DNA of 30,647 nucleotides from a virus. The stretch is taken from the IMG/VR virus record IMGVR_UViG_3300029675_000035. One strand, 5' to 3'. Made by a program: the position numbers and the translations under genes. This document shows positions 1 through 30,647 of the stretch, piece by piece. The notes under the pieces were generated by a model. The model saw only the letters and a program-made list of their open reading frames with translations. It had not been told where the DNA came from and made no database searches. Position 1 is the stretch's first letter; each line of letters starts with the position of its first letter.

Positions 1-99
1 CCCGCCACCGTTACAACACGATGACGGGCCTCCTAGTCAACACAATGGCAAATAAAGGAGCCAATACTCATAATACCATATTCAAAGGAGCAGAAATGA
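1..99. repeat. Terminal direct repeat, copy 1 (identical to 30549-30647); circular-assembly overlap
   Basis: By base-by-base comparison, cccgccaccgtt...gcagaaatga is the same at both window ends. The repeat cuts through the major-tail / chaperone intergenic region and the chaperone start codon. Confidence 0.95.
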
Positions 100-446
100 C
101 CACACCAATCCTGAACATCGACACTCGCAAGGCTTTCCGCGAGCTCACCGTCAAAATCGACGGCACCACCTACACCATGCGTCCCCTCGGTTCGAAAGAC
201 ATGCTCACCATCCTCGACAATGCCGAAGCACTCGACAAACTCGCTACCGGCCGAATGACAAAAGACACGCTCACTATCGCGGAAGACATCATCTTCCCCC
301 TCGTCGCCAGCCTCATGAGCCCAAACAACGCTTTCCAGGAATGGGCAACCCAAACCAAACAGCGTAGCGACCTCGCCTACCTACAGGCAATGACCACTCT
401 CTGCAAACTCATGGCTGAAAACCTCACCCTCGACATCAAAGGCTGA
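96..446 (+). CDS. Tail assembly chaperone (gpG-like upstream ORF)
   Basis: ATG at 96 lies 5 nt after AAGGAG (85-90). The track ORF from 21 is an N-terminal over-extension. The 116-aa acidic protein sits between the major tail gene and the tape measure, the canonical chaperone position. Confidence 0.7.
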   Translation: MTTPILNIDTRKAFRELTVKIDGTTYTMRPLGSKDMLTILDNAEALDKLATGRMTKDTLTIAEDIIFPLVASLMSPNNAFQEWATQTKQRSDLAYLQAMTTLCKLMAENLTLDIKG

Positions 447-454
447 CATATAAA

Positions 455-784
455 ATGCGTTCATGGGATAGTCTTCTCACCCCCGCTGAAAAACAGCGGA
501 TGCAAACATACACGCAAAAGGAAGCAAAACAACACTCCACTCCAAGTATTCGCATTCTCGCCGAACTCGGCAGCCTATACGGGTGGGAAGCTATCCATGA
601 CGCATTGGAAAACAAGCTAACCCCAAGCCTGATGCTCGCCCTAATCAAAGAAGGCCGCCACCTGCATCAAATCCGGTTAGCCGAACAATACCGGTTGACC
701 TTCGAATGCTTGACCGCAGCATTCACCAAACACGGAGACCAGAAAATCAGCCGCATCATAACCGAGCTCGGAAAGGAACAGTAA
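455..784 (+). CDS. Tail assembly chaperone, downstream ORF (gpT-like) in the -1 frame relative to 96..446
   Basis: The frame is -1 relative to the upstream ORF and is open from 419. There is no convincing RBS before ATG 455. The stop TAA abuts the tape-measure ATG (taaATG at 782-787). This is the classic G/GT arrangement. Confidence 0.6.
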   Translation: MRSWDSLLTPAEKQRMQTYTQKEAKQHSTPSIRILAELGSLYGWEAIHDALENKLTPSLMLALIKEGRHLHQIRLAEQYRLTFECLTAAFTKHGDQKISRIITELGKEQ

Positions 785-2836
785 ATGGCTGACTCCACAC
801 TCACCCTCGACGCGGAAATTAACACCAGTGATTGGGAAGCCGGTGTTAAAACCATTCAAAACGGTAGTCGACAGATAGAACAATCCGCACGCCAAGCCGG
901 CGAGGGTATGGACCAGATCGACAAGTCATCCACCAAGGCTTCCGGTGGAACCGGTAAATTCGCTGCTATCGCGGGAGCAATGGGAGGCTTGGTATCCACT
1001 GGTGTCAGTATGGCCGTGGACGCTATCTCGAATCTTAGCGGTGATATTGTCGAGGCTTCTGATTCGGCTCAGAAATTCGCGAGTACACTATCTTTCGCTG
1101 GCTTGGACACGAGCACTATCGACCAGTTGACCGCTTCGACGCAGAAGTATGCGGACCAGACCGTGTATGACCTGTCCGATATTCGTAACACGACCGCCCA
1201 GTTGGCTGCGAACGGTGTCGATAATTATGCGAATCTAGCGGAAGCTGCCGGTAACCTTAACGCTGTTGCTGGCGGTAACGCGGACACGTTCCGGTCGGTT
1301 GGCATGGTATTGACCCAGACGGCTGGTGCTGGCAAGCTCACGACCGAGAATTGGAACCAGTTGGCTGATGCTATTCCTGGCGCGTCAGGCAAACTCCAGG
1401 AAGCCATGAAGAAGAACGGCGCGTACACGGGTGATTTTCGTGATGCGATGGCCAAGGGTGAAATATCAGCCGAAGAATTCAATAAGGCTGTCATGGATTT
1501 GGGTATGACCGATGCTGCGAAGGAGGCAGCGACCAGTACCAGCACTATCGAGGGTGCTATGGGTAATCTGGAAGCGTCCGTCGTGAACGTGGGCGTGCAA
1601 CTCCTGGACTCGTTCAAAGGCCCGTTGACTGAAGCCATGAGCAGTCTCGCTGATGGTATTGGCGGTCTGCCTGCCATGTTCAAGGGTCTCGTATCGTCGG
1701 CTGGTCCGGCTTTACAGCAGATCGGTAGCGTGTTCCAGTCGTCGTTCGCTCCGGTGGGTCGGATCGTGTCCGGTCAACTGTTGCCCGCTTTGCAGCCGTT
1801 CATGCAAGCCTGTCAGAATCTGGGTAGGGCGATCATGCCTGTCTTGAATGCTGCGTTCCAGGCTTTCACGCCGGTATTGGGTTCACTGGTCGCGAAACTC
1901 ATGGAGGTCGGCGGGACGATCATGAGCACGGTCACGCCGGTCATTAATAACATGGCCATGGTGTTTCAAACTGTGCTGCCTACCATTCAGGCTGCGTTTA
2001 CGACGGTCGCGGCAACCATTCAAGGTGTCATCGATGCGGTGTTTCCTTATATTCAGACGGTGATCACGACGGTCATGAACGTTATCAACGCCATTATCAC
2101 CACGGTCCTGGCGGCCGTGCAAGGCGATTGGGATGGCGTATGGGCTGGTATCGGCAATATCGTCACGACGGTATGGAATGGGATTAAAGCCAACGTGTCA
2201 GCTGGCATTAACGCTGTTTCAGGCGTGGTTAGTTCGGTCATGGGTTCTATCAGCGCATATTGGAGTGGTGTATGGGATACGGTCAAGGGTCTTGTAAGCA
2301 GTGCTTGGAATGGTATTACCAGTGTCGTGTCGAATGGTGTCAACAGTGTCATGAACACTGTGAGAGGCATCGGGGGGAAGATCAAGGGCGCGTTCTCGGG
2401 AGCTGGCGGTTGGCTTCTCTCAGCCGGTAAGAACATCATCATGGGTTTGGTTAACGGTATCAAGAACGCTATCGGCGAGGCTGTGAACGCGGCCAAGAGT
2501 GCGGCTTCCAATGTCGTGAACGCGGCTAAAAGCGCGTTGGGTATTCATTCCCCGTCTCGAGTGTTCCGTGACGAGGTGGGTAAGATGATCCCCGCCGGTT
2601 TGGGCAAGGGCGTGGAAGCGAACATGGGTCTGGCTGTGAATCCTGTCCAACGTATGGTCGCTGATATCATGCCGAATAGTCTGTTGAACGGGTCGGCGAG
2701 TCTTCCTGTCCCGTCCCCGGTTTTGACGGGCACGAATAGTGGGCCTCGAGTATCGGCTCCGATCACGGTGAACGCGTCGGATCCGATGGCAGCTGCTCGT
2801 GAAACGGTACGCATGATTAATTTCGCTTACGTGTAA
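785..2836 (+). CDS. Tail tape measure protein
   Basis: 683 aa, Ala/Gly/Val/Ser-rich and helical with repetitive hydrophobic segments (VxxVxxxI repeats). Position is after the chaperones. Confidence 0.9.
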   Translation: MADSTLTLDAEINTSDWEAGVKTIQNGSRQIEQSARQAGEGMDQIDKSSTKASGGTGKFAAIAGAMGGLVSTGVSMAVDAISNLSGDIVEASDSAQKFASTLSFAGLDTSTIDQLTASTQKYADQTVYDLSDIRNTTAQLAANGVDNYANLAEAAGNLNAVAGGNADTFRSVGMVLTQTAGAGKLTTENWNQLADAIPGASGKLQEAMKKNGAYTGDFRDAMAKGEISAEEFNKAVMDLGMTDAAKEAATSTSTIEGAMGNLEASVVNVGVQLLDSFKGPLTEAMSSLADGIGGLPAMFKGLVSSAGPALQQIGSVFQSSFAPVGRIVSGQLLPALQPFMQACQNLGRAIMPVLNAAFQAFTPVLGSLVAKLMEVGGTIMSTVTPVINNMAMVFQTVLPTIQAAFTTVAATIQGVIDAVFPYIQTVITTVMNVINAIITTVLAAVQGDWDGVWAGIGNIVTTVWNGIKANVSAGINAVSGVVSSVMGSISAYWSGVWDTVKGLVSSAWNGITSVVSNGVNSVMNTVRGIGGKIKGAFSGAGGWLLSAGKNIIMGLVNGIKNAIGEAVNAAKSAASNVVNAAKSALGIHSPSRVFRDEVGKMIPAGLGKGVEANMGLAVNPVQRMVADIMPNSLLNGSASLPVPSPVLTGTNSGPRVSAPITVNASDPMAAARETVRMINFAYV

Positions 2837-2854
2837 AGGAGCTAGTCTAGTCTT

Positions 2855-3745
2855 ATGAGCTTTTTCCCGATTGATCCTCGTGATATCCGGTTGACGTTGA
2901 ACGGTTTTCCTCTTTATGGGGTGGATGATAACGGTTGTGAATGGCATGTGACGTTTCAGGACGTGTCTGGCTTGTTCGATGGTGTTTCTTCAACGTTGCA
3001 AACCGAACACAAGGTCATGTCTGACGGCTGGTATGGCAACCTACCTCGACTGCAGGGCCGTAACATCACGATAGAGGGTCATATCATCGGCCGTTGTACG
3101 GAATCATGTATCACTGCGTGGAATGCGTTCAAAAGCGTTTTGGACACTGACGGAATGCTGTTGATCGTACGATTGGGTGATATCGGCCGTCAGGTACGGG
3201 TATGGCAGTCGGCGTCAGCCCCGTTGGTCAAATGGACTGGGGTGAATATTCTCCATTTCAGTCTTGGATTGACGGCTTTGAGCCCGTACTTGTATGGGTT
3301 GGATTCGGTGTCTGGTGTTTCTGGACTGCCGAGTTCATCTGGGGGCATGTCGTTCCCCTACCATTTTGAGGAGGCTGGTGTTTCCTTGTCGTCTTGGGTG
3401 TGGAGCGAGAAAATCGTGTCCGGTAACGTGGCATTATCGAATGTTGGTACGGCTCCTAGCCCGGTGATGATCCGTATCGACGGTCCTGTCGTGGACCCGC
3501 AGGTATCGCATGTTGGGAGCGGTCATGTCATGGCTTTTAACATGAGTTTGGGTAGTGGCCATTACGCGACCATTAACGGTGTGACGCATGAGATCCTGGT
3601 TGATGGTACTGATCCTGCGCGTGGTCGTGTCGTCCGTCGTGAGTGGAGCCAGGCGGAACCCGGTAAGAATGTTTGGGGTTTCAATGCTGGTGAATATTCG
3701 ACTGAGGCTCGGATGACGGTTTCGTTTTATCCGGCTTACTTGTAA
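2855..3745 (+). CDS. Distal tail protein (Dit-like)
   Basis: 296 aa, immediately after the tape measure. The assignment rests on siphovirus tail-module synteny. Confidence 0.7.
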   Translation: MSFFPIDPRDIRLTLNGFPLYGVDDNGCEWHVTFQDVSGLFDGVSSTLQTEHKVMSDGWYGNLPRLQGRNITIEGHIIGRCTESCITAWNAFKSVLDTDGMLLIVRLGDIGRQVRVWQSASAPLVKWTGVNILHFSLGLTALSPYLYGLDSVSGVSGLPSSSGGMSFPYHFEEAGVSLSSWVWSEKIVSGNVALSNVGTAPSPVMIRIDGPVVDPQVSHVGSGHVMAFNMSLGSGHYATINGVTHEILVDGTDPARGRVVRREWSQAEPGKNVWGFNAGEYSTEARMTVSFYPAYL

Positions 3746-3757
3746 GGGAGGAATGTC

Positions 3758-4864
3758 ATGGGTTCGATTGATGTTTGGGATGGGGTTTCTGTTTTCGGTC
3801 GTGGTCGTGTTGTGTGGGATACTGCAGGTTTTCAGTTCCTTGCCGTGTCTTTGTCTAGCGGGACCGTGTTGGTTGAGTTTCCGGACTTGCAGGTCTCCAA
3901 GCTTTCGTATCGTTTCGAGGAGAAGACGAGTGAGACGATGGTGATTCCGTGGCGTAATATTCCGTCCAATTGGGGTGAGGCCACGGCCCCGTATGGGGTG
4001 GCGATCCTTTTGGTTTATGGTTCGACGGTATTGTGGGGTGGTATCGTCGTCAAACGCGAACGTACTTTGCAGGGGAGCGGGTTATCTCTCACTGTGGTGA
4101 CCGTGGAACATTATTTGGATAGCGTGTATGTGAAGGATCATGTGTATTCGAATCGGGATCAGTGTGAGATTGTGGAGGATCTTGTGTCGACTACGCTTGA
4201 GGGTCACCGGTTCATGCTTTCGGTGGAGGCGTCTCCTAGTTCCGTTCGCCGTGATAGGACGTATGAGGAGTCTTCTGACAAGACGTTGTTGAGTGTTCTT
4301 CAGGAGCTTTCGAACGTGCAGGATGGGCCGGAATGGTGTACGTCATGGAGGGCTGTTGATGGCGGGTATCTGCCGGTTTTGACGGTTGCGGATAGGATAG
4401 GTTCCGTTACGCCGGTTACGACGTTTGATGAGAGCGTGATGACGTCCTTCGATATCGTGGAAGATTATACGAGTGGTTATGGTGCGAACATGGTGTGGGC
4501 GGTCGGGAATACGACCGGTGAAACCCAATTGCGGTCCGATAGGATGGTGGCTGAACAGTCTTACCGTCCTGTCGTGGAACATGTGGTTCGACCGTCGTCG
4601 AGCATTACGCAGAAGGAGACTTTGAATGCTCATGCTTCGGCTTCGTTACGGCAGTTGCGGGATGGTACGAATACTATGAGCATGACGTTGAGCCTGTTGA
4701 CTGCTCCTATCGTTTACGAGGAGTGGAAGCCTGGGGATGTCGTCGCATGGACTGTCGCCGATGATGATGGTCGTTTCGCGGGGTTTGATCATGGCGAGGC
4801 GCGTGTAGTCGGGTATGACATTGATTTTAGTGGCGTGTGGACTATTACGCCTGTATTGCAGTAG
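3758..4864 (+). CDS. Tail-associated protein (Tal / prophage-tail N-terminal-domain-like)
   Basis: GGGAGG at 3746-3751 lies 6 nt before the ATG. The 368-aa protein follows Dit. The call is synteny-based. Confidence 0.65.
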   Translation: MGSIDVWDGVSVFGRGRVVWDTAGFQFLAVSLSSGTVLVEFPDLQVSKLSYRFEEKTSETMVIPWRNIPSNWGEATAPYGVAILLVYGSTVLWGGIVVKRERTLQGSGLSLTVVTVEHYLDSVYVKDHVYSNRDQCEIVEDLVSTTLEGHRFMLSVEASPSSVRRDRTYEESSDKTLLSVLQELSNVQDGPEWCTSWRAVDGGYLPVLTVADRIGSVTPVTTFDESVMTSFDIVEDYTSGYGANMVWAVGNTTGETQLRSDRMVAEQSYRPVVEHVVRPSSSITQKETLNAHASASLRQLRDGTNTMSMTLSLLTAPIVYEEWKPGDVVAWTVADDDGRFAGFDHGEARVVGYDIDFSGVWTITPVLQ

Positions 4865-4873
4865 GAGGTTCCA

Positions 4874-5545
4874 GTGCAAAGCAAGTTCAGGTTTTCTCTC
4901 GATGGGTCGGATGCTACCGCCCGTCAGTTCGCGGAGGTTCGACGTCAGTTGGTGGAACTGCCAGCTAGTGTCGGTAAGAGTGTCAGTCGATTGGGTGAAC
5001 GTGTTTCTGATGTCGAGAAGGATTTTGAATCGTTGACCACTACGCAGAATCAGGCTGATGCTGGCGGGGCGAATGCGGTGGTGGTGCCTACTCACGGTGG
5101 TACCGGTGTTCGGAACGCGTTTGATAGGCCGCTTTCGTTGAATCCTCGAAAAACGGTTTATTGTCTTTATGATGGTACGTTGGGGTCTGACTGTTCGACT
5201 GTGCATTCGGTGGCGAATGTCGGTGATGCTGACGGGTTCATTCCTGTTGATGCTATCCGTCAGGTGAAGTGGAAGGTGTATTCTCTGAGGGATGATTTGA
5301 ATCTGAGGCTTGATGACGCGCAGCCGGTCGTCGGTTTGATAGCTGAAGAGTTGGATGATGCCGGGCTTGGTTTTTTCTGCGAGTATGATGCCGGGGGGAA
5401 TCCGACCGGGGTTGATTATTCGAAGTTGAGTGTGGCTGCTTTACGTTTGGCTCAGCAGGCTATGGATGAGGTGGACGGGCTTAGGGATGAGGTTGCTCGA
5501 CTATCTTCTGTGGTAGGTAAAATGGGTGTGTCCACGTCTGAATGA
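4874..5545 (+). CDS. Tail fibre protein with C-terminal intramolecular-chaperone (peptidase S74-like) domain
   Basis: GTG start follows AGGAGG (4863-4868). The C-terminus ...VVGLIAEELDDAGLGFF...GVDYSKLSVAALRLAQQAMDEVDGLRDEV resembles the autoproteolytic chaperone domain of phage fibres and endosialidases. Confidence 0.65.
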   Translation: MQSKFRFSLDGSDATARQFAEVRRQLVELPASVGKSVSRLGERVSDVEKDFESLTTTQNQADAGGANAVVVPTHGGTGVRNAFDRPLSLNPRKTVYCLYDGTLGSDCSTVHSVANVGDADGFIPVDAIRQVKWKVYSLRDDLNLRLDDAQPVVGLIAEELDDAGLGFFCEYDAGGNPTGVDYSKLSVAALRLAQQAMDEVDGLRDEVARLSSVVGKMGVSTSE

Positions 5546-5565
5546 TTGATTGTGAGGAATGACTT

Positions 5566-6471
5566 ATGGCGGGTATCGTTTTACATCCTTTGACTGCTTT
5601 GAACGGGTTGCCGACTTATACGGCTGATGATTATCGGCATGTTGTCAATCCGTTCTTGTTCCCGTCTGATGGTTCTGCTTTCGGTGGCGTTCAGGGTGTT
5701 CGGTATGGCAGTCCTAGCCCGTTGGCGACGATTGAGGGGTTAACTGTCACCGTTAAGCCTCATTGCGGTACCGTGAGACCGTGGAATGAGACTGGCTCGT
5801 ACACTTATGAGATTATGGAACCTATGACGGTGAACGTGGCTGATTCGACGGGTGATTATAAGATCGTGGTCGCCGTTTATGATCCGAGTTTGTCTCATGG
5901 TGAGACTCCTGGCGCGTGGTTGCAGTCGTGGGATGCCAGTGTTCCCGACGCGCAGATCAATGGTTTGGTCATTGCTAGGGTTACGGCCGGTGTCGTGTCT
6001 GACGTGGCTCCGAAGATCCATGTTGATGGCACGATTGAGGTGGCTACTTGGAATCAGTTGATCGCGATTTGGACCGTTGACGGGGTTGAGGCCGTTACTT
6101 CGAATAATGGCCAGCGGTATCGTCGTGTCAATGATGCTTGGGTGTCGTTGACTGATATCCAGTTGACTCCGGGCCAGTGGGCGAAGGATTGGGATGTCTG
6201 GTATAAGTGTTCGATGTCTGGTAATATCGTCAGTCTTATGGTTAAGGTGACGAGGGGGCCTGAATGGAAGGCGACCGCGTGGTCAAGGAGTCAGATTTTG
6301 ACGTTCCCGGATTATGTGAAGCCGAATGTTACTGATTTTAATGTTCCGGCGGCTGGTGTCGCGAATAGTGGTTTTCAGTTGGATGAGTCTGGGTTGTATG
6401 TGAGGCCTTTTGCGGATATCGTGTATACGAATGGTGCGTGGACTTCGGCGAATTTGTCGTGGTCGGTTTGA
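5566..6471 (+). CDS. Minor tail / putative receptor-binding protein
   Basis: 301-aa ORF, the last gene of the tail module, followed by a strong terminator. I recognise no motif. Confidence 0.5.
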   Translation: MAGIVLHPLTALNGLPTYTADDYRHVVNPFLFPSDGSAFGGVQGVRYGSPSPLATIEGLTVTVKPHCGTVRPWNETGSYTYEIMEPMTVNVADSTGDYKIVVAVYDPSLSHGETPGAWLQSWDASVPDAQINGLVIARVTAGVVSDVAPKIHVDGTIEVATWNQLIAIWTVDGVEAVTSNNGQRYRRVNDAWVSLTDIQLTPGQWAKDWDVWYKCSMSGNIVSLMVKVTRGPEWKATAWSRSQILTFPDYVKPNVTDFNVPAAGVANSGFQLDESGLYVRPFADIVYTNGAWTSANLSWSV

Positions 6472-6481
6472 TGTATGGAGA

Positions 6482-6511
6482 AAAACCCCAGCTGTTTGGC
6501 TGGGGTTTTTC
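6482..6511. terminator. Bidirectional intrinsic terminator
   Basis: AAAAA-CCCCAGC-tgtttg-GCTGGGG-TTTTT. It sits between the convergent genes 5566..6471(+) and 6525..6869(-). Confidence 0.85.
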
Positions 6512-6524
6512 GTATGGTGTTTGG

Positions 6525-6869
6525 TTAGAGGGGGTAGATGCGGTTGCGGAGTTCGTCGGGGAGGCTTGGTTTGGGGTGGCGTGTGAGGAATTCGTCGTCG
6601 ATGACTTCGCAGAATTGGGCGAGCCAGTGGCCTAGTGAGCGGATGTAGCCTGTTTCGAGGTCGCTGACGTGTTGGAGTTTGTCTCGGGTTTGGATGAGTT
6701 TGTTGATTTTTTCGTCTTGGGCGTCTATTTGTTTTTTGAGTTCGCCTTGGGCTTCGACGAGGTGTTGGTAGGCGGTGGTGAGGTTGTTGCGTCGTGTGCT
6801 TGCCCATGTGATGGTGCCGCCTACTGCGATGCCTATGAGTCCGATGAGTGGGGATATTAGTTCGTTCAT
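6525..6869 (-). CDS. Membrane-anchored coiled-coil protein, antisense 'moron' inside the late operon
   Basis: 114 aa. N-terminal TM helix (LISPLIGLIGIAVGGTITWAS), then a heptad-like charged segment (QGELKKQIDAQDEKINKLIQTRDKLQ). It is the only leftward gene between 1 and 8229 and has its own terminator. Codon third positions follow the local strand bias. Confidence 0.7.
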   Translation of the reverse strand: MNELISPLIGLIGIAVGGTITWASTRRNNLTTAYQHLVEAQGELKKQIDAQDEKINKLIQTRDKLQHVSDLETGYIRSLGHWLAQFCEVIDDEFLTRHPKPSLPDELRNRIYPL

Positions 6870-6910
6870 GTGACTAAGTTTATCGTAGACTGTTTTGGTA
6901 TGCTGGTGGT

Positions 6911-7060
6911 ATGCGTCGGGAATTTATCGAGAACATTCTGCTGATTCTCTTGTCGTCGTTTCTTATTGGCGTCATGGTGGTGGCTGGATATCTGATTGTT
7001 ACTGGGATTCCGGCTTTTGCTCGGTTTCTTTTTACTGTTTGGTATGTTTTGATTGTCTGA
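6911..7060 (+). CDS. Small two-TM membrane protein (49 aa), candidate holin/antiholin; not in the ORF track
   Basis: Hand translation: MRREFIENILLILLSSFLIGVMVVAGYLIVTGIPAFARFLFTVWYVLIV*. The stop TGA (7058-7060) lies just before the endolysin RBS AAGGAG. Third codon positions are almost all T/G, as in neighbouring real genes. The RBS is weak. Confidence 0.5.
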   Translation: MRREFIENILLILLSSFLIGVMVVAGYLIVTGIPAFARFLFTVWYVLIV

Positions 7061-7071
7061 AAGGAGACAAT

Positions 7072-7914
7072 ATGTCATATGAATATATTACGAAGTATGA
7101 TAGTCCGAATTATACGAGTGGTCGCCCGTATGGGATCAAGTATATTGTGGTCCACTGGTGGGGTGACCCGAATACGCATCCGACGTTCGAGGGTGTGATC
7201 AATACCCTGTGTAGTAAGGCTCGTGGAGCTTCCGCGCATTACGTGGTTGAGGCTGGCCGTGTGGCTTGTATCGTGGATCCGGATGATCGTGCTTGGCATG
7301 CCGGAGATGGCGTGGGCGTTCGTTCCAAGGGCAATGACATGGGCATTGGTATTGAATGCAATCCTCGCCAGTCGGATGAGGATTATTTGACTGTCGCCCA
7401 GCTGGTCCGTGATTTGCGTGCTGAGTATGGTGATCTGCCGTTGATTCGTCACTGTGATTGTTATAACACGCAGTGTCCGGGTACGTATGATCTGGATCGT
7501 TTGGATCGTCTGTCTCGTGGTTTGGCTGCTCCGTCGAATCCGGTGCCTACTCAGCCGGCTACGCAGTCAGTGACCAGGCTTGAAGTGGATGGGTCTTGGG
7601 GTCCTTTGACGATGCGGCGGGCTCAGGAGGTTGCTGGTACGGCTGTGGATGGTGTCATGTCCGGTCAGGTCCGTTGTTTGGAGAATCAGAATATCGCCTG
7701 TTTGGAGGAGGGTACTTCTGGTAGTGATTGGGTTGAGTGGATGTCGCATCGGTTCGGCATTACGGATCGTCCGCGTAATGCTGGTCCGGAGTTCATTTGC
7801 CGGTTCCTGCAGGAGATGAACGGTTTCCTGGGTGACGGTATGATTGGTCCTGCACCGAGTATGGCCGTGAAGGAGTTCCAGAAGCGGCTTAATGATGGTC
7901 GTATTTTCAACTGA
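7072..7914 (+). CDS. Endolysin: N-acetylmuramoyl-L-alanine amidase (Amidase_2/PGRP) with C-terminal PG-binding-like repeats
   Basis: ATG at 7072 follows AAGGAG (7062-7067). Motifs: VVHWWG, AHYVV, RAWHAGDG...NDMGIGIECN. The C-terminus has VDGSWGP...GTAVDGVMSG and GDGMIGP...FQKRL repeats. The track ORF from 6895 is over-extended. Confidence 0.9.
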   Translation: MSYEYITKYDSPNYTSGRPYGIKYIVVHWWGDPNTHPTFEGVINTLCSKARGASAHYVVEAGRVACIVDPDDRAWHAGDGVGVRSKGNDMGIGIECNPRQSDEDYLTVAQLVRDLRAEYGDLPLIRHCDCYNTQCPGTYDLDRLDRLSRGLAAPSNPVPTQPATQSVTRLEVDGSWGPLTMRRAQEVAGTAVDGVMSGQVRCLENQNIACLEEGTSGSDWVEWMSHRFGITDRPRNAGPEFICRFLQEMNGFLGDGMIGPAPSMAVKEFQKRLNDGRIFN

Positions 7915-7929
7915 TTGAAAGGATTGTTT

Positions 7930-8229
7930 ATGGCTAAGCATGTGATGTTGGCTGATGATGAGTTGACTGGTGAGCCGACGGCTGATACCGCTATTACGAA
8001 TGAGTGTTCGGATGGTTCGGATAATTATGTGCCTATGTTCGATGCTGATACTCGCCGTTGGGCGTATCTGGTGTCTGGGCTGGTGGGTATTGCCGGTGCT
8101 GTCGCGAGCTTGGTGAGTGCCGTGCCTGGTGTCCCGTCGTGGGTTGCTGTGGTTGGTGGTGCTTGTGCGCTGGTTGGCTCCGGTGTGGCTGGCTTGTTTG
8201 GCGTGCATTATGCGGGTGTGAACCGCTAG
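7930..8229 (+). CDS. Holin-like membrane protein
   Basis: ATG at 7930 follows AAAGGA. The 99-aa protein has two adjacent TM helices (WAYLVSGLVGIAGAVASLVSAV / WVAVVGGACALVGSGVAGLFGV) and lies directly after the endolysin. Confidence 0.75.
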   Translation: MAKHVMLADDELTGEPTADTAITNECSDGSDNYVPMFDADTRRWAYLVSGLVGIAGAVASLVSAVPGVPSWVAVVGGACALVGSGVAGLFGVHYAGVNR

Positions 8230-8249
8230 TCTGCTTCTGTTATAAGAAT

Positions 8250-8300
8250 GCCCCGTGTTCGGCTTGTTTGGCCGGCTACGGGGCGTTTCTGTTTGTTTTT
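8250..8300 (+). terminator. Intrinsic terminator ending the late operon
   Basis: GCCCCGT(8250-8256)...ACGGGGC(8278-8284) with an inner CGGC/GCCG extension, followed by a T-rich tract gtttctgtttgttttt. Confidence 0.8.
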
Positions 8301-8304
8301 GGGG

Positions 8305-8574
8305 TTATTTCCAGTGGAAGAAGCGGATGGTGATTGGGGTTGTCATGGTGAAGTCGTGTCCGTTGCCGTTGTTTATTTCGTGGATTGGTGTGGTTTCGAC
8401 TTCTTCGATGCCGTTGAGGAGTCCGTAGAGGTTGATGAAGGCGTTGTAGTCTTTGATGCCGATGTTGCCGTAGTTAATTTCCGGGTTGAGTCCGTCTTCG
8501 TCGAGGATGGTGCCGATTTTCGGTTGTTGTGTGATGAGTCTGATGATGGTGGCGAGGTATTTGACGGTTTCCAT
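8305..8574 (-). CDS. Hypothetical protein (89 aa) driven by the duplicated hairpin-promoter cassette
   Basis: ORF with RBS AAAGGAG (rc of 8582-8590). It has its own extended -10 promoter and is the last gene of the leftward arm. Confidence 0.65.
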   Translation of the reverse strand: METVKYLATIIRLITQQPKIGTILDEDGLNPEINYGNIGIKDYNAFINLYGLLNGIEEVETTPIHEINNGNGHDFTMTTPITIRFFHWK

Positions 8575-8621
8575 TGTGGTTGCTCCTTTGTGTTGGCCAA
8601 GCCTTTTTGCTTGATGTATTT

Positions 8622-8664
8622 AATATAGCATAATGCGGCGTGTTGCACGAATACGACACGCCGC
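8622..8664 (-). promoter_or_regulatory. Hairpin/operator plus extended -10 promoter cassette (copy B)
   Basis: Minus strand: GCGGCGTGT-12 nt-ACACGCCGC (8635-8643 / 8656-8664), followed by TGcTATATT (rc of 8622-8630). Confidence 0.6.
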
Positions 8665-8672
8665 AGGATGAG

Positions 8673-8999
8673 TCACTCGAAGAAGACGTCGCCGCCGAGC
8701 TCGGCATTGAGTCGCTGTCGGTATTCCTTGCGTGGGCGTCTCAACCCGTTTTCCCACATCATGATGATGGTCGGACTGGATACGTGGATCAGTTTGGCGA
8801 GTTCGGCTTGGGTGTACCCGTACCGGTTTCGCCAATATTTGAGCCGTTGAGTGGCTGCCGTCTGGGTTCTGATGAGGAGGTAACTGACCGGGGTGCGTTT
8901 CCCGTTGGGGAGGACGTGGTAGAAGGCTCCTGTATAGGGGTTCTGGTGTACTGTGATCGTTTTGCCTTTGATGGTGGCGGTGAATGGTTCCTTTGCCAT
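8673..8999 (-). CDS. XRE-family HTH transcriptional regulator with N-terminal extra domain
   Basis: C-terminal half RLKYWRNRYGYTQAELAKLIHVSSPTIIMMWENGLRRP is a typical XRE/Cro-CI HTH. RBS AAGGAA. Confidence 0.8.
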   Translation of the reverse strand: MAKEPFTATIKGKTITVHQNPYTGAFYHVLPNGKRTPVSYLLIRTQTAATQRLKYWRNRYGYTQAELAKLIHVSSPTIIMMWENGLRRPRKEYRQRLNAELGGDVFFE

Positions 9000-9006
9000 G
9001 GTTTCC

Positions 9007-9294
9007 TTACTTTCTTTCGTCTGGTGTCGTGGTGTCGAAGAGCTCTTGCATGAGTTCGTTGCCTTTTTTGGTGAGTTGCCATCTCCAGCATGGCCGGTTG
9101 TGTCTGCTGATGCCGTTTCGGTCGATGCGGTGGACGTGTCCGGACCGTTCGAGTTCGACCATGCGGCTTCTTAGGCTTTGCGGCGTGTCCTTGAATCCGA
9201 GCGTCGATGCTATTGAGGTCAGGTGTTCTTGTGTGATTGGTTCCTTGAATAGGTAGAGGATGGTGGCGACGTGTAGGCGTGGGGTGTTGTTCAT
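9007..9294 (-). CDS. Winged-helix (MarR/ArsR-like) DNA-binding protein
   Basis: Start chosen at MNNTPRLHVATILYLF... (rc of cat at 9292-9294, ATGA overlap with the upstream gene). The motif ...ITQEHLTSIASTLGFKDTPQSLRSRMVELERSGHVHRIDRNG... is wHTH-like. The upstream part of track ORF 9007..9618 is Arg/His/Pro-rich junk. Confidence 0.65.
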   Translation of the reverse strand: MNNTPRLHVATILYLFKEPITQEHLTSIASTLGFKDTPQSLRSRMVELERSGHVHRIDRNGISRHNRPCWRWQLTKKGNELMQELFDTTTPDERK

Positions 9295-9629
9295 TGGATT
9301 CTGCTTTCTGCTTGGTGTCGGTAGTATGCGGCTATTGCTGTGGAGGCTGCCAATCCGGCGAGCCATTTGATGCCGAAGCGGATGTGGGAGGCTTTCGCTG
9401 TTATTGTCCATGTGGGGAGTGTCATGTATGGGCTGAGGCACCATCCGCAGTGGGCGAGCGTCCCGAGGCTGCGGGTGAGGTCGTTGTCCGATGTTTCGGT
9501 TTTGCTTGTGAGTTTGTTCCGAAGCTTGGCGAAGACGTAGTCGGGGCCGGGGGAGAGTTGCGTTATTGTGGTGGCGTATCCGGCTGTGAGTCCTGTGGTG
9601 AGGACCGCGGTCCACCATTCGGTTTTCAT
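9291..9629 (-). CDS. Membrane protein with CGWC motif (possibly DUF1360-like)
   Basis: 112 aa with hydrophobic N- and C-terminal helices and a central HCGWCLSPY. It is translationally coupled to the next gene. Confidence 0.55.
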   Translation of the reverse strand: MKTEWWTAVLTTGLTAGYATTITQLSPGPDYVFAKLRNKLTSKTETSDNDLTRSLGTLAHCGWCLSPYMTLPTWTITAKASHIRFGIKWLAGLAASTAIAAYYRHQAESRIQ

Positions 9630-9670
9630 TTTGTTGTCCTTTCGTTATTGTTGATGGGTTCGGTTGGGGT

Positions 9671-9913
9671 TTAGTGGATTTTTCCGTCGAATAATACCAG
9701 GGGGTATTTGATTGGTTTGTTCTGGTTTTTCGCTATGGTGCGGATGACGGTTGCGGTGGGGCTGCCGGATGATACGACTCGGAGTTGTTTCTGCATGTGT
9801 TGTGCTGCTGTGCGGCATGTGTCGAGGAATGCTGCGTCTTCTGGTTTGCATGTGGGGCAGCCGTCGAAGAGTACGTATATGTCGGGGCTGGTGAGGAGGG
9901 TGTCGATTGTCAT
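9671..9913 (-). CDS. Glutaredoxin/NrdH-like thioredoxin-fold protein
   Basis: 80 aa with an N-terminal beta strand followed by CPTC (YVLFDGCPTCK), and a C-terminal YPLVLFDGKIH typical of the Grx fold. Confidence 0.65.
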   Translation of the reverse strand: MTIDTLLTSPDIYVLFDGCPTCKPEDAAFLDTCRTAAQHMQKQLRVVSSGSPTATVIRTIAKNQNKPIKYPLVLFDGKIH

Positions 9914-10815
9914 TAGAATGATGCTCCTGTTGTTTCGGTGATGGTGTCGATGATGTGTAATACGTTGAGTTGTTTGCGTTTGTGGTCGGCGATGAGTGGT
10001 TTGATGTCCTTTCTGTGGATGGGGATGATTTGGTGTCGTGCGTCACCGTAGACTCGTGGGTCGTACATGCTGAAGTAGAGGGTTTCGAGTGTGTCGCAGA
10101 CGACGAAGTATTGGAGTGCTTGGGCTCGGTATGGGTCGGGGATGAAGTCCATGCCGGTGGCGTTGAGGCTTGTGGTTGTTGCGGGGAGTACTTGTGCGGC
10201 TGCGCCGGCGAGGTTGTCGGGGAGGGTGTGGTGTCGGATGAGTTGTGCGTGGATCATCCATGGGATGACGGCTTTGAGGTGGTAGGCGCTGCTTAGGCTT
10301 TTGCATTCGATGGCCCATGTTGGGTTTTTGGATGCTTGGTAGGCGTCTGGACTGCATGCGATTCGGTTGTCTTCGTCGCTTTCCCAGATGCCGCAGTCGG
10401 TGATGCAGTCTTTTTGCTGGTATCCGAGTTGTTGGAGGGTGAGGCGGATGTTTTCCGGTTCGAGCCTGTAGCCGCGTTCCATGGGGTTTTCTCCGTCTGG
10501 TTGTTCGGCCATGGTTTCGGAGAGGAATTTCCAGAAGTCGATGCCGACTTTGAGGCGTTTGTTTTTTGTTTCGGTTTCGGTGAGTAGTTCGTCGTATTTT
10601 AGTGCTGTCCGGTAGTGTTCTTCGGTTTCGTCTTTTGTTGTTGCTTCTTTTGATTGTTTGAGTGCTTTGTCTCGGTATTCGAGGATTTTTTTGGTGTCGG
10701 TTTGCCGGTAGTGGTCTAGGGCTAGGCCGCCGCTTTTGGTGCCGGTGATGCGGCCTAGGCGTTCGTTGAGCCATGCGTTGGTGTTGTTGGCTTGTGATAG
10801 GTTGATGGTTTTCAT
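9913..10815 (-). CDS. YqaJ/lambda-exonuclease-like PD-(D/E)XK recombination exonuclease
   Basis: Start at MKTINLSQ... (cat at 10813-10815) after GGGAAGGA. Motifs: WLNERLGRITGTKSG, SPDAY...WAIECKS (D..ExK). It lies adjacent to erf. The track ORF to 10938 is over-extended across a terminator and promoter. Confidence 0.7.
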   Translation of the reverse strand: MKTINLSQANNTNAWLNERLGRITGTKSGGLALDHYRQTDTKKILEYRDKALKQSKEATTKDETEEHYRTALKYDELLTETETKNKRLKVGIDFWKFLSETMAEQPDGENPMERGYRLEPENIRLTLQQLGYQQKDCITDCGIWESDEDNRIACSPDAYQASKNPTWAIECKSLSSAYHLKAVIPWMIHAQLIRHHTLPDNLAGAAAQVLPATTTSLNATGMDFIPDPYRAQALQYFVVCDTLETLYFSMYDPRVYGDARHQIIPIHRKDIKPLIADHKRKQLNVLHIIDTITETTGASF

Positions 10816-10846
10816 TGTCGGTCCTTCCCTTGAGGTTGATATCTTT

Positions 10847-10888
10847 ATTATATCTCTTATGTGGGTGGGGGTGGTAGTCGGCGTGTCG
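10847..10888 (-). promoter_or_regulatory. Promoter (GATATAAT) with upstream CGACACGCCG-type motif
   Basis: Minus strand TATAAT is the rc of 10847-10852. The 10-mer CGGCGTGTCG is on the plus strand at 10879-10888. Confidence 0.5.
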
Positions 10889-10899
10889 CATCCCCGATA

Positions 10900-10930
10900 T
10901 GAGAAAGACCCCGGTGGTTGGTCGGGGTCT
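10900..10930 (-). terminator. Intrinsic terminator after erf
   Basis: Minus strand AGACCCCG-9 nt-CGGGGTCT followed by TTTCTC (stems 10906-10913 / 10923-10930). Confidence 0.6.
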
Positions 10931-10934
10931 TGTG

Positions 10935-11528
10935 TCACATTCTGTTGATGGCGTCCATGAGTTTGGTCAGGTCGGATTGGGTGATTCCTCGCCAGCCTTT
11001 GACGGGCCGATTCAGGGTGCCTGAGATGAATTCGCCGCGTGCTTCGCTGGGGATGGCGTGTGTGTCCATGGCTTTGACGAGCGTGGCGTACTGGTCTGCT
11101 CCTATCGGCTTGTCTGCGGTTTCGTACTGCTGTCGGGCGTAATTCCCGTCGTCGTCCTTGTCTGGGAAGATGCCGAGTATGGTGGTGAGACTGTAGCGTC
11201 GTGCGTAGGTGATGGCGCTGCCGACCTGTTGTGGGTCACCCGTGATGAAGAATGGGTATTCGCAGACTGTCATCTGGTCGGTGTCGTCGAAGATGATGGT
11301 CTCGATGGTGCCGAGGGTCTGGCGTCCGTCTCCTGACCCGTCGAAGGTCACTTTTTGGGTGAACGCGAGCCCATGCTTTGCGAAGATCGGTTTGATGTTC
11401 TTGAGGAGCGTGGCGAGGTTGAGGTACTTGTAGGTGCGGCTTCCGGCGTTGGCGGTTTCGTCGGTGCTGAAGTTCGGGACTTCGTTGAGGACTTCGGCGA
11501 ATTTCCGGTTGAGGTTGTTGTTTTCCAT
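10935..11528 (-). CDS. erf: ERF-family single-strand annealing recombinase
   Basis: 197 aa. ...YKYLNLATLLKNIKPIFAKHGLAFTQ...GSAITYARRYSLTTILGI... matches the Erf superfamily signature region. Confidence 0.8.
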   Translation of the reverse strand: MENNNLNRKFAEVLNEVPNFSTDETANAGSRTYKYLNLATLLKNIKPIFAKHGLAFTQKVTFDGSGDGRQTLGTIETIIFDDTDQMTVCEYPFFITGDPQQVGSAITYARRYSLTTILGIFPDKDDDGNYARQQYETADKPIGADQYATLVKAMDTHAIPSEARGEFISGTLNRPVKGWRGITQSDLTKLMDAINRM

Positions 11529-11555
11529 TTGTGGTCCCTTTTGTGGTGTTGGCTG

Positions 11556-11909
11556 TCAGTGCTTGTAGATTGGGTAGACGATGGTCATTGGTGTTGTTTC
11601 GGTTACGTTGTTGTAGACGGTTTCGAGGGTTTCCATGCCTCCGATGTTGTAGGCCTGCGTGTAGAAGTCGATTCGTTCCGGATTGTTTTTGGCGAGCGTG
11701 TAGAGGTAGCATGCCCATTCCGCGTTATGGTCCCATTCGTAGTCTTCGAAGGCTTGGGAGTAGTCGTCGAGGGTGACGTATTTGTGGTCTCCGACGTGGT
11801 AGATGATGCCTTTTGGTGTGTGGTTGGTGTCGTAGTGGCTTTTTTGGTCGAGGCGGACGTCGATGGTGTGGATCATTGTTTTGACTTCGTCGGTGGTGAC
11901 GGTGTTCAT
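11556..11909 (-). CDS. Hypothetical acidic protein (117 aa) driven by the duplicated hairpin-promoter cassette
   Basis: ORF with RBS AAGGAG. The promoter cassette is nearly identical to the one at 8622-8664. The C-terminal ...NNVTETTPMTIVYPIYKH resembles ...TMTTPITIRFFHWK of 8305..8574. Confidence 0.65.
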   Translation of the reverse strand: MNTVTTDEVKTMIHTIDVRLDQKSHYDTNHTPKGIIYHVGDHKYVTLDDYSQAFEDYEWDHNAEWACYLYTLAKNNPERIDFYTQAYNIGGMETLETVYNNVTETTPMTIVYPIYKH

Positions 11910-11957
11910 TGGTTTGCTCCTTCTTGTGTGTCGCCAAGCTCTTTGCTTGATACATCC

Positions 11958-11999
11958 AATATATCACAATGCGGCGTGCGTTCAAACGCGACACGCCGC
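11958..11999 (-). promoter_or_regulatory. Hairpin/operator plus extended -10 promoter cassette (copy A)
   Basis: Minus strand GCGGCGTG...CACGCCGC (11971-11978 / 11992-11999), followed by TGaTATATT (rc of 11958-11966). Confidence 0.6.
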
Positions 12000-12055
12000 A
12001 AAGTTGATTGTTGCCTATCGTTTCCTATAGGAGATGAGTACCGTGAGTGCGAGGA

Positions 12056-12226
12056 TCAACATTGCGAGGACGCCATTATTCGTTCCCATGCCTTGTCCTT
12101 CTCGTATTGTTTGATGACGGCTTCAATCTCCGGTTTGCAACATTGGGGGATGAGTGGGGCGAATTCGTCGACGGTCAGGCCGTCTTCATGCCATTTGATG
12201 ATCTGGTTCTTCAGTGTTCTCTTCAT
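12056..12226 (-). CDS. Hypothetical small protein (56 aa); not in the ORF track
   Basis: Hand translation: MKRTLKNQIIKWHEDGLTVDEFAPLIPQCCKPEIEAVIKQYEKDKAWERIMASSQC*. The start overlaps the upstream stop (TAATG). Third positions are C/A-rich like neighbouring leftward genes. Confidence 0.5.
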   Translation of the reverse strand: MKRTLKNQIIKWHEDGLTVDEFAPLIPQCCKPEIEAVIKQYEKDKAWERIMASSQC

Positions 12227-12402
12227 TAGTGGTTCTTTCTGATTGCCGAATAGAATCCGGAGCTTTCCTGGTGGACTTGTCGGACGGTGTCTTCGTCCAT
12301 GTCGAGGATTTTGGCGGTCTTTTCGACCGACTGGTCGAGGTCGAAGAGGTAGTGTTCGATCAGGAGCCGGTCGAGTGGGATGTCATGGAGCTTGTGTATC
12401 AT
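12226..12402 (-). CDS. Small HTH protein (sigma-70 region-4 / RinA-ArpU-like)
   Basis: 58 aa: MIHKLHDIPLDRLLIEHYLFDLDQSVEKTAKILDMDEDTVRQVHQESSGFYSAIRKNH. It is coupled (ATGA) to the DUF3310 gene. The N-terminal part of track ORF 12226..12699 is junk. Confidence 0.55.
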   Translation of the reverse strand: MIHKLHDIPLDRLLIEHYLFDLDQSVEKTAKILDMDEDTVRQVHQESSGFYSAIRKNH

Positions 12403-12755
12403 TTGTTTTCCTCCTTTATCATCGTGTCGAGCGCGTTTAACACGGCATGCCATTCGTTTTTCAGTAGTCCGTACCATGCTGCGGATTCGTATCCGACCGT
12501 GGTTTCGACGAGGCGTAGCAGTATCTTCCTGCAGTGTCCGATGTTGAGGTCGACCTGTTCCTGCATCGTCGAGGCTCTGTGCGCGTACCATCGTGCTTTC
12601 CTGAGGTCTTCCAGCGGTGTTCCTTTGTCGTTGTACCTCCATAGGTATTTGATGACGTTGCCGGTGCAGAAGGTCTGGTATTGGGTGATGTCGATGCATT
12701 CGTATCCGATATTGCGGTCGTTGTAATGCGTGGGATGGTTGATGTTGTCTGTCAT
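12399..12755 (-). CDS. DUF3310-family protein
   Basis: Start at MTDNINHPTHY (cat at 12753-12755). NHPTHYN...IECIDIT...GNVIKYLWRYNDKGTPLEDLRKARWY matches the DUF3310 pattern. Confidence 0.7.
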   Translation of the reverse strand: MTDNINHPTHYNDRNIGYECIDITQYQTFCTGNVIKYLWRYNDKGTPLEDLRKARWYAHRASTMQEQVDLNIGHCRKILLRLVETTVGYESAAWYGLLKNEWHAVLNALDTMIKEENK

Positions 12756-13189
12756 TTGTTTTCCTTTGCTTCTTTTGCGGCTTTGGCCTTTGCTCGTCGG
12801 ATGCGGGCTCGTTCCCTTTGTTTCCGTGTGTATTCGGCTTTTTGTTCGGGGGTCATGGCGTGGTAGCGGGCTTTTTGTTTGGCGAGCATTTTTTCTCGCC
12901 ATTCGCTGTCGGTATGGTAGCGTGTCTTGGCTGTCTCTCTCTTTTTTTTGAGGGTTTTTGGCTTGCTGTGGTATTCTTTCTGTTTTGCCATGTATTGTTC
13001 GGCGTGTTCTTCTCTCCATTTCTTGTTTGCTTCGGCGCGTTCTTCTTTGTGGCGGTGGTAGTAGCGGTAGTCGCTGATTTTGCGTCGTTCTTTGGGTGAT
13101 GGCTGGCTGCTGCGCATTTCGTTGATCCAGTCCATCATGTCCTGGTCGTTGAGGTCGACGATGACGGGTTCTTTTGTTTTTCTGCCCAT
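12752..13189 (-). CDS. Highly charged Lys/Arg/Glu-rich protein with recurring Y/W-spaced helical repeats
   Basis: 145 aa with an ATGA overlap to the next gene. Recurring ...YYHRHKEERAEANKKWREEHAEQY...KTRYHTDSEWREKMLAKQKARYH... suggests a nucleic-acid-binding helical protein. Function unknown. Confidence 0.6.
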   Translation of the reverse strand: MGRKTKEPVIVDLNDQDMMDWINEMRSSQPSPKERRKISDYRYYHRHKEERAEANKKWREEHAEQYMAKQKEYHSKPKTLKKKRETAKTRYHTDSEWREKMLAKQKARYHAMTPEQKAEYTRKQRERARIRRAKAKAAKEAKENK

Positions 13190-13206
13190 TGTGTTCCTTT
13201 TTCTTT

Positions 13207-13494
13207 TTAGAAGCAGAATGCGATGATGGTCGCGAGTTCTTCTGTGGTGATGTTCAGGTCGTTTTTGTTGAACAGTGTGCTGGTTGCGAGTGCGGTTCCT
13301 TTTTCGTTGAATAAGACCATGTCGATCAGGCCGTCTTCGACTGGTGTGATGTGCAGTTTCCTGGTTGAGCCGTGTTTGGTTATTTCGTATGAGGTCTCGT
13401 CGCAGAGGTCGATGGTTTCGACCGTGTAGGTTTCCTCGGTGGTGGCTAGCGCGGTGGAAATTTCGGTGGCGAATTGTTCGATGTTGAGGTTCAT
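13207..13494 (-). CDS. Hypothetical strongly acidic protein (95 aa)
   Basis: ORF with RBS (rc of ttcctttttt). Many D/E/T residues and few basic residues. Confidence 0.6.
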   Translation of the reverse strand: MNLNIEQFATEISTALATTEETYTVETIDLCDETSYEITKHGSTRKLHITPVEDGLIDMVLFNEKGTALATSTLFNKNDLNITTEELATIIAFCF

Positions 13495-13519
13495 TTTTGT
13501 TTCCTTTTTTGTATGTTGT

Positions 13520-13816
13520 TTAGAGGCGGTTTTTGATGTCGGTGAAGATGTCGTCGAGGGTTAGGTCCGGTGGTTCGAGGTCCCAATGGTATACTTCACT
13601 GTCTGTGTCGGGGTCGTCTCCGTCGGCCCATACGAGCACGATGAACGTGTTATCGCGTTTGCTTGGGGCGATTTGCATGATGTGGTCGGAACCGTCTTTG
13701 CTGATTAGGATGCCGTGGGTCCTACCGTGGTCATTGATGGATGTCACGTCGTATTCGTATGGTAGACATCCGTTGAGGACGCAGAATAGGTTTCGGATGT
13801 TGTTCTTGTTACTCAT
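13520..13816 (-). CDS. Hypothetical acidic protein (98 aa)
   Basis: Start at MSNKNNIRNLF (cat at 13814-13816) after GAAAAGGAAAA. The longer track ORF would run into its own promoter (TATAGT, rc near 13871-13880). Confidence 0.6.
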   Translation of the reverse strand: MSNKNNIRNLFCVLNGCLPYEYDVTSINDHGRTHGILISKDGSDHIMQIAPSKRDNTFIVLVWADGDDPDTDSEVYHWDLEPPDLTLDDIFTDIKNRL

Positions 13817-13952
13817 TTTGGTTTTCCTTTTCTGTTTGGTGGCTTGGTGTTTTCCTTGCCTGATATCTAACACTATACCCACAATCGTGATGTGACACGC
13901 TGAGGGGGATGAAAAAAGGCGGCGCGCTTTTATATGTGTCGCCTTGGTGTCA

Positions 13953-14798
13953 TTAGAGGCCGAGGAGGTTTCTCAGGCCCGTTGAATCTTCTCGGGACTT
14001 CCTCTTCCTTCTGTCCATGTTTTTGACTTCGACCGGGAAGCACATTTCGACGATGCGGCTGTAGATGCGCTGCTTGTCGGTGTTCGGCTGGTTCATCATT
14101 TCCTCTTTGGAGAGATTGGTTGTGAGGATGAGCGGTTTGCCGCTCCGATACCGTGCGTCGATGATGTTGAAGATCATTTCGTGCATGAACGACGTGTCGC
14201 GTTCCGCGGCCAGATCGTCGATGACCAGTAGGTCCAGCCGGTTTAAGTCGTCGAGGTAACGCTGTTTGCCGTCGAACATTCCTTGGAGTGTGTTTGTGAT
14301 TCGTGCGAAGTTGGTTACGAGGCACGGGCGGCCTTGGTTGATGAGCTCGTTGGCGATGGCTGCGGCGAGGAAGGTCTTGCCGCTGCCGACCGGACCGTAG
14401 AACAGCAGTCCTTTGCCGTGTTTCTTCATTTCTGGGAAGTTTTCGACGTATTTGTGTGCGATGTCGGAGGCTGTCTTGTTTGTTCCGTCGTCGCTGGCGA
14501 AGGTCCAGTTGGCTATTTCCGTGTCGGGGAAGCCGAGTTTGCGGAGTCGGTTTACTTCGATGCGGAGGTCTCGCGCCTGGCGTGCTTGTTCTTCGGCGTC
14601 ATGGCGTTCGCGTTCGCAGTCGCAGGATGTGTACGGTTTCTTTTCCTTGCCGTCCCAGGATGCGGTGAAGCGGCATTGTTTTGGTGTGTGGCATTTTCCG
14701 CACATGAGGAGGCCGTCTTCGTTGAGGTAGTCGCCTTTTTTGTAGTGGCTGTCTTGGTTTGCTTCGGAGACCATGTTTTCGATGATATTGGTTTCCAT
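13953..14798 (-). CDS. DnaC/IstB-like AAA+ helicase loader with N-terminal Cys-rich (zinc-finger-like) region
   Basis: Walker A GPVGSGKT and Walker B LLVIDDL. N-terminal CGKCHTPKQC...CDCERE. Confidence 0.85.
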   Translation of the reverse strand: METNIIENMVSEANQDSHYKKGDYLNEDGLLMCGKCHTPKQCRFTASWDGKEKKPYTSCDCERERHDAEEQARQARDLRIEVNRLRKLGFPDTEIANWTFASDDGTNKTASDIAHKYVENFPEMKKHGKGLLFYGPVGSGKTFLAAAIANELINQGRPCLVTNFARITNTLQGMFDGKQRYLDDLNRLDLLVIDDLAAERDTSFMHEMIFNIIDARYRSGKPLILTTNLSKEEMMNQPNTDKQRIYSRIVEMCFPVEVKNMDRRKRKSREDSTGLRNLLGL

Positions 14799-14903
14799 TG
14801 TGGTTCCTTTCTGTTATCTGCGACAATGTTATCTCACGTGTTGCCGGCATTGTGTTACCGGCGTGTCGTGTTTTGCGTGTGGTCGATGTCTGCTTATTGT
14901 GCG

Positions 14904-15728
14904 TCACCATCCGACGGTGCAGCTGGGTTCTTCGTCGTCTCTCATGGGAGCGCAATAGGGTGACTGGCCGTTGTAGCTGTCGTACTGGTTGGAGTTGTTG
15001 TACCGGTTGCTTTGCGGTGTCGCATTGGTGTTGAGGTAGCCTTCGAACTTGTTGCCGAAGAGGATGTCCGGGCGGAGGAATTGGGCCATTTTCGGGTTGC
15101 CTACCCATTCCGTGGCCTTCTTGTCGATGACCAGCTTCATGTCCTCGACGGTGAAGCCTTCCTTGAGGCGGGCTTTGATGAGTTTGCGAGTGGCTGCGGT
15201 GGTGGCCTTGTACTTCGTTCCGAGCCTGTGGTTCAGATGGTTTACGACTTCTTCGGTGGGGTCTGGCTCCTTCGGCTGTATCGGGGCCTGCGGCTCTGGG
15301 ATGAGCGGCTGCGGTTCGTAGGTCGGCGTCTGGAATCGTTCCGGTATTGCGTTCGTGGTGCTGGCCCATGGGTCCTGTGCCGGGGCCTGTGTGGCTGCTG
15401 GGGATTGTGTGGCTGCGGGAGCCGGCGTGGCTGTGGAGGTTGGATAGATGGCGACGTAGTCGACGAGTCGGTTGCCGTAGTCGTCCGTGTGGGGGTATTT
15501 GGCTAAGAGGCCTTTGTCGATGAGTGAGCCGAGTGATCTGTCGACGGTGTCCAGCGAGCATCCGCACCAGTCGGCGATGTATTTGCGGCTGCCGGTGAAT
15601 CTTGATCGGCCGTCTTGTGAGAAGCCGTAGATGAGCGCGTAGATGAGGAGTGCGTTGCCTTTGAGGTTGAGCTGGGTGCGCATCCATCCTTGGATTGCGA
15701 TGAAGTTATTGTCTTTTACTGCTGACAT
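14904..15728 (-). CDS. Replisome organiser / replication initiator (N-terminal wHTH, C-terminal DnaD/Phg_2220_C-like domain)
   Basis: Start at MSAVKDNNFIAIQGWM (cat at 15726-15728). The C-terminus VVNHLNHRLGTKYKATTAATRKLIKARLKEGFTVEDMKLVIDKKATEWVGNPKMAQFLRPDILFGNKFEGYLN matches the conserved phage replication C-terminal domain. A Pro/Ala/Thr/Gln-rich linker separates the domains. Confidence 0.8.
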   Translation of the reverse strand: MSAVKDNNFIAIQGWMRTQLNLKGNALLIYALIYGFSQDGRSRFTGSRKYIADWCGCSLDTVDRSLGSLIDKGLLAKYPHTDDYGNRLVDYVAIYPTSTATPAPAATQSPAATQAPAQDPWASTTNAIPERFQTPTYEPQPLIPEPQAPIQPKEPDPTEEVVNHLNHRLGTKYKATTAATRKLIKARLKEGFTVEDMKLVIDKKATEWVGNPKMAQFLRPDILFGNKFEGYLNTNATPQSNRYNNSNQYDSYNGQSPYCAPMRDDEEPSCTVGW

Positions 15729-15842
15729 GATGTTTCCCCCGGAAAAAGTGAATCCCACTGACTGCTACCGTCTCCTACCCGGTGGCAATCAATGGGATTC
15801 GTACCATGCAAGTTATGCTCTCCACATGAGTGGTAGGAGTCC

Positions 15843-16184
15843 TCACATGGCGTATGTCTTTAGTGTAGCACGCTTTTTTTGACGACACGCCGACTTGAAT
15901 TGGATTGCCACATACCAGCTGAGGTCACCGTAATGGACCATTCTGAGCAAACCCTCATCCTCAAGCTTTCCGAGGGTCTCGTGAACGGTATCATCGGACA
16001 GGCTCGGGAACATCCGGGGAAAATCATCATAGGGCATCCGAACCCAATAACGGCCGTCATGATAGTGGCCTTGTTGCTTCCTCTGCTTCCGGTAGAGGTC
16101 GTAGAGCTGAATATAGACGGCCGTCGCGGTGTAACCCAGCACCTCGATCAGTTTGGATATGGGCGGAAGATCCTTCAAAATCAA
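15843..16184 (-). CDS. Winged-helix DNA-binding protein
   Basis: 113 aa. ...DDTVHETLGKLEDEGLLRMVHYGDLSWYV... is wHTH-like. The 3' end overlaps promoter/operator F. Confidence 0.55.
   Translation of the reverse strand: MILKDLPPISKLIEVLGYTATAVYIQLYDLYRKQRKQQGHYHDGRYWVRMPYDDFPRMFPSLSDDTVHETLGKLEDEGLLRMVHYGDLSWYVAIQFKSACRQKKRATLKTYAM
15862..15892 (-). promoter_or_regulatory. Extended -10 promoter (TGcTACACT) with CGGCGTGTCG motif 12 nt upstream; drives the replication genes
   Basis: On the plus strand, agtgtagca is at 15862-15870 and CGACACGCCG at 15883-15892. The geometry matches the promoter at 18890-18920. Confidence 0.55.
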
Positions 16185-16426
16185 TCCTCCTCAATGAACG
16201 AGCTGAAGAGACTGCGATTATAGAGGGTGCCGCCAAGCTTCGAAAGCGCGGTCACCGGATTATCATACTTCCTGCATGCGATATCCCAAGCCTTAAGGAC
16301 CTCCTCATCCCCGAACTTCAAGCACAGGCCAGAAAAGAACTTCCGTGCCTTCCCCTCGCTTTCCTCACGGAAGTGGACACCGTACCTCTCCGTAATGGAC
16401 TTGCTGATGGTTTTGTAAACGCTCAT
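16181..16426 (-). CDS. Hypothetical protein (81 aa)
   Basis: ORF with RBS GAAAGGAAA and upstream TGaTATACT (rc of 16461-16469). ATGA-type overlap with the next gene. Confidence 0.6.
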   Translation of the reverse strand: MSVYKTISKSITERYGVHFREESEGKARKFFSGLCLKFGDEEVLKAWDIACRKYDNPVTALSKLGGTLYNRSLFSSFIEED

Positions 16427-17477
16427 GATCGGTTTCCTTTCGTATCAAACCATTACCTCAAGTATATCACAAAGCATTGAAAATGCGTCGAAAGCAAGGG
16501 GGTGGTCACTCACTGCCCATCCTGCCCTTCACCCCACTCACGTACCTGCCCCTCACTCACATTCACCCCGGCCACCGCCATGCCCTGTTTCTTGAGGAAG
16601 GGAGCGAGCTTCGGTAGAGAGAGTAAGCCTTAAGAGCCTGAAAAATTTAAGTGCTTTTTCAGGTTTTAAGGCTTGATGACTGTTTCCGTCGGTCGGTCGG
16701 TCACACGGCGTCGGTCATAAGAGTGGTGCATTACTACCACTGATGCGGCATACCCCCTCAGATCGCGCTACATCTTTGATGTGATGGTGTCGGCATCCCG
16801 GTTATTCCACCATCGTCTGAAAGGTCAGTTGAACTAGCACCTCTAACGTGTGTATCAACGAGGGTCAGTCGTCGTCCCGTTAATCAAGCAAGGGATATGG
16901 CTAGAAAGTTTTCGTGCCTCCGCACCCAAGTATCTGGTATACCGGCTTTGTTCGTTTCTACTCCCCATCATAGCACATTGTGCCGTGGTGGGGTTTTCTA
17001 TCACGCCGTTCACCGCATTCCTCCTATACGCTTTCCACCGCACATGCCTCTAGAACGCACGTAAAGGTCCCTCAAACCGATTTTCACGTCAAACCCGATA
17101 ACTCGTCAAGACTCACCCACGACAGCCCGTCAAAAAGCCTTTACGCACGAAAGTGACGTTCCAGCATCAAAAGCACCGAAAAGCATCGAGAACACCAAGC
17201 CGTGGGAGGACCACCCAAGCCAAGCACGGACCAACTCTCCTCCATGCCATAACCAGATCGGATATCGAGACCAAGGCCCGAAGGGCCACATCGAGGTGAG
17301 GCCCGTATCCTCCTCCTTGCCCAAAGCCATGGACGAAGCCTCGAAGCCAACAGGTCAGACTCCATGGCTCCATGCCTCAGTCACCGAAGCCCTCGAGGCT
17401 ATGCTCTCATCGCTCTCGTCTCCCAATCCCACTGGGTTGGGATTGTCTCCTCTCCGACACGCACGCGGCTCCCCGCG
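16427..17477. other. ORF-free, helix-rich region (candidate large structured ncRNA and/or extended origin region)
   Basis: No protein-like ORF on either strand. There are many strong stems, listed in the findings. The region is insulated by a terminator at 17646-17699 and a promoter at about 16461. Confidence 0.45.
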
Positions 17478-17501
17478 GGAGCCGTCTTAGTTAGATTATC
17501 T

Positions 17502-17539
17502 CTAGAGTATCTAACCTAGAGTATCTATCTATAGTATGG
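17502..17539. repeat. AT-rich short direct repeats (CTAGAGTATCTA x2 plus a degenerate third); possible DNA-unwinding element
   Basis: ctagagtatcta occurs at 17502-17513 and 17516-17527, then tctatagtatgg. This is the most AT-rich patch in the neighbourhood. Confidence 0.6.
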
Positions 17540-17542
17540 TGA

Positions 17543-17628
17543 CTGATTTTGCGGCTACCCCCACCCTGATTTTGCGGCCACCCCCACCCTGATTTTGCGG
17601 CCACCCGCCACGAATATGCGGCCACCAC
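17543..17628. repeat. Iterons: about 3.7 tandem copies of a 23-bp unit CTGATTTTGCGGCCACCCCCACC; putative replication origin
   Basis: Copies at 17543-17565, 17566-17588 and 17589-17611, plus a partial copy ...atatgcggccaccac at 17612-17628. They are head-to-tail, non-coding and adjacent to the AT-rich repeats. Confidence 0.7.
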
Positions 17629-17645
17629 TTATTGCATCAGAAATG

Positions 17646-17699
17646 GTTAAAAATAAGGCCCCGGCCAGTCCGGGAATCTTCCCAAGACCAACCGGGGCC
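17646..17699 (-). terminator. Intrinsic terminator of the dUTPase/DUF1064 operon
   Basis: Minus strand GGCCCCGG...CCGGGGCC (17692-17699 / 17657-17664) with an inner GGGA/TCCC stem, followed by TTATTTTTAA. Confidence 0.75.
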
Positions 17700-17717
17700 A
17701 TGCCCATTCCTAGGCCG

Positions 17718-18059
17718 TCATGTCTCCTTGATGTTCACGCCATACCGTCGTGCGAAGAGCTTGCTCTTGAGCTTGTACACGTCCGTCCTCATGCCCTTCA
17801 CGTCCTCGACGGTCTCCTTGCCTGTTTCCTTGTCCATGTAGACGAAGTCAGCCACGTAATAGACAGGCCGGTAATGTCTGCCATCCACATCGAAAGCCGG
17901 TACGAGCTCGTAGCGCACCTGTCTACACAAGTCGGAGATGAGCCCGTCCTCCTCCATGCCCTTGAGGACGAGATACCTGTCGGCCTCACGCCTCGAGTCG
18001 AAGGTGATGCCGTCGACGACGGTTTTCTTCGCATGGTATTTGCTGCTCCCGTGCCACAT
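17718..18059 (-). CDS. DUF1064-family PD-(D/E)XK nuclease (putative Holliday-junction resolvase-like)
   Basis: SKYHAKKTVVDGITFDSRREADRYLVL...YVADFVY...VEDVKG...YKLKSKLF matches the DUF1064 pattern. Confidence 0.75.
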   Translation of the reverse strand: MWHGSSKYHAKKTVVDGITFDSRREADRYLVLKGMEEDGLISDLCRQVRYELVPAFDVDGRHYRPVYYVADFVYMDKETGKETVEDVKGMRTDVYKLKSKLFARRYGVNIKET

Positions 18060-18062
18060 GGC

Positions 18063-18473
18063 TTACCTTCCGGTGCTTCCGAAGCCGTTATCGCCACGCT
18101 CCGTCGCATTGAACGCGGAAACCTGTTCCAATGACTCGCAGACCACCGGAATCACGACCAGCTGCGTGATCTTGTCCCCGGCTGCAAACTGGTGATCCTC
18201 GCCGCCATGGTTGTAGAGCTTGACCACGATGCTGCCCGTATAGCCTTTGTCGATGAGTCCGGTGCTGGTGATGCTGTGCCTGACATTGAGGCCGCTCTTG
18301 CTAACGAGCAGTCCGGCGCACCCTTGTGGCAACGCCACGTGTACTCCCGTATCGACTGTCGTACTTCCGTAGGCCGGTACGGTCACAGCTTTCGGTGTGC
18401 GTAGGTCCAGTCCGGCATCGGTACCGTGGCCTCGTGATGGCATATATGCTCCGTTGTCCAGCATGACTTCCAT
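18063..18473 (-). CDS. dut: dUTP diphosphatase (trimeric dUTPase)
   Basis: Motifs GHGTDAGLDLR, GLIDKGYTGSI and RGDNGFGSTGR. Confidence 0.9.
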   Translation of the reverse strand: MEVMLDNGAYMPSRGHGTDAGLDLRTPKAVTVPAYGSTTVDTGVHVALPQGCAGLLVSKSGLNVRHSITSTGLIDKGYTGSIVVKLYNHGGEDHQFAAGDKITQLVVIPVVCESLEQVSAFNATERGDNGFGSTGR

Positions 18474-18551
18474 TTGTCTTCTCCTTTTGTGGTATGATCG
18501 TCTATGTCGGTAAGTTTTTTGGTTTCCCTTCCCGACTGCCTTTCATTGGAT

Positions 18552-18597
18552 AAAATAATACCCACCCAGGTGAATGCCCGGGTGGGTATTATTTTTT
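18552..18597. terminator. Bidirectional intrinsic terminator
   Basis: AAAATAATACCCACCC-12 nt-GGGTGGGTATTATTTT (16-bp stem including A/T arms), flanked by T-runs on both strands. Confidence 0.8.
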
Positions 18598-18607
18598 AGT
18601 GCTTGCG

Positions 18608-18832
18608 TCAGCGCTTACGGTATCCTCCGTTCGCCATCTTGACGATGTAGTAGACGAGGTAGATTCCGCTGGTGAGGCAGGAGTAGATGAGGACCTTGAG
18701 GAATCCTGGGGCCTTCTTCTTGCCGCTGTCGTCCGACTGGGCCGGCGTTACGTTGTTGATGATGATCGGCTGCGGCGCGGACTGCGGCTGGGTCGGCTGG
18801 GTTTCCGTCTGGTTGGTGTTCTGGTCGTTCAT
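18608..18832 (-). CDS. Small membrane protein (74 aa), first gene of the leftward early arm
   Basis: RBS AAAGGAAC. Gln/Thr/Pro-rich N-terminus, then a TM helix (FLKVLIYSCLTSGIYLVYYIV). Confidence 0.6.
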   Translation of the reverse strand: MNDQNTNQTETQPTQPQSAPQPIIINNVTPAQSDDSGKKKAPGFLKVLIYSCLTSGIYLVYYIVKMANGGYRKR

Positions 18833-18889
18833 TTTCTGTTCCTTTCAATGTTGGTAGGTTTTTGATGTCCTACGTTGTTTGATATACAC

Positions 18890-18920
18890 ACAATATCACG
18901 CTCGCCATCGCGACACGCCG
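18890..18920 (-). promoter_or_regulatory. Leftward early promoter (TGaTATTGT) with CGGCGTGTCG motif 12 nt upstream
   Basis: On the plus strand, acaatatca is at 18890-18898 and CGACACGCCG at 18911-18920. Confidence 0.55.
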
Positions 18921-18949
18921 AAAGGACAGCGAACCGCCACACACAATGG

Positions 18950-18978
18950 TTGCAATCCAGAAAAAACGAAGCTATACT
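18950..18978 (+). promoter_or_regulatory. Sigma-70-type promoter TTGCAA-17-TATACT
   Basis: TTGCAA at 18950-18955, an exact 17-nt spacer, and TATACT at 18973-18978. Confidence 0.6.
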
Positions 18979-18984
18979 AATCCC

Positions 18985-19063
18985 TGTACCTCATCGCGTA
19001 TATTCTCCCTGATGAGTGCCCAGCCGGGTTTCCCCCCTCTTTCCCCGGTTGGGCACTTTTTTT
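18985..19063 (+). ncRNA. Candidate ~80-nt small RNA (two hairpins; the second is an intrinsic terminator)
   Basis: Bounded by the promoter above and a 13-bp GC-rich stem (19016-19028 / 19044-19056) followed by T7. First hairpin: CTCATC(18990-18995)/GATGAG(19011-19016). No ORF. The start coordinate is approximate. Confidence 0.4.
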
Positions 19064-19121
19064 ATACCCAAAACCTCCGATCCATGCCACGCACACCAAC
19101 GGCACACTGATGCGAAATGAG

Positions 19122-19150
19122 TTGTCATGACATTCAAACCGTTATATAAT
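19122..19150 (+). promoter_or_regulatory. Rightward early promoter TTGTCA-17-TATAAT producing a leaderless mRNA
   Basis: TTGTCA at 19122-19127, a 17-nt spacer, and TATAAT at 19145-19150. The ATG at 19158 begins 8 nt after the -10 and there is no SD. Confidence 0.65.
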
Positions 19151-19157
19151 AAGACTT

Positions 19158-19337
19158 ATGAACGCTAAAGATTACACAGTAACAGTCCCCGAATACGCCA
19201 ACCGCTGGAAGCTCAACATCCAGACCGTCCGCCGCTTCATCCGCGAAGGACGACTCCACGCAGTCAAGGTCGGCAGATGCTACTTCCTCGACCCGAACGT
19301 AATCCCAGACAAGGAAAGCCACCCGGCCAACGAGTAG
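19158..19337 (+). CDS. Excisionase/MerR-family HTH (HTH_17) DNA-binding protein, 59 aa; not in the ORF track
   Basis: Hand translation: MNAKDYTVTVPEYANRWKLNIQTVRRFIREGRLHAVKVGRCYFLDPNVIPDKESHPANE*. ...IQTVRRFIREGRLHAVKVGR.YF... is the HTH_17 signature. Confidence 0.7.
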   Translation: MNAKDYTVTVPEYANRWKLNIQTVRRFIREGRLHAVKVGRCYFLDPNVIPDKESHPANE

Positions 19338-19357
19338 CCATCCGACCAACCAACCAT

Positions 19358-19388
19358 TTAAGGGGTGGACATATCATCCACCCCTTAA
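19358..19388. promoter_or_regulatory. Perfect 12-bp inverted repeat TTAAGGGGTGGA-7 nt-TCCACCCCTTAA
   Basis: Read directly from the sequence. No U-tract on either strand. It lies between the HTH gene and the first antirepressor. Confidence 0.6.
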
Positions 19389-19416
19389 ACATCACCAAGC
19401 AAAGAAAGGCAACAAA

Positions 19417-20207
19417 ATGAATACCGAAATTCAGACATTCAATTTCAATGACACAACATTGCGCACCCTGACCGACACGGCCGGCGACCCTTGGTTCATC
19501 GCCAAAGACGTGTGCGACATCCTAGGAATCCGGACAAACAATCTCCGTGCGACTCTGGACGAGGATGAAGTCACCGAATTAAGCAATGACTATACTGTAG
19601 TCATTGCCCAGAACGGAGGTAAGCCGCCGCTGATCATCTCCGAATCAGGCCTCTACAGCCTCGCCTTAAAATCCCGCAAGCCGGAAGCCAAGGAATTCAA
19701 ACACTGGGTAACCCACGAAGTACTGCCGACAATCCGCAAGCACGGCGCATACATGACCCAGCAAACCATCGACAAGGCCCTCACCAACCCCGACTTTCTC
19801 ATCCAACTCGCAACCAAGCTGAAAGAAGAACAGGAAAAGTCAAGGCACTGGAACCAAAAGCCAAAGCCCTCGACACCTTCGTCGACGTGGAAGACAAGCT
19901 GCTCATCCGCGACGCCGCCAAGGCCCTCTCCAACTCCGGCACACCAATCAGCGAAAAGCGGCTGCGCGAATGGATGACCAACGACGGATGGATCTACAGG
20001 TCTAATGGCTCATGGCATGCGACAGCGAAACACTGCACAGCAGGCCACCTCGTAATGGCCATGTCCACAAAGTACGCCACCAAGTCAGACGGTACGAAAT
20101 TCGCCTTCCCCCCAACCGTACGCATCACCCGAAAAGGATTGACACTACTCCACAGACGCCTCGTCGACACCATCCTGAACAAAGCCCTCGAAACAACCAA
20201 CGACTAA
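19417..20207 (+). pseudogene. Bro-N/KilAC antirepressor paralog 1, split by a -1 frame change at about 19833-19841 (disrupted, mis-sequenced or programmed)
   Basis: The Bro-N domain (19417 frame) reads ...LATKLKEEQEK. The -1 frame continues VKALEPKAKALDTFVDVEDKLLIRDAAKALSNSGTPISEKRLREW..., colinear with paralog 2 (IRELEPKAKALDDFTNVPDALLVRDAAKLLSNAGTPIGEKELREW). After the break the original frame gives a Pro/Ser/Thr-rich tail. Confidence 0.6.
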
Positions 20208-20227
20208 CCAAAAAGAAAGGCAATGGA

Positions 20228-21058
20228 ATGAACGCAGAAGCCCAGCCGTTCGAATTCGAACACAACCAGGTCAGAGCCCTGGCCGACGGCGACGAAGTAA
20301 TGTTCGTCGCCTCCGACATCGCCAAGATCCTCGGATACCGCGACGCAGCGAACCTTACCCGCACCCTTGACGCCGACGAAAAGGGTACTCACGAAGTGAG
20401 TACCCCCCATGGCGGCGGGCAGAACATGACAGTCCTCACCGAATCAGGCCTCTACCGCGCAATCCTCAACCGTGAAGCCGCCTACGTGAAAGAACCGGAA
20501 GCACAAGCATTCGTGAAGCGTTTCCAGCGTTGGGTGACTCACAAGGTGCTTCCATCGATTCGACGTACTGGCGGCTACATTCCCACCGGCGATGCCGATA
20601 ACGATGAGGACATCATGGCACGCGCGGTACTCATCGCACAGAAGACCATCGAACGCAAGAACCAGCAGCTCAAAGCCAAAGACGCGCAGATCAGGGAACT
20701 GGAACCAAAAGCCAAGGCATTGGATGACTTCACCAACGTGCCCGACGCCCTACTAGTCAGGGACGCAGCGAAACTGCTCTCGAACGCCGGCACGCCCATC
20801 GGCGAGAAGGAATTGCGAGAATGGCTCAGCCAGCACGGTTGGATGTACCGGCACGCCGGCACATGGGGGGCAGCCTCGGAACGTGTGAAAGCCGGACATC
20901 TGGTCATGGTAGCGTCAAGATCGCACGGACAGCATAAGGACGGCAGTATCTTCGCTTTCGCTCCGACCGTCAAGATCACCCGCAAAGGCTTGGCACTCCT
21001 CCATACACGTCTCGGCGAAACCCGCCTGAACGAGACCCTCGAAACAACCACCCACTGA
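20228..21058 (+). CDS. Bro-N/KilAC antirepressor paralog 2 (intact)
   Basis: ATG at 20228 follows AAAGAAAGG. N-terminal Bro-N (FEFEHNQVRAL...FVASDIAKILGY...LTESGLYRAIL...FQRWVTHKVLPSIRRTGGY) and a C-terminal KilAC domain. The track ORF from 20012 is over-extended. Confidence 0.85.
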   Translation: MNAEAQPFEFEHNQVRALADGDEVMFVASDIAKILGYRDAANLTRTLDADEKGTHEVSTPHGGGQNMTVLTESGLYRAILNREAAYVKEPEAQAFVKRFQRWVTHKVLPSIRRTGGYIPTGDADNDEDIMARAVLIAQKTIERKNQQLKAKDAQIRELEPKAKALDDFTNVPDALLVRDAAKLLSNAGTPIGEKELREWLSQHGWMYRHAGTWGAASERVKAGHLVMVASRSHGQHKDGSIFAFAPTVKITRKGLALLHTRLGETRLNETLETTTH

Positions 21059-21080
21059 CCAAAAGAAAGGCTCAACACCC

Positions 21081-21536
21081 ATGAACGATCCACACATCAT
21101 CCTCCCCTCCGCCCGCCTCGTCGCCGACCCGGAACAGAAACAATCCAAGAACGGCACCCCATACCTCCTCATCCGCGTAGCCGCCAACGGCAGCCACAAA
21201 GACAAGCAAACCGGCCAATGGGTAGACCACGACACCATGTTCGCCACCATCTTCGAATACGACCAGAGACTCGCGGCCACATACCTCCAGGAACTCCACA
21301 AAGGCACCCCAGTACGCGTCGAAGGCGACCTGAAATGGTCTGCCGGCACCGACCGTAACGGACAGCCACGCACCGACTTCACCATCAACTACGCGACCAT
21401 CAGCCTAGTCCTAAAGAAAGCCAGGGCACAGCAGCCCACCCCACAGCAGCCCACCCCACAGCAGCAGGCCGCCAACTGGGAAAACACCAACCAGTCCGAC
21501 CCGTACGCACAGTTCCCAGCCGTCAACGAATGGTAA
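21081..21536 (+). CDS. ssb: Single-stranded DNA-binding protein
   Basis: N-terminal OB-fold pattern (ARLVADPEQKQSKNGTPYLLIRVAAN...VRVEGDLKW). Gln/Pro-rich linker with a duplicated QQPTP (15-bp tandem). The tail FPAVNEW is non-canonical. Confidence 0.75.
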   Translation: MNDPHIILPSARLVADPEQKQSKNGTPYLLIRVAANGSHKDKQTGQWVDHDTMFATIFEYDQRLAATYLQELHKGTPVRVEGDLKWSAGTDRNGQPRTDFTINYATISLVLKKARAQQPTPQQPTPQQQAANWENTNQSDPYAQFPAVNEW

Positions 21537-21551
21537 AATAGAAAGAACGAC

Positions 21552-21689
21552 ATGAACAAGCAACATACCCCAATCAGTTACAAAATAGGAAAAACCCTCG
21601 CCTACCTCCTCATCGCCATCACGGCCATCCTCCTCATAACAGGCAGCATCGCACTACTGAAACTCCTCATCGGTTTCATCCTCGCCTGA
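21552..21689 (+). CDS. Small membrane protein (45 aa); not in the ORF track
   Basis: Hand translation: MNKQHTPISYKIGKTLAYLLIAITAILLITGSIALLKLLIGFILA*. RBS GAAAGAA. Followed by a terminator. Confidence 0.5.
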   Translation: MNKQHTPISYKIGKTLAYLLIAITAILLITGSIALLKLLIGFILA

Positions 21690-21693
21690 CCAC

Positions 21694-21722
21694 AGCCCCC
21701 ACCCTCAACGTGGGGGCTTTTC
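21694..21722 (+). terminator. Intrinsic terminator between the early-right operon and the packaging genes
   Basis: AGCCCCCA-9 nt-TGGGGGCT followed by TTTT. Confidence 0.6.
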
Positions 21723-21724
21723 CC

Positions 21725-22135
21725 ATGCCTGCTAAAATAGGCAATATGACAGAAGTAGTAAGAGACCACCGCGGCCGAATCATCAGCGGAGCATGCAATC
21801 CAACAGGCAAAGGCGGATTCCAAGAACGCCCACAGGACCGAGGCTCCTGGACCAAAGACACCAGCCCCACCCGCTGGATCCGCGAATTCAGCAAGCTCAC
21901 CGCCGAAGAATTCAACGAAAAAATAAAAGACCCAAACCTCACCATGGTCCAGAAAATCGCTATCAAACACATTCTCAACGCCTCCAAGGACCCCAAAGTC
22001 GCAGCCGACTATATCGACCGACTCGACGGCAAGGCCCGCCAATCCACCGACGTAAACGTCACCGGATACGAACCGCCGAACATCACCCTCGAAGTCTTCG
22101 ACGACAACCCCACAAACACCAAAGACACCCAGTAA
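21725..22135 (+). CDS. terS: Terminase small subunit
   Basis: ...NPTGKGGFQERPQDRGSWTKD...TMVQKIAIKHILNASKDPKVAADYIDRLDGKARQS resembles Gram-positive phage TerS. It lies immediately upstream of terL. The start is uncertain (ATG 21725 or 21746); the 21710 start falls inside the terminator stem. Confidence 0.7.
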   Translation: MPAKIGNMTEVVRDHRGRIISGACNPTGKGGFQERPQDRGSWTKDTSPTRWIREFSKLTAEEFNEKIKDPNLTMVQKIAIKHILNASKDPKVAADYIDRLDGKARQSTDVNVTGYEPPNITLEVFDDNPTNTKDTQ

Positions 22136-22154
22136 AAACGCATAGACTGGACCA

Positions 22155-23414
22155 ATGCAGATAGCAAGACCATACCGAGACCTATGGTGGTGGCTCCACA
22201 CGGAGACGCCACCATATCGTTATTACTGCTATTCCGGAGGCCGAGCCTCAGGCAAAAGCACCGCCGTCGCGCAAAGCCTCATCCTCCGAGCCTCCGTACA
22301 GCCAATCACCGTCCTCTGCGCCCGAGAATTCCAGAACTCCATCACCGACTCCGTCTACAAACTACTCACCGGAACCATCGAAAAATTCAGGCTGCAAGGC
22401 TTCGAAATACGACGCGACGGCATCAGCCACATCAACGGCAGCAACTTCATCTTCCGAGGCCTCCACGACAACCTCCAATCCATCAAAAGCATCGAAGGCA
22501 TCGACGTCTGCTGGGTCGAAGAAGCACAAACCATCAGCAAAACAAGCCTGACAACGCTCATCCCAACCATCAGACGACCCGACTCGACCCTGATCTTCAC
22601 CTGGAACCCCCTCACCAGTCACGATCCGATCTGGACATATTTCATCACCACGGATTCAGAAGAACGACTCCGCCAAACATGCCACTGGCATACCACCTTC
22701 AACGACGTACGACGACTCCTCAGCCAAGACGTCCTCGACATGATCGAAGCCGACAAACAAACAGCCGACTACGGACACATCTGGCTCGGCCTCCCATACG
22801 CCGACACCGACAACCAGCTCATCAGCGACACCATGATCAACGAAGCCATCCAACGCACGCCAACCGACGGACCAACGACCTTCGGCGTCGACGTCGCACG
22901 ATACGGCAACGACCGCACCGCCCTCACCATCAAAAAAGGCAACCGGATCGAAACACTCGAATCATGGACCCACGCAAGCATCGTCGACACGGCCGACCGA
23001 ATCAGACTACACGCCTCCCAACACCAGCCAATCGACATCCGCGTCGACGACACAGGCGTAGGAGGCGGCCTCACCGACCTACTCAAAACATGGGGACTGC
23101 CAGTAACCGGCATCAACTACGCCGGCAAAGCCAAAGACCAGCAATACCCCAACATCGCGTCCGAACTATGGTTCGACTTCGCCACCATGCTCCCACAACT
23201 CAGCATCAACCCCCAACTCGCCGACCTCCCCAAACTCACCACCGAACTAACCACACGCAAATGGCACATAACCAGCCGCAACCAACGGCAAATAGAAAGC
23301 AAACAAGACTACAAAGACACCATGAACCTCGGAAGCCCAGACCTCGCCGACAGCCTGCTACTCGCCTGCTACGAGCCACCAAAACTCCCCTCATGGGACG
23401 TCGCAGTATGCTAA
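22155..23414 (+). CDS. terL: Terminase large subunit
   Basis: Walker A GGRASGKS, Walker B-like DVCWVEEA, and a C-terminal nuclease region (GVDVARYGNDRTAL...DDTGVGGG). Confidence 0.9.
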   Translation: MQIARPYRDLWWWLHTETPPYRYYCYSGGRASGKSTAVAQSLILRASVQPITVLCAREFQNSITDSVYKLLTGTIEKFRLQGFEIRRDGISHINGSNFIFRGLHDNLQSIKSIEGIDVCWVEEAQTISKTSLTTLIPTIRRPDSTLIFTWNPLTSHDPIWTYFITTDSEERLRQTCHWHTTFNDVRRLLSQDVLDMIEADKQTADYGHIWLGLPYADTDNQLISDTMINEAIQRTPTDGPTTFGVDVARYGNDRTALTIKKGNRIETLESWTHASIVDTADRIRLHASQHQPIDIRVDDTGVGGGLTDLLKTWGLPVTGINYAGKAKDQQYPNIASELWFDFATMLPQLSINPQLADLPKLTTELTTRKWHITSRNQRQIESKQDYKDTMNLGSPDLADSLLLACYEPPKLPSWDVAVC

Positions 23415-23473
23415 CCAACATCCACTGCGATAAACTATGAAACATACAACATACCACTCCAAAACGAGGTAAA

Positions 23474-25567
23474 ATGACCCTTCTCAACAACATTCGTGCG
23501 GGATTCACAAGCGCCTTCGGCCGTACCAACGCCCCCCACACCAGCCCCACCCCAGCAGGCGGCAACACATGGCAGCCAATAAGCGGCAACACCATCCCCA
23601 TGCACGACAGCTACGACAACATCTTCCCCTACGTCAACGCCATTGCACAACGCTTCAGCACAGTAATCCCCTACGCCGTCACCACAGACGGCAGGAAAAT
23701 CAACCCCGCCCCCGCCGCGTTAAACGCACTATACGCACCAAACGACACCTACAGCTGCCTCGAATTCCTCAAACTCATCGCCTCCGGCATCCTCACCCAA
23801 TCCCACATCGACATCCTCGTCTGGACCACAGAAGGCCCCGGCGGCAACATCACAGCCGACAACATCACCGGCTACACCATCCTCCCCACAAACAGCCGCG
23901 TATACAACGACAGCCGCAGCGACTGGTACCACCGCGTAACCATGGACCTCGGCGACGGCACCCGCCCATACGAATTCACCCGCGACGAAACCATCTCACT
24001 AAGCTACAGCCGCCACCCAAACGACCTAACCCAAGGCATCAGCCCAGCAATGACCATCAAAAAATGGGCCAACGTCGACGACATGATCGCCGACTACGAA
24101 CGCGGCTTCTTCGGCAACAACGCAGTACCCGCCGGCATGCTCGGCATCGTCTCCGAAAACGCCGAAGACTTCCAACGCAACCGCACACGCCTCGAAGAAA
24201 CCTTCCGCGGAGCCGGCAACAACAACGGCATCGTCTACAACATGGTGCCCGTCGACCCGACGACCCACAAGCCAAGCCAAACCAGCAAACTCGTCTGGGT
24301 CCCATTCCAGAACTCCAACGACACACTAGACCTCGACACCGTATCCAACGTAGTCAACAACCGCCTAGCCAACGCGCTCGCCGTCCCCGACATCGTCCGC
24401 GGCATCGACAACGGCCAAACCTACGCCAACGCCGAAATGGCCGAACGCTCCTTCATCGAAAACACCCTCAAACCCCTCTGCATGACCGTATGGGACAAAT
24501 GGCAGTTCGAACTCGACCGCGTCACCGGAGGGCTCGGCTACGGCATCACCTTCGACCTCGACCTACCAGCCCAGACCGAAGTCGAGAAAGCACAAGCTGA
24601 AACCCAACAGATCCGCGTCAACAGCCTCATCCAACTCGTCAACATGGGAGCCACAGTCGAAAGCGCAGTCGAAGCATTAGGACTCCCCGAACCCTACAAG
24701 CGACTCAACCTCCACCAGGCCGACACAACCCAACTCCCCAACCTCCCCTCAAAAAGAAACATCACGAAAGCCACCAAAAAAACAGACGACATGACAACCG
24801 AAACCCAAATACTGCCAGCAACCCGCACATACGTCGACAGAATCATCCGACTCACCCGACGCACCCAAAACGGGCTCAAAGACGACCTCGAAACAATCAG
24901 CCACCAATGGGTCAACGACGTAGAAGACACCCTCATCTCCCACCTCACCGATTACGCCCACAAAACCGGCATGAAACTCGAACAGGTCATCGTCGCATGG
25001 GCTGAAATCCACCCCGAAAACCCCATCGCCATCGACATCCAGTCCTACACGACCACCGACTGGCAGAAACTCTACGACTGGACCCAACTCCCATCAAACG
25101 TGAAGACCGCATACCTCAACCACCTGGAAACAATCGCCAACACATCCTCCAAGACCATCACCACGAAAACCCTCGACCTCCTCGCCAGGGCCGACACGGA
25201 ACAGTGGGACGCACACCGACTACGCGACGAACTAACCCAGTTCGGCAACGAACACGCCGAACTCATCGCCCGCTGCGAAACCGTCCAAGCCCAAAGGCTC
25301 GGAAGCCTGTACAGCGCCCGTAACCTCAGCGAAACATTAGGAGTCAGACTACAGAAAGTATGGCGCACCACCGGAGACGGCAACACGTGCGACTTCTGCC
25401 AGCACATGGAAGGCACAACCATGCCACTCGACTCCGCCTACATGTCAAAAGACGCGGTGATCACCATCGGAGATCACTCCTACGCCAACAGTTTCGAAAC
25501 CATGAGCACGCCGAACGGCCACCCACGATGCCGCTGCTACGAAGACTACGAAGTCGTGGAAGACTAA
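23474..25567 (+). CDS. Portal and MuF-like (SPP1 gp7 / head-morphogenesis) fusion protein
   Basis: 697 aa. The N-terminal ~420 aa are portal-like and follow terL. The C-terminus ...WRTTGDGNTCDFCQHMEGTTMPLD...PNGHPRCRCY is the MuF/gp7 signature. Confidence 0.8.
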   Translation: MTLLNNIRAGFTSAFGRTNAPHTSPTPAGGNTWQPISGNTIPMHDSYDNIFPYVNAIAQRFSTVIPYAVTTDGRKINPAPAALNALYAPNDTYSCLEFLKLIASGILTQSHIDILVWTTEGPGGNITADNITGYTILPTNSRVYNDSRSDWYHRVTMDLGDGTRPYEFTRDETISLSYSRHPNDLTQGISPAMTIKKWANVDDMIADYERGFFGNNAVPAGMLGIVSENAEDFQRNRTRLEETFRGAGNNNGIVYNMVPVDPTTHKPSQTSKLVWVPFQNSNDTLDLDTVSNVVNNRLANALAVPDIVRGIDNGQTYANAEMAERSFIENTLKPLCMTVWDKWQFELDRVTGGLGYGITFDLDLPAQTEVEKAQAETQQIRVNSLIQLVNMGATVESAVEALGLPEPYKRLNLHQADTTQLPNLPSKRNITKATKKTDDMTTETQILPATRTYVDRIIRLTRRTQNGLKDDLETISHQWVNDVEDTLISHLTDYAHKTGMKLEQVIVAWAEIHPENPIAIDIQSYTTTDWQKLYDWTQLPSNVKTAYLNHLETIANTSSKTITTKTLDLLARADTEQWDAHRLRDELTQFGNEHAELIARCETVQAQRLGSLYSARNLSETLGVRLQKVWRTTGDGNTCDFCQHMEGTTMPLDSAYMSKDAVITIGDHSYANSFETMSTPNGHPRCRCYEDYEVVED

Positions 25568-25663
25568 CCAGCCGCACCAATTACCGTGGTATCATTGTGT
25601 TCGTCAGTACATCAACCACTGGTGTCACTGACGAGCACCACTGCCCCAATCCGGAAGGATGAT

Positions 25664-27469
25664 ATGAAGATTCGCGAGAGTCTCACTCACGGCGGTGCCG
25701 CTGAAACCGAAGGCCGAACCCTCACATTCCTCGCCAACAGCGGTAAGAAAATGAGCAACGGCCTCACCGTGGATCTAGCCACACTCAAAGCGCCACTCAT
25801 CGACGGCACATTGAAACTCGTGGACGAGCTCACGGAATCAGACCAACTAACGCTCCCCCTTCTAATCGACCACGAGCCCAGCATCGAAGCACAGGCAGGC
25901 ACCATCACCCGCCTGTGGATCACCGACGCCGGACTCATGGCCGAAGCGAAGCTCAGCGAAGTCGACAACGGCGAGCGCGTCCGACGACTCGCCTCAGACG
26001 GATGCCTGACCAACAGTTTCAGTATCACCGTCGAATTCCCCGAACGGCCCAACAAGGACGGCATCATCCACAACAGCGAACTGGTCGAAATCAGCGTCGT
26101 CTACCGTGGAGCCGACCCGAAAGCAGCCTTCACATCAATCAACCAAAGAAATGGAGATAACATGAACCCGAACCTCATGAACAAGGTGGCACGCACCGTC
26201 GCCGAGTTCAAGCTCACCCCGGACGAAGCCGACAACCTGACCTCGTCCATCACCGACATCATGCAGGACGCCGTCGAAGACCTCACCGAAGCAGTCGGCA
26301 CCCAGACCGACACCAACGAACCCGCAGCGACCACCGCCCCGGAGGAACCGGTACAGTCCGCCAACAAGCGTCCGCTCGTCATCATCAACAAGAACAACCG
26401 TACGGCCAAGCAGTCCGGTGTCGCTTCCTTCTCCCACTCCCGTGAAACGTGGCTTGACTCCCCGGACGCCATGGCCGCCTTCGAACGTACCCTCATCGAT
26501 AACGACAACAAGGGCGTGGAAGCCTTCCACAAGGAATGGGCCGACACCGTGTCCCGTAACATGGCCGACACCGCGTCCTTCGGCGTAGCCAAGACCGACG
26601 TGGACAAGTTCATCCCGACCGAAGCCATCACCACCATCAGCGACGCATTGAACACGCGCGGCTCCGGCCTGTGGAACCTGTTCCGTAAAACCGGCATGGA
26701 CAGGCTCACCATCGGCGGTAACATCCTCGGCCTGTCCGAAGCGACCCGCGCCCACGGTTATCCGGTCGACTCTTACGGCACCAAGAAGAAGGAACAGACC
26801 CCGTCCTTTGTGAAGCGTGAACTGACCGCCGACTACACGTACAAGTACATCACCCTGAACAAGGGCGATATCCGTCGTACGCAGAAGCCGGGGGTACTGC
26901 TCCGCTATATCCTCTCCGAACTGCCGAACTACATCATCCAGACCATCGAACGTCAGGCCGTGCTCGGCGGCTACGAAGACATGGCACACTTCCGCTCCGT
27001 CACCACCGACGCGGCCGACACCAAGTCGGACTGGGCCGGCAACAAGTTCGCCCTCTCCTACACGCTCACCGAAGACACGCCGCTCATGGGCTTCGTGAAG
27101 GCTTCCCACATGGTCCGCGCGCAGGGCAACAAGGTCCTCATCTGCAATGCGGACACGGTCGCCGACCTCCTCATGAGCGCCAACGCGAACGGTAACACGT
27201 ACATCGCCCTCGGCGGTGACGATACCCTCGCCCGCGCTCTCGGCGTCTCCCAGATCATCACCCCGGAATGGTGGACTGCGGAAGACGACAAGAACGTCGC
27301 CGGCGTCGTCATGAGCGCATCCCACTATGCGCTCGTCGGCGACACTTCCGTCGAATCGTTCACGAACTTCGCTCTCCAGACCAACACCAACGAATACCTG
27401 CAGGAAATCTATGCTGGTGGCGGTTTGGACGCTGAGAAGTCCGCAGTGGTCATCAAGCCGAGGGCCTGA
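25664..27469 (+). CDS. Prohead protease (HK97/U35-like), scaffold and major capsid fusion protein
   Basis: ATG at 25664 follows GGAAGGA. N-terminal protease-like pattern (PLLIDHEPS...[19 protein letters not shown]...SFSITVEF...[14 protein letters not shown]), then an acidic helical linker and a ~330-aa HK97-fold-like C-terminus. Confidence 0.75.
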
Positions 27470-27471
27470 TC

Positions 27472-27822
27472 ATGAACGCTGAAATGTACTCTCGAATCGG
27501 CGGCAAGGCGCTGCCTGAAGACAATCTGAACACGGTTAAGGTCATCAACTTCGTGGACGAGGAAGGTCAGCCGGTGGCCTTCGGCCAGGGCGCTCAGGGT
27601 CCGGCGGGTCCTGCTGGTCCGCAGGGCGAAACAGGCGCTCGGGGTCCGGCGGGTCCTGCTGGTCCGCAGGGCGAAACAGGCGCTCAGGGTCCGGCGGGTC
27701 CTGCTGGTCCGCAGGGCCCGGCCGCCACGATCACCAAAGCCGCCCACGTCGACCCGGCCAGTGGCACGGTAGCAGAAGTAGTAAACGCTCTGATCGCCGC
27801 TGGACTAATGGAATCCGCCTGA
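27472..27822 (+). CDS. Collagen-like (G-X-Y)15 repeat protein, probable capsid decoration or fibre
   Basis: 116 aa with an uninterrupted run [45 protein letters not shown]. The start overlaps the capsid stop region (tgatcATG). Confidence 0.8.
27589..27717 (+). repeat. Near-perfect 45-bp tandem repeat (~2.9 units) encoding the collagen-like tract
   Basis: Units at 27598-27642 and 27643-27687 differ at one base (cgg vs cag). A partial unit at 27688-27717 is identical, and a leading ggcgctcag lies at 27589-27597. Confidence 0.9.
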
Positions 27823-27841
27823 CAGCCAGCCAGTAAACAAT

Positions 27842-27882
27842 TAGGTCCTATCGTTACAATTGACGGTAGGACCTATTCATTT
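27842..27882 (+). terminator. Hairpin/attenuator after the capsid and collagen genes
   Basis: 13-bp stem 27842-27854 / 27863-27875, including one G.U that pairs only in plus-sense RNA, followed by ttcattt. Confidence 0.5.
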
Positions 27883-27895
27883 ACCCGGAGGAAAA

Positions 27896-28549
27896 ATGAT
27901 AATCGACGACACCATACGCGACAAAGTCGGCGAAACCGCCTACACGACATGGAAAGACGCCGCACTCGCCGACCTAGCCAACATACTCTGCATGGACACA
28001 TTCGAACAACTCACAACCAACATGACAGGTACCGTCAGTGACGACGGCATGCATATCCACCTACCATCATGGTATTCAGAAATGTGGTCGATCACACCAA
28101 TGAACGGTCCCCTCATCGGCTACGACGTCATCTACGACAAAGACGACGGACTAACACCAGCCACCAAATACTCAAACACTGTAACCCTTTACGAAACATA
28201 CCCAGCCGGCACAAAATTCCTCATCAACGGCAGACACGGCTTCGCAAAACTCCCGGCCCCACTCACCAACATACTCGCCGCCATCATCCAAACCGACCAG
28301 TCGATAGCCGACCAAACAGACCGTATCACCTCCAAGAAAATCGAAGACGTGAGCGTCACCTACGCCACCAGCACGCAAACCCCCCTCGAACACGCCCTCG
28401 CCCCATACAAAACACTAATAGACTCCTGGAGCGTTTGCCCAATCAAACCCAACGCAGGAGGAATCCTCAGCATGCCAACCACCCACCACGACCTACCATG
28501 GTGGATGAACGAACAAGACCTAGGAGCAACCAACTATGCCATCCTGTAA
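27896..28549 (+). CDS. Head-tail connector/adaptor protein
   Basis: ATG at 27896 follows GGAGG. The 217-aa protein is the first gene after the capsid module. The call is synteny-based. Confidence 0.55.
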   Translation: MIIDDTIRDKVGETAYTTWKDAALADLANILCMDTFEQLTTNMTGTVSDDGMHIHLPSWYSEMWSITPMNGPLIGYDVIYDKDDGLTPATKYSNTVTLYETYPAGTKFLINGRHGFAKLPAPLTNILAAIIQTDQSIADQTDRITSKKIEDVSVTYATSTQTPLEHALAPYKTLIDSWSVCPIKPNAGGILSMPTTHHDLPWWMNEQDLGATNYAIL

Positions 28550-28904
28550 CCCATTCAAACTATTCCCCAACCAAACCCAAACAGCCACCATCTGGAAATA
28601 CACAGCACCAGGCCTCGACAACATCAAACTCGCAGACCTACAAGTCATCATCAAACACACCACCGAAAGCGACCAACCAGCCGAATACGGCACCCGTATC
28701 GCCACCCGCCGCTTCCACATCCAACCCGACAACCTCCCAACAAACCTCCGCAACGACATGGAAGCATGGCCAGACCTCATACTCCAACTCAACAACGGAC
28801 GCACCTACCAAATCACCAAAGCCAGCCGAGGAGACGACATGGACACCGGCCTAACCCAATTCATCACCCTCACCGGCAACCCCTACGCAAGGACCAGCCT
28901 ATGA
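28536..28904 (+). CDS. Head closure / head-tail joining protein
   Basis: 122 aa. AGGAG lies 9 nt upstream. It overlaps both neighbouring genes (14 nt upstream; ATGA downstream). Confidence 0.5.
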   Translation: MPSCNPFKLFPNQTQTATIWKYTAPGLDNIKLADLQVIIKHTTESDQPAEYGTRIATRRFHIQPDNLPTNLRNDMEAWPDLILQLNNGRTYQITKASRGDDMDTGLTQFITLTGNPYARTSL

Positions 28905-29221
28905 GCTACCAACTCAAAACCAACGCCACATGGGCCCGCAAACTCTCCACCCAACAACTCAACAAAGGCGGAACACGAATGATGACCGACATCCTCCGCC
29001 TAGCCCGCCAAAACGCGCCAGTCAAAACCGGCGCACTACGCAACAGCGGCCGCTTCCAACAAGTCGGAAACACCCACTGGCAAATCACCTTCGGTAACAG
29101 TCGCGTACCCTACGCACGCATCCGCGAACACACCAACCGACTCCACCCCAACACCACCCGATACCTCGAAAGAGCCGCCCGCACCGCAAGCTCCCGCACC
29201 AAAACCTACTTCAACCTCTAA
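28901..29221 (+). CDS. HK97 gp10-like neck/tail-completion protein
   Basis: Start at MSYQLKT (ATGA overlap). ...ILRLARQNAPVKTGALRNSGRF...NSRVPYARIREH resembles the gp10 family pattern (P.dTG.L..S). The track ORF from 28766 is over-extended. Confidence 0.65.
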   Translation: MSYQLKTNATWARKLSTQQLNKGGTRMMTDILRLARQNAPVKTGALRNSGRFQQVGNTHWQITFGNSRVPYARIREHTNRLHPNTTRYLERAARTASSRTKTYFNL

Positions 29222-29230
29222 GGACACCCC

Positions 29231-29656
29231 ATGATAGACCTCGCAATATGCATGACCCTCCAAAACGAAGGATACGGCACCTACGGCCAAAACCTCTTCT
29301 TCGGCACCAGCCCCATCCTCGACACCGGCACCATCACCAACCAAGAAGGCATCTGGGTCAACGCAAACACCATCGACATCAACGGCGACCTCTACACCGA
29401 CCAAATCACCATCAGCAGCCGCCACAACGACGTCCTCACCCAAGGACGACTCATGCTCCAACTACTCAACCTCATCAACAACAAACTCCCCCACTACTGC
29501 CAACTCACCTGCCAGCCAATCACCAACATCACCTACGAAAGCATCCGCACCCACCCAGCCACAGCAATAGACCTAGACGCCATCGACCACGAAGGCCACT
29601 GGATAAAAAGCATCCGCTTCCAAATCGACTACAAACTCAACCCCACCACACTGTAA
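29231..29656 (+). CDS. Tail terminator-like protein
   Basis: 141 aa, immediately upstream of the major tail protein. The call is synteny-based. Confidence 0.5.
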   Translation: MIDLAICMTLQNEGYGTYGQNLFFGTSPILDTGTITNQEGIWVNANTIDINGDLYTDQITISSRHNDVLTQGRLMLQLLNLINNKLPHYCQLTCQPITNITYESIRTHPATAIDLDAIDHEGHWIKSIRFQIDYKLNPTTL

Positions 29657-29709
29657 AATAAAAACGGCATAACACACCAAGACAAAAAACGCCAACCGAA
29701 AGGAAAAAA

Positions 29710-30534
29710 ATGGCATCCTACCCAATCATCGGCAAGAAAACCGTCTACATCGACGACATGATCATCCCACCCGACTACATCCAAGACGAAGTCGGCACCA
29801 TCACCCTCACCCCCAGCACCACCGAAATCGCCAGCCAGTCAGGCACCATCAAAGTACCAAACGGCAGCTACGACGAAATGAGCTTCGAACTCAACATCAT
29901 CTGCCCAAGCGTACGCTTCCTCGGCATGCTATTCCCCGAACTCTACCACAACGCAAAATTCAAACGCGTCATCAGCGGAAACACCAGCGAAACCGGCCAA
30001 GTCCGATTCGGCGGCAACGAATGCGTCAGCAACACGCCACGCGACATCATCATCCACAACGTGTGCGACGGCCAATCCAGCGCACAAGACTTCCGCATCC
30101 CACAAGCCCTCATCAGCGCAGGCGGCGAATTCAAAATCAGCCTCAGCGACCCCTTCGTCGTAACCCTCAACGGCACCATGACCACCAGCCCAGAAGGCGC
30201 AGTAGTCATGGGCGAACTCAACCTCGACACGCCAAGCTACTACGATGAAACCACCGGCACGATCAAAACAGCAGAAAGTTCAATCACTGAACTAAACGCC
30301 ACCCCAAACACCATCACCGGCAAAGTCAACGACACGATGAAAATCAACGTGACCGCCATGCCGAACGGCTCCACCGGTAACATCACCGCCACCATCACCG
30401 AGACAGGCCTAGCCGACGCAGTCGACAATGGCGACGGCACATGGACGATCACCCTGAAACAGGAAGGCACTGGCACCATCACCTTCAAGAGCGGTGCCGT
30501 GAAGACCGTCGTCAACGTTAACGTGACAGCCTGA
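29710..30534 (+). CDS. Major tail protein with C-terminal Ig-like (Big_2-type) domain
   Basis: 274 aa. RBS AAAGGAAAAAAA. The C-terminus ITELNATPNTITGKVNDTMKINVTAMPNGSTGNITATITETGLADAVDNGDGTWTITLKQEGTGTITFKSGAVKTVVNVNV is Ig-like. It lies upstream of the chaperones. Confidence 0.75.
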   Translation: MASYPIIGKKTVYIDDMIIPPDYIQDEVGTITLTPSTTEIASQSGTIKVPNGSYDEMSFELNIICPSVRFLGMLFPELYHNAKFKRVISGNTSETGQVRFGGNECVSNTPRDIIIHNVCDGQSSAQDFRIPQALISAGGEFKISLSDPFVVTLNGTMTTSPEGAVVMGELNLDTPSYYDETTGTIKTAESSITELNATPNTITGKVNDTMKINVTAMPNGSTGNITATITETGLADAVDNGDGTWTITLKQEGTGTITFKSGAVKTVVNVNVTA

Positions 30535-30548
30535 ACCAACTAAGAAAG

Positions 30549-30647
30549 CCCGCCACCGTTACAACACGATGACGGGCCTCCTAGTCAACACAATGGCAAA
30601 TAAAGGAGCCAATACTCATAATACCATATTCAAAGGAGCAGAAATGA
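30549..30647. repeat. Terminal direct repeat, copy 2 (identical to 1-99)
   Basis: See copy 1. Confidence 0.95.

Follow-up and report, generated by a model that had tools for sequence, protein, structure and literature searches.

Mirror-image strand composition in the two halves of a circular 30.5-kb phage genome, with a near-neutral zone around a putative iteron origin

In bacterial chromosomes the leading strand usually carries more G than C and more T than A, and the minimum of the cumulative skew marks the origin. Vertebrate mitochondrial DNA has a G/T-rich heavy strand, with a single polarity and a gradient that tracks single-stranded time. The linear genomes of phi29 and adenovirus are replicated from both ends by protein priming, and Bacillus phage SPP1 carries a module made of an initiator with origin repeats, a helicase loader, a 5'-3' exonuclease, an annealing protein, an SSB and a resolvase. 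Mutation accumulation in the actinobacterium C. glutamicum adds G and T to the leading strand (PMC6159521). In C. acnes phages, a composition skew with minimal effect of transcription has been described, and an origin was proposed at its switch (Marinelli et al. 2012, mBio, PMC3448167).

The window analysed here, 30,647 nt of viral DNA (IMG/VR record IMGVR_UViG_3300029675_000035), has a 99-nt direct overlap at its ends and therefore represents a circular genome of 30,548 bp. It resembles PA6, a Pahexavirus of Cutibacterium (Propionibacterium) acnes, in size (~30 kb), GC content (~54%) and layout, both having structural and lysis genes in a rightward operon, early genes in a leftward one and, upstream of the latter, a non-coding repeat region exceeding 1 kb. 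The two phages have a nearly identical four-fold strand composition whatever the gene orientation (in PA6, A.03 C.14 G.40 T.43 for plus-strand and A.30 C.52 G.12 T.06 for minus-strand genes). They also share the sign of the flip at the proposed origin: in PA6 an AT-rich repeat cluster (28.4-28.8 kb) marks the change from G/T-rich to C/A-rich sequence. However, PA6 keeps one polarity over 28.4 of its 29.7 kb, whereas here two equal halves share a circle; the second polarity change lies at physical cos ends in PA6 and in a ramp inside the tape-measure gene here. The replication genes are a primase and a helicase in PA6, as opposed to a DnaD-like initiator and a DnaC-like loader, and the origin region here, unlike that of PA6, lies inside a gene-containing 3.3-kb neutral zone. 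Megablast of positions 1-25,000 of the window against a phage collection including PA6 gave no match.

Mirror-image base composition, as strong as in mitochondria, divides the circle into two domains: the plus strand is rich in G and T between ~0.8 and ~15.8 kb, and in C and A between 19.1 kb and, past position 1, 0.8 kb. GC skew is +0.15 to +0.38 and AT skew -0.12 to -0.57 in windows at 2-15.5 kb; the corresponding ranges at 19-30.5 kb are -0.06 to -0.44 and +0.17 to +0.46. The cumulative GC skew has its minimum at 826 and its maximum at 15,711, leaving arcs of 14,885 and 15,663 bp; the extremes are 936 and 15,881 for the keto (G+T) skew, and 1,544 and 18,880 for the TA skew. The detrended cumulative keto amplitude reaches 4,076, against 1,089 +/- 236 (maximum 1,861) in 300 shuffles of 300-nt blocks.

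A sequence-only reading of this DNA had proposed two such domains, with arcs of about 14.9 and 15.6 kb, from four 60-nt samples counted by hand. All four counts are exact on recount, windowed and cumulative GC, keto and TA skews all show two domains, and the GC-skew arcs agree. The half-and-half geometry recurs in 11 independently assembled genomes, this one and ten stitched relatives, with arcs of 0.46-0.53 of the circle. The point switches that it placed at ~0.85 and ~15.8 kb are real as positions, namely the GC-skew minimum and the end of G/T polarity, but not as points: the former is a ramp of ~4 kb, the latter the first edge of a 3.3-kb neutral zone whose second edge lies at 19.1 kb. The comparison with related phages that it had suggested as a check bears it out, as all ten relatives (29-31 kb, 77-88% nucleotide identity) keep the positional two-domain pattern. 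A sister clade has the same skew sign, weakly; distant Bifidobacterium phage relatives do not show the pattern, and in one of them, BlindUri1, AT skew follows gene orientation and two-domain GC skew is absent.

Table 1. Features of the genome, with positions in the window.
Feature	Position	Strand	Basis or remark
End of D2, two tail-assembly chaperone genes	1-784	+	C/A-rich up to the tape-measure start codon
Diffuse polarity switch across tape-measure and Dit genes	785-3745		Pooled four-fold skew
Domain D1, G/T-rich plus strand	3746-15728	+	Polarity the same whichever the gene direction
Minus-strand gene in the plus-strand tail/lysis block	6525-6869	-	Called on near-identical contigs
YqaJ/RecE-like exonuclease	9913-10815	-	PHROG and Pfam matches
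Erf single-strand annealing protein	10935-11528	-	PHROG and Pfam matches
Helicase loader, IstB/DnaC-like	13953-14798	-	PHROG and Pfam
Initiator with HTH_36 and Phg_2220_C domains	14904-15728	-	PHROG and Pfam
Zone Z1, near-neutral, step-like edges	15729-19120		Four-fold keto skew
Z1 left edge, long hairpin then T run	15750-15800	-	Inverted repeat, 21-nt arms
AT-rich 12-14-nt repeats, TAGAGTATCTAC, 3.7 copies	17492-17537		TRF
Iteron array, 23 nt x 3.8 copies, CTGATTTTGCGGCCACCCCCACC	17543-17626		Repeat detection, TRF
Terminator-like hairpin ending the leftward dUTPase/DUF1064 unit	17659-17675	-	Consensus scan; candidate
Z1 right edge, hairpin with T run	19015-19066	+	Repeat and consensus scans
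Domain D2, C/A-rich plus strand	19121-30548, continuing through 1-784	+	Four-fold keto skew
Promoter-like site, strong, TTGTCA-17-TATAAT, of the long rightward operon	19122-19150	+	Consensus scan

In a weighted regression of per-gene four-fold keto skew, gene orientation gives an R2 of 0.32, two domains 0.80 and three zones 0.87. D1 holds tail and lysis genes on the plus strand (plus-strand four-fold keto skew +0.5 to +0.66) and early, recombination and replication genes on the minus strand (+0.44 to +1.0). The genes of D2 are all on the plus strand: regulators, SSB, terminase, portal, head and proximal tail. Most have skews of -0.74 to -0.97; weaker values occur in the tail-assembly chaperones (-0.53 and -0.48), the Bro-N/ANT genes (-0.32, -0.39), the capsid gene (-0.39) and the collagen-like gene (+0.21). 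The minus-strand gene inside the tail and lysis block serves as a natural control for orientation: its plus-strand four-fold sites are A0 C0 G.72 T.28 (keto skew +1.00), the same polarity as its neighbours. Four-fold degenerate sites use nearly just two bases, coding-strand composition being A.22 C.59 G.13 T.06 in head, A.06 C.19 G.37 T.38 in tail and A.29 C.54 G.13 T.04 in early genes. Intergenic keto skew is +0.34 in D1, -0.33 in D2 and -0.07 in Z1. Regression, the minus-strand gene and intergenic DNA thus all agree with the earlier view of a strand property set by position rather than gene orientation. The companion claim that polarity ignores transcription flips stands in part: orientation explains little, but strong C/A polarity starts abruptly at ~19.1 kb, so one zone edge coincides with a flip.

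Orthologous proteins are shifted in the predicted direction, toward amino acids with G/T-only or A/C-only codon stems, and the largest shifts relative to weak-skew orthologues are those of the two tail-assembly chaperones (-0.13 and -0.15). Relative to weak-skew relatives, the G/T-rich strand has changed from C to T and from A to G. No dinucleotide context dependence of the skew was found. With synonymous, intergenic and amino-acid levels all affected, the bias looks mutational.

As in bacterial chromosomes and theta plasmids, the circle divides about equally into two domains of opposite skew, and as in bacterial replichores the skew is independent of orientation and visible at synonymous and intergenic sites. 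It is nonetheless several-fold larger, with a four-fold (G/A)x(T/C) of ~13-33 on the G/T-rich strand; its sign is reversed if the iterons are the origin, and the origin-side switch is a neutral zone rather than a point. Vertebrate mitochondria show comparable strength, the same inferred changes (C to T and A to G on one strand), a C/A-rich coding strand in most genes and an effect on amino-acid composition, but here there are two domains with plateaus instead of a gradient, and a cellular-type initiator/loader system with iterons. Halves of opposite polarity with a midpoint switch also recall phi29 and adenovirus; however, neither a protein-primed polymerase nor a terminal protein is among the called genes, and the ends would have to fall in the late operon at the tape-measure start.

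Z1 comprises a pair of short transcription units, both leftward, and 1.27 kb of non-coding DNA with origin-like repeats. Its four-fold keto skew is -0.02 and -0.12 in the genes left of the iterons (15843-16426) and +0.23 to +0.35 in those to the right (17718-18832), a weak lean in the classical direction, set between +0.59 in the flanking initiator and -0.78 in the gene at 19158-19337. Four-fold G/T polarity ends abruptly at the initiator 5' end, at ~15.73-15.84 kb, in a step less than 200 nt wide (10 genomes pooled), and the cumulative GC-skew maximum lies ~0-400 nt from that end in 10 of the 10 genomes with this initiator. The conserved left-edge hairpin lies immediately upstream of the start codon of the initiator gene; ahead of it come a second hairpin and, at ~15866-15871, a -10-like TACACT. 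This two-hairpin leader is kept in 9 of 10 related genomes, the first hairpin with compensatory changes; the right-edge hairpin and promoter-like site are conserved in 10 of 11.

The replication genes (13953-15728) match phrog_50 at 1e-63 and phrog_428 at 9e-48, their Pfam matches being taken from contig gene calls. The AT-rich repeats, a candidate DNA-unwinding element beside the iterons, lie at the third-lowest-GC 60-nt window of the genome (beginning at 17491, GC 0.30), and variants of TAGAGTATCTAC occupy the same place in relatives. The iteron array, a putative replication origin, is unique in the genome (4 matches against 0.34 expected), with the terminator-like hairpin standing just before it. 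Relatives have 22-23-nt arrays of different sequence in the same place. The CTGATTTTGCGGCCACCCCCACC iteron is common to three genomes with initiators 71-81% identical; the overall closest genome, whose initiator is 57% identical, is without it. Iteron type tracks initiator type, in few genomes and with the two loci physically linked.

The called genes include no integrase, and autonomous replication of the genome is therefore probable; relatives of the endolysin and portal suggest a Bifidobacterium host. By gene functions, the initiator, DnaC-like loader, YqaJ exonuclease, Erf, SSB and DUF1064/RusA-like protein resemble the SPP1 module, although here there is no phage helicase gene and the late region carries no further copy of the origin repeats.

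Four-fold GC skew, pooled over the 11 genomes, is -0.58 in the first 300 nt of the tape-measure gene, ~0 at +300 to +1800 and +0.4 to +0.55 at +3.0 to +3.6 kb from its start. TA4 skew flips at the gene start, and the GC-skew minimum lies 41-158 nt inside the gene in 7 of 11 genomes. The PA6 tape-measure gene carries full skew, so the weak skew of the gene here is positional. The point across the circle from the iterons is at ~2.3 kb, and the ramp is centred nearby; no iteron copies, AT-rich element or DnaA-box cluster was found within it. We read it as a fork-meeting (terminus) zone.

On balance we lean slightly toward taking the skew as a mutational footprint of phage DNA copying rather than of transcription or codon choice, and infer that forks set out from the iterons and converge in the tape-measure gene. 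Replication would begin in the 15.8-19.1-kb zone, where AT-rich repeats and four iterons adjoin the initiator and helicase-loader genes. From there two forks would depart in opposite directions and meet across the circle, at positions in the tape-measure gene that vary. One strand would be driven toward G and T, the plus strand over half of the circle and the minus strand over the remainder. Nascent-leading-strand sequence would then be C/A-rich, a reversal of the bacterial rule with a bias far exceeding that of bacteria. Origin features are confined to the neutral zone, and the step-like zone edges and the ~4-kb ramp opposite the iterons fit this layout. Against it, the sign is opposite to the established rule, and with a host replisome obeying it the origin would fall inside the tape-measure gene. 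An iteron point origin also predicts a flip at the iterons, yet 1.7 kb on each side is near-neutral, and promoter and hairpin elements mark the zone edges, a coincidence that a simple fork model does not predict.

The sequence-only reading had already remarked that the usual rule puts the origin-type switch in the tape-measure gene; the rule was applied correctly and the puzzle is genuine. The terminus-type switch, which it set 1.7 kb from the iterons, does lie beside the replication genes, but the iterons are inside the neutral zone. We favour an inverted rule over iterons that are not the origin because iteron type goes with initiator type, the ramp faces the iterons across the circle, forks leaving the zone would be co-oriented with most genes (~23 of 30 kb in the gene list), and C. 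acnes phages have the same sign at their proposed origin.

If instead the bacterial rule holds, forks would run from the 5' tape-measure region to the replication-gene zone, a fork trap with barriers at 15.8 and 19.1 kb. The iterons would then serve another role or only an early round, most progeny DNA coming, for example, from forks re-initiated where the first fork pair collided. Such an arrangement matches the universal rule and actinobacterial mutation accumulation (PMC6159521) in sign; a trap would yield a sharp-edged neutral zone, and the weak classical lean around the iterons suits a minor theta phase. We nevertheless consider it unlikely. The D2-side polarity does end sharply at the tape-measure start, as the GC-skew minima show, but the D1 side is a 3-kb ramp where an origin should give a sharp switch, and the start of the gene is without iterons, AT-rich element or DnaA-box cluster. 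The equal arcs would be a coincidence that recurs across genomes, and replication would run head-on into ~22 of 30 kb of genes. Skew in the neutral zone is non-monotonic, unlike a ramp from random fork meeting, and in PA6 the same logic would make the cos site the origin and the repeat-rich AT-rich region the terminus.

Single-stranded DNA rather than forks could also set the polarity: linear virion DNA would end at ~15.8 and 19.1 kb, with the neutral zone as a 3.3-kb terminal redundancy. After injection, the YqaJ-type exonuclease would resect 5' strands inward from both ends, the exposed 3'-ended strands would deaminate before fill-in, and Erf would anneal the redundancy. This gives the observed sign without inverting any rule and explains the neutral zone (both strands equally exposed), its step-like edges and the diffuse midpoint, and genes for exonuclease, Erf and SSB are all present. 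It is improbable all the same, since contig ends in relatives sit in repeats (iterons, collagen-like repeat) away from the zone edges, while those of the sister clade cluster near terS, as is usual for headful packaging, and the large terminase subunit is of the Terminase_3 type. Moreover, the skew retains its full strength 11-12 kb away from the supposed ends, and PA6, of the same composition and with known cos ends, has at both ends a polarity opposite to that predicted from 5'-3' resection.

Transcription is a still more doubtful cause. Both sharp edges do coincide with conserved promoter-like elements, so that domains could begin at long-operon promoters (~15.87 kb leftward, 19.15 kb rightward), leftward early read-through, antisense over the lysis and tail genes, setting the polarity there; the gene at 6525-6869 indeed needs leftward transcription inside the tail block. 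Yet this would make the G/T-rich strand the template, the reverse of what is known for transcription-associated mutation, where it is the non-template strand that is deaminated. Read-through in antisense would need to exceed sense transcription along 7 kb of late genes, orientation accounts for little variance, and PA6 skew is unchanged where the coding strand changes (see also Marinelli 2012, PMC3448167).

Codon-usage selection, an assembly artefact or a recent inversion, without any strand-specific mutational process, is hardly credible given that intergenic DNA and amino-acid composition share the polarity, that gene order and pattern are common to eleven independently assembled genomes and that the canonical late operon crosses the switch without a break, even if the capsid and collagen-like deviations suggest some codon or amino-acid selection atop the main trend.

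The 99-nt direct overlap that terminates the window implies a circle of 30,548 bp. Around it, the cumulative GC skew has its minimum at 826 and its maximum at 15,711, delimiting arcs of 14,885 and 15,663 bp. The cumulative keto (G+T) skew turns at 936 (minimum) and 15,881 (maximum), and the TA skew at 1,544 and 18,880. In 1-kb windows, GC skew is +0.15 to +0.38 at 2-15.5 kb and -0.06 to -0.44 at 19-30.5 kb; AT skew has the opposite sign and a larger magnitude. The detrended cumulative keto amplitude, 4,076, lies above every one of 300 shuffles of 300-nt blocks (1,089 +/- 236). As in bacterial replichores, GC and AT skews are opposite in two contiguous domains, each about half of the circle. 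Cumulative curves, windows and shuffles thus uphold the two opposite halves of the sequence-only reading, whose four 60-nt hand counts were exact on recount. The switches that it placed at about 0.85 and 15.8 kb agree with the GC-skew extremes; they are not points, however, but a ramp and a 3.3-kb zone.

Features of the window, with strand composition, and of phage PA6. keto4 and GC4, plus-strand keto (G+T) and GC skew at four-fold degenerate sites; compositions are for four-fold sites of the coding strand.
Feature	Coordinates	Strand	Skew or composition	Content
Domain D1	3746-15728		plus strand G/T-rich	
Domain D2	19121-30548 continuing through 1-784		plus strand C/A-rich	
Zone Z1	15729-19120		near-neutral	
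Rightward arm	~19.15 kb through contig origin to 8.2 kb	+		in order: small HTH protein, two Bro-N/ANT proteins, SSB, terminase small and large subunits, portal; fused protease-capsid, collagen-like, head-tail proteins, major tail protein, two chaperones; tape-measure, Dit, Tal, further tail proteins, amidase endolysin, holin
Most genes from 19.15 kb round to chaperones		+	keto4 -0.74 to -0.97	
Chaperone genes		+	still strongly C/A-rich	
Tape-measure gene	785-2836	+	GC4 -0.58 in first 300 nt, near zero in remainder	
Dit and Tal		+	skew rises to plateau	
Tail and lysis genes		+	keto4 +0.5 to +0.66	
Leftward genes	8.3-18.8 kb	-		HTH_3 regulator, YqaJ/RecE-like exonuclease, Erf, IstB/DnaC-like loader, initiator, two small genes, 1.27-kb non-coding stretch, DUF1064/RusA-like protein, dUTPase
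Early genes up to initiator		-	keto4 +0.44 to +1.0	
Initiator	14904-15728	-		HTH_36 and Phg_2220_C domains
Left edge of Z1	15730-15870	-		-10-like TACACT; two-hairpin leader just before initiator start codon; clade-conserved
Genes in Z1	15843-16426		keto4 -0.02, -0.12	
AT-rich repeats	17492-17537			12-14-mers, inside Z1
Iterons	17543-17626			23-nt repeat, 3.8 copies (four iterons), inside Z1
Genes in Z1	17718-18832		keto4 +0.23 to +0.35	
Right edge of Z1, first site	18950-19066			promoter-like TTGCAA-17-TATACT; ~40 nt on, 14-bp hairpin and T run
Right edge of Z1, second site	19122-19150			strong promoter-like site; clade-conserved
Jump in skew	19.15 kb		keto4 jumps to -0.78	
Head genes			A.22 C.59 G.13 T.06	
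Early genes			A.29 C.54 G.13 T.04	
Tail genes			A.06 C.19 G.37 T.38	
PA6 plus-strand genes		+	A.03 C.14 G.40 T.43	
PA6 minus-strand genes		-	A.30 C.52 G.12 T.06	

The polarity had also been described as a property of the strand and not of gene orientation, and this description holds. Plus-strand keto4 was calculated gene by gene, with gene calls taken from near-identical contigs. In a regression weighted by site number, orientation alone reaches an R2 of 0.32, against 0.80 when two domains are fitted and 0.87 with three zones. Embedded within the tail block, a minus-strand gene (6525-6869) has a plus-strand four-fold composition of G.72 T.28 A0 C0, as in its neighbours. Intergenic keto skew is +0.34 in D1, -0.33 in D2 and -0.07 between them. 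Regression, embedded gene, four-fold sites and intergenic DNA all give an orientation-independent skew at neutral sites, as in replichores.

The genome is that of a siphovirus-type phage, with no integrase among the gene calls and no match to tRNAs or Rfam families, non-coding region included. For its portal protein the only matches are in two Bifidobacterium asteroides phages (49% identity), and a host prophage search with it in 185,579 species-representative genomes returned nothing; the best cellular relatives of the endolysin are Bifidobacterium proteins. From these relatives, the host is probably a Bifidobacterium. With 1,261 members in the nearest endolysin cluster (94% identical), the clade appears widespread. 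It probably constitutes a virulent or episomal group of Bifidobacterium phages.

IMG/VR holds about 150 contigs of 29-32 kb with this portal. From them we stitched ten full genomes with portals 78-90% identical, which with the window make up the strong-skew clade, and six from a sister clade with portals about 72% identical. The ten share 77-88% nucleotide identity with the window and among themselves, and all ten have the strong two-domain pattern. The two-half geometry recurs as well: across the 11 genomes GC-skew arcs span 0.46-0.53 of the circle. The GC-skew maximum falls at the 5' end of the initiator gene in the ten genomes that bear one (window included) and at the corresponding position in the eleventh, which has no initiator homologue; the minimum lies 41-1,316 nt into the tape-measure gene. 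The skew is real, large and conserved.

The sister clade has a different replication module, and its skew, of the same sign, is weak and patchy: too much so to locate the zone edges. In Bifidobacterium phage BlindUri1 the two-domain GC skew is absent and AT skew tracks gene orientation. Strong throughout one clade and weak or absent elsewhere, the extreme skew is therefore a stable trait of that clade. A host-wide effect was rejected, as two further phages with related endolysins show weak skew. A phage further removed, L188 (Logan SRR9850910 contig, 38 kb), which has a related endolysin and shares the layout, also has weak skew that changes sign inside the tape-measure gene, 2523-6650.

Two sister-clade phages lie at the ends of much longer contigs (L170, IMGVR_UViG_3300014917_000051, 142,612 nt; L075, 56,432 nt), a placement that might stem from a mis-join or from integration; the stitched genomes of this clade showed no integrase. 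One of these genomes, IMGVR_UViG_3300045988_003571, carries a RusA-like gene (27601-28050 from the portal start) with extreme C/A-ending codons and a keto4 of -0.84, which may be a recent transfer from a strong-skew genome.

In pooled genomes, the strong G/T polarity holds up to the initiator 5' end and then falls within 200 nt; the next 3.3 kb, Z1, are near-neutral. Inside this zone lie tandem repeats of the 17-23-nt class and an adjacent AT-rich element, with the initiator gene 1.8 kb from the iterons, as expected of an iteron-type theta origin. Iteron copies are found nowhere else in the genome. Relatives carry 22-23-nt arrays of other sequences at the same locus, where several contigs break. 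The iteron is common to three genomes with initiators 71-81% identical, and where the initiator is of another type the array differs or is absent; the genomes are few and the two loci physically linked. The overall closest genome (86% nucleotide identity) has an initiator only 57% identical and lacks the iteron.

Both edges of Z1 coincide with promoter-like sites. In the initiator leader, relatives carry compensatory changes in the first hairpin, and a T run follows the second, which suggests that initiator expression is under attenuation control. At the right edge, the promoter-like site and hairpin of 18950-19066 are both kept in 10 of 11 related genomes; they look like a short plus-strand RNA (about 70-80 nt) or an attenuator upstream of the main rightward promoter. 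The minus-strand motif TCGGCGTGTCG is common to 15866-15893 and 18894-18921, near both edges, and each copy precedes a leftward transcription unit; it may represent a shared promoter or operator, or a fortuitous resemblance. Between the small gene at 16181-16426 and the AT-rich repeats, about 1.06 kb (16430-17490) holds no credible ORF. Its plus strand is C-rich and about 80% identical in several relatives, a level similar to that of coding sequence; the stretch might serve as a long leader, encode a non-coding RNA or be associated with the origin.

Relative to a four-fold baseline of C>G>T>>A, taken from weak-skew relatives and the capsid gene, the shifts on strand X, the G/T-rich strand, are C to T and A to G, as judged by composition. 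Codon positions 1 and 2 and the amino-acid content of orthologues move in the same direction: in Dit and Tal, A/C-only-stem residues go from 0.28 to 0.22 and G/T-only-stem residues from 0.215 to 0.274, and head and early proteins show the reverse shift. No dependence on the neighbouring base was found, so a context-specific deaminase is unlikely; an APOBEC-like enzyme was rejected for lack of any dinucleotide context. NucS-type mismatch repair was also discarded as the source of the keto/amino bias: published actinobacterial data have the classical sign. Substitutions were polarised by counting singletons in alignments of the relatives; at 77-88% identity four-fold sites are saturated and majority-rule polarisation is therefore unreliable. 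At such sites no inference can be drawn from G to A seemingly outnumbering A to G, or from the frequent G/T exchanges. Identical TerL or Erf proteins occur on 5-6 contigs only, too few for a mutation spectrum.

Some genes depart from their surroundings. The capsid part of the protease-capsid gene (25664-27469) keeps the C excess and avoids A-ending codons (TA skew at four-fold sites about 0), an avoidance also seen in the weak-skew clade; this suggests translational selection atop the mutational bias. The Bro-N/ANT genes at 19417-21058 have keto4 of -0.32 and -0.39, far weaker than their neighbours, and are the least conserved among relatives (44-68% identity), which fits recent acquisition from bias-free genomes. 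The collagen-like gene (27472-27822) is the single gene of the C/A-rich half whose skew is not negative; its GGN codons are the probable reason. It contains a 45-nt tandem repeat of 2.9 copies. A near-identical ENA contig encodes 101 instead of 116 residues, hence the copy number varies; many related contigs end in this gene, hence the repeat breaks assemblies.

A strong G/T excess on one strand, regardless of changes in the coding strand, is shared with Pahexavirus. PA6, a Cutibacterium acnes phage of this genus, is similar to the window in size, GC content and layout. Over 0-27 kb its plus strand has a GC skew of +0.20 to +0.39 and an AT skew of -0.18 to -0.42, whichever strand codes, and its four-fold values nearly equal those of the window's tail (plus) and early (minus) genes. 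PA6 flips to C/A-rich at an AT-rich repeat cluster, 28.4-28.8 kb, and remains so for the last 1.3 kb to its right end. The GC skew of C. acnes phages has been reported, with a minimal effect of transcription and an origin proposed in that non-coding region (Marinelli et al. 2012, PMC3448167). The sign is alike in both phages: the putative origin has G/T-rich sequence on its left side and C/A-rich sequence on its right. In the window too, the switch involves repeat-rich non-coding DNA upstream of the early operon, the 1.27-kb region within Z1. A megablast of window positions 1-25,000 against a phage collection gave no match, Pahexavirus included. Pahexavirus has one polarity over nearly its whole genome and its other change at the cos ends, whereas the window has two equal domains and its second switch in the tape-measure gene. 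The PA6 tape-measure gene is at full skew; the weak skew of its counterpart in the window is therefore positional. The phenomenon is a two-domain circular variant of the orientation-independent skew known from C. acnes phages, and belongs to the general family of replication-linked skews.

The mitochondrial pattern, in which four-fold sites of one strand are enriched in C to T and A to G, is present here as far as composition shifts relative to weak-skew orthologues tell; the mitochondrial gradient with single-stranded time is absent, as both domains plateau to their edges, although saturation could mask a gradient. Protein-primed replication of the phi29/adenovirus type places genome ends at the origin-type switch, which here lies where late-operon genes abut, and neither a family B polymerase nor a terminal protein is among the PHROG and Pfam hits.

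At the second switch, the change of polarity is a ramp and not a point. The cumulative minimum, 826-936, lies inside the late operon, and the point opposite the iterons on the circle, at about 2.3 kb, falls within the ramp. With arcs of equal length, abrupt starts at one site and a diffuse change across from it, the geometry points to two processes that set out from Z1 in opposite directions to meet half a circle away. Replication forks from the iteron origin would be the obvious candidates, and about 23 of 30 kb of genes would run in their direction of travel. Provided that the iterons are the origin, the origin is not at the turn from C/A-rich to G/T-rich: the origin-like repeats sit at the opposite switch. 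The leading-strand sense would then be C/A-rich, against the usual gain of G and T, as measured by mutation accumulation in the actinobacterium C. glutamicum (PMC6159521). Speculatively, the cause may be a long-lived single-stranded leading-strand template, error-prone lagging-strand synthesis or a damage-independent polymerase bias. A simple point origin predicts neither the neutral zone nor the coincidence of its edges with promoters. A bolder reading, to which we give less than even chances, is that in the window's clade and the C. acnes phages the mutational asymmetry of replication reverses the cellular rule and equals that of mitochondria in strength, starting only at the first promoters that flank a 3.3-kb neutral origin zone.

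The classical sign would be kept if replication began near the tape-measure start and Z1 trapped the forks; we hold this unlikely, as it requires a featureless and diffuse origin, coincidentally equal arcs and mostly head-on genes. A second origin in the tape-measure gene was rejected: iteron copies, repeats, an AT-rich element and DnaA boxes were not found there. End resection, in which a 5'-3' exonuclease and Erf would act on ends at the edges of Z1, itself a terminal redundancy, accounts for the sign, the neutral zone and the sharp edges, and is nonetheless improbable. Neither contig ends nor the terminase support ends at these edges, and PA6, whose cos ends are known, contradicts it. Contigs of the strong-skew clade end in iteron arrays and in the collagen-like repeat, which makes these assembly breaks and not physical ends; those of the weak-skew clade scatter over about 1.4 kb near terS. 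Transcription as the driver, which we regard as the least probable of these mechanisms, would need mutations to fall on the template strand and antisense transcripts to prevail across the tail genes. Intergenic DNA, the amino-acid shifts and the fact that eleven genomes were assembled independently exclude both codon selection and an artefact.

If the reversed asymmetry is true, DNA copying in these actinobacterial phages would be unusual: uncoupled helicase and polymerase might leave the leading-strand template, and not the lagging-strand one, single-stranded for long, or lagging-strand synthesis might be very error-prone. Three points stand out: the sign, reversed with respect to the likely origin; the neutral zone with promoter-defined edges; and a mitochondria-like strength in a dsDNA phage. 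Origins and termini of phages and plasmids are commonly called from skew curves, whose standard reading here puts the origin in the tape-measure gene and the terminus on the iterons. Were the rule reversed in these phages, automated calls would be off by half a circle. Bifidobacterium phages of this sort are little studied; being small, they make the cause of a replication-linked mutation bias directly testable, and their one-domain counterparts, the C. acnes phages, are already cultured.

The asymmetry is also strong enough that the two halves of one operon come to differ in codon usage and in protein composition, an effect that will distort phylogenies, codon-based host prediction and gene finding; in the window, wrong-frame ORFs were easily picked. 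The skew yields long spurious ORFs and misleading starts, such as 6895-7914, within which the true start of the endolysin is at 7072, and 14599-15687, a 362-aa ORF in a different frame from the genuine loader and initiator genes. The true reading frames were picked by third-position skew.

Follow-up and report, generated by a model that had tools for sequence, protein, structure and literature searches.

A probable phage replication origin with a predicted structured RNA gene inserted alongside

The DNA considered here (the window) is a stretch of 30,647 nucleotides from a virus (IMG/VR record IMGVR_UViG_3300029675_000035), and positions 16427–17717 are by far its longest part without a credible gene. 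Though the initial annotation was right that this is the largest gap free of open reading frames, its statement that, one divergent promoter region aside, all other gaps lie below about 150 bp was too strong, since a crude gene map shows several more of 225–423 bp (Table 1). Directly leftward of the gap are genes for the initiator Rep (14904–15758, an HTH domain with a DnaD-like C-terminal domain) and for DnaD-like and DnaC-like proteins. The extended −10 promoter previously proposed for the next leftward gene is borne out by relatives, which keep it as TGGTATACT or TGATATACT at the same spacing to the ribosome binding site. The same is true of the terminator proposed for the operon entering from the right, a minus strand hairpin and T-run with a long GC-rich stem kept in all relatives. 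No tRNA or tmRNA genes were found in the window. The gap itself is composite, consisting of a probable replication origin, a conserved non-coding block (block B) and a separate gene for a predicted structured RNA (RNA-A).

Table 1. Coordinates of features in and around the gap, and of the other gaps in the window.
Feature	Position	Strand	Basis
Extended −10 promoter (TGATATACT) serving the 81-aa gene and the replication genes beyond it	16461–16469	−	Read from sequence
CCCTCAC-like C-rich repeats of variable length, left edge of the RNA-A cassette	16500–16587	+	Low alignment occupancy and identity
RNA-A, predicted to encode a structured RNA of ~410 nt with multiple helices	16588–17003	+	Consensus fold, covariation, MFE z-score, homology boundaries
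Helices 3 and 4 of RNA-A, a nested hairpin	16624–16675	+	Covariation among relatives
Best-supported RNA-A domain (16754–16763/16815–16824, 16770–16782, 16783–16789/16808–16814)	16754–16824	+	Covariation
Predicted RNA-A terminator (stem 16963–16993, T-tract to 17003)	16963–17003	+	Hairpin and U-tract
Block B, highly conserved, non-coding, C/A-rich on the plus strand	17027–17400	.	Alignment conservation
Two GC-rich hairpins between block B and the AT-rich segment	17419–17446, 17464–17485	.	Alignment
AT-rich segment holding CTAGAGTATCTA twice, a candidate site for DNA unwinding or a host factor	17490–17536	.	Direct repeats
Four iterons of ~23 bp, core TGATTTTGCGGC, the fourth degenerate	17537–17626	.	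Direct-repeat families D1 and D2
Intrinsic terminator at the end of the early leftward operon with dUTPase and DUF1064	17646–17699	−	Terminator scan match (17675–17659) and T-run
Other gaps of 225–423 bp (crude gene map)	6471–6895, 9053–9279, 9674–9913, 11909–12226, 18832–19134		

The gap is kept in 33 kindred contigs of about 30 kb, the majority out of one human-faecal co-assembly, at lengths of 391–1695 nt (about 490–1700 nt between the flanking protein matches). None of these clade contigs is without it, though in a more distant relative (L024) it is missing altogether. Its identity to the window is 83–84%, compared to 81% and 77% for the flanking genes. Such a region could be what is left of one or more decayed protein-coding genes, and there is indeed a long, almost stop-free plus strand frame at 16790–17490, while some relatives have ORFs of 150–190 aa in the gap. 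However, the open frames differ between relatives, and three are open together since T and G are scarce. The ORFs listed initially overlap one another, give no Pfam matches and are conserved in neither frame nor strand, and no other ORF in the gap is conserved in this way or matches Pfam. Single-nucleotide indels are frequent and polymorphic across the relatives' gap sequences. Substitutions show no codon periodicity in RNA-A (p=0.11), compared to p=1e-57 to 1e-66 in the flanking genes, and block B (p=0.02) lacks any excess at third positions. An intact protein gene at the locus, the outcome that the initial annotation had named as pointing to decay, is found in none of the relatives, and L024 is simply gapless. 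Six-frame stop counts, together with the inconsistent frames, the indels, the missing periodicity and the lack of Pfam matches, led us to reject recoded stop codons or a decayed gene, and we find decay scarcely credible.

At its right-hand end, positions 17490–17626 have the features expected of a replication origin and probably are one. The four tandem iterons are spaced 23, 23 and 21 nt apart, where an origin of the iteron type would have at least three direct repeats of about 17–23 bp. They adjoin AT-rich sequence (17485–17540) in which CTAGAGTATCTA occurs as direct repeats at 17502–17513 and 17516–17527, a motif that is found next to most, though not all, of the iteron types in relatives. 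At least six differing iteron types occupy this same place among the relatives, and the N-terminal domain of Rep co-varies with them: it is 74–90% identical where the iterons match those of the window, and 59–68% identical or undetectable where they do not, with a single exception (L055) that combines a window-like domain (85%) with differing repeats. No such relation to iteron type is seen in the other neighbours, DUF1064 and the 81-aa protein. The iterons are also retained in two relatives that have lost RNA-A together with most (L016) or all (L030) of block B. Rep would bind the four iterons and then open the adjoining AT-rich segment, with the DnaC-like loader bringing in the host helicase, and the terminators on either side (17646–17699 on the minus strand, 16963–17003 on the plus strand) may shield the origin from flanking transcription.

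This arrangement resembles iteron theta origins such as λ ori/O, SPP1 oriL/G38P and P1 oriR/RepA in its tandem repeats of about 20 bp and AT-rich segment, in the nearby HTH initiator and helicase-loader gene, and in the way the repeats co-vary with the initiator's DNA-binding domain. In those systems, however, the repeats lie inside or abut the initiator gene, whereas in this probable origin the iterons are about 1.8 kb from rep, with RNA-A, block B and a pair of small genes in between. A further observation counts against an origin: strand composition switches at the locus, and under the rule that bacterial leading strands are rich in G and T the sign of the switch is that of a terminus. The asymmetry is extreme, and ordinary theta replication from the origin does not account for it. 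Considering all of the above, we put the probability at about 70% that the gap is a phage replication-origin region beside which an independent non-coding RNA gene has been inserted, where both origin function and transcription of the RNA are predictions. Comparison at this locus gives a probable origin assignment for uncultivated phages, in which swappable iteron cassettes follow the DNA-binding domain of the initiator.

The initial annotation had proposed a structured RNA, tentatively plus-sense, across the entire gap, which stands for about one third of it (16588–17003) and not for the full 1.29 kb. Similarly, the density of helices noted there is modest region-wide: against dinucleotide shuffles the MFE z-score is −3.25 for 16590–17003 (plus strand), but only −2.09 (plus) and −1.17 (minus) for 17005–17490. 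For RNA-A, a copy from another phage lineage (L074, described below) scores −5.61, compared to −3.25 for that of the window. The RNAalifold consensus has 106 pairs at −110 kcal/mol on the plus strand and −82 on the minus strand. When 16 sequences are considered, 19 pairs covary compared to 11.9±1.7 in shuffles. With 21 sequences, compensatory changes appear in 23 of the 95 predicted pairs (11.5±1.7 in shuffles, 3–7 in slid controls) and 85 cells covary compared to 28.4 in shuffles, though shared descent accounts for part of these cells, which are not all independent events, because every homologue has an identity of 76% or more. The unpaired segments do not vary, in contrast to the covarying helices. 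The checks on covariation and on folding energy against shuffles thus favour an RNA in this portion of the gap, and support the prediction that RNA-A is a structured non-coding RNA, with plus as the better-supported sense of its presumed transcription.

The best-supported domain lies at 16754–16824, where four neighbouring pairs change from GAUGG/CCAUC to GGCAG/CUGCC in 7–9 sequences and one pair (199/272) is found as AU, UA, GC and CG. The nested hairpin noticed earlier at 16625–16674 corresponds to helices 3 and 4, and is backed by covariation: its outer stem is invariant, while the inner stem exchanges AU and GC in 7 of 16 sequences and, in the second lineage, is fully replaced by other pairing sequence (CTACAGGCA/TGCTTGTAG). 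A stem proposed at 16934–16945 proves to be a portion of a variable hairpin, which all relatives can form though the sequences differ. The long-range closing helices (16596–16615/16900–16927) have two covarying pairs only and several disrupted cells, and the prediction from 21 sequences offers an alternative local hairpin at the 5′ end. The helix 16963–16970/16986–16993, also paired initially, is supported by relatives as the stem of the RNA-A terminator, reading CCCCATCAT...GTGATGGGG followed by TTTTTCTTTT in the 30-kb clade, and GGCTCCATCA...TGATGGAGC followed by TTTTTT in the second lineage. As expected for intrinsic termination, a GC-rich hairpin directly precedes the U-tract. The T-tract is conserved in both lineages and one stem pair (467/487) varies between CG, UG and UA. 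A simple terminator scan missed this site because of its long loop.

Compensatory changes are strand-symmetric, and the minus strand fold has 15 covarying pairs. Though on the plus strand the minority cells are more often G·U than A·C (50 vs 26), the contrast vanishes when counted by pairs (22 vs 22). What decides the strand for RNA-A is therefore its terminator together with folding energy, the MFE being −143.9 on the plus and −120.8 on the minus strand for the window, and −163.6 and −124 for L074. There is no recognisable sigma-70-type promoter upstream of RNA-A in the 30-kb clade, where the sequence holds only variable C-rich repeats and has no TANNNT at the spot that bears a −10-like motif in the second lineage. 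An internal candidate at 16592–16620 (TTGAGG-17-TAGAGA) was rejected, as its −10 hexamer lacks a final T throughout and has G as its second base in about one third of the sequences. In the second lineage a −10-like CATAGT or CATAAT ends 3 nt ahead of the conserved start of RNA-A.

Searches with nhmmer profiles found RNA-A in 21 of the 33 clade contigs and showed it missing from the remaining 12. The cassette is gained or lost whole (L030 retains a 66-nt remnant), and the C-rich repeats at its left edge, G-tracts on the minus strand that differ in length and sequence among relatives, are missing wherever it is missing. RNA-A also occurs in a different lineage of human-gut phages, of 35–37 kb, in another genomic context. 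There the homology begins at TTTCTTGAGG and stops past the T-tract, and the element lies upstream of an HNH-ParB-TerS-TerL operon, ending in L074 just 38 nt from the HNH start codon. Judged by its distribution, RNA-A is an accessory unit exchanged horizontally. It resembles phage morons, autonomous transcription units of accessory character that sit between operons, in having its own terminator, in its presence or absence among close relatives, with the L030 remnant as one case, in its intergenic insertion antisense to the neighbours, and in being common to unrelated phages. It differs in that its product would be a structured RNA rather than a protein, and a promoter is plausible in the 35-kb lineage only.

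RNA-A belongs to a family outside Rfam 15. At the gathering score there were no matches to Rfam 15 in the whole window or in four relatives, and relaxing the search to E<=10 for the gap and the L074 copy gave only chance-level miRNA, snoRNA and sRNA matches (10–18 bits compared to gathering scores of 50–90). As predictions made from IMG/VR comprise 10,006 candidates for structured RNAs (PMC10690425), newness here is relative to Rfam 15. The gap has no blastn match among INPHARED phages, and neither RNA-A nor block B has a homologue in the closest cultured phages, BlindUri1 and BlindBasel1 of Bifidobacterium, whose portal is 49% identical. GTDB genomes scanned for exact patterns of the two gave no match, so at this stringency a copy in a host or prophage is lacking. 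A text search of the literature for sequence strings of the element also returned nothing.

Large phage-borne RNAs had been suggested as possible kin, and RNA-A is indeed like ROOL (RF03087), GOLLD (RF01998), HEARO and OLE in being an intergenic, ORF-free, multi-helix phage RNA backed by covariation. However, the covariance models for all four give no match even at E<=10, and RNA-A is shorter (~410 nt) and seen so far in two human-gut lineages only. ROOL and GOLLD-type RNAs are roughly 580–800 nt. That the whole gap is a single structured RNA of this kind, above 1 kb, would fit a long, conserved, ORF-free region that holds several hairpins and is flanked by insulating terminators. Yet there is a terminator within it (16963–17003), RNA-A is separable and found alone in another lineage, the region 17400–17650 is swapped for unrelated cassettes among relatives, Rfam gives no matches and structure in block B is unsupported. 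The roughly 700 nt beyond RNA-A are block B, which lacks convincing structure, and the AT-rich and iteron region, so we hold a single 1.29-kb RNA to be very improbable.

The strand symmetry of the covariation leads to a different proposal, in which the element acts on the minus strand, either as a cis-regulator or as a long, structured 5′ leader, for the downstream leftward operon, i.e. the replication genes here and HNH-terminase in the 35-kb lineage. Covariation is equally good on that strand, the element is directly upstream of a minus strand operon in both lineages, and the search for a plus strand promoter in the 30-kb clade was empty. However, the hairpin and T-tract terminate on the plus strand only, inside the unit common to both lineages, and minus strand folds are 23–40 kcal/mol worse. 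In the window, the conserved extended −10 of the 81-aa gene lies downstream of the element on the minus strand, which would place the element outside that gene's mRNA, and one third of the clade lacks the element with the operon unchanged. We regard a minus strand leader as unlikely.

The position of RNA-A, some 400 non-coding nucleotides directed toward the iterons in a phage that infects actinobacteria, also brings to mind a replication-control or primer RNA such as ColE1 RNA II/RNA I or the origin RNA of mycobacteriophages without RepA. In Cluster A mycobacteriophages a transcribed non-coding region of 400–500 nt is the prophage origin (Wetzel et al. 2020, PMC7157519), and RNA-A, with its transcription predicted, is similar to these and to RNA II in its size, in lying at a replication locus and in being antisense to its neighbours. 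The likeness to Cluster A is one of description. There, no initiator protein is involved and the RNA region is required for replication, whereas this phage has Rep and iterons. RNA-A also stops about 530 nt short of the iterons, appears dispensable, being absent from 12 of the 33 clade members, and has moved to a non-origin context beside packaging genes in the 35-kb lineage. A primer role thus appears improbable.

A further proposal is that the element works as single-stranded DNA, as an orientation-specific signal for priming or primosome assembly in second-strand synthesis, tied to the extreme strand asymmetry of the clade. Signals of this type include the sso of rolling-circle plasmids, ssiA of pAMβ1 and mitochondrial OriL, and sso cassettes are dispensable and exchangeable. 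RNA-A has the last two properties, adjoins the origin exactly at the switch in strand composition and has strand-specific folding energy, and forks that converge on the locus would give a skew of the observed sign. Against this, its ~410 nt, multiple branches and long-range closure are far above the size of known ssi and sso, the conserved U-tract terminator suggests transcription, and the 35-kb lineage carries the element without extreme skew. We see only a slim chance for this proposal, though if true, OriL-like priming would link the fold to the clade's mitochondrion-like strand asymmetry.

What RNA-A would do as an RNA can be proposed tentatively. It would be transcribed rightward, antisense to its neighbours, and fold into a closed structure of about ten helices ending at its own hairpin and U-tract. 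Instead of serving as a replication primer or antisense regulator, it may then act in trans, its folded form binding a protein of the host or phage. We favour this reading, at less than even odds, because unpaired segments are invariant while helices covary, because there is no extended complementarity to the genome (for RNA-A or block B, only chance matches of at most 13 nt to the rest), and because the context is not tied to an origin, the neighbours in the 35-kb lineage being packaging genes. More doubtful is the wider suggestion that RNA-A is the first of a new class of large, ornate phage RNAs (~410 nt), passed horizontally among unrelated actinobacterial human-gut phages, and that it acts in trans through its fold, for instance to sequester or scaffold a protein of host or phage during counter-defence or the take-over of the host. 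Complex conserved RNAs above about 350 nt are rare in bacteria and phages and have repeatedly come with unusual biochemistry. With its clear boundaries, two contexts, natural deletions and source in human-gut phages, RNA-A is directly testable.

Block B is found only in the 30-kb clade, with an occupancy of about 0.9 and column identities to the window of 73–93% (85–93% over most of it). It is gone in L030 and reduced to its last ~130 nt in L016, and is evidently dispensable in these two relatives. Its consensus fold is poor on the plus strand (−33 kcal/mol, 2 covarying pairs), while that of the minus strand has 93 pairs, 7 of them covarying compared to 3.4 in shuffles and 1–5 in slid controls. 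A minus strand RNA was considered here and rejected: G·U cells are in excess over A·C cells (111 vs 22), but the covariation is no better than in slid controls, and the G·U excess is uninformative because a local C-to-T strand bias would yield the same. The sole promoter match in a scan of the block (minus strand, 17109–17080) is unconserved and was likewise discarded. We read block B as a sequence that is conserved within this clade alone and goes with the origin, and that may be either an accessory origin sequence acting at the DNA level or an unstructured transcript. Its conservation is unexplained by an account that consists of the origin and RNA-A.

Single hairpins pointed out in and near this block fared differently. 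CAC-GAAA-GTG at 17146–17155 is lost in relatives. The pairings 17060–17067/17138–17145 and 17325–17332/17362–17369 are present but invariant, and are neutral as evidence for helices because they never vary. GGCCC-gaa-GGGCC at 17275–17287, by comparison, has two independent compensatory variants among relatives. The two GC-rich hairpins to the right of the block are found only in relatives that share the window's cassette arrangement, and in some of these the T·G wobble on the plus strand of the first (17419–17446) is replaced by T-A or C-G.

By far the largest interval without a credible gene in the window is the gap at 16427-17717, as the initial annotation had proposed, though its statement that, a 325-bp promoter region apart, all other gaps are below about 150 bp was overstated, with several of 225-423 bp remaining on our crude gene map. 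The flanking minus-strand terminator and extended -10 (16461-16469) that it described are both present and are conserved in relatives. The gap finding is real but composite: the idea of one large structured RNA holds for about a third of the interval, a folded-RNA gene termed RNA-A that is supported by covariation, and fails for the rest, which consists of a probable replication origin and a conserved non-coding block (block B). A match to one of the large phage-borne RNA families had also been envisaged, but with Rfam 15 the window gives no match at the gathering threshold, and the gap at E<=10 gives only matches at chance level. There are no tRNAs in the window.

The window holds a siphovirus-like genome, ~30.6 kb long and circularly permuted. 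Among cultured phages, BlindUri1 and BlindBasel1 of Bifidobacterium asteroides come closest (portal identity 49%). The amidase of the window phage is similar to those of actinobacteriophages, and its Rep initiator has HTH_36 and Phg_2220_C domains. Neither an integrase nor a recognisable repressor was found in the window genome; two successive Bro-N/KilAC anti-repressor-like genes (19417-21058) head the rightward operon.

Features of the window genome and, from the conservation profile, segments of the gap
Feature	Position	Strand	Remark
Terminase large subunit	22155	+	late operon
Portal	23474	+	late operon
Protease/capsid	25586	+	late operon
Tape measure gene	785	+	late operon, continued across window ends
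Tail genes		+	late operon
Amidase	6895	+	late operon
Early genes	19349 to 9913	-	leftward
dUTPase	18063	-	early
DUF1064 gene	17718	-	early, followed by gap
81-aa gene	16181	-	early, after gap
113-aa DnaD-like gene	15843	-	early
Rep initiator	14904	-	early
DnaC-like loader	13953	-	early
Erf	10935	-	early
Exonuclease	9913	-	early
Gap segment	16427-16500		promoter and leader of 81-aa gene
Gap segment	16500-17005		cassette, cleanly present or absent
Gap segment (block B)	17027-17400		in nearly all relatives
Gap segment	17400-17650		variable
Gap segment	17650-17717		conserved terminator

Using the two flanking proteins and DNA patterns as queries, we found 32 additional contigs of the ~30-kb clade (IMG/VR records and three metagenome records). 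The source of most relatives is IMG metagenome 3300045988, a human faecal co-assembly according to a preprint. An identical DUF1064 protein is shared by seven contigs, each about 30.6 kb long. The gap is present wherever both flanking genes were found, at 391-1695 nt (about 490-1700 nt when measured from one flanking protein match to the other), and aligns to the window with 76-86% identity. In a more distant phage, L024 (DUF1064 36% identical), ORFs follow straight after DUF1064 and there is no gap.

The gap is non-coding. ORFs of at least 70 aa within it are inconsistent in strand, frame and position across relatives, and its plus strand contains long stretches free of stops in two or three frames simultaneously, as T and G are scarce on it. 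Single-base indels are polymorphic among the relatives, and the translated stretches match no Pfam family. Minority substitutions favour none of the three codon phases at 16570-17004 (p=0.11) and give p=0.02 at 17005-17385, without a third-position excess, compared to p=7e-66 for DUF1064 and p=6e-57 for the 81-aa gene in the same test. Mean identity to the window is 83-84% in the gap versus 81% and 77% in the flanking genes.

RNA-A (16588-17003) is a structured RNA gene, well supported by covariation, that matches no Rfam 15 family. RNAalifold folds the plus strand into a consensus of 106 pairs (-110 kcal/mol), and compensatory changes occur in 19 of these. Covariation amounts to 19 pairs and 75 cells, where shuffles give 11.9±1.7 pairs and 26.5±4.6 cells and none of 500 reaches the observed level; slid structures give 2-7 pairs. 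When 21 sequences are considered, 23 of 95 pairs (85 cells) covary, versus 11.5±1.7 pairs (28.4±3.9 cells) in shuffles and 3-7 pairs in slid controls, with new variants in the inner hairpin, 16722-16741, 16770-16782 and the terminator stem. Among the clearest cases are 16783-16789/16808-16814, where GAUGG/CCAUC becomes GGCAG/CUGCC, the helix 16754-16763/16815-16824, in which one pair is seen as UA, AU, GC and CG, and 16858-16861/16869-16872. The hairpin near 16928-16950 always folds, though its sequence and length differ in almost every relative. The 5′ segment may pair with 16900-16927, a weakly supported pairing that would close the structure, or may form a local hairpin.

A looser pattern search located RNA-A in four human-gut phage contigs of 35-37 kb (L074, at 8921-9343, and L073, L075 and L085), with 76-79% identity to the 30-kb clade. 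The large terminase of this 35-kb lineage belongs to another family, and HNH genes are several; here RNA-A lies between small ORFs on one side and an HNH-ParB-TerS-TerL operon on the other, antisense to its neighbours; in L074 it is 38 nt from the start codon of the HNH endonuclease gene heading the operon, on the opposite strand. Both block B and the iteron (direct repeat) motif of the window are absent at these loci. Homology between the lineages begins at TTTCTTGAGG and stops past the T-tract, limits that define the RNA-A unit. A -10-like CATAGT/CATAAT lies just upstream of its start in the 35-kb lineage; the 30-kb clade has no recognisable promoter, the 80-150 nt before RNA-A being taken up by C-rich repeats that vary between relatives.

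Compensatory changes are unable to separate the strands of RNA-A; the minus-strand fold has 15 covarying pairs. Folding energy favours the plus strand by 28 kcal/mol in the consensus and by 23-40 kcal/mol in single sequences, and MFE z-scores relative to shuffles are -3.25 (plus) and -2.03 (minus) for the window copy and -5.61 and -4.20 for that of L074. At the 3′ end, CCCCATCAT...GTGATGGGG followed by TTTTTCTTTT forms an intrinsic terminator on the plus strand only, and its retention across both lineages points the same way. G·U cells outnumber A·C cells (50 vs 26), which weakly favours the plus strand, though by pairs the count is 22 vs 22. From the terminator, the folding energy and, weakly, the G·U cells, we place RNA-A on the plus strand with a probability of roughly 0.8.

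Within the variable segment 17400-17650, the iteron region is a probable Rep-dependent origin, where both Rep binding and origin function are inferred. Four ~23-bp direct repeats (17537-17626) adjoin an AT-rich segment with two CTAGAGTATCTA motifs. At the same site the relatives (L001-L055) carry at least six unrelated repeat types, and some (L004, L013, L022, L029) have two origin cassettes with a duplicated copy of 17310-17400 between them; the cassettes are interchangeable among close relatives. Repeat type is tracked by the N-terminal domain of Rep, which is 74-90% identical to that of the window in relatives with window-type iterons; in relatives with other types, L055 alone excepted, its identity is 59-68% or the domain is not detectable. 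Neither DUF1064 nor the 81-aa protein tracks the repeat type. Two relatives, L030 and L016, keep the iterons and have lost RNA-A; block B is wholly lost in L030 and mostly lost in L016. Two ~30-kb contigs, L010 and L018 (contigs 041245 and 071936), end ~180-200 nt past the DUF1064 stop codon, inside the iteron region, which could reflect an assembly break at tandem repeats or hint at real DNA ends.

Block B is as conserved as the genes: its columns are 73-93% identical to the window, and 85-93% along the greater part of it. It is confined to the 30-kb clade and has no convincing structure. Its plus-strand consensus reaches -33 kcal/mol with two covarying pairs. The minus-strand consensus has 93 pairs, mostly maintained via G·U, an excess that the local strand bias would yield, and only seven covarying pairs, where shuffles give 3.4 and slid controls 1-5. 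MFE z-scores are -2.09 (plus) and -1.17 (minus), and there is no complementarity to the remaining genome beyond chance. The final ~90 nt, which include the inverted repeat GAGCCATGGA...TCCATGGCTC, accompany every iteron cassette, and so this repeat, an invariant GAGCCATGGA-N29-TCCATGGCTC at the right end (17322-17371) comprising two CCATGG palindromes, may be a protein-binding site. Block B itself may assist the origin as an accessory sequence, may be a transcript without structure, or may be a homology arm that often-exchanged origin cassettes keep uniform.

The closest functional analogue of a non-coding unit at the replication locus of an actinobacteriophage is found in non-RepA cluster A mycobacteriophages, whose transcribed origin measures 400-500 nt (PMC7157519). 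RNA-A fails this comparison because the window phage has an initiator, and because RNA-A ends about 530 nt before the iterons, is dispensable, and is also found where no origin is recognised. Its behaviour is that of a moron with RNA as its product. A large screen of IMG/VR yielded about 10,000 predicted candidate structured RNAs (PMC10690425).

The main caveat on the origin assignment is strand asymmetry. The plus strand is G/T-rich over about 830-15800 and C/A-rich from 19400 round to 830, an extreme keto/amino asymmetry with third-codon-position GC skew up to 0.87 and AT skew up to 1.0, independent of gene orientation. The two switch points (826-936 and 15711-15881, approximately) face each other across the circle, and a low-skew zone at one of them (15800-19400) contains the gap. 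The switch is common to all members of the 30-kb clade; the asymmetry is absent in BlindUri1, L024 and the 35-kb lineage. Bacterial leading strands are G/T-rich, and by this rule forks would converge on the gap, not leave it; for an origin at the iterons, the skew has the sign opposite to this rule. A linear form with ends in the low-skew zone and long 5′-to-3′ resection may be an alternative, and matches the skew sign. Gene orientation, unlike the skew, fits forks leaving the gap.

Just upstream of the promoter of the 81-aa gene, the plus strand at 16500-16590 has C-rich CCCTCAC-type repeats whose length differs in almost every relative; on the minus strand these are G runs, a possible G-quadruplex or Rho-loading site. 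In some relatives (L002, L005, L019; window 16457-16470) the -10 of the 81-aa gene lies inside the palindrome AGTATACT; there this -10 reads TATACT on both strands and could be a divergent promoter.
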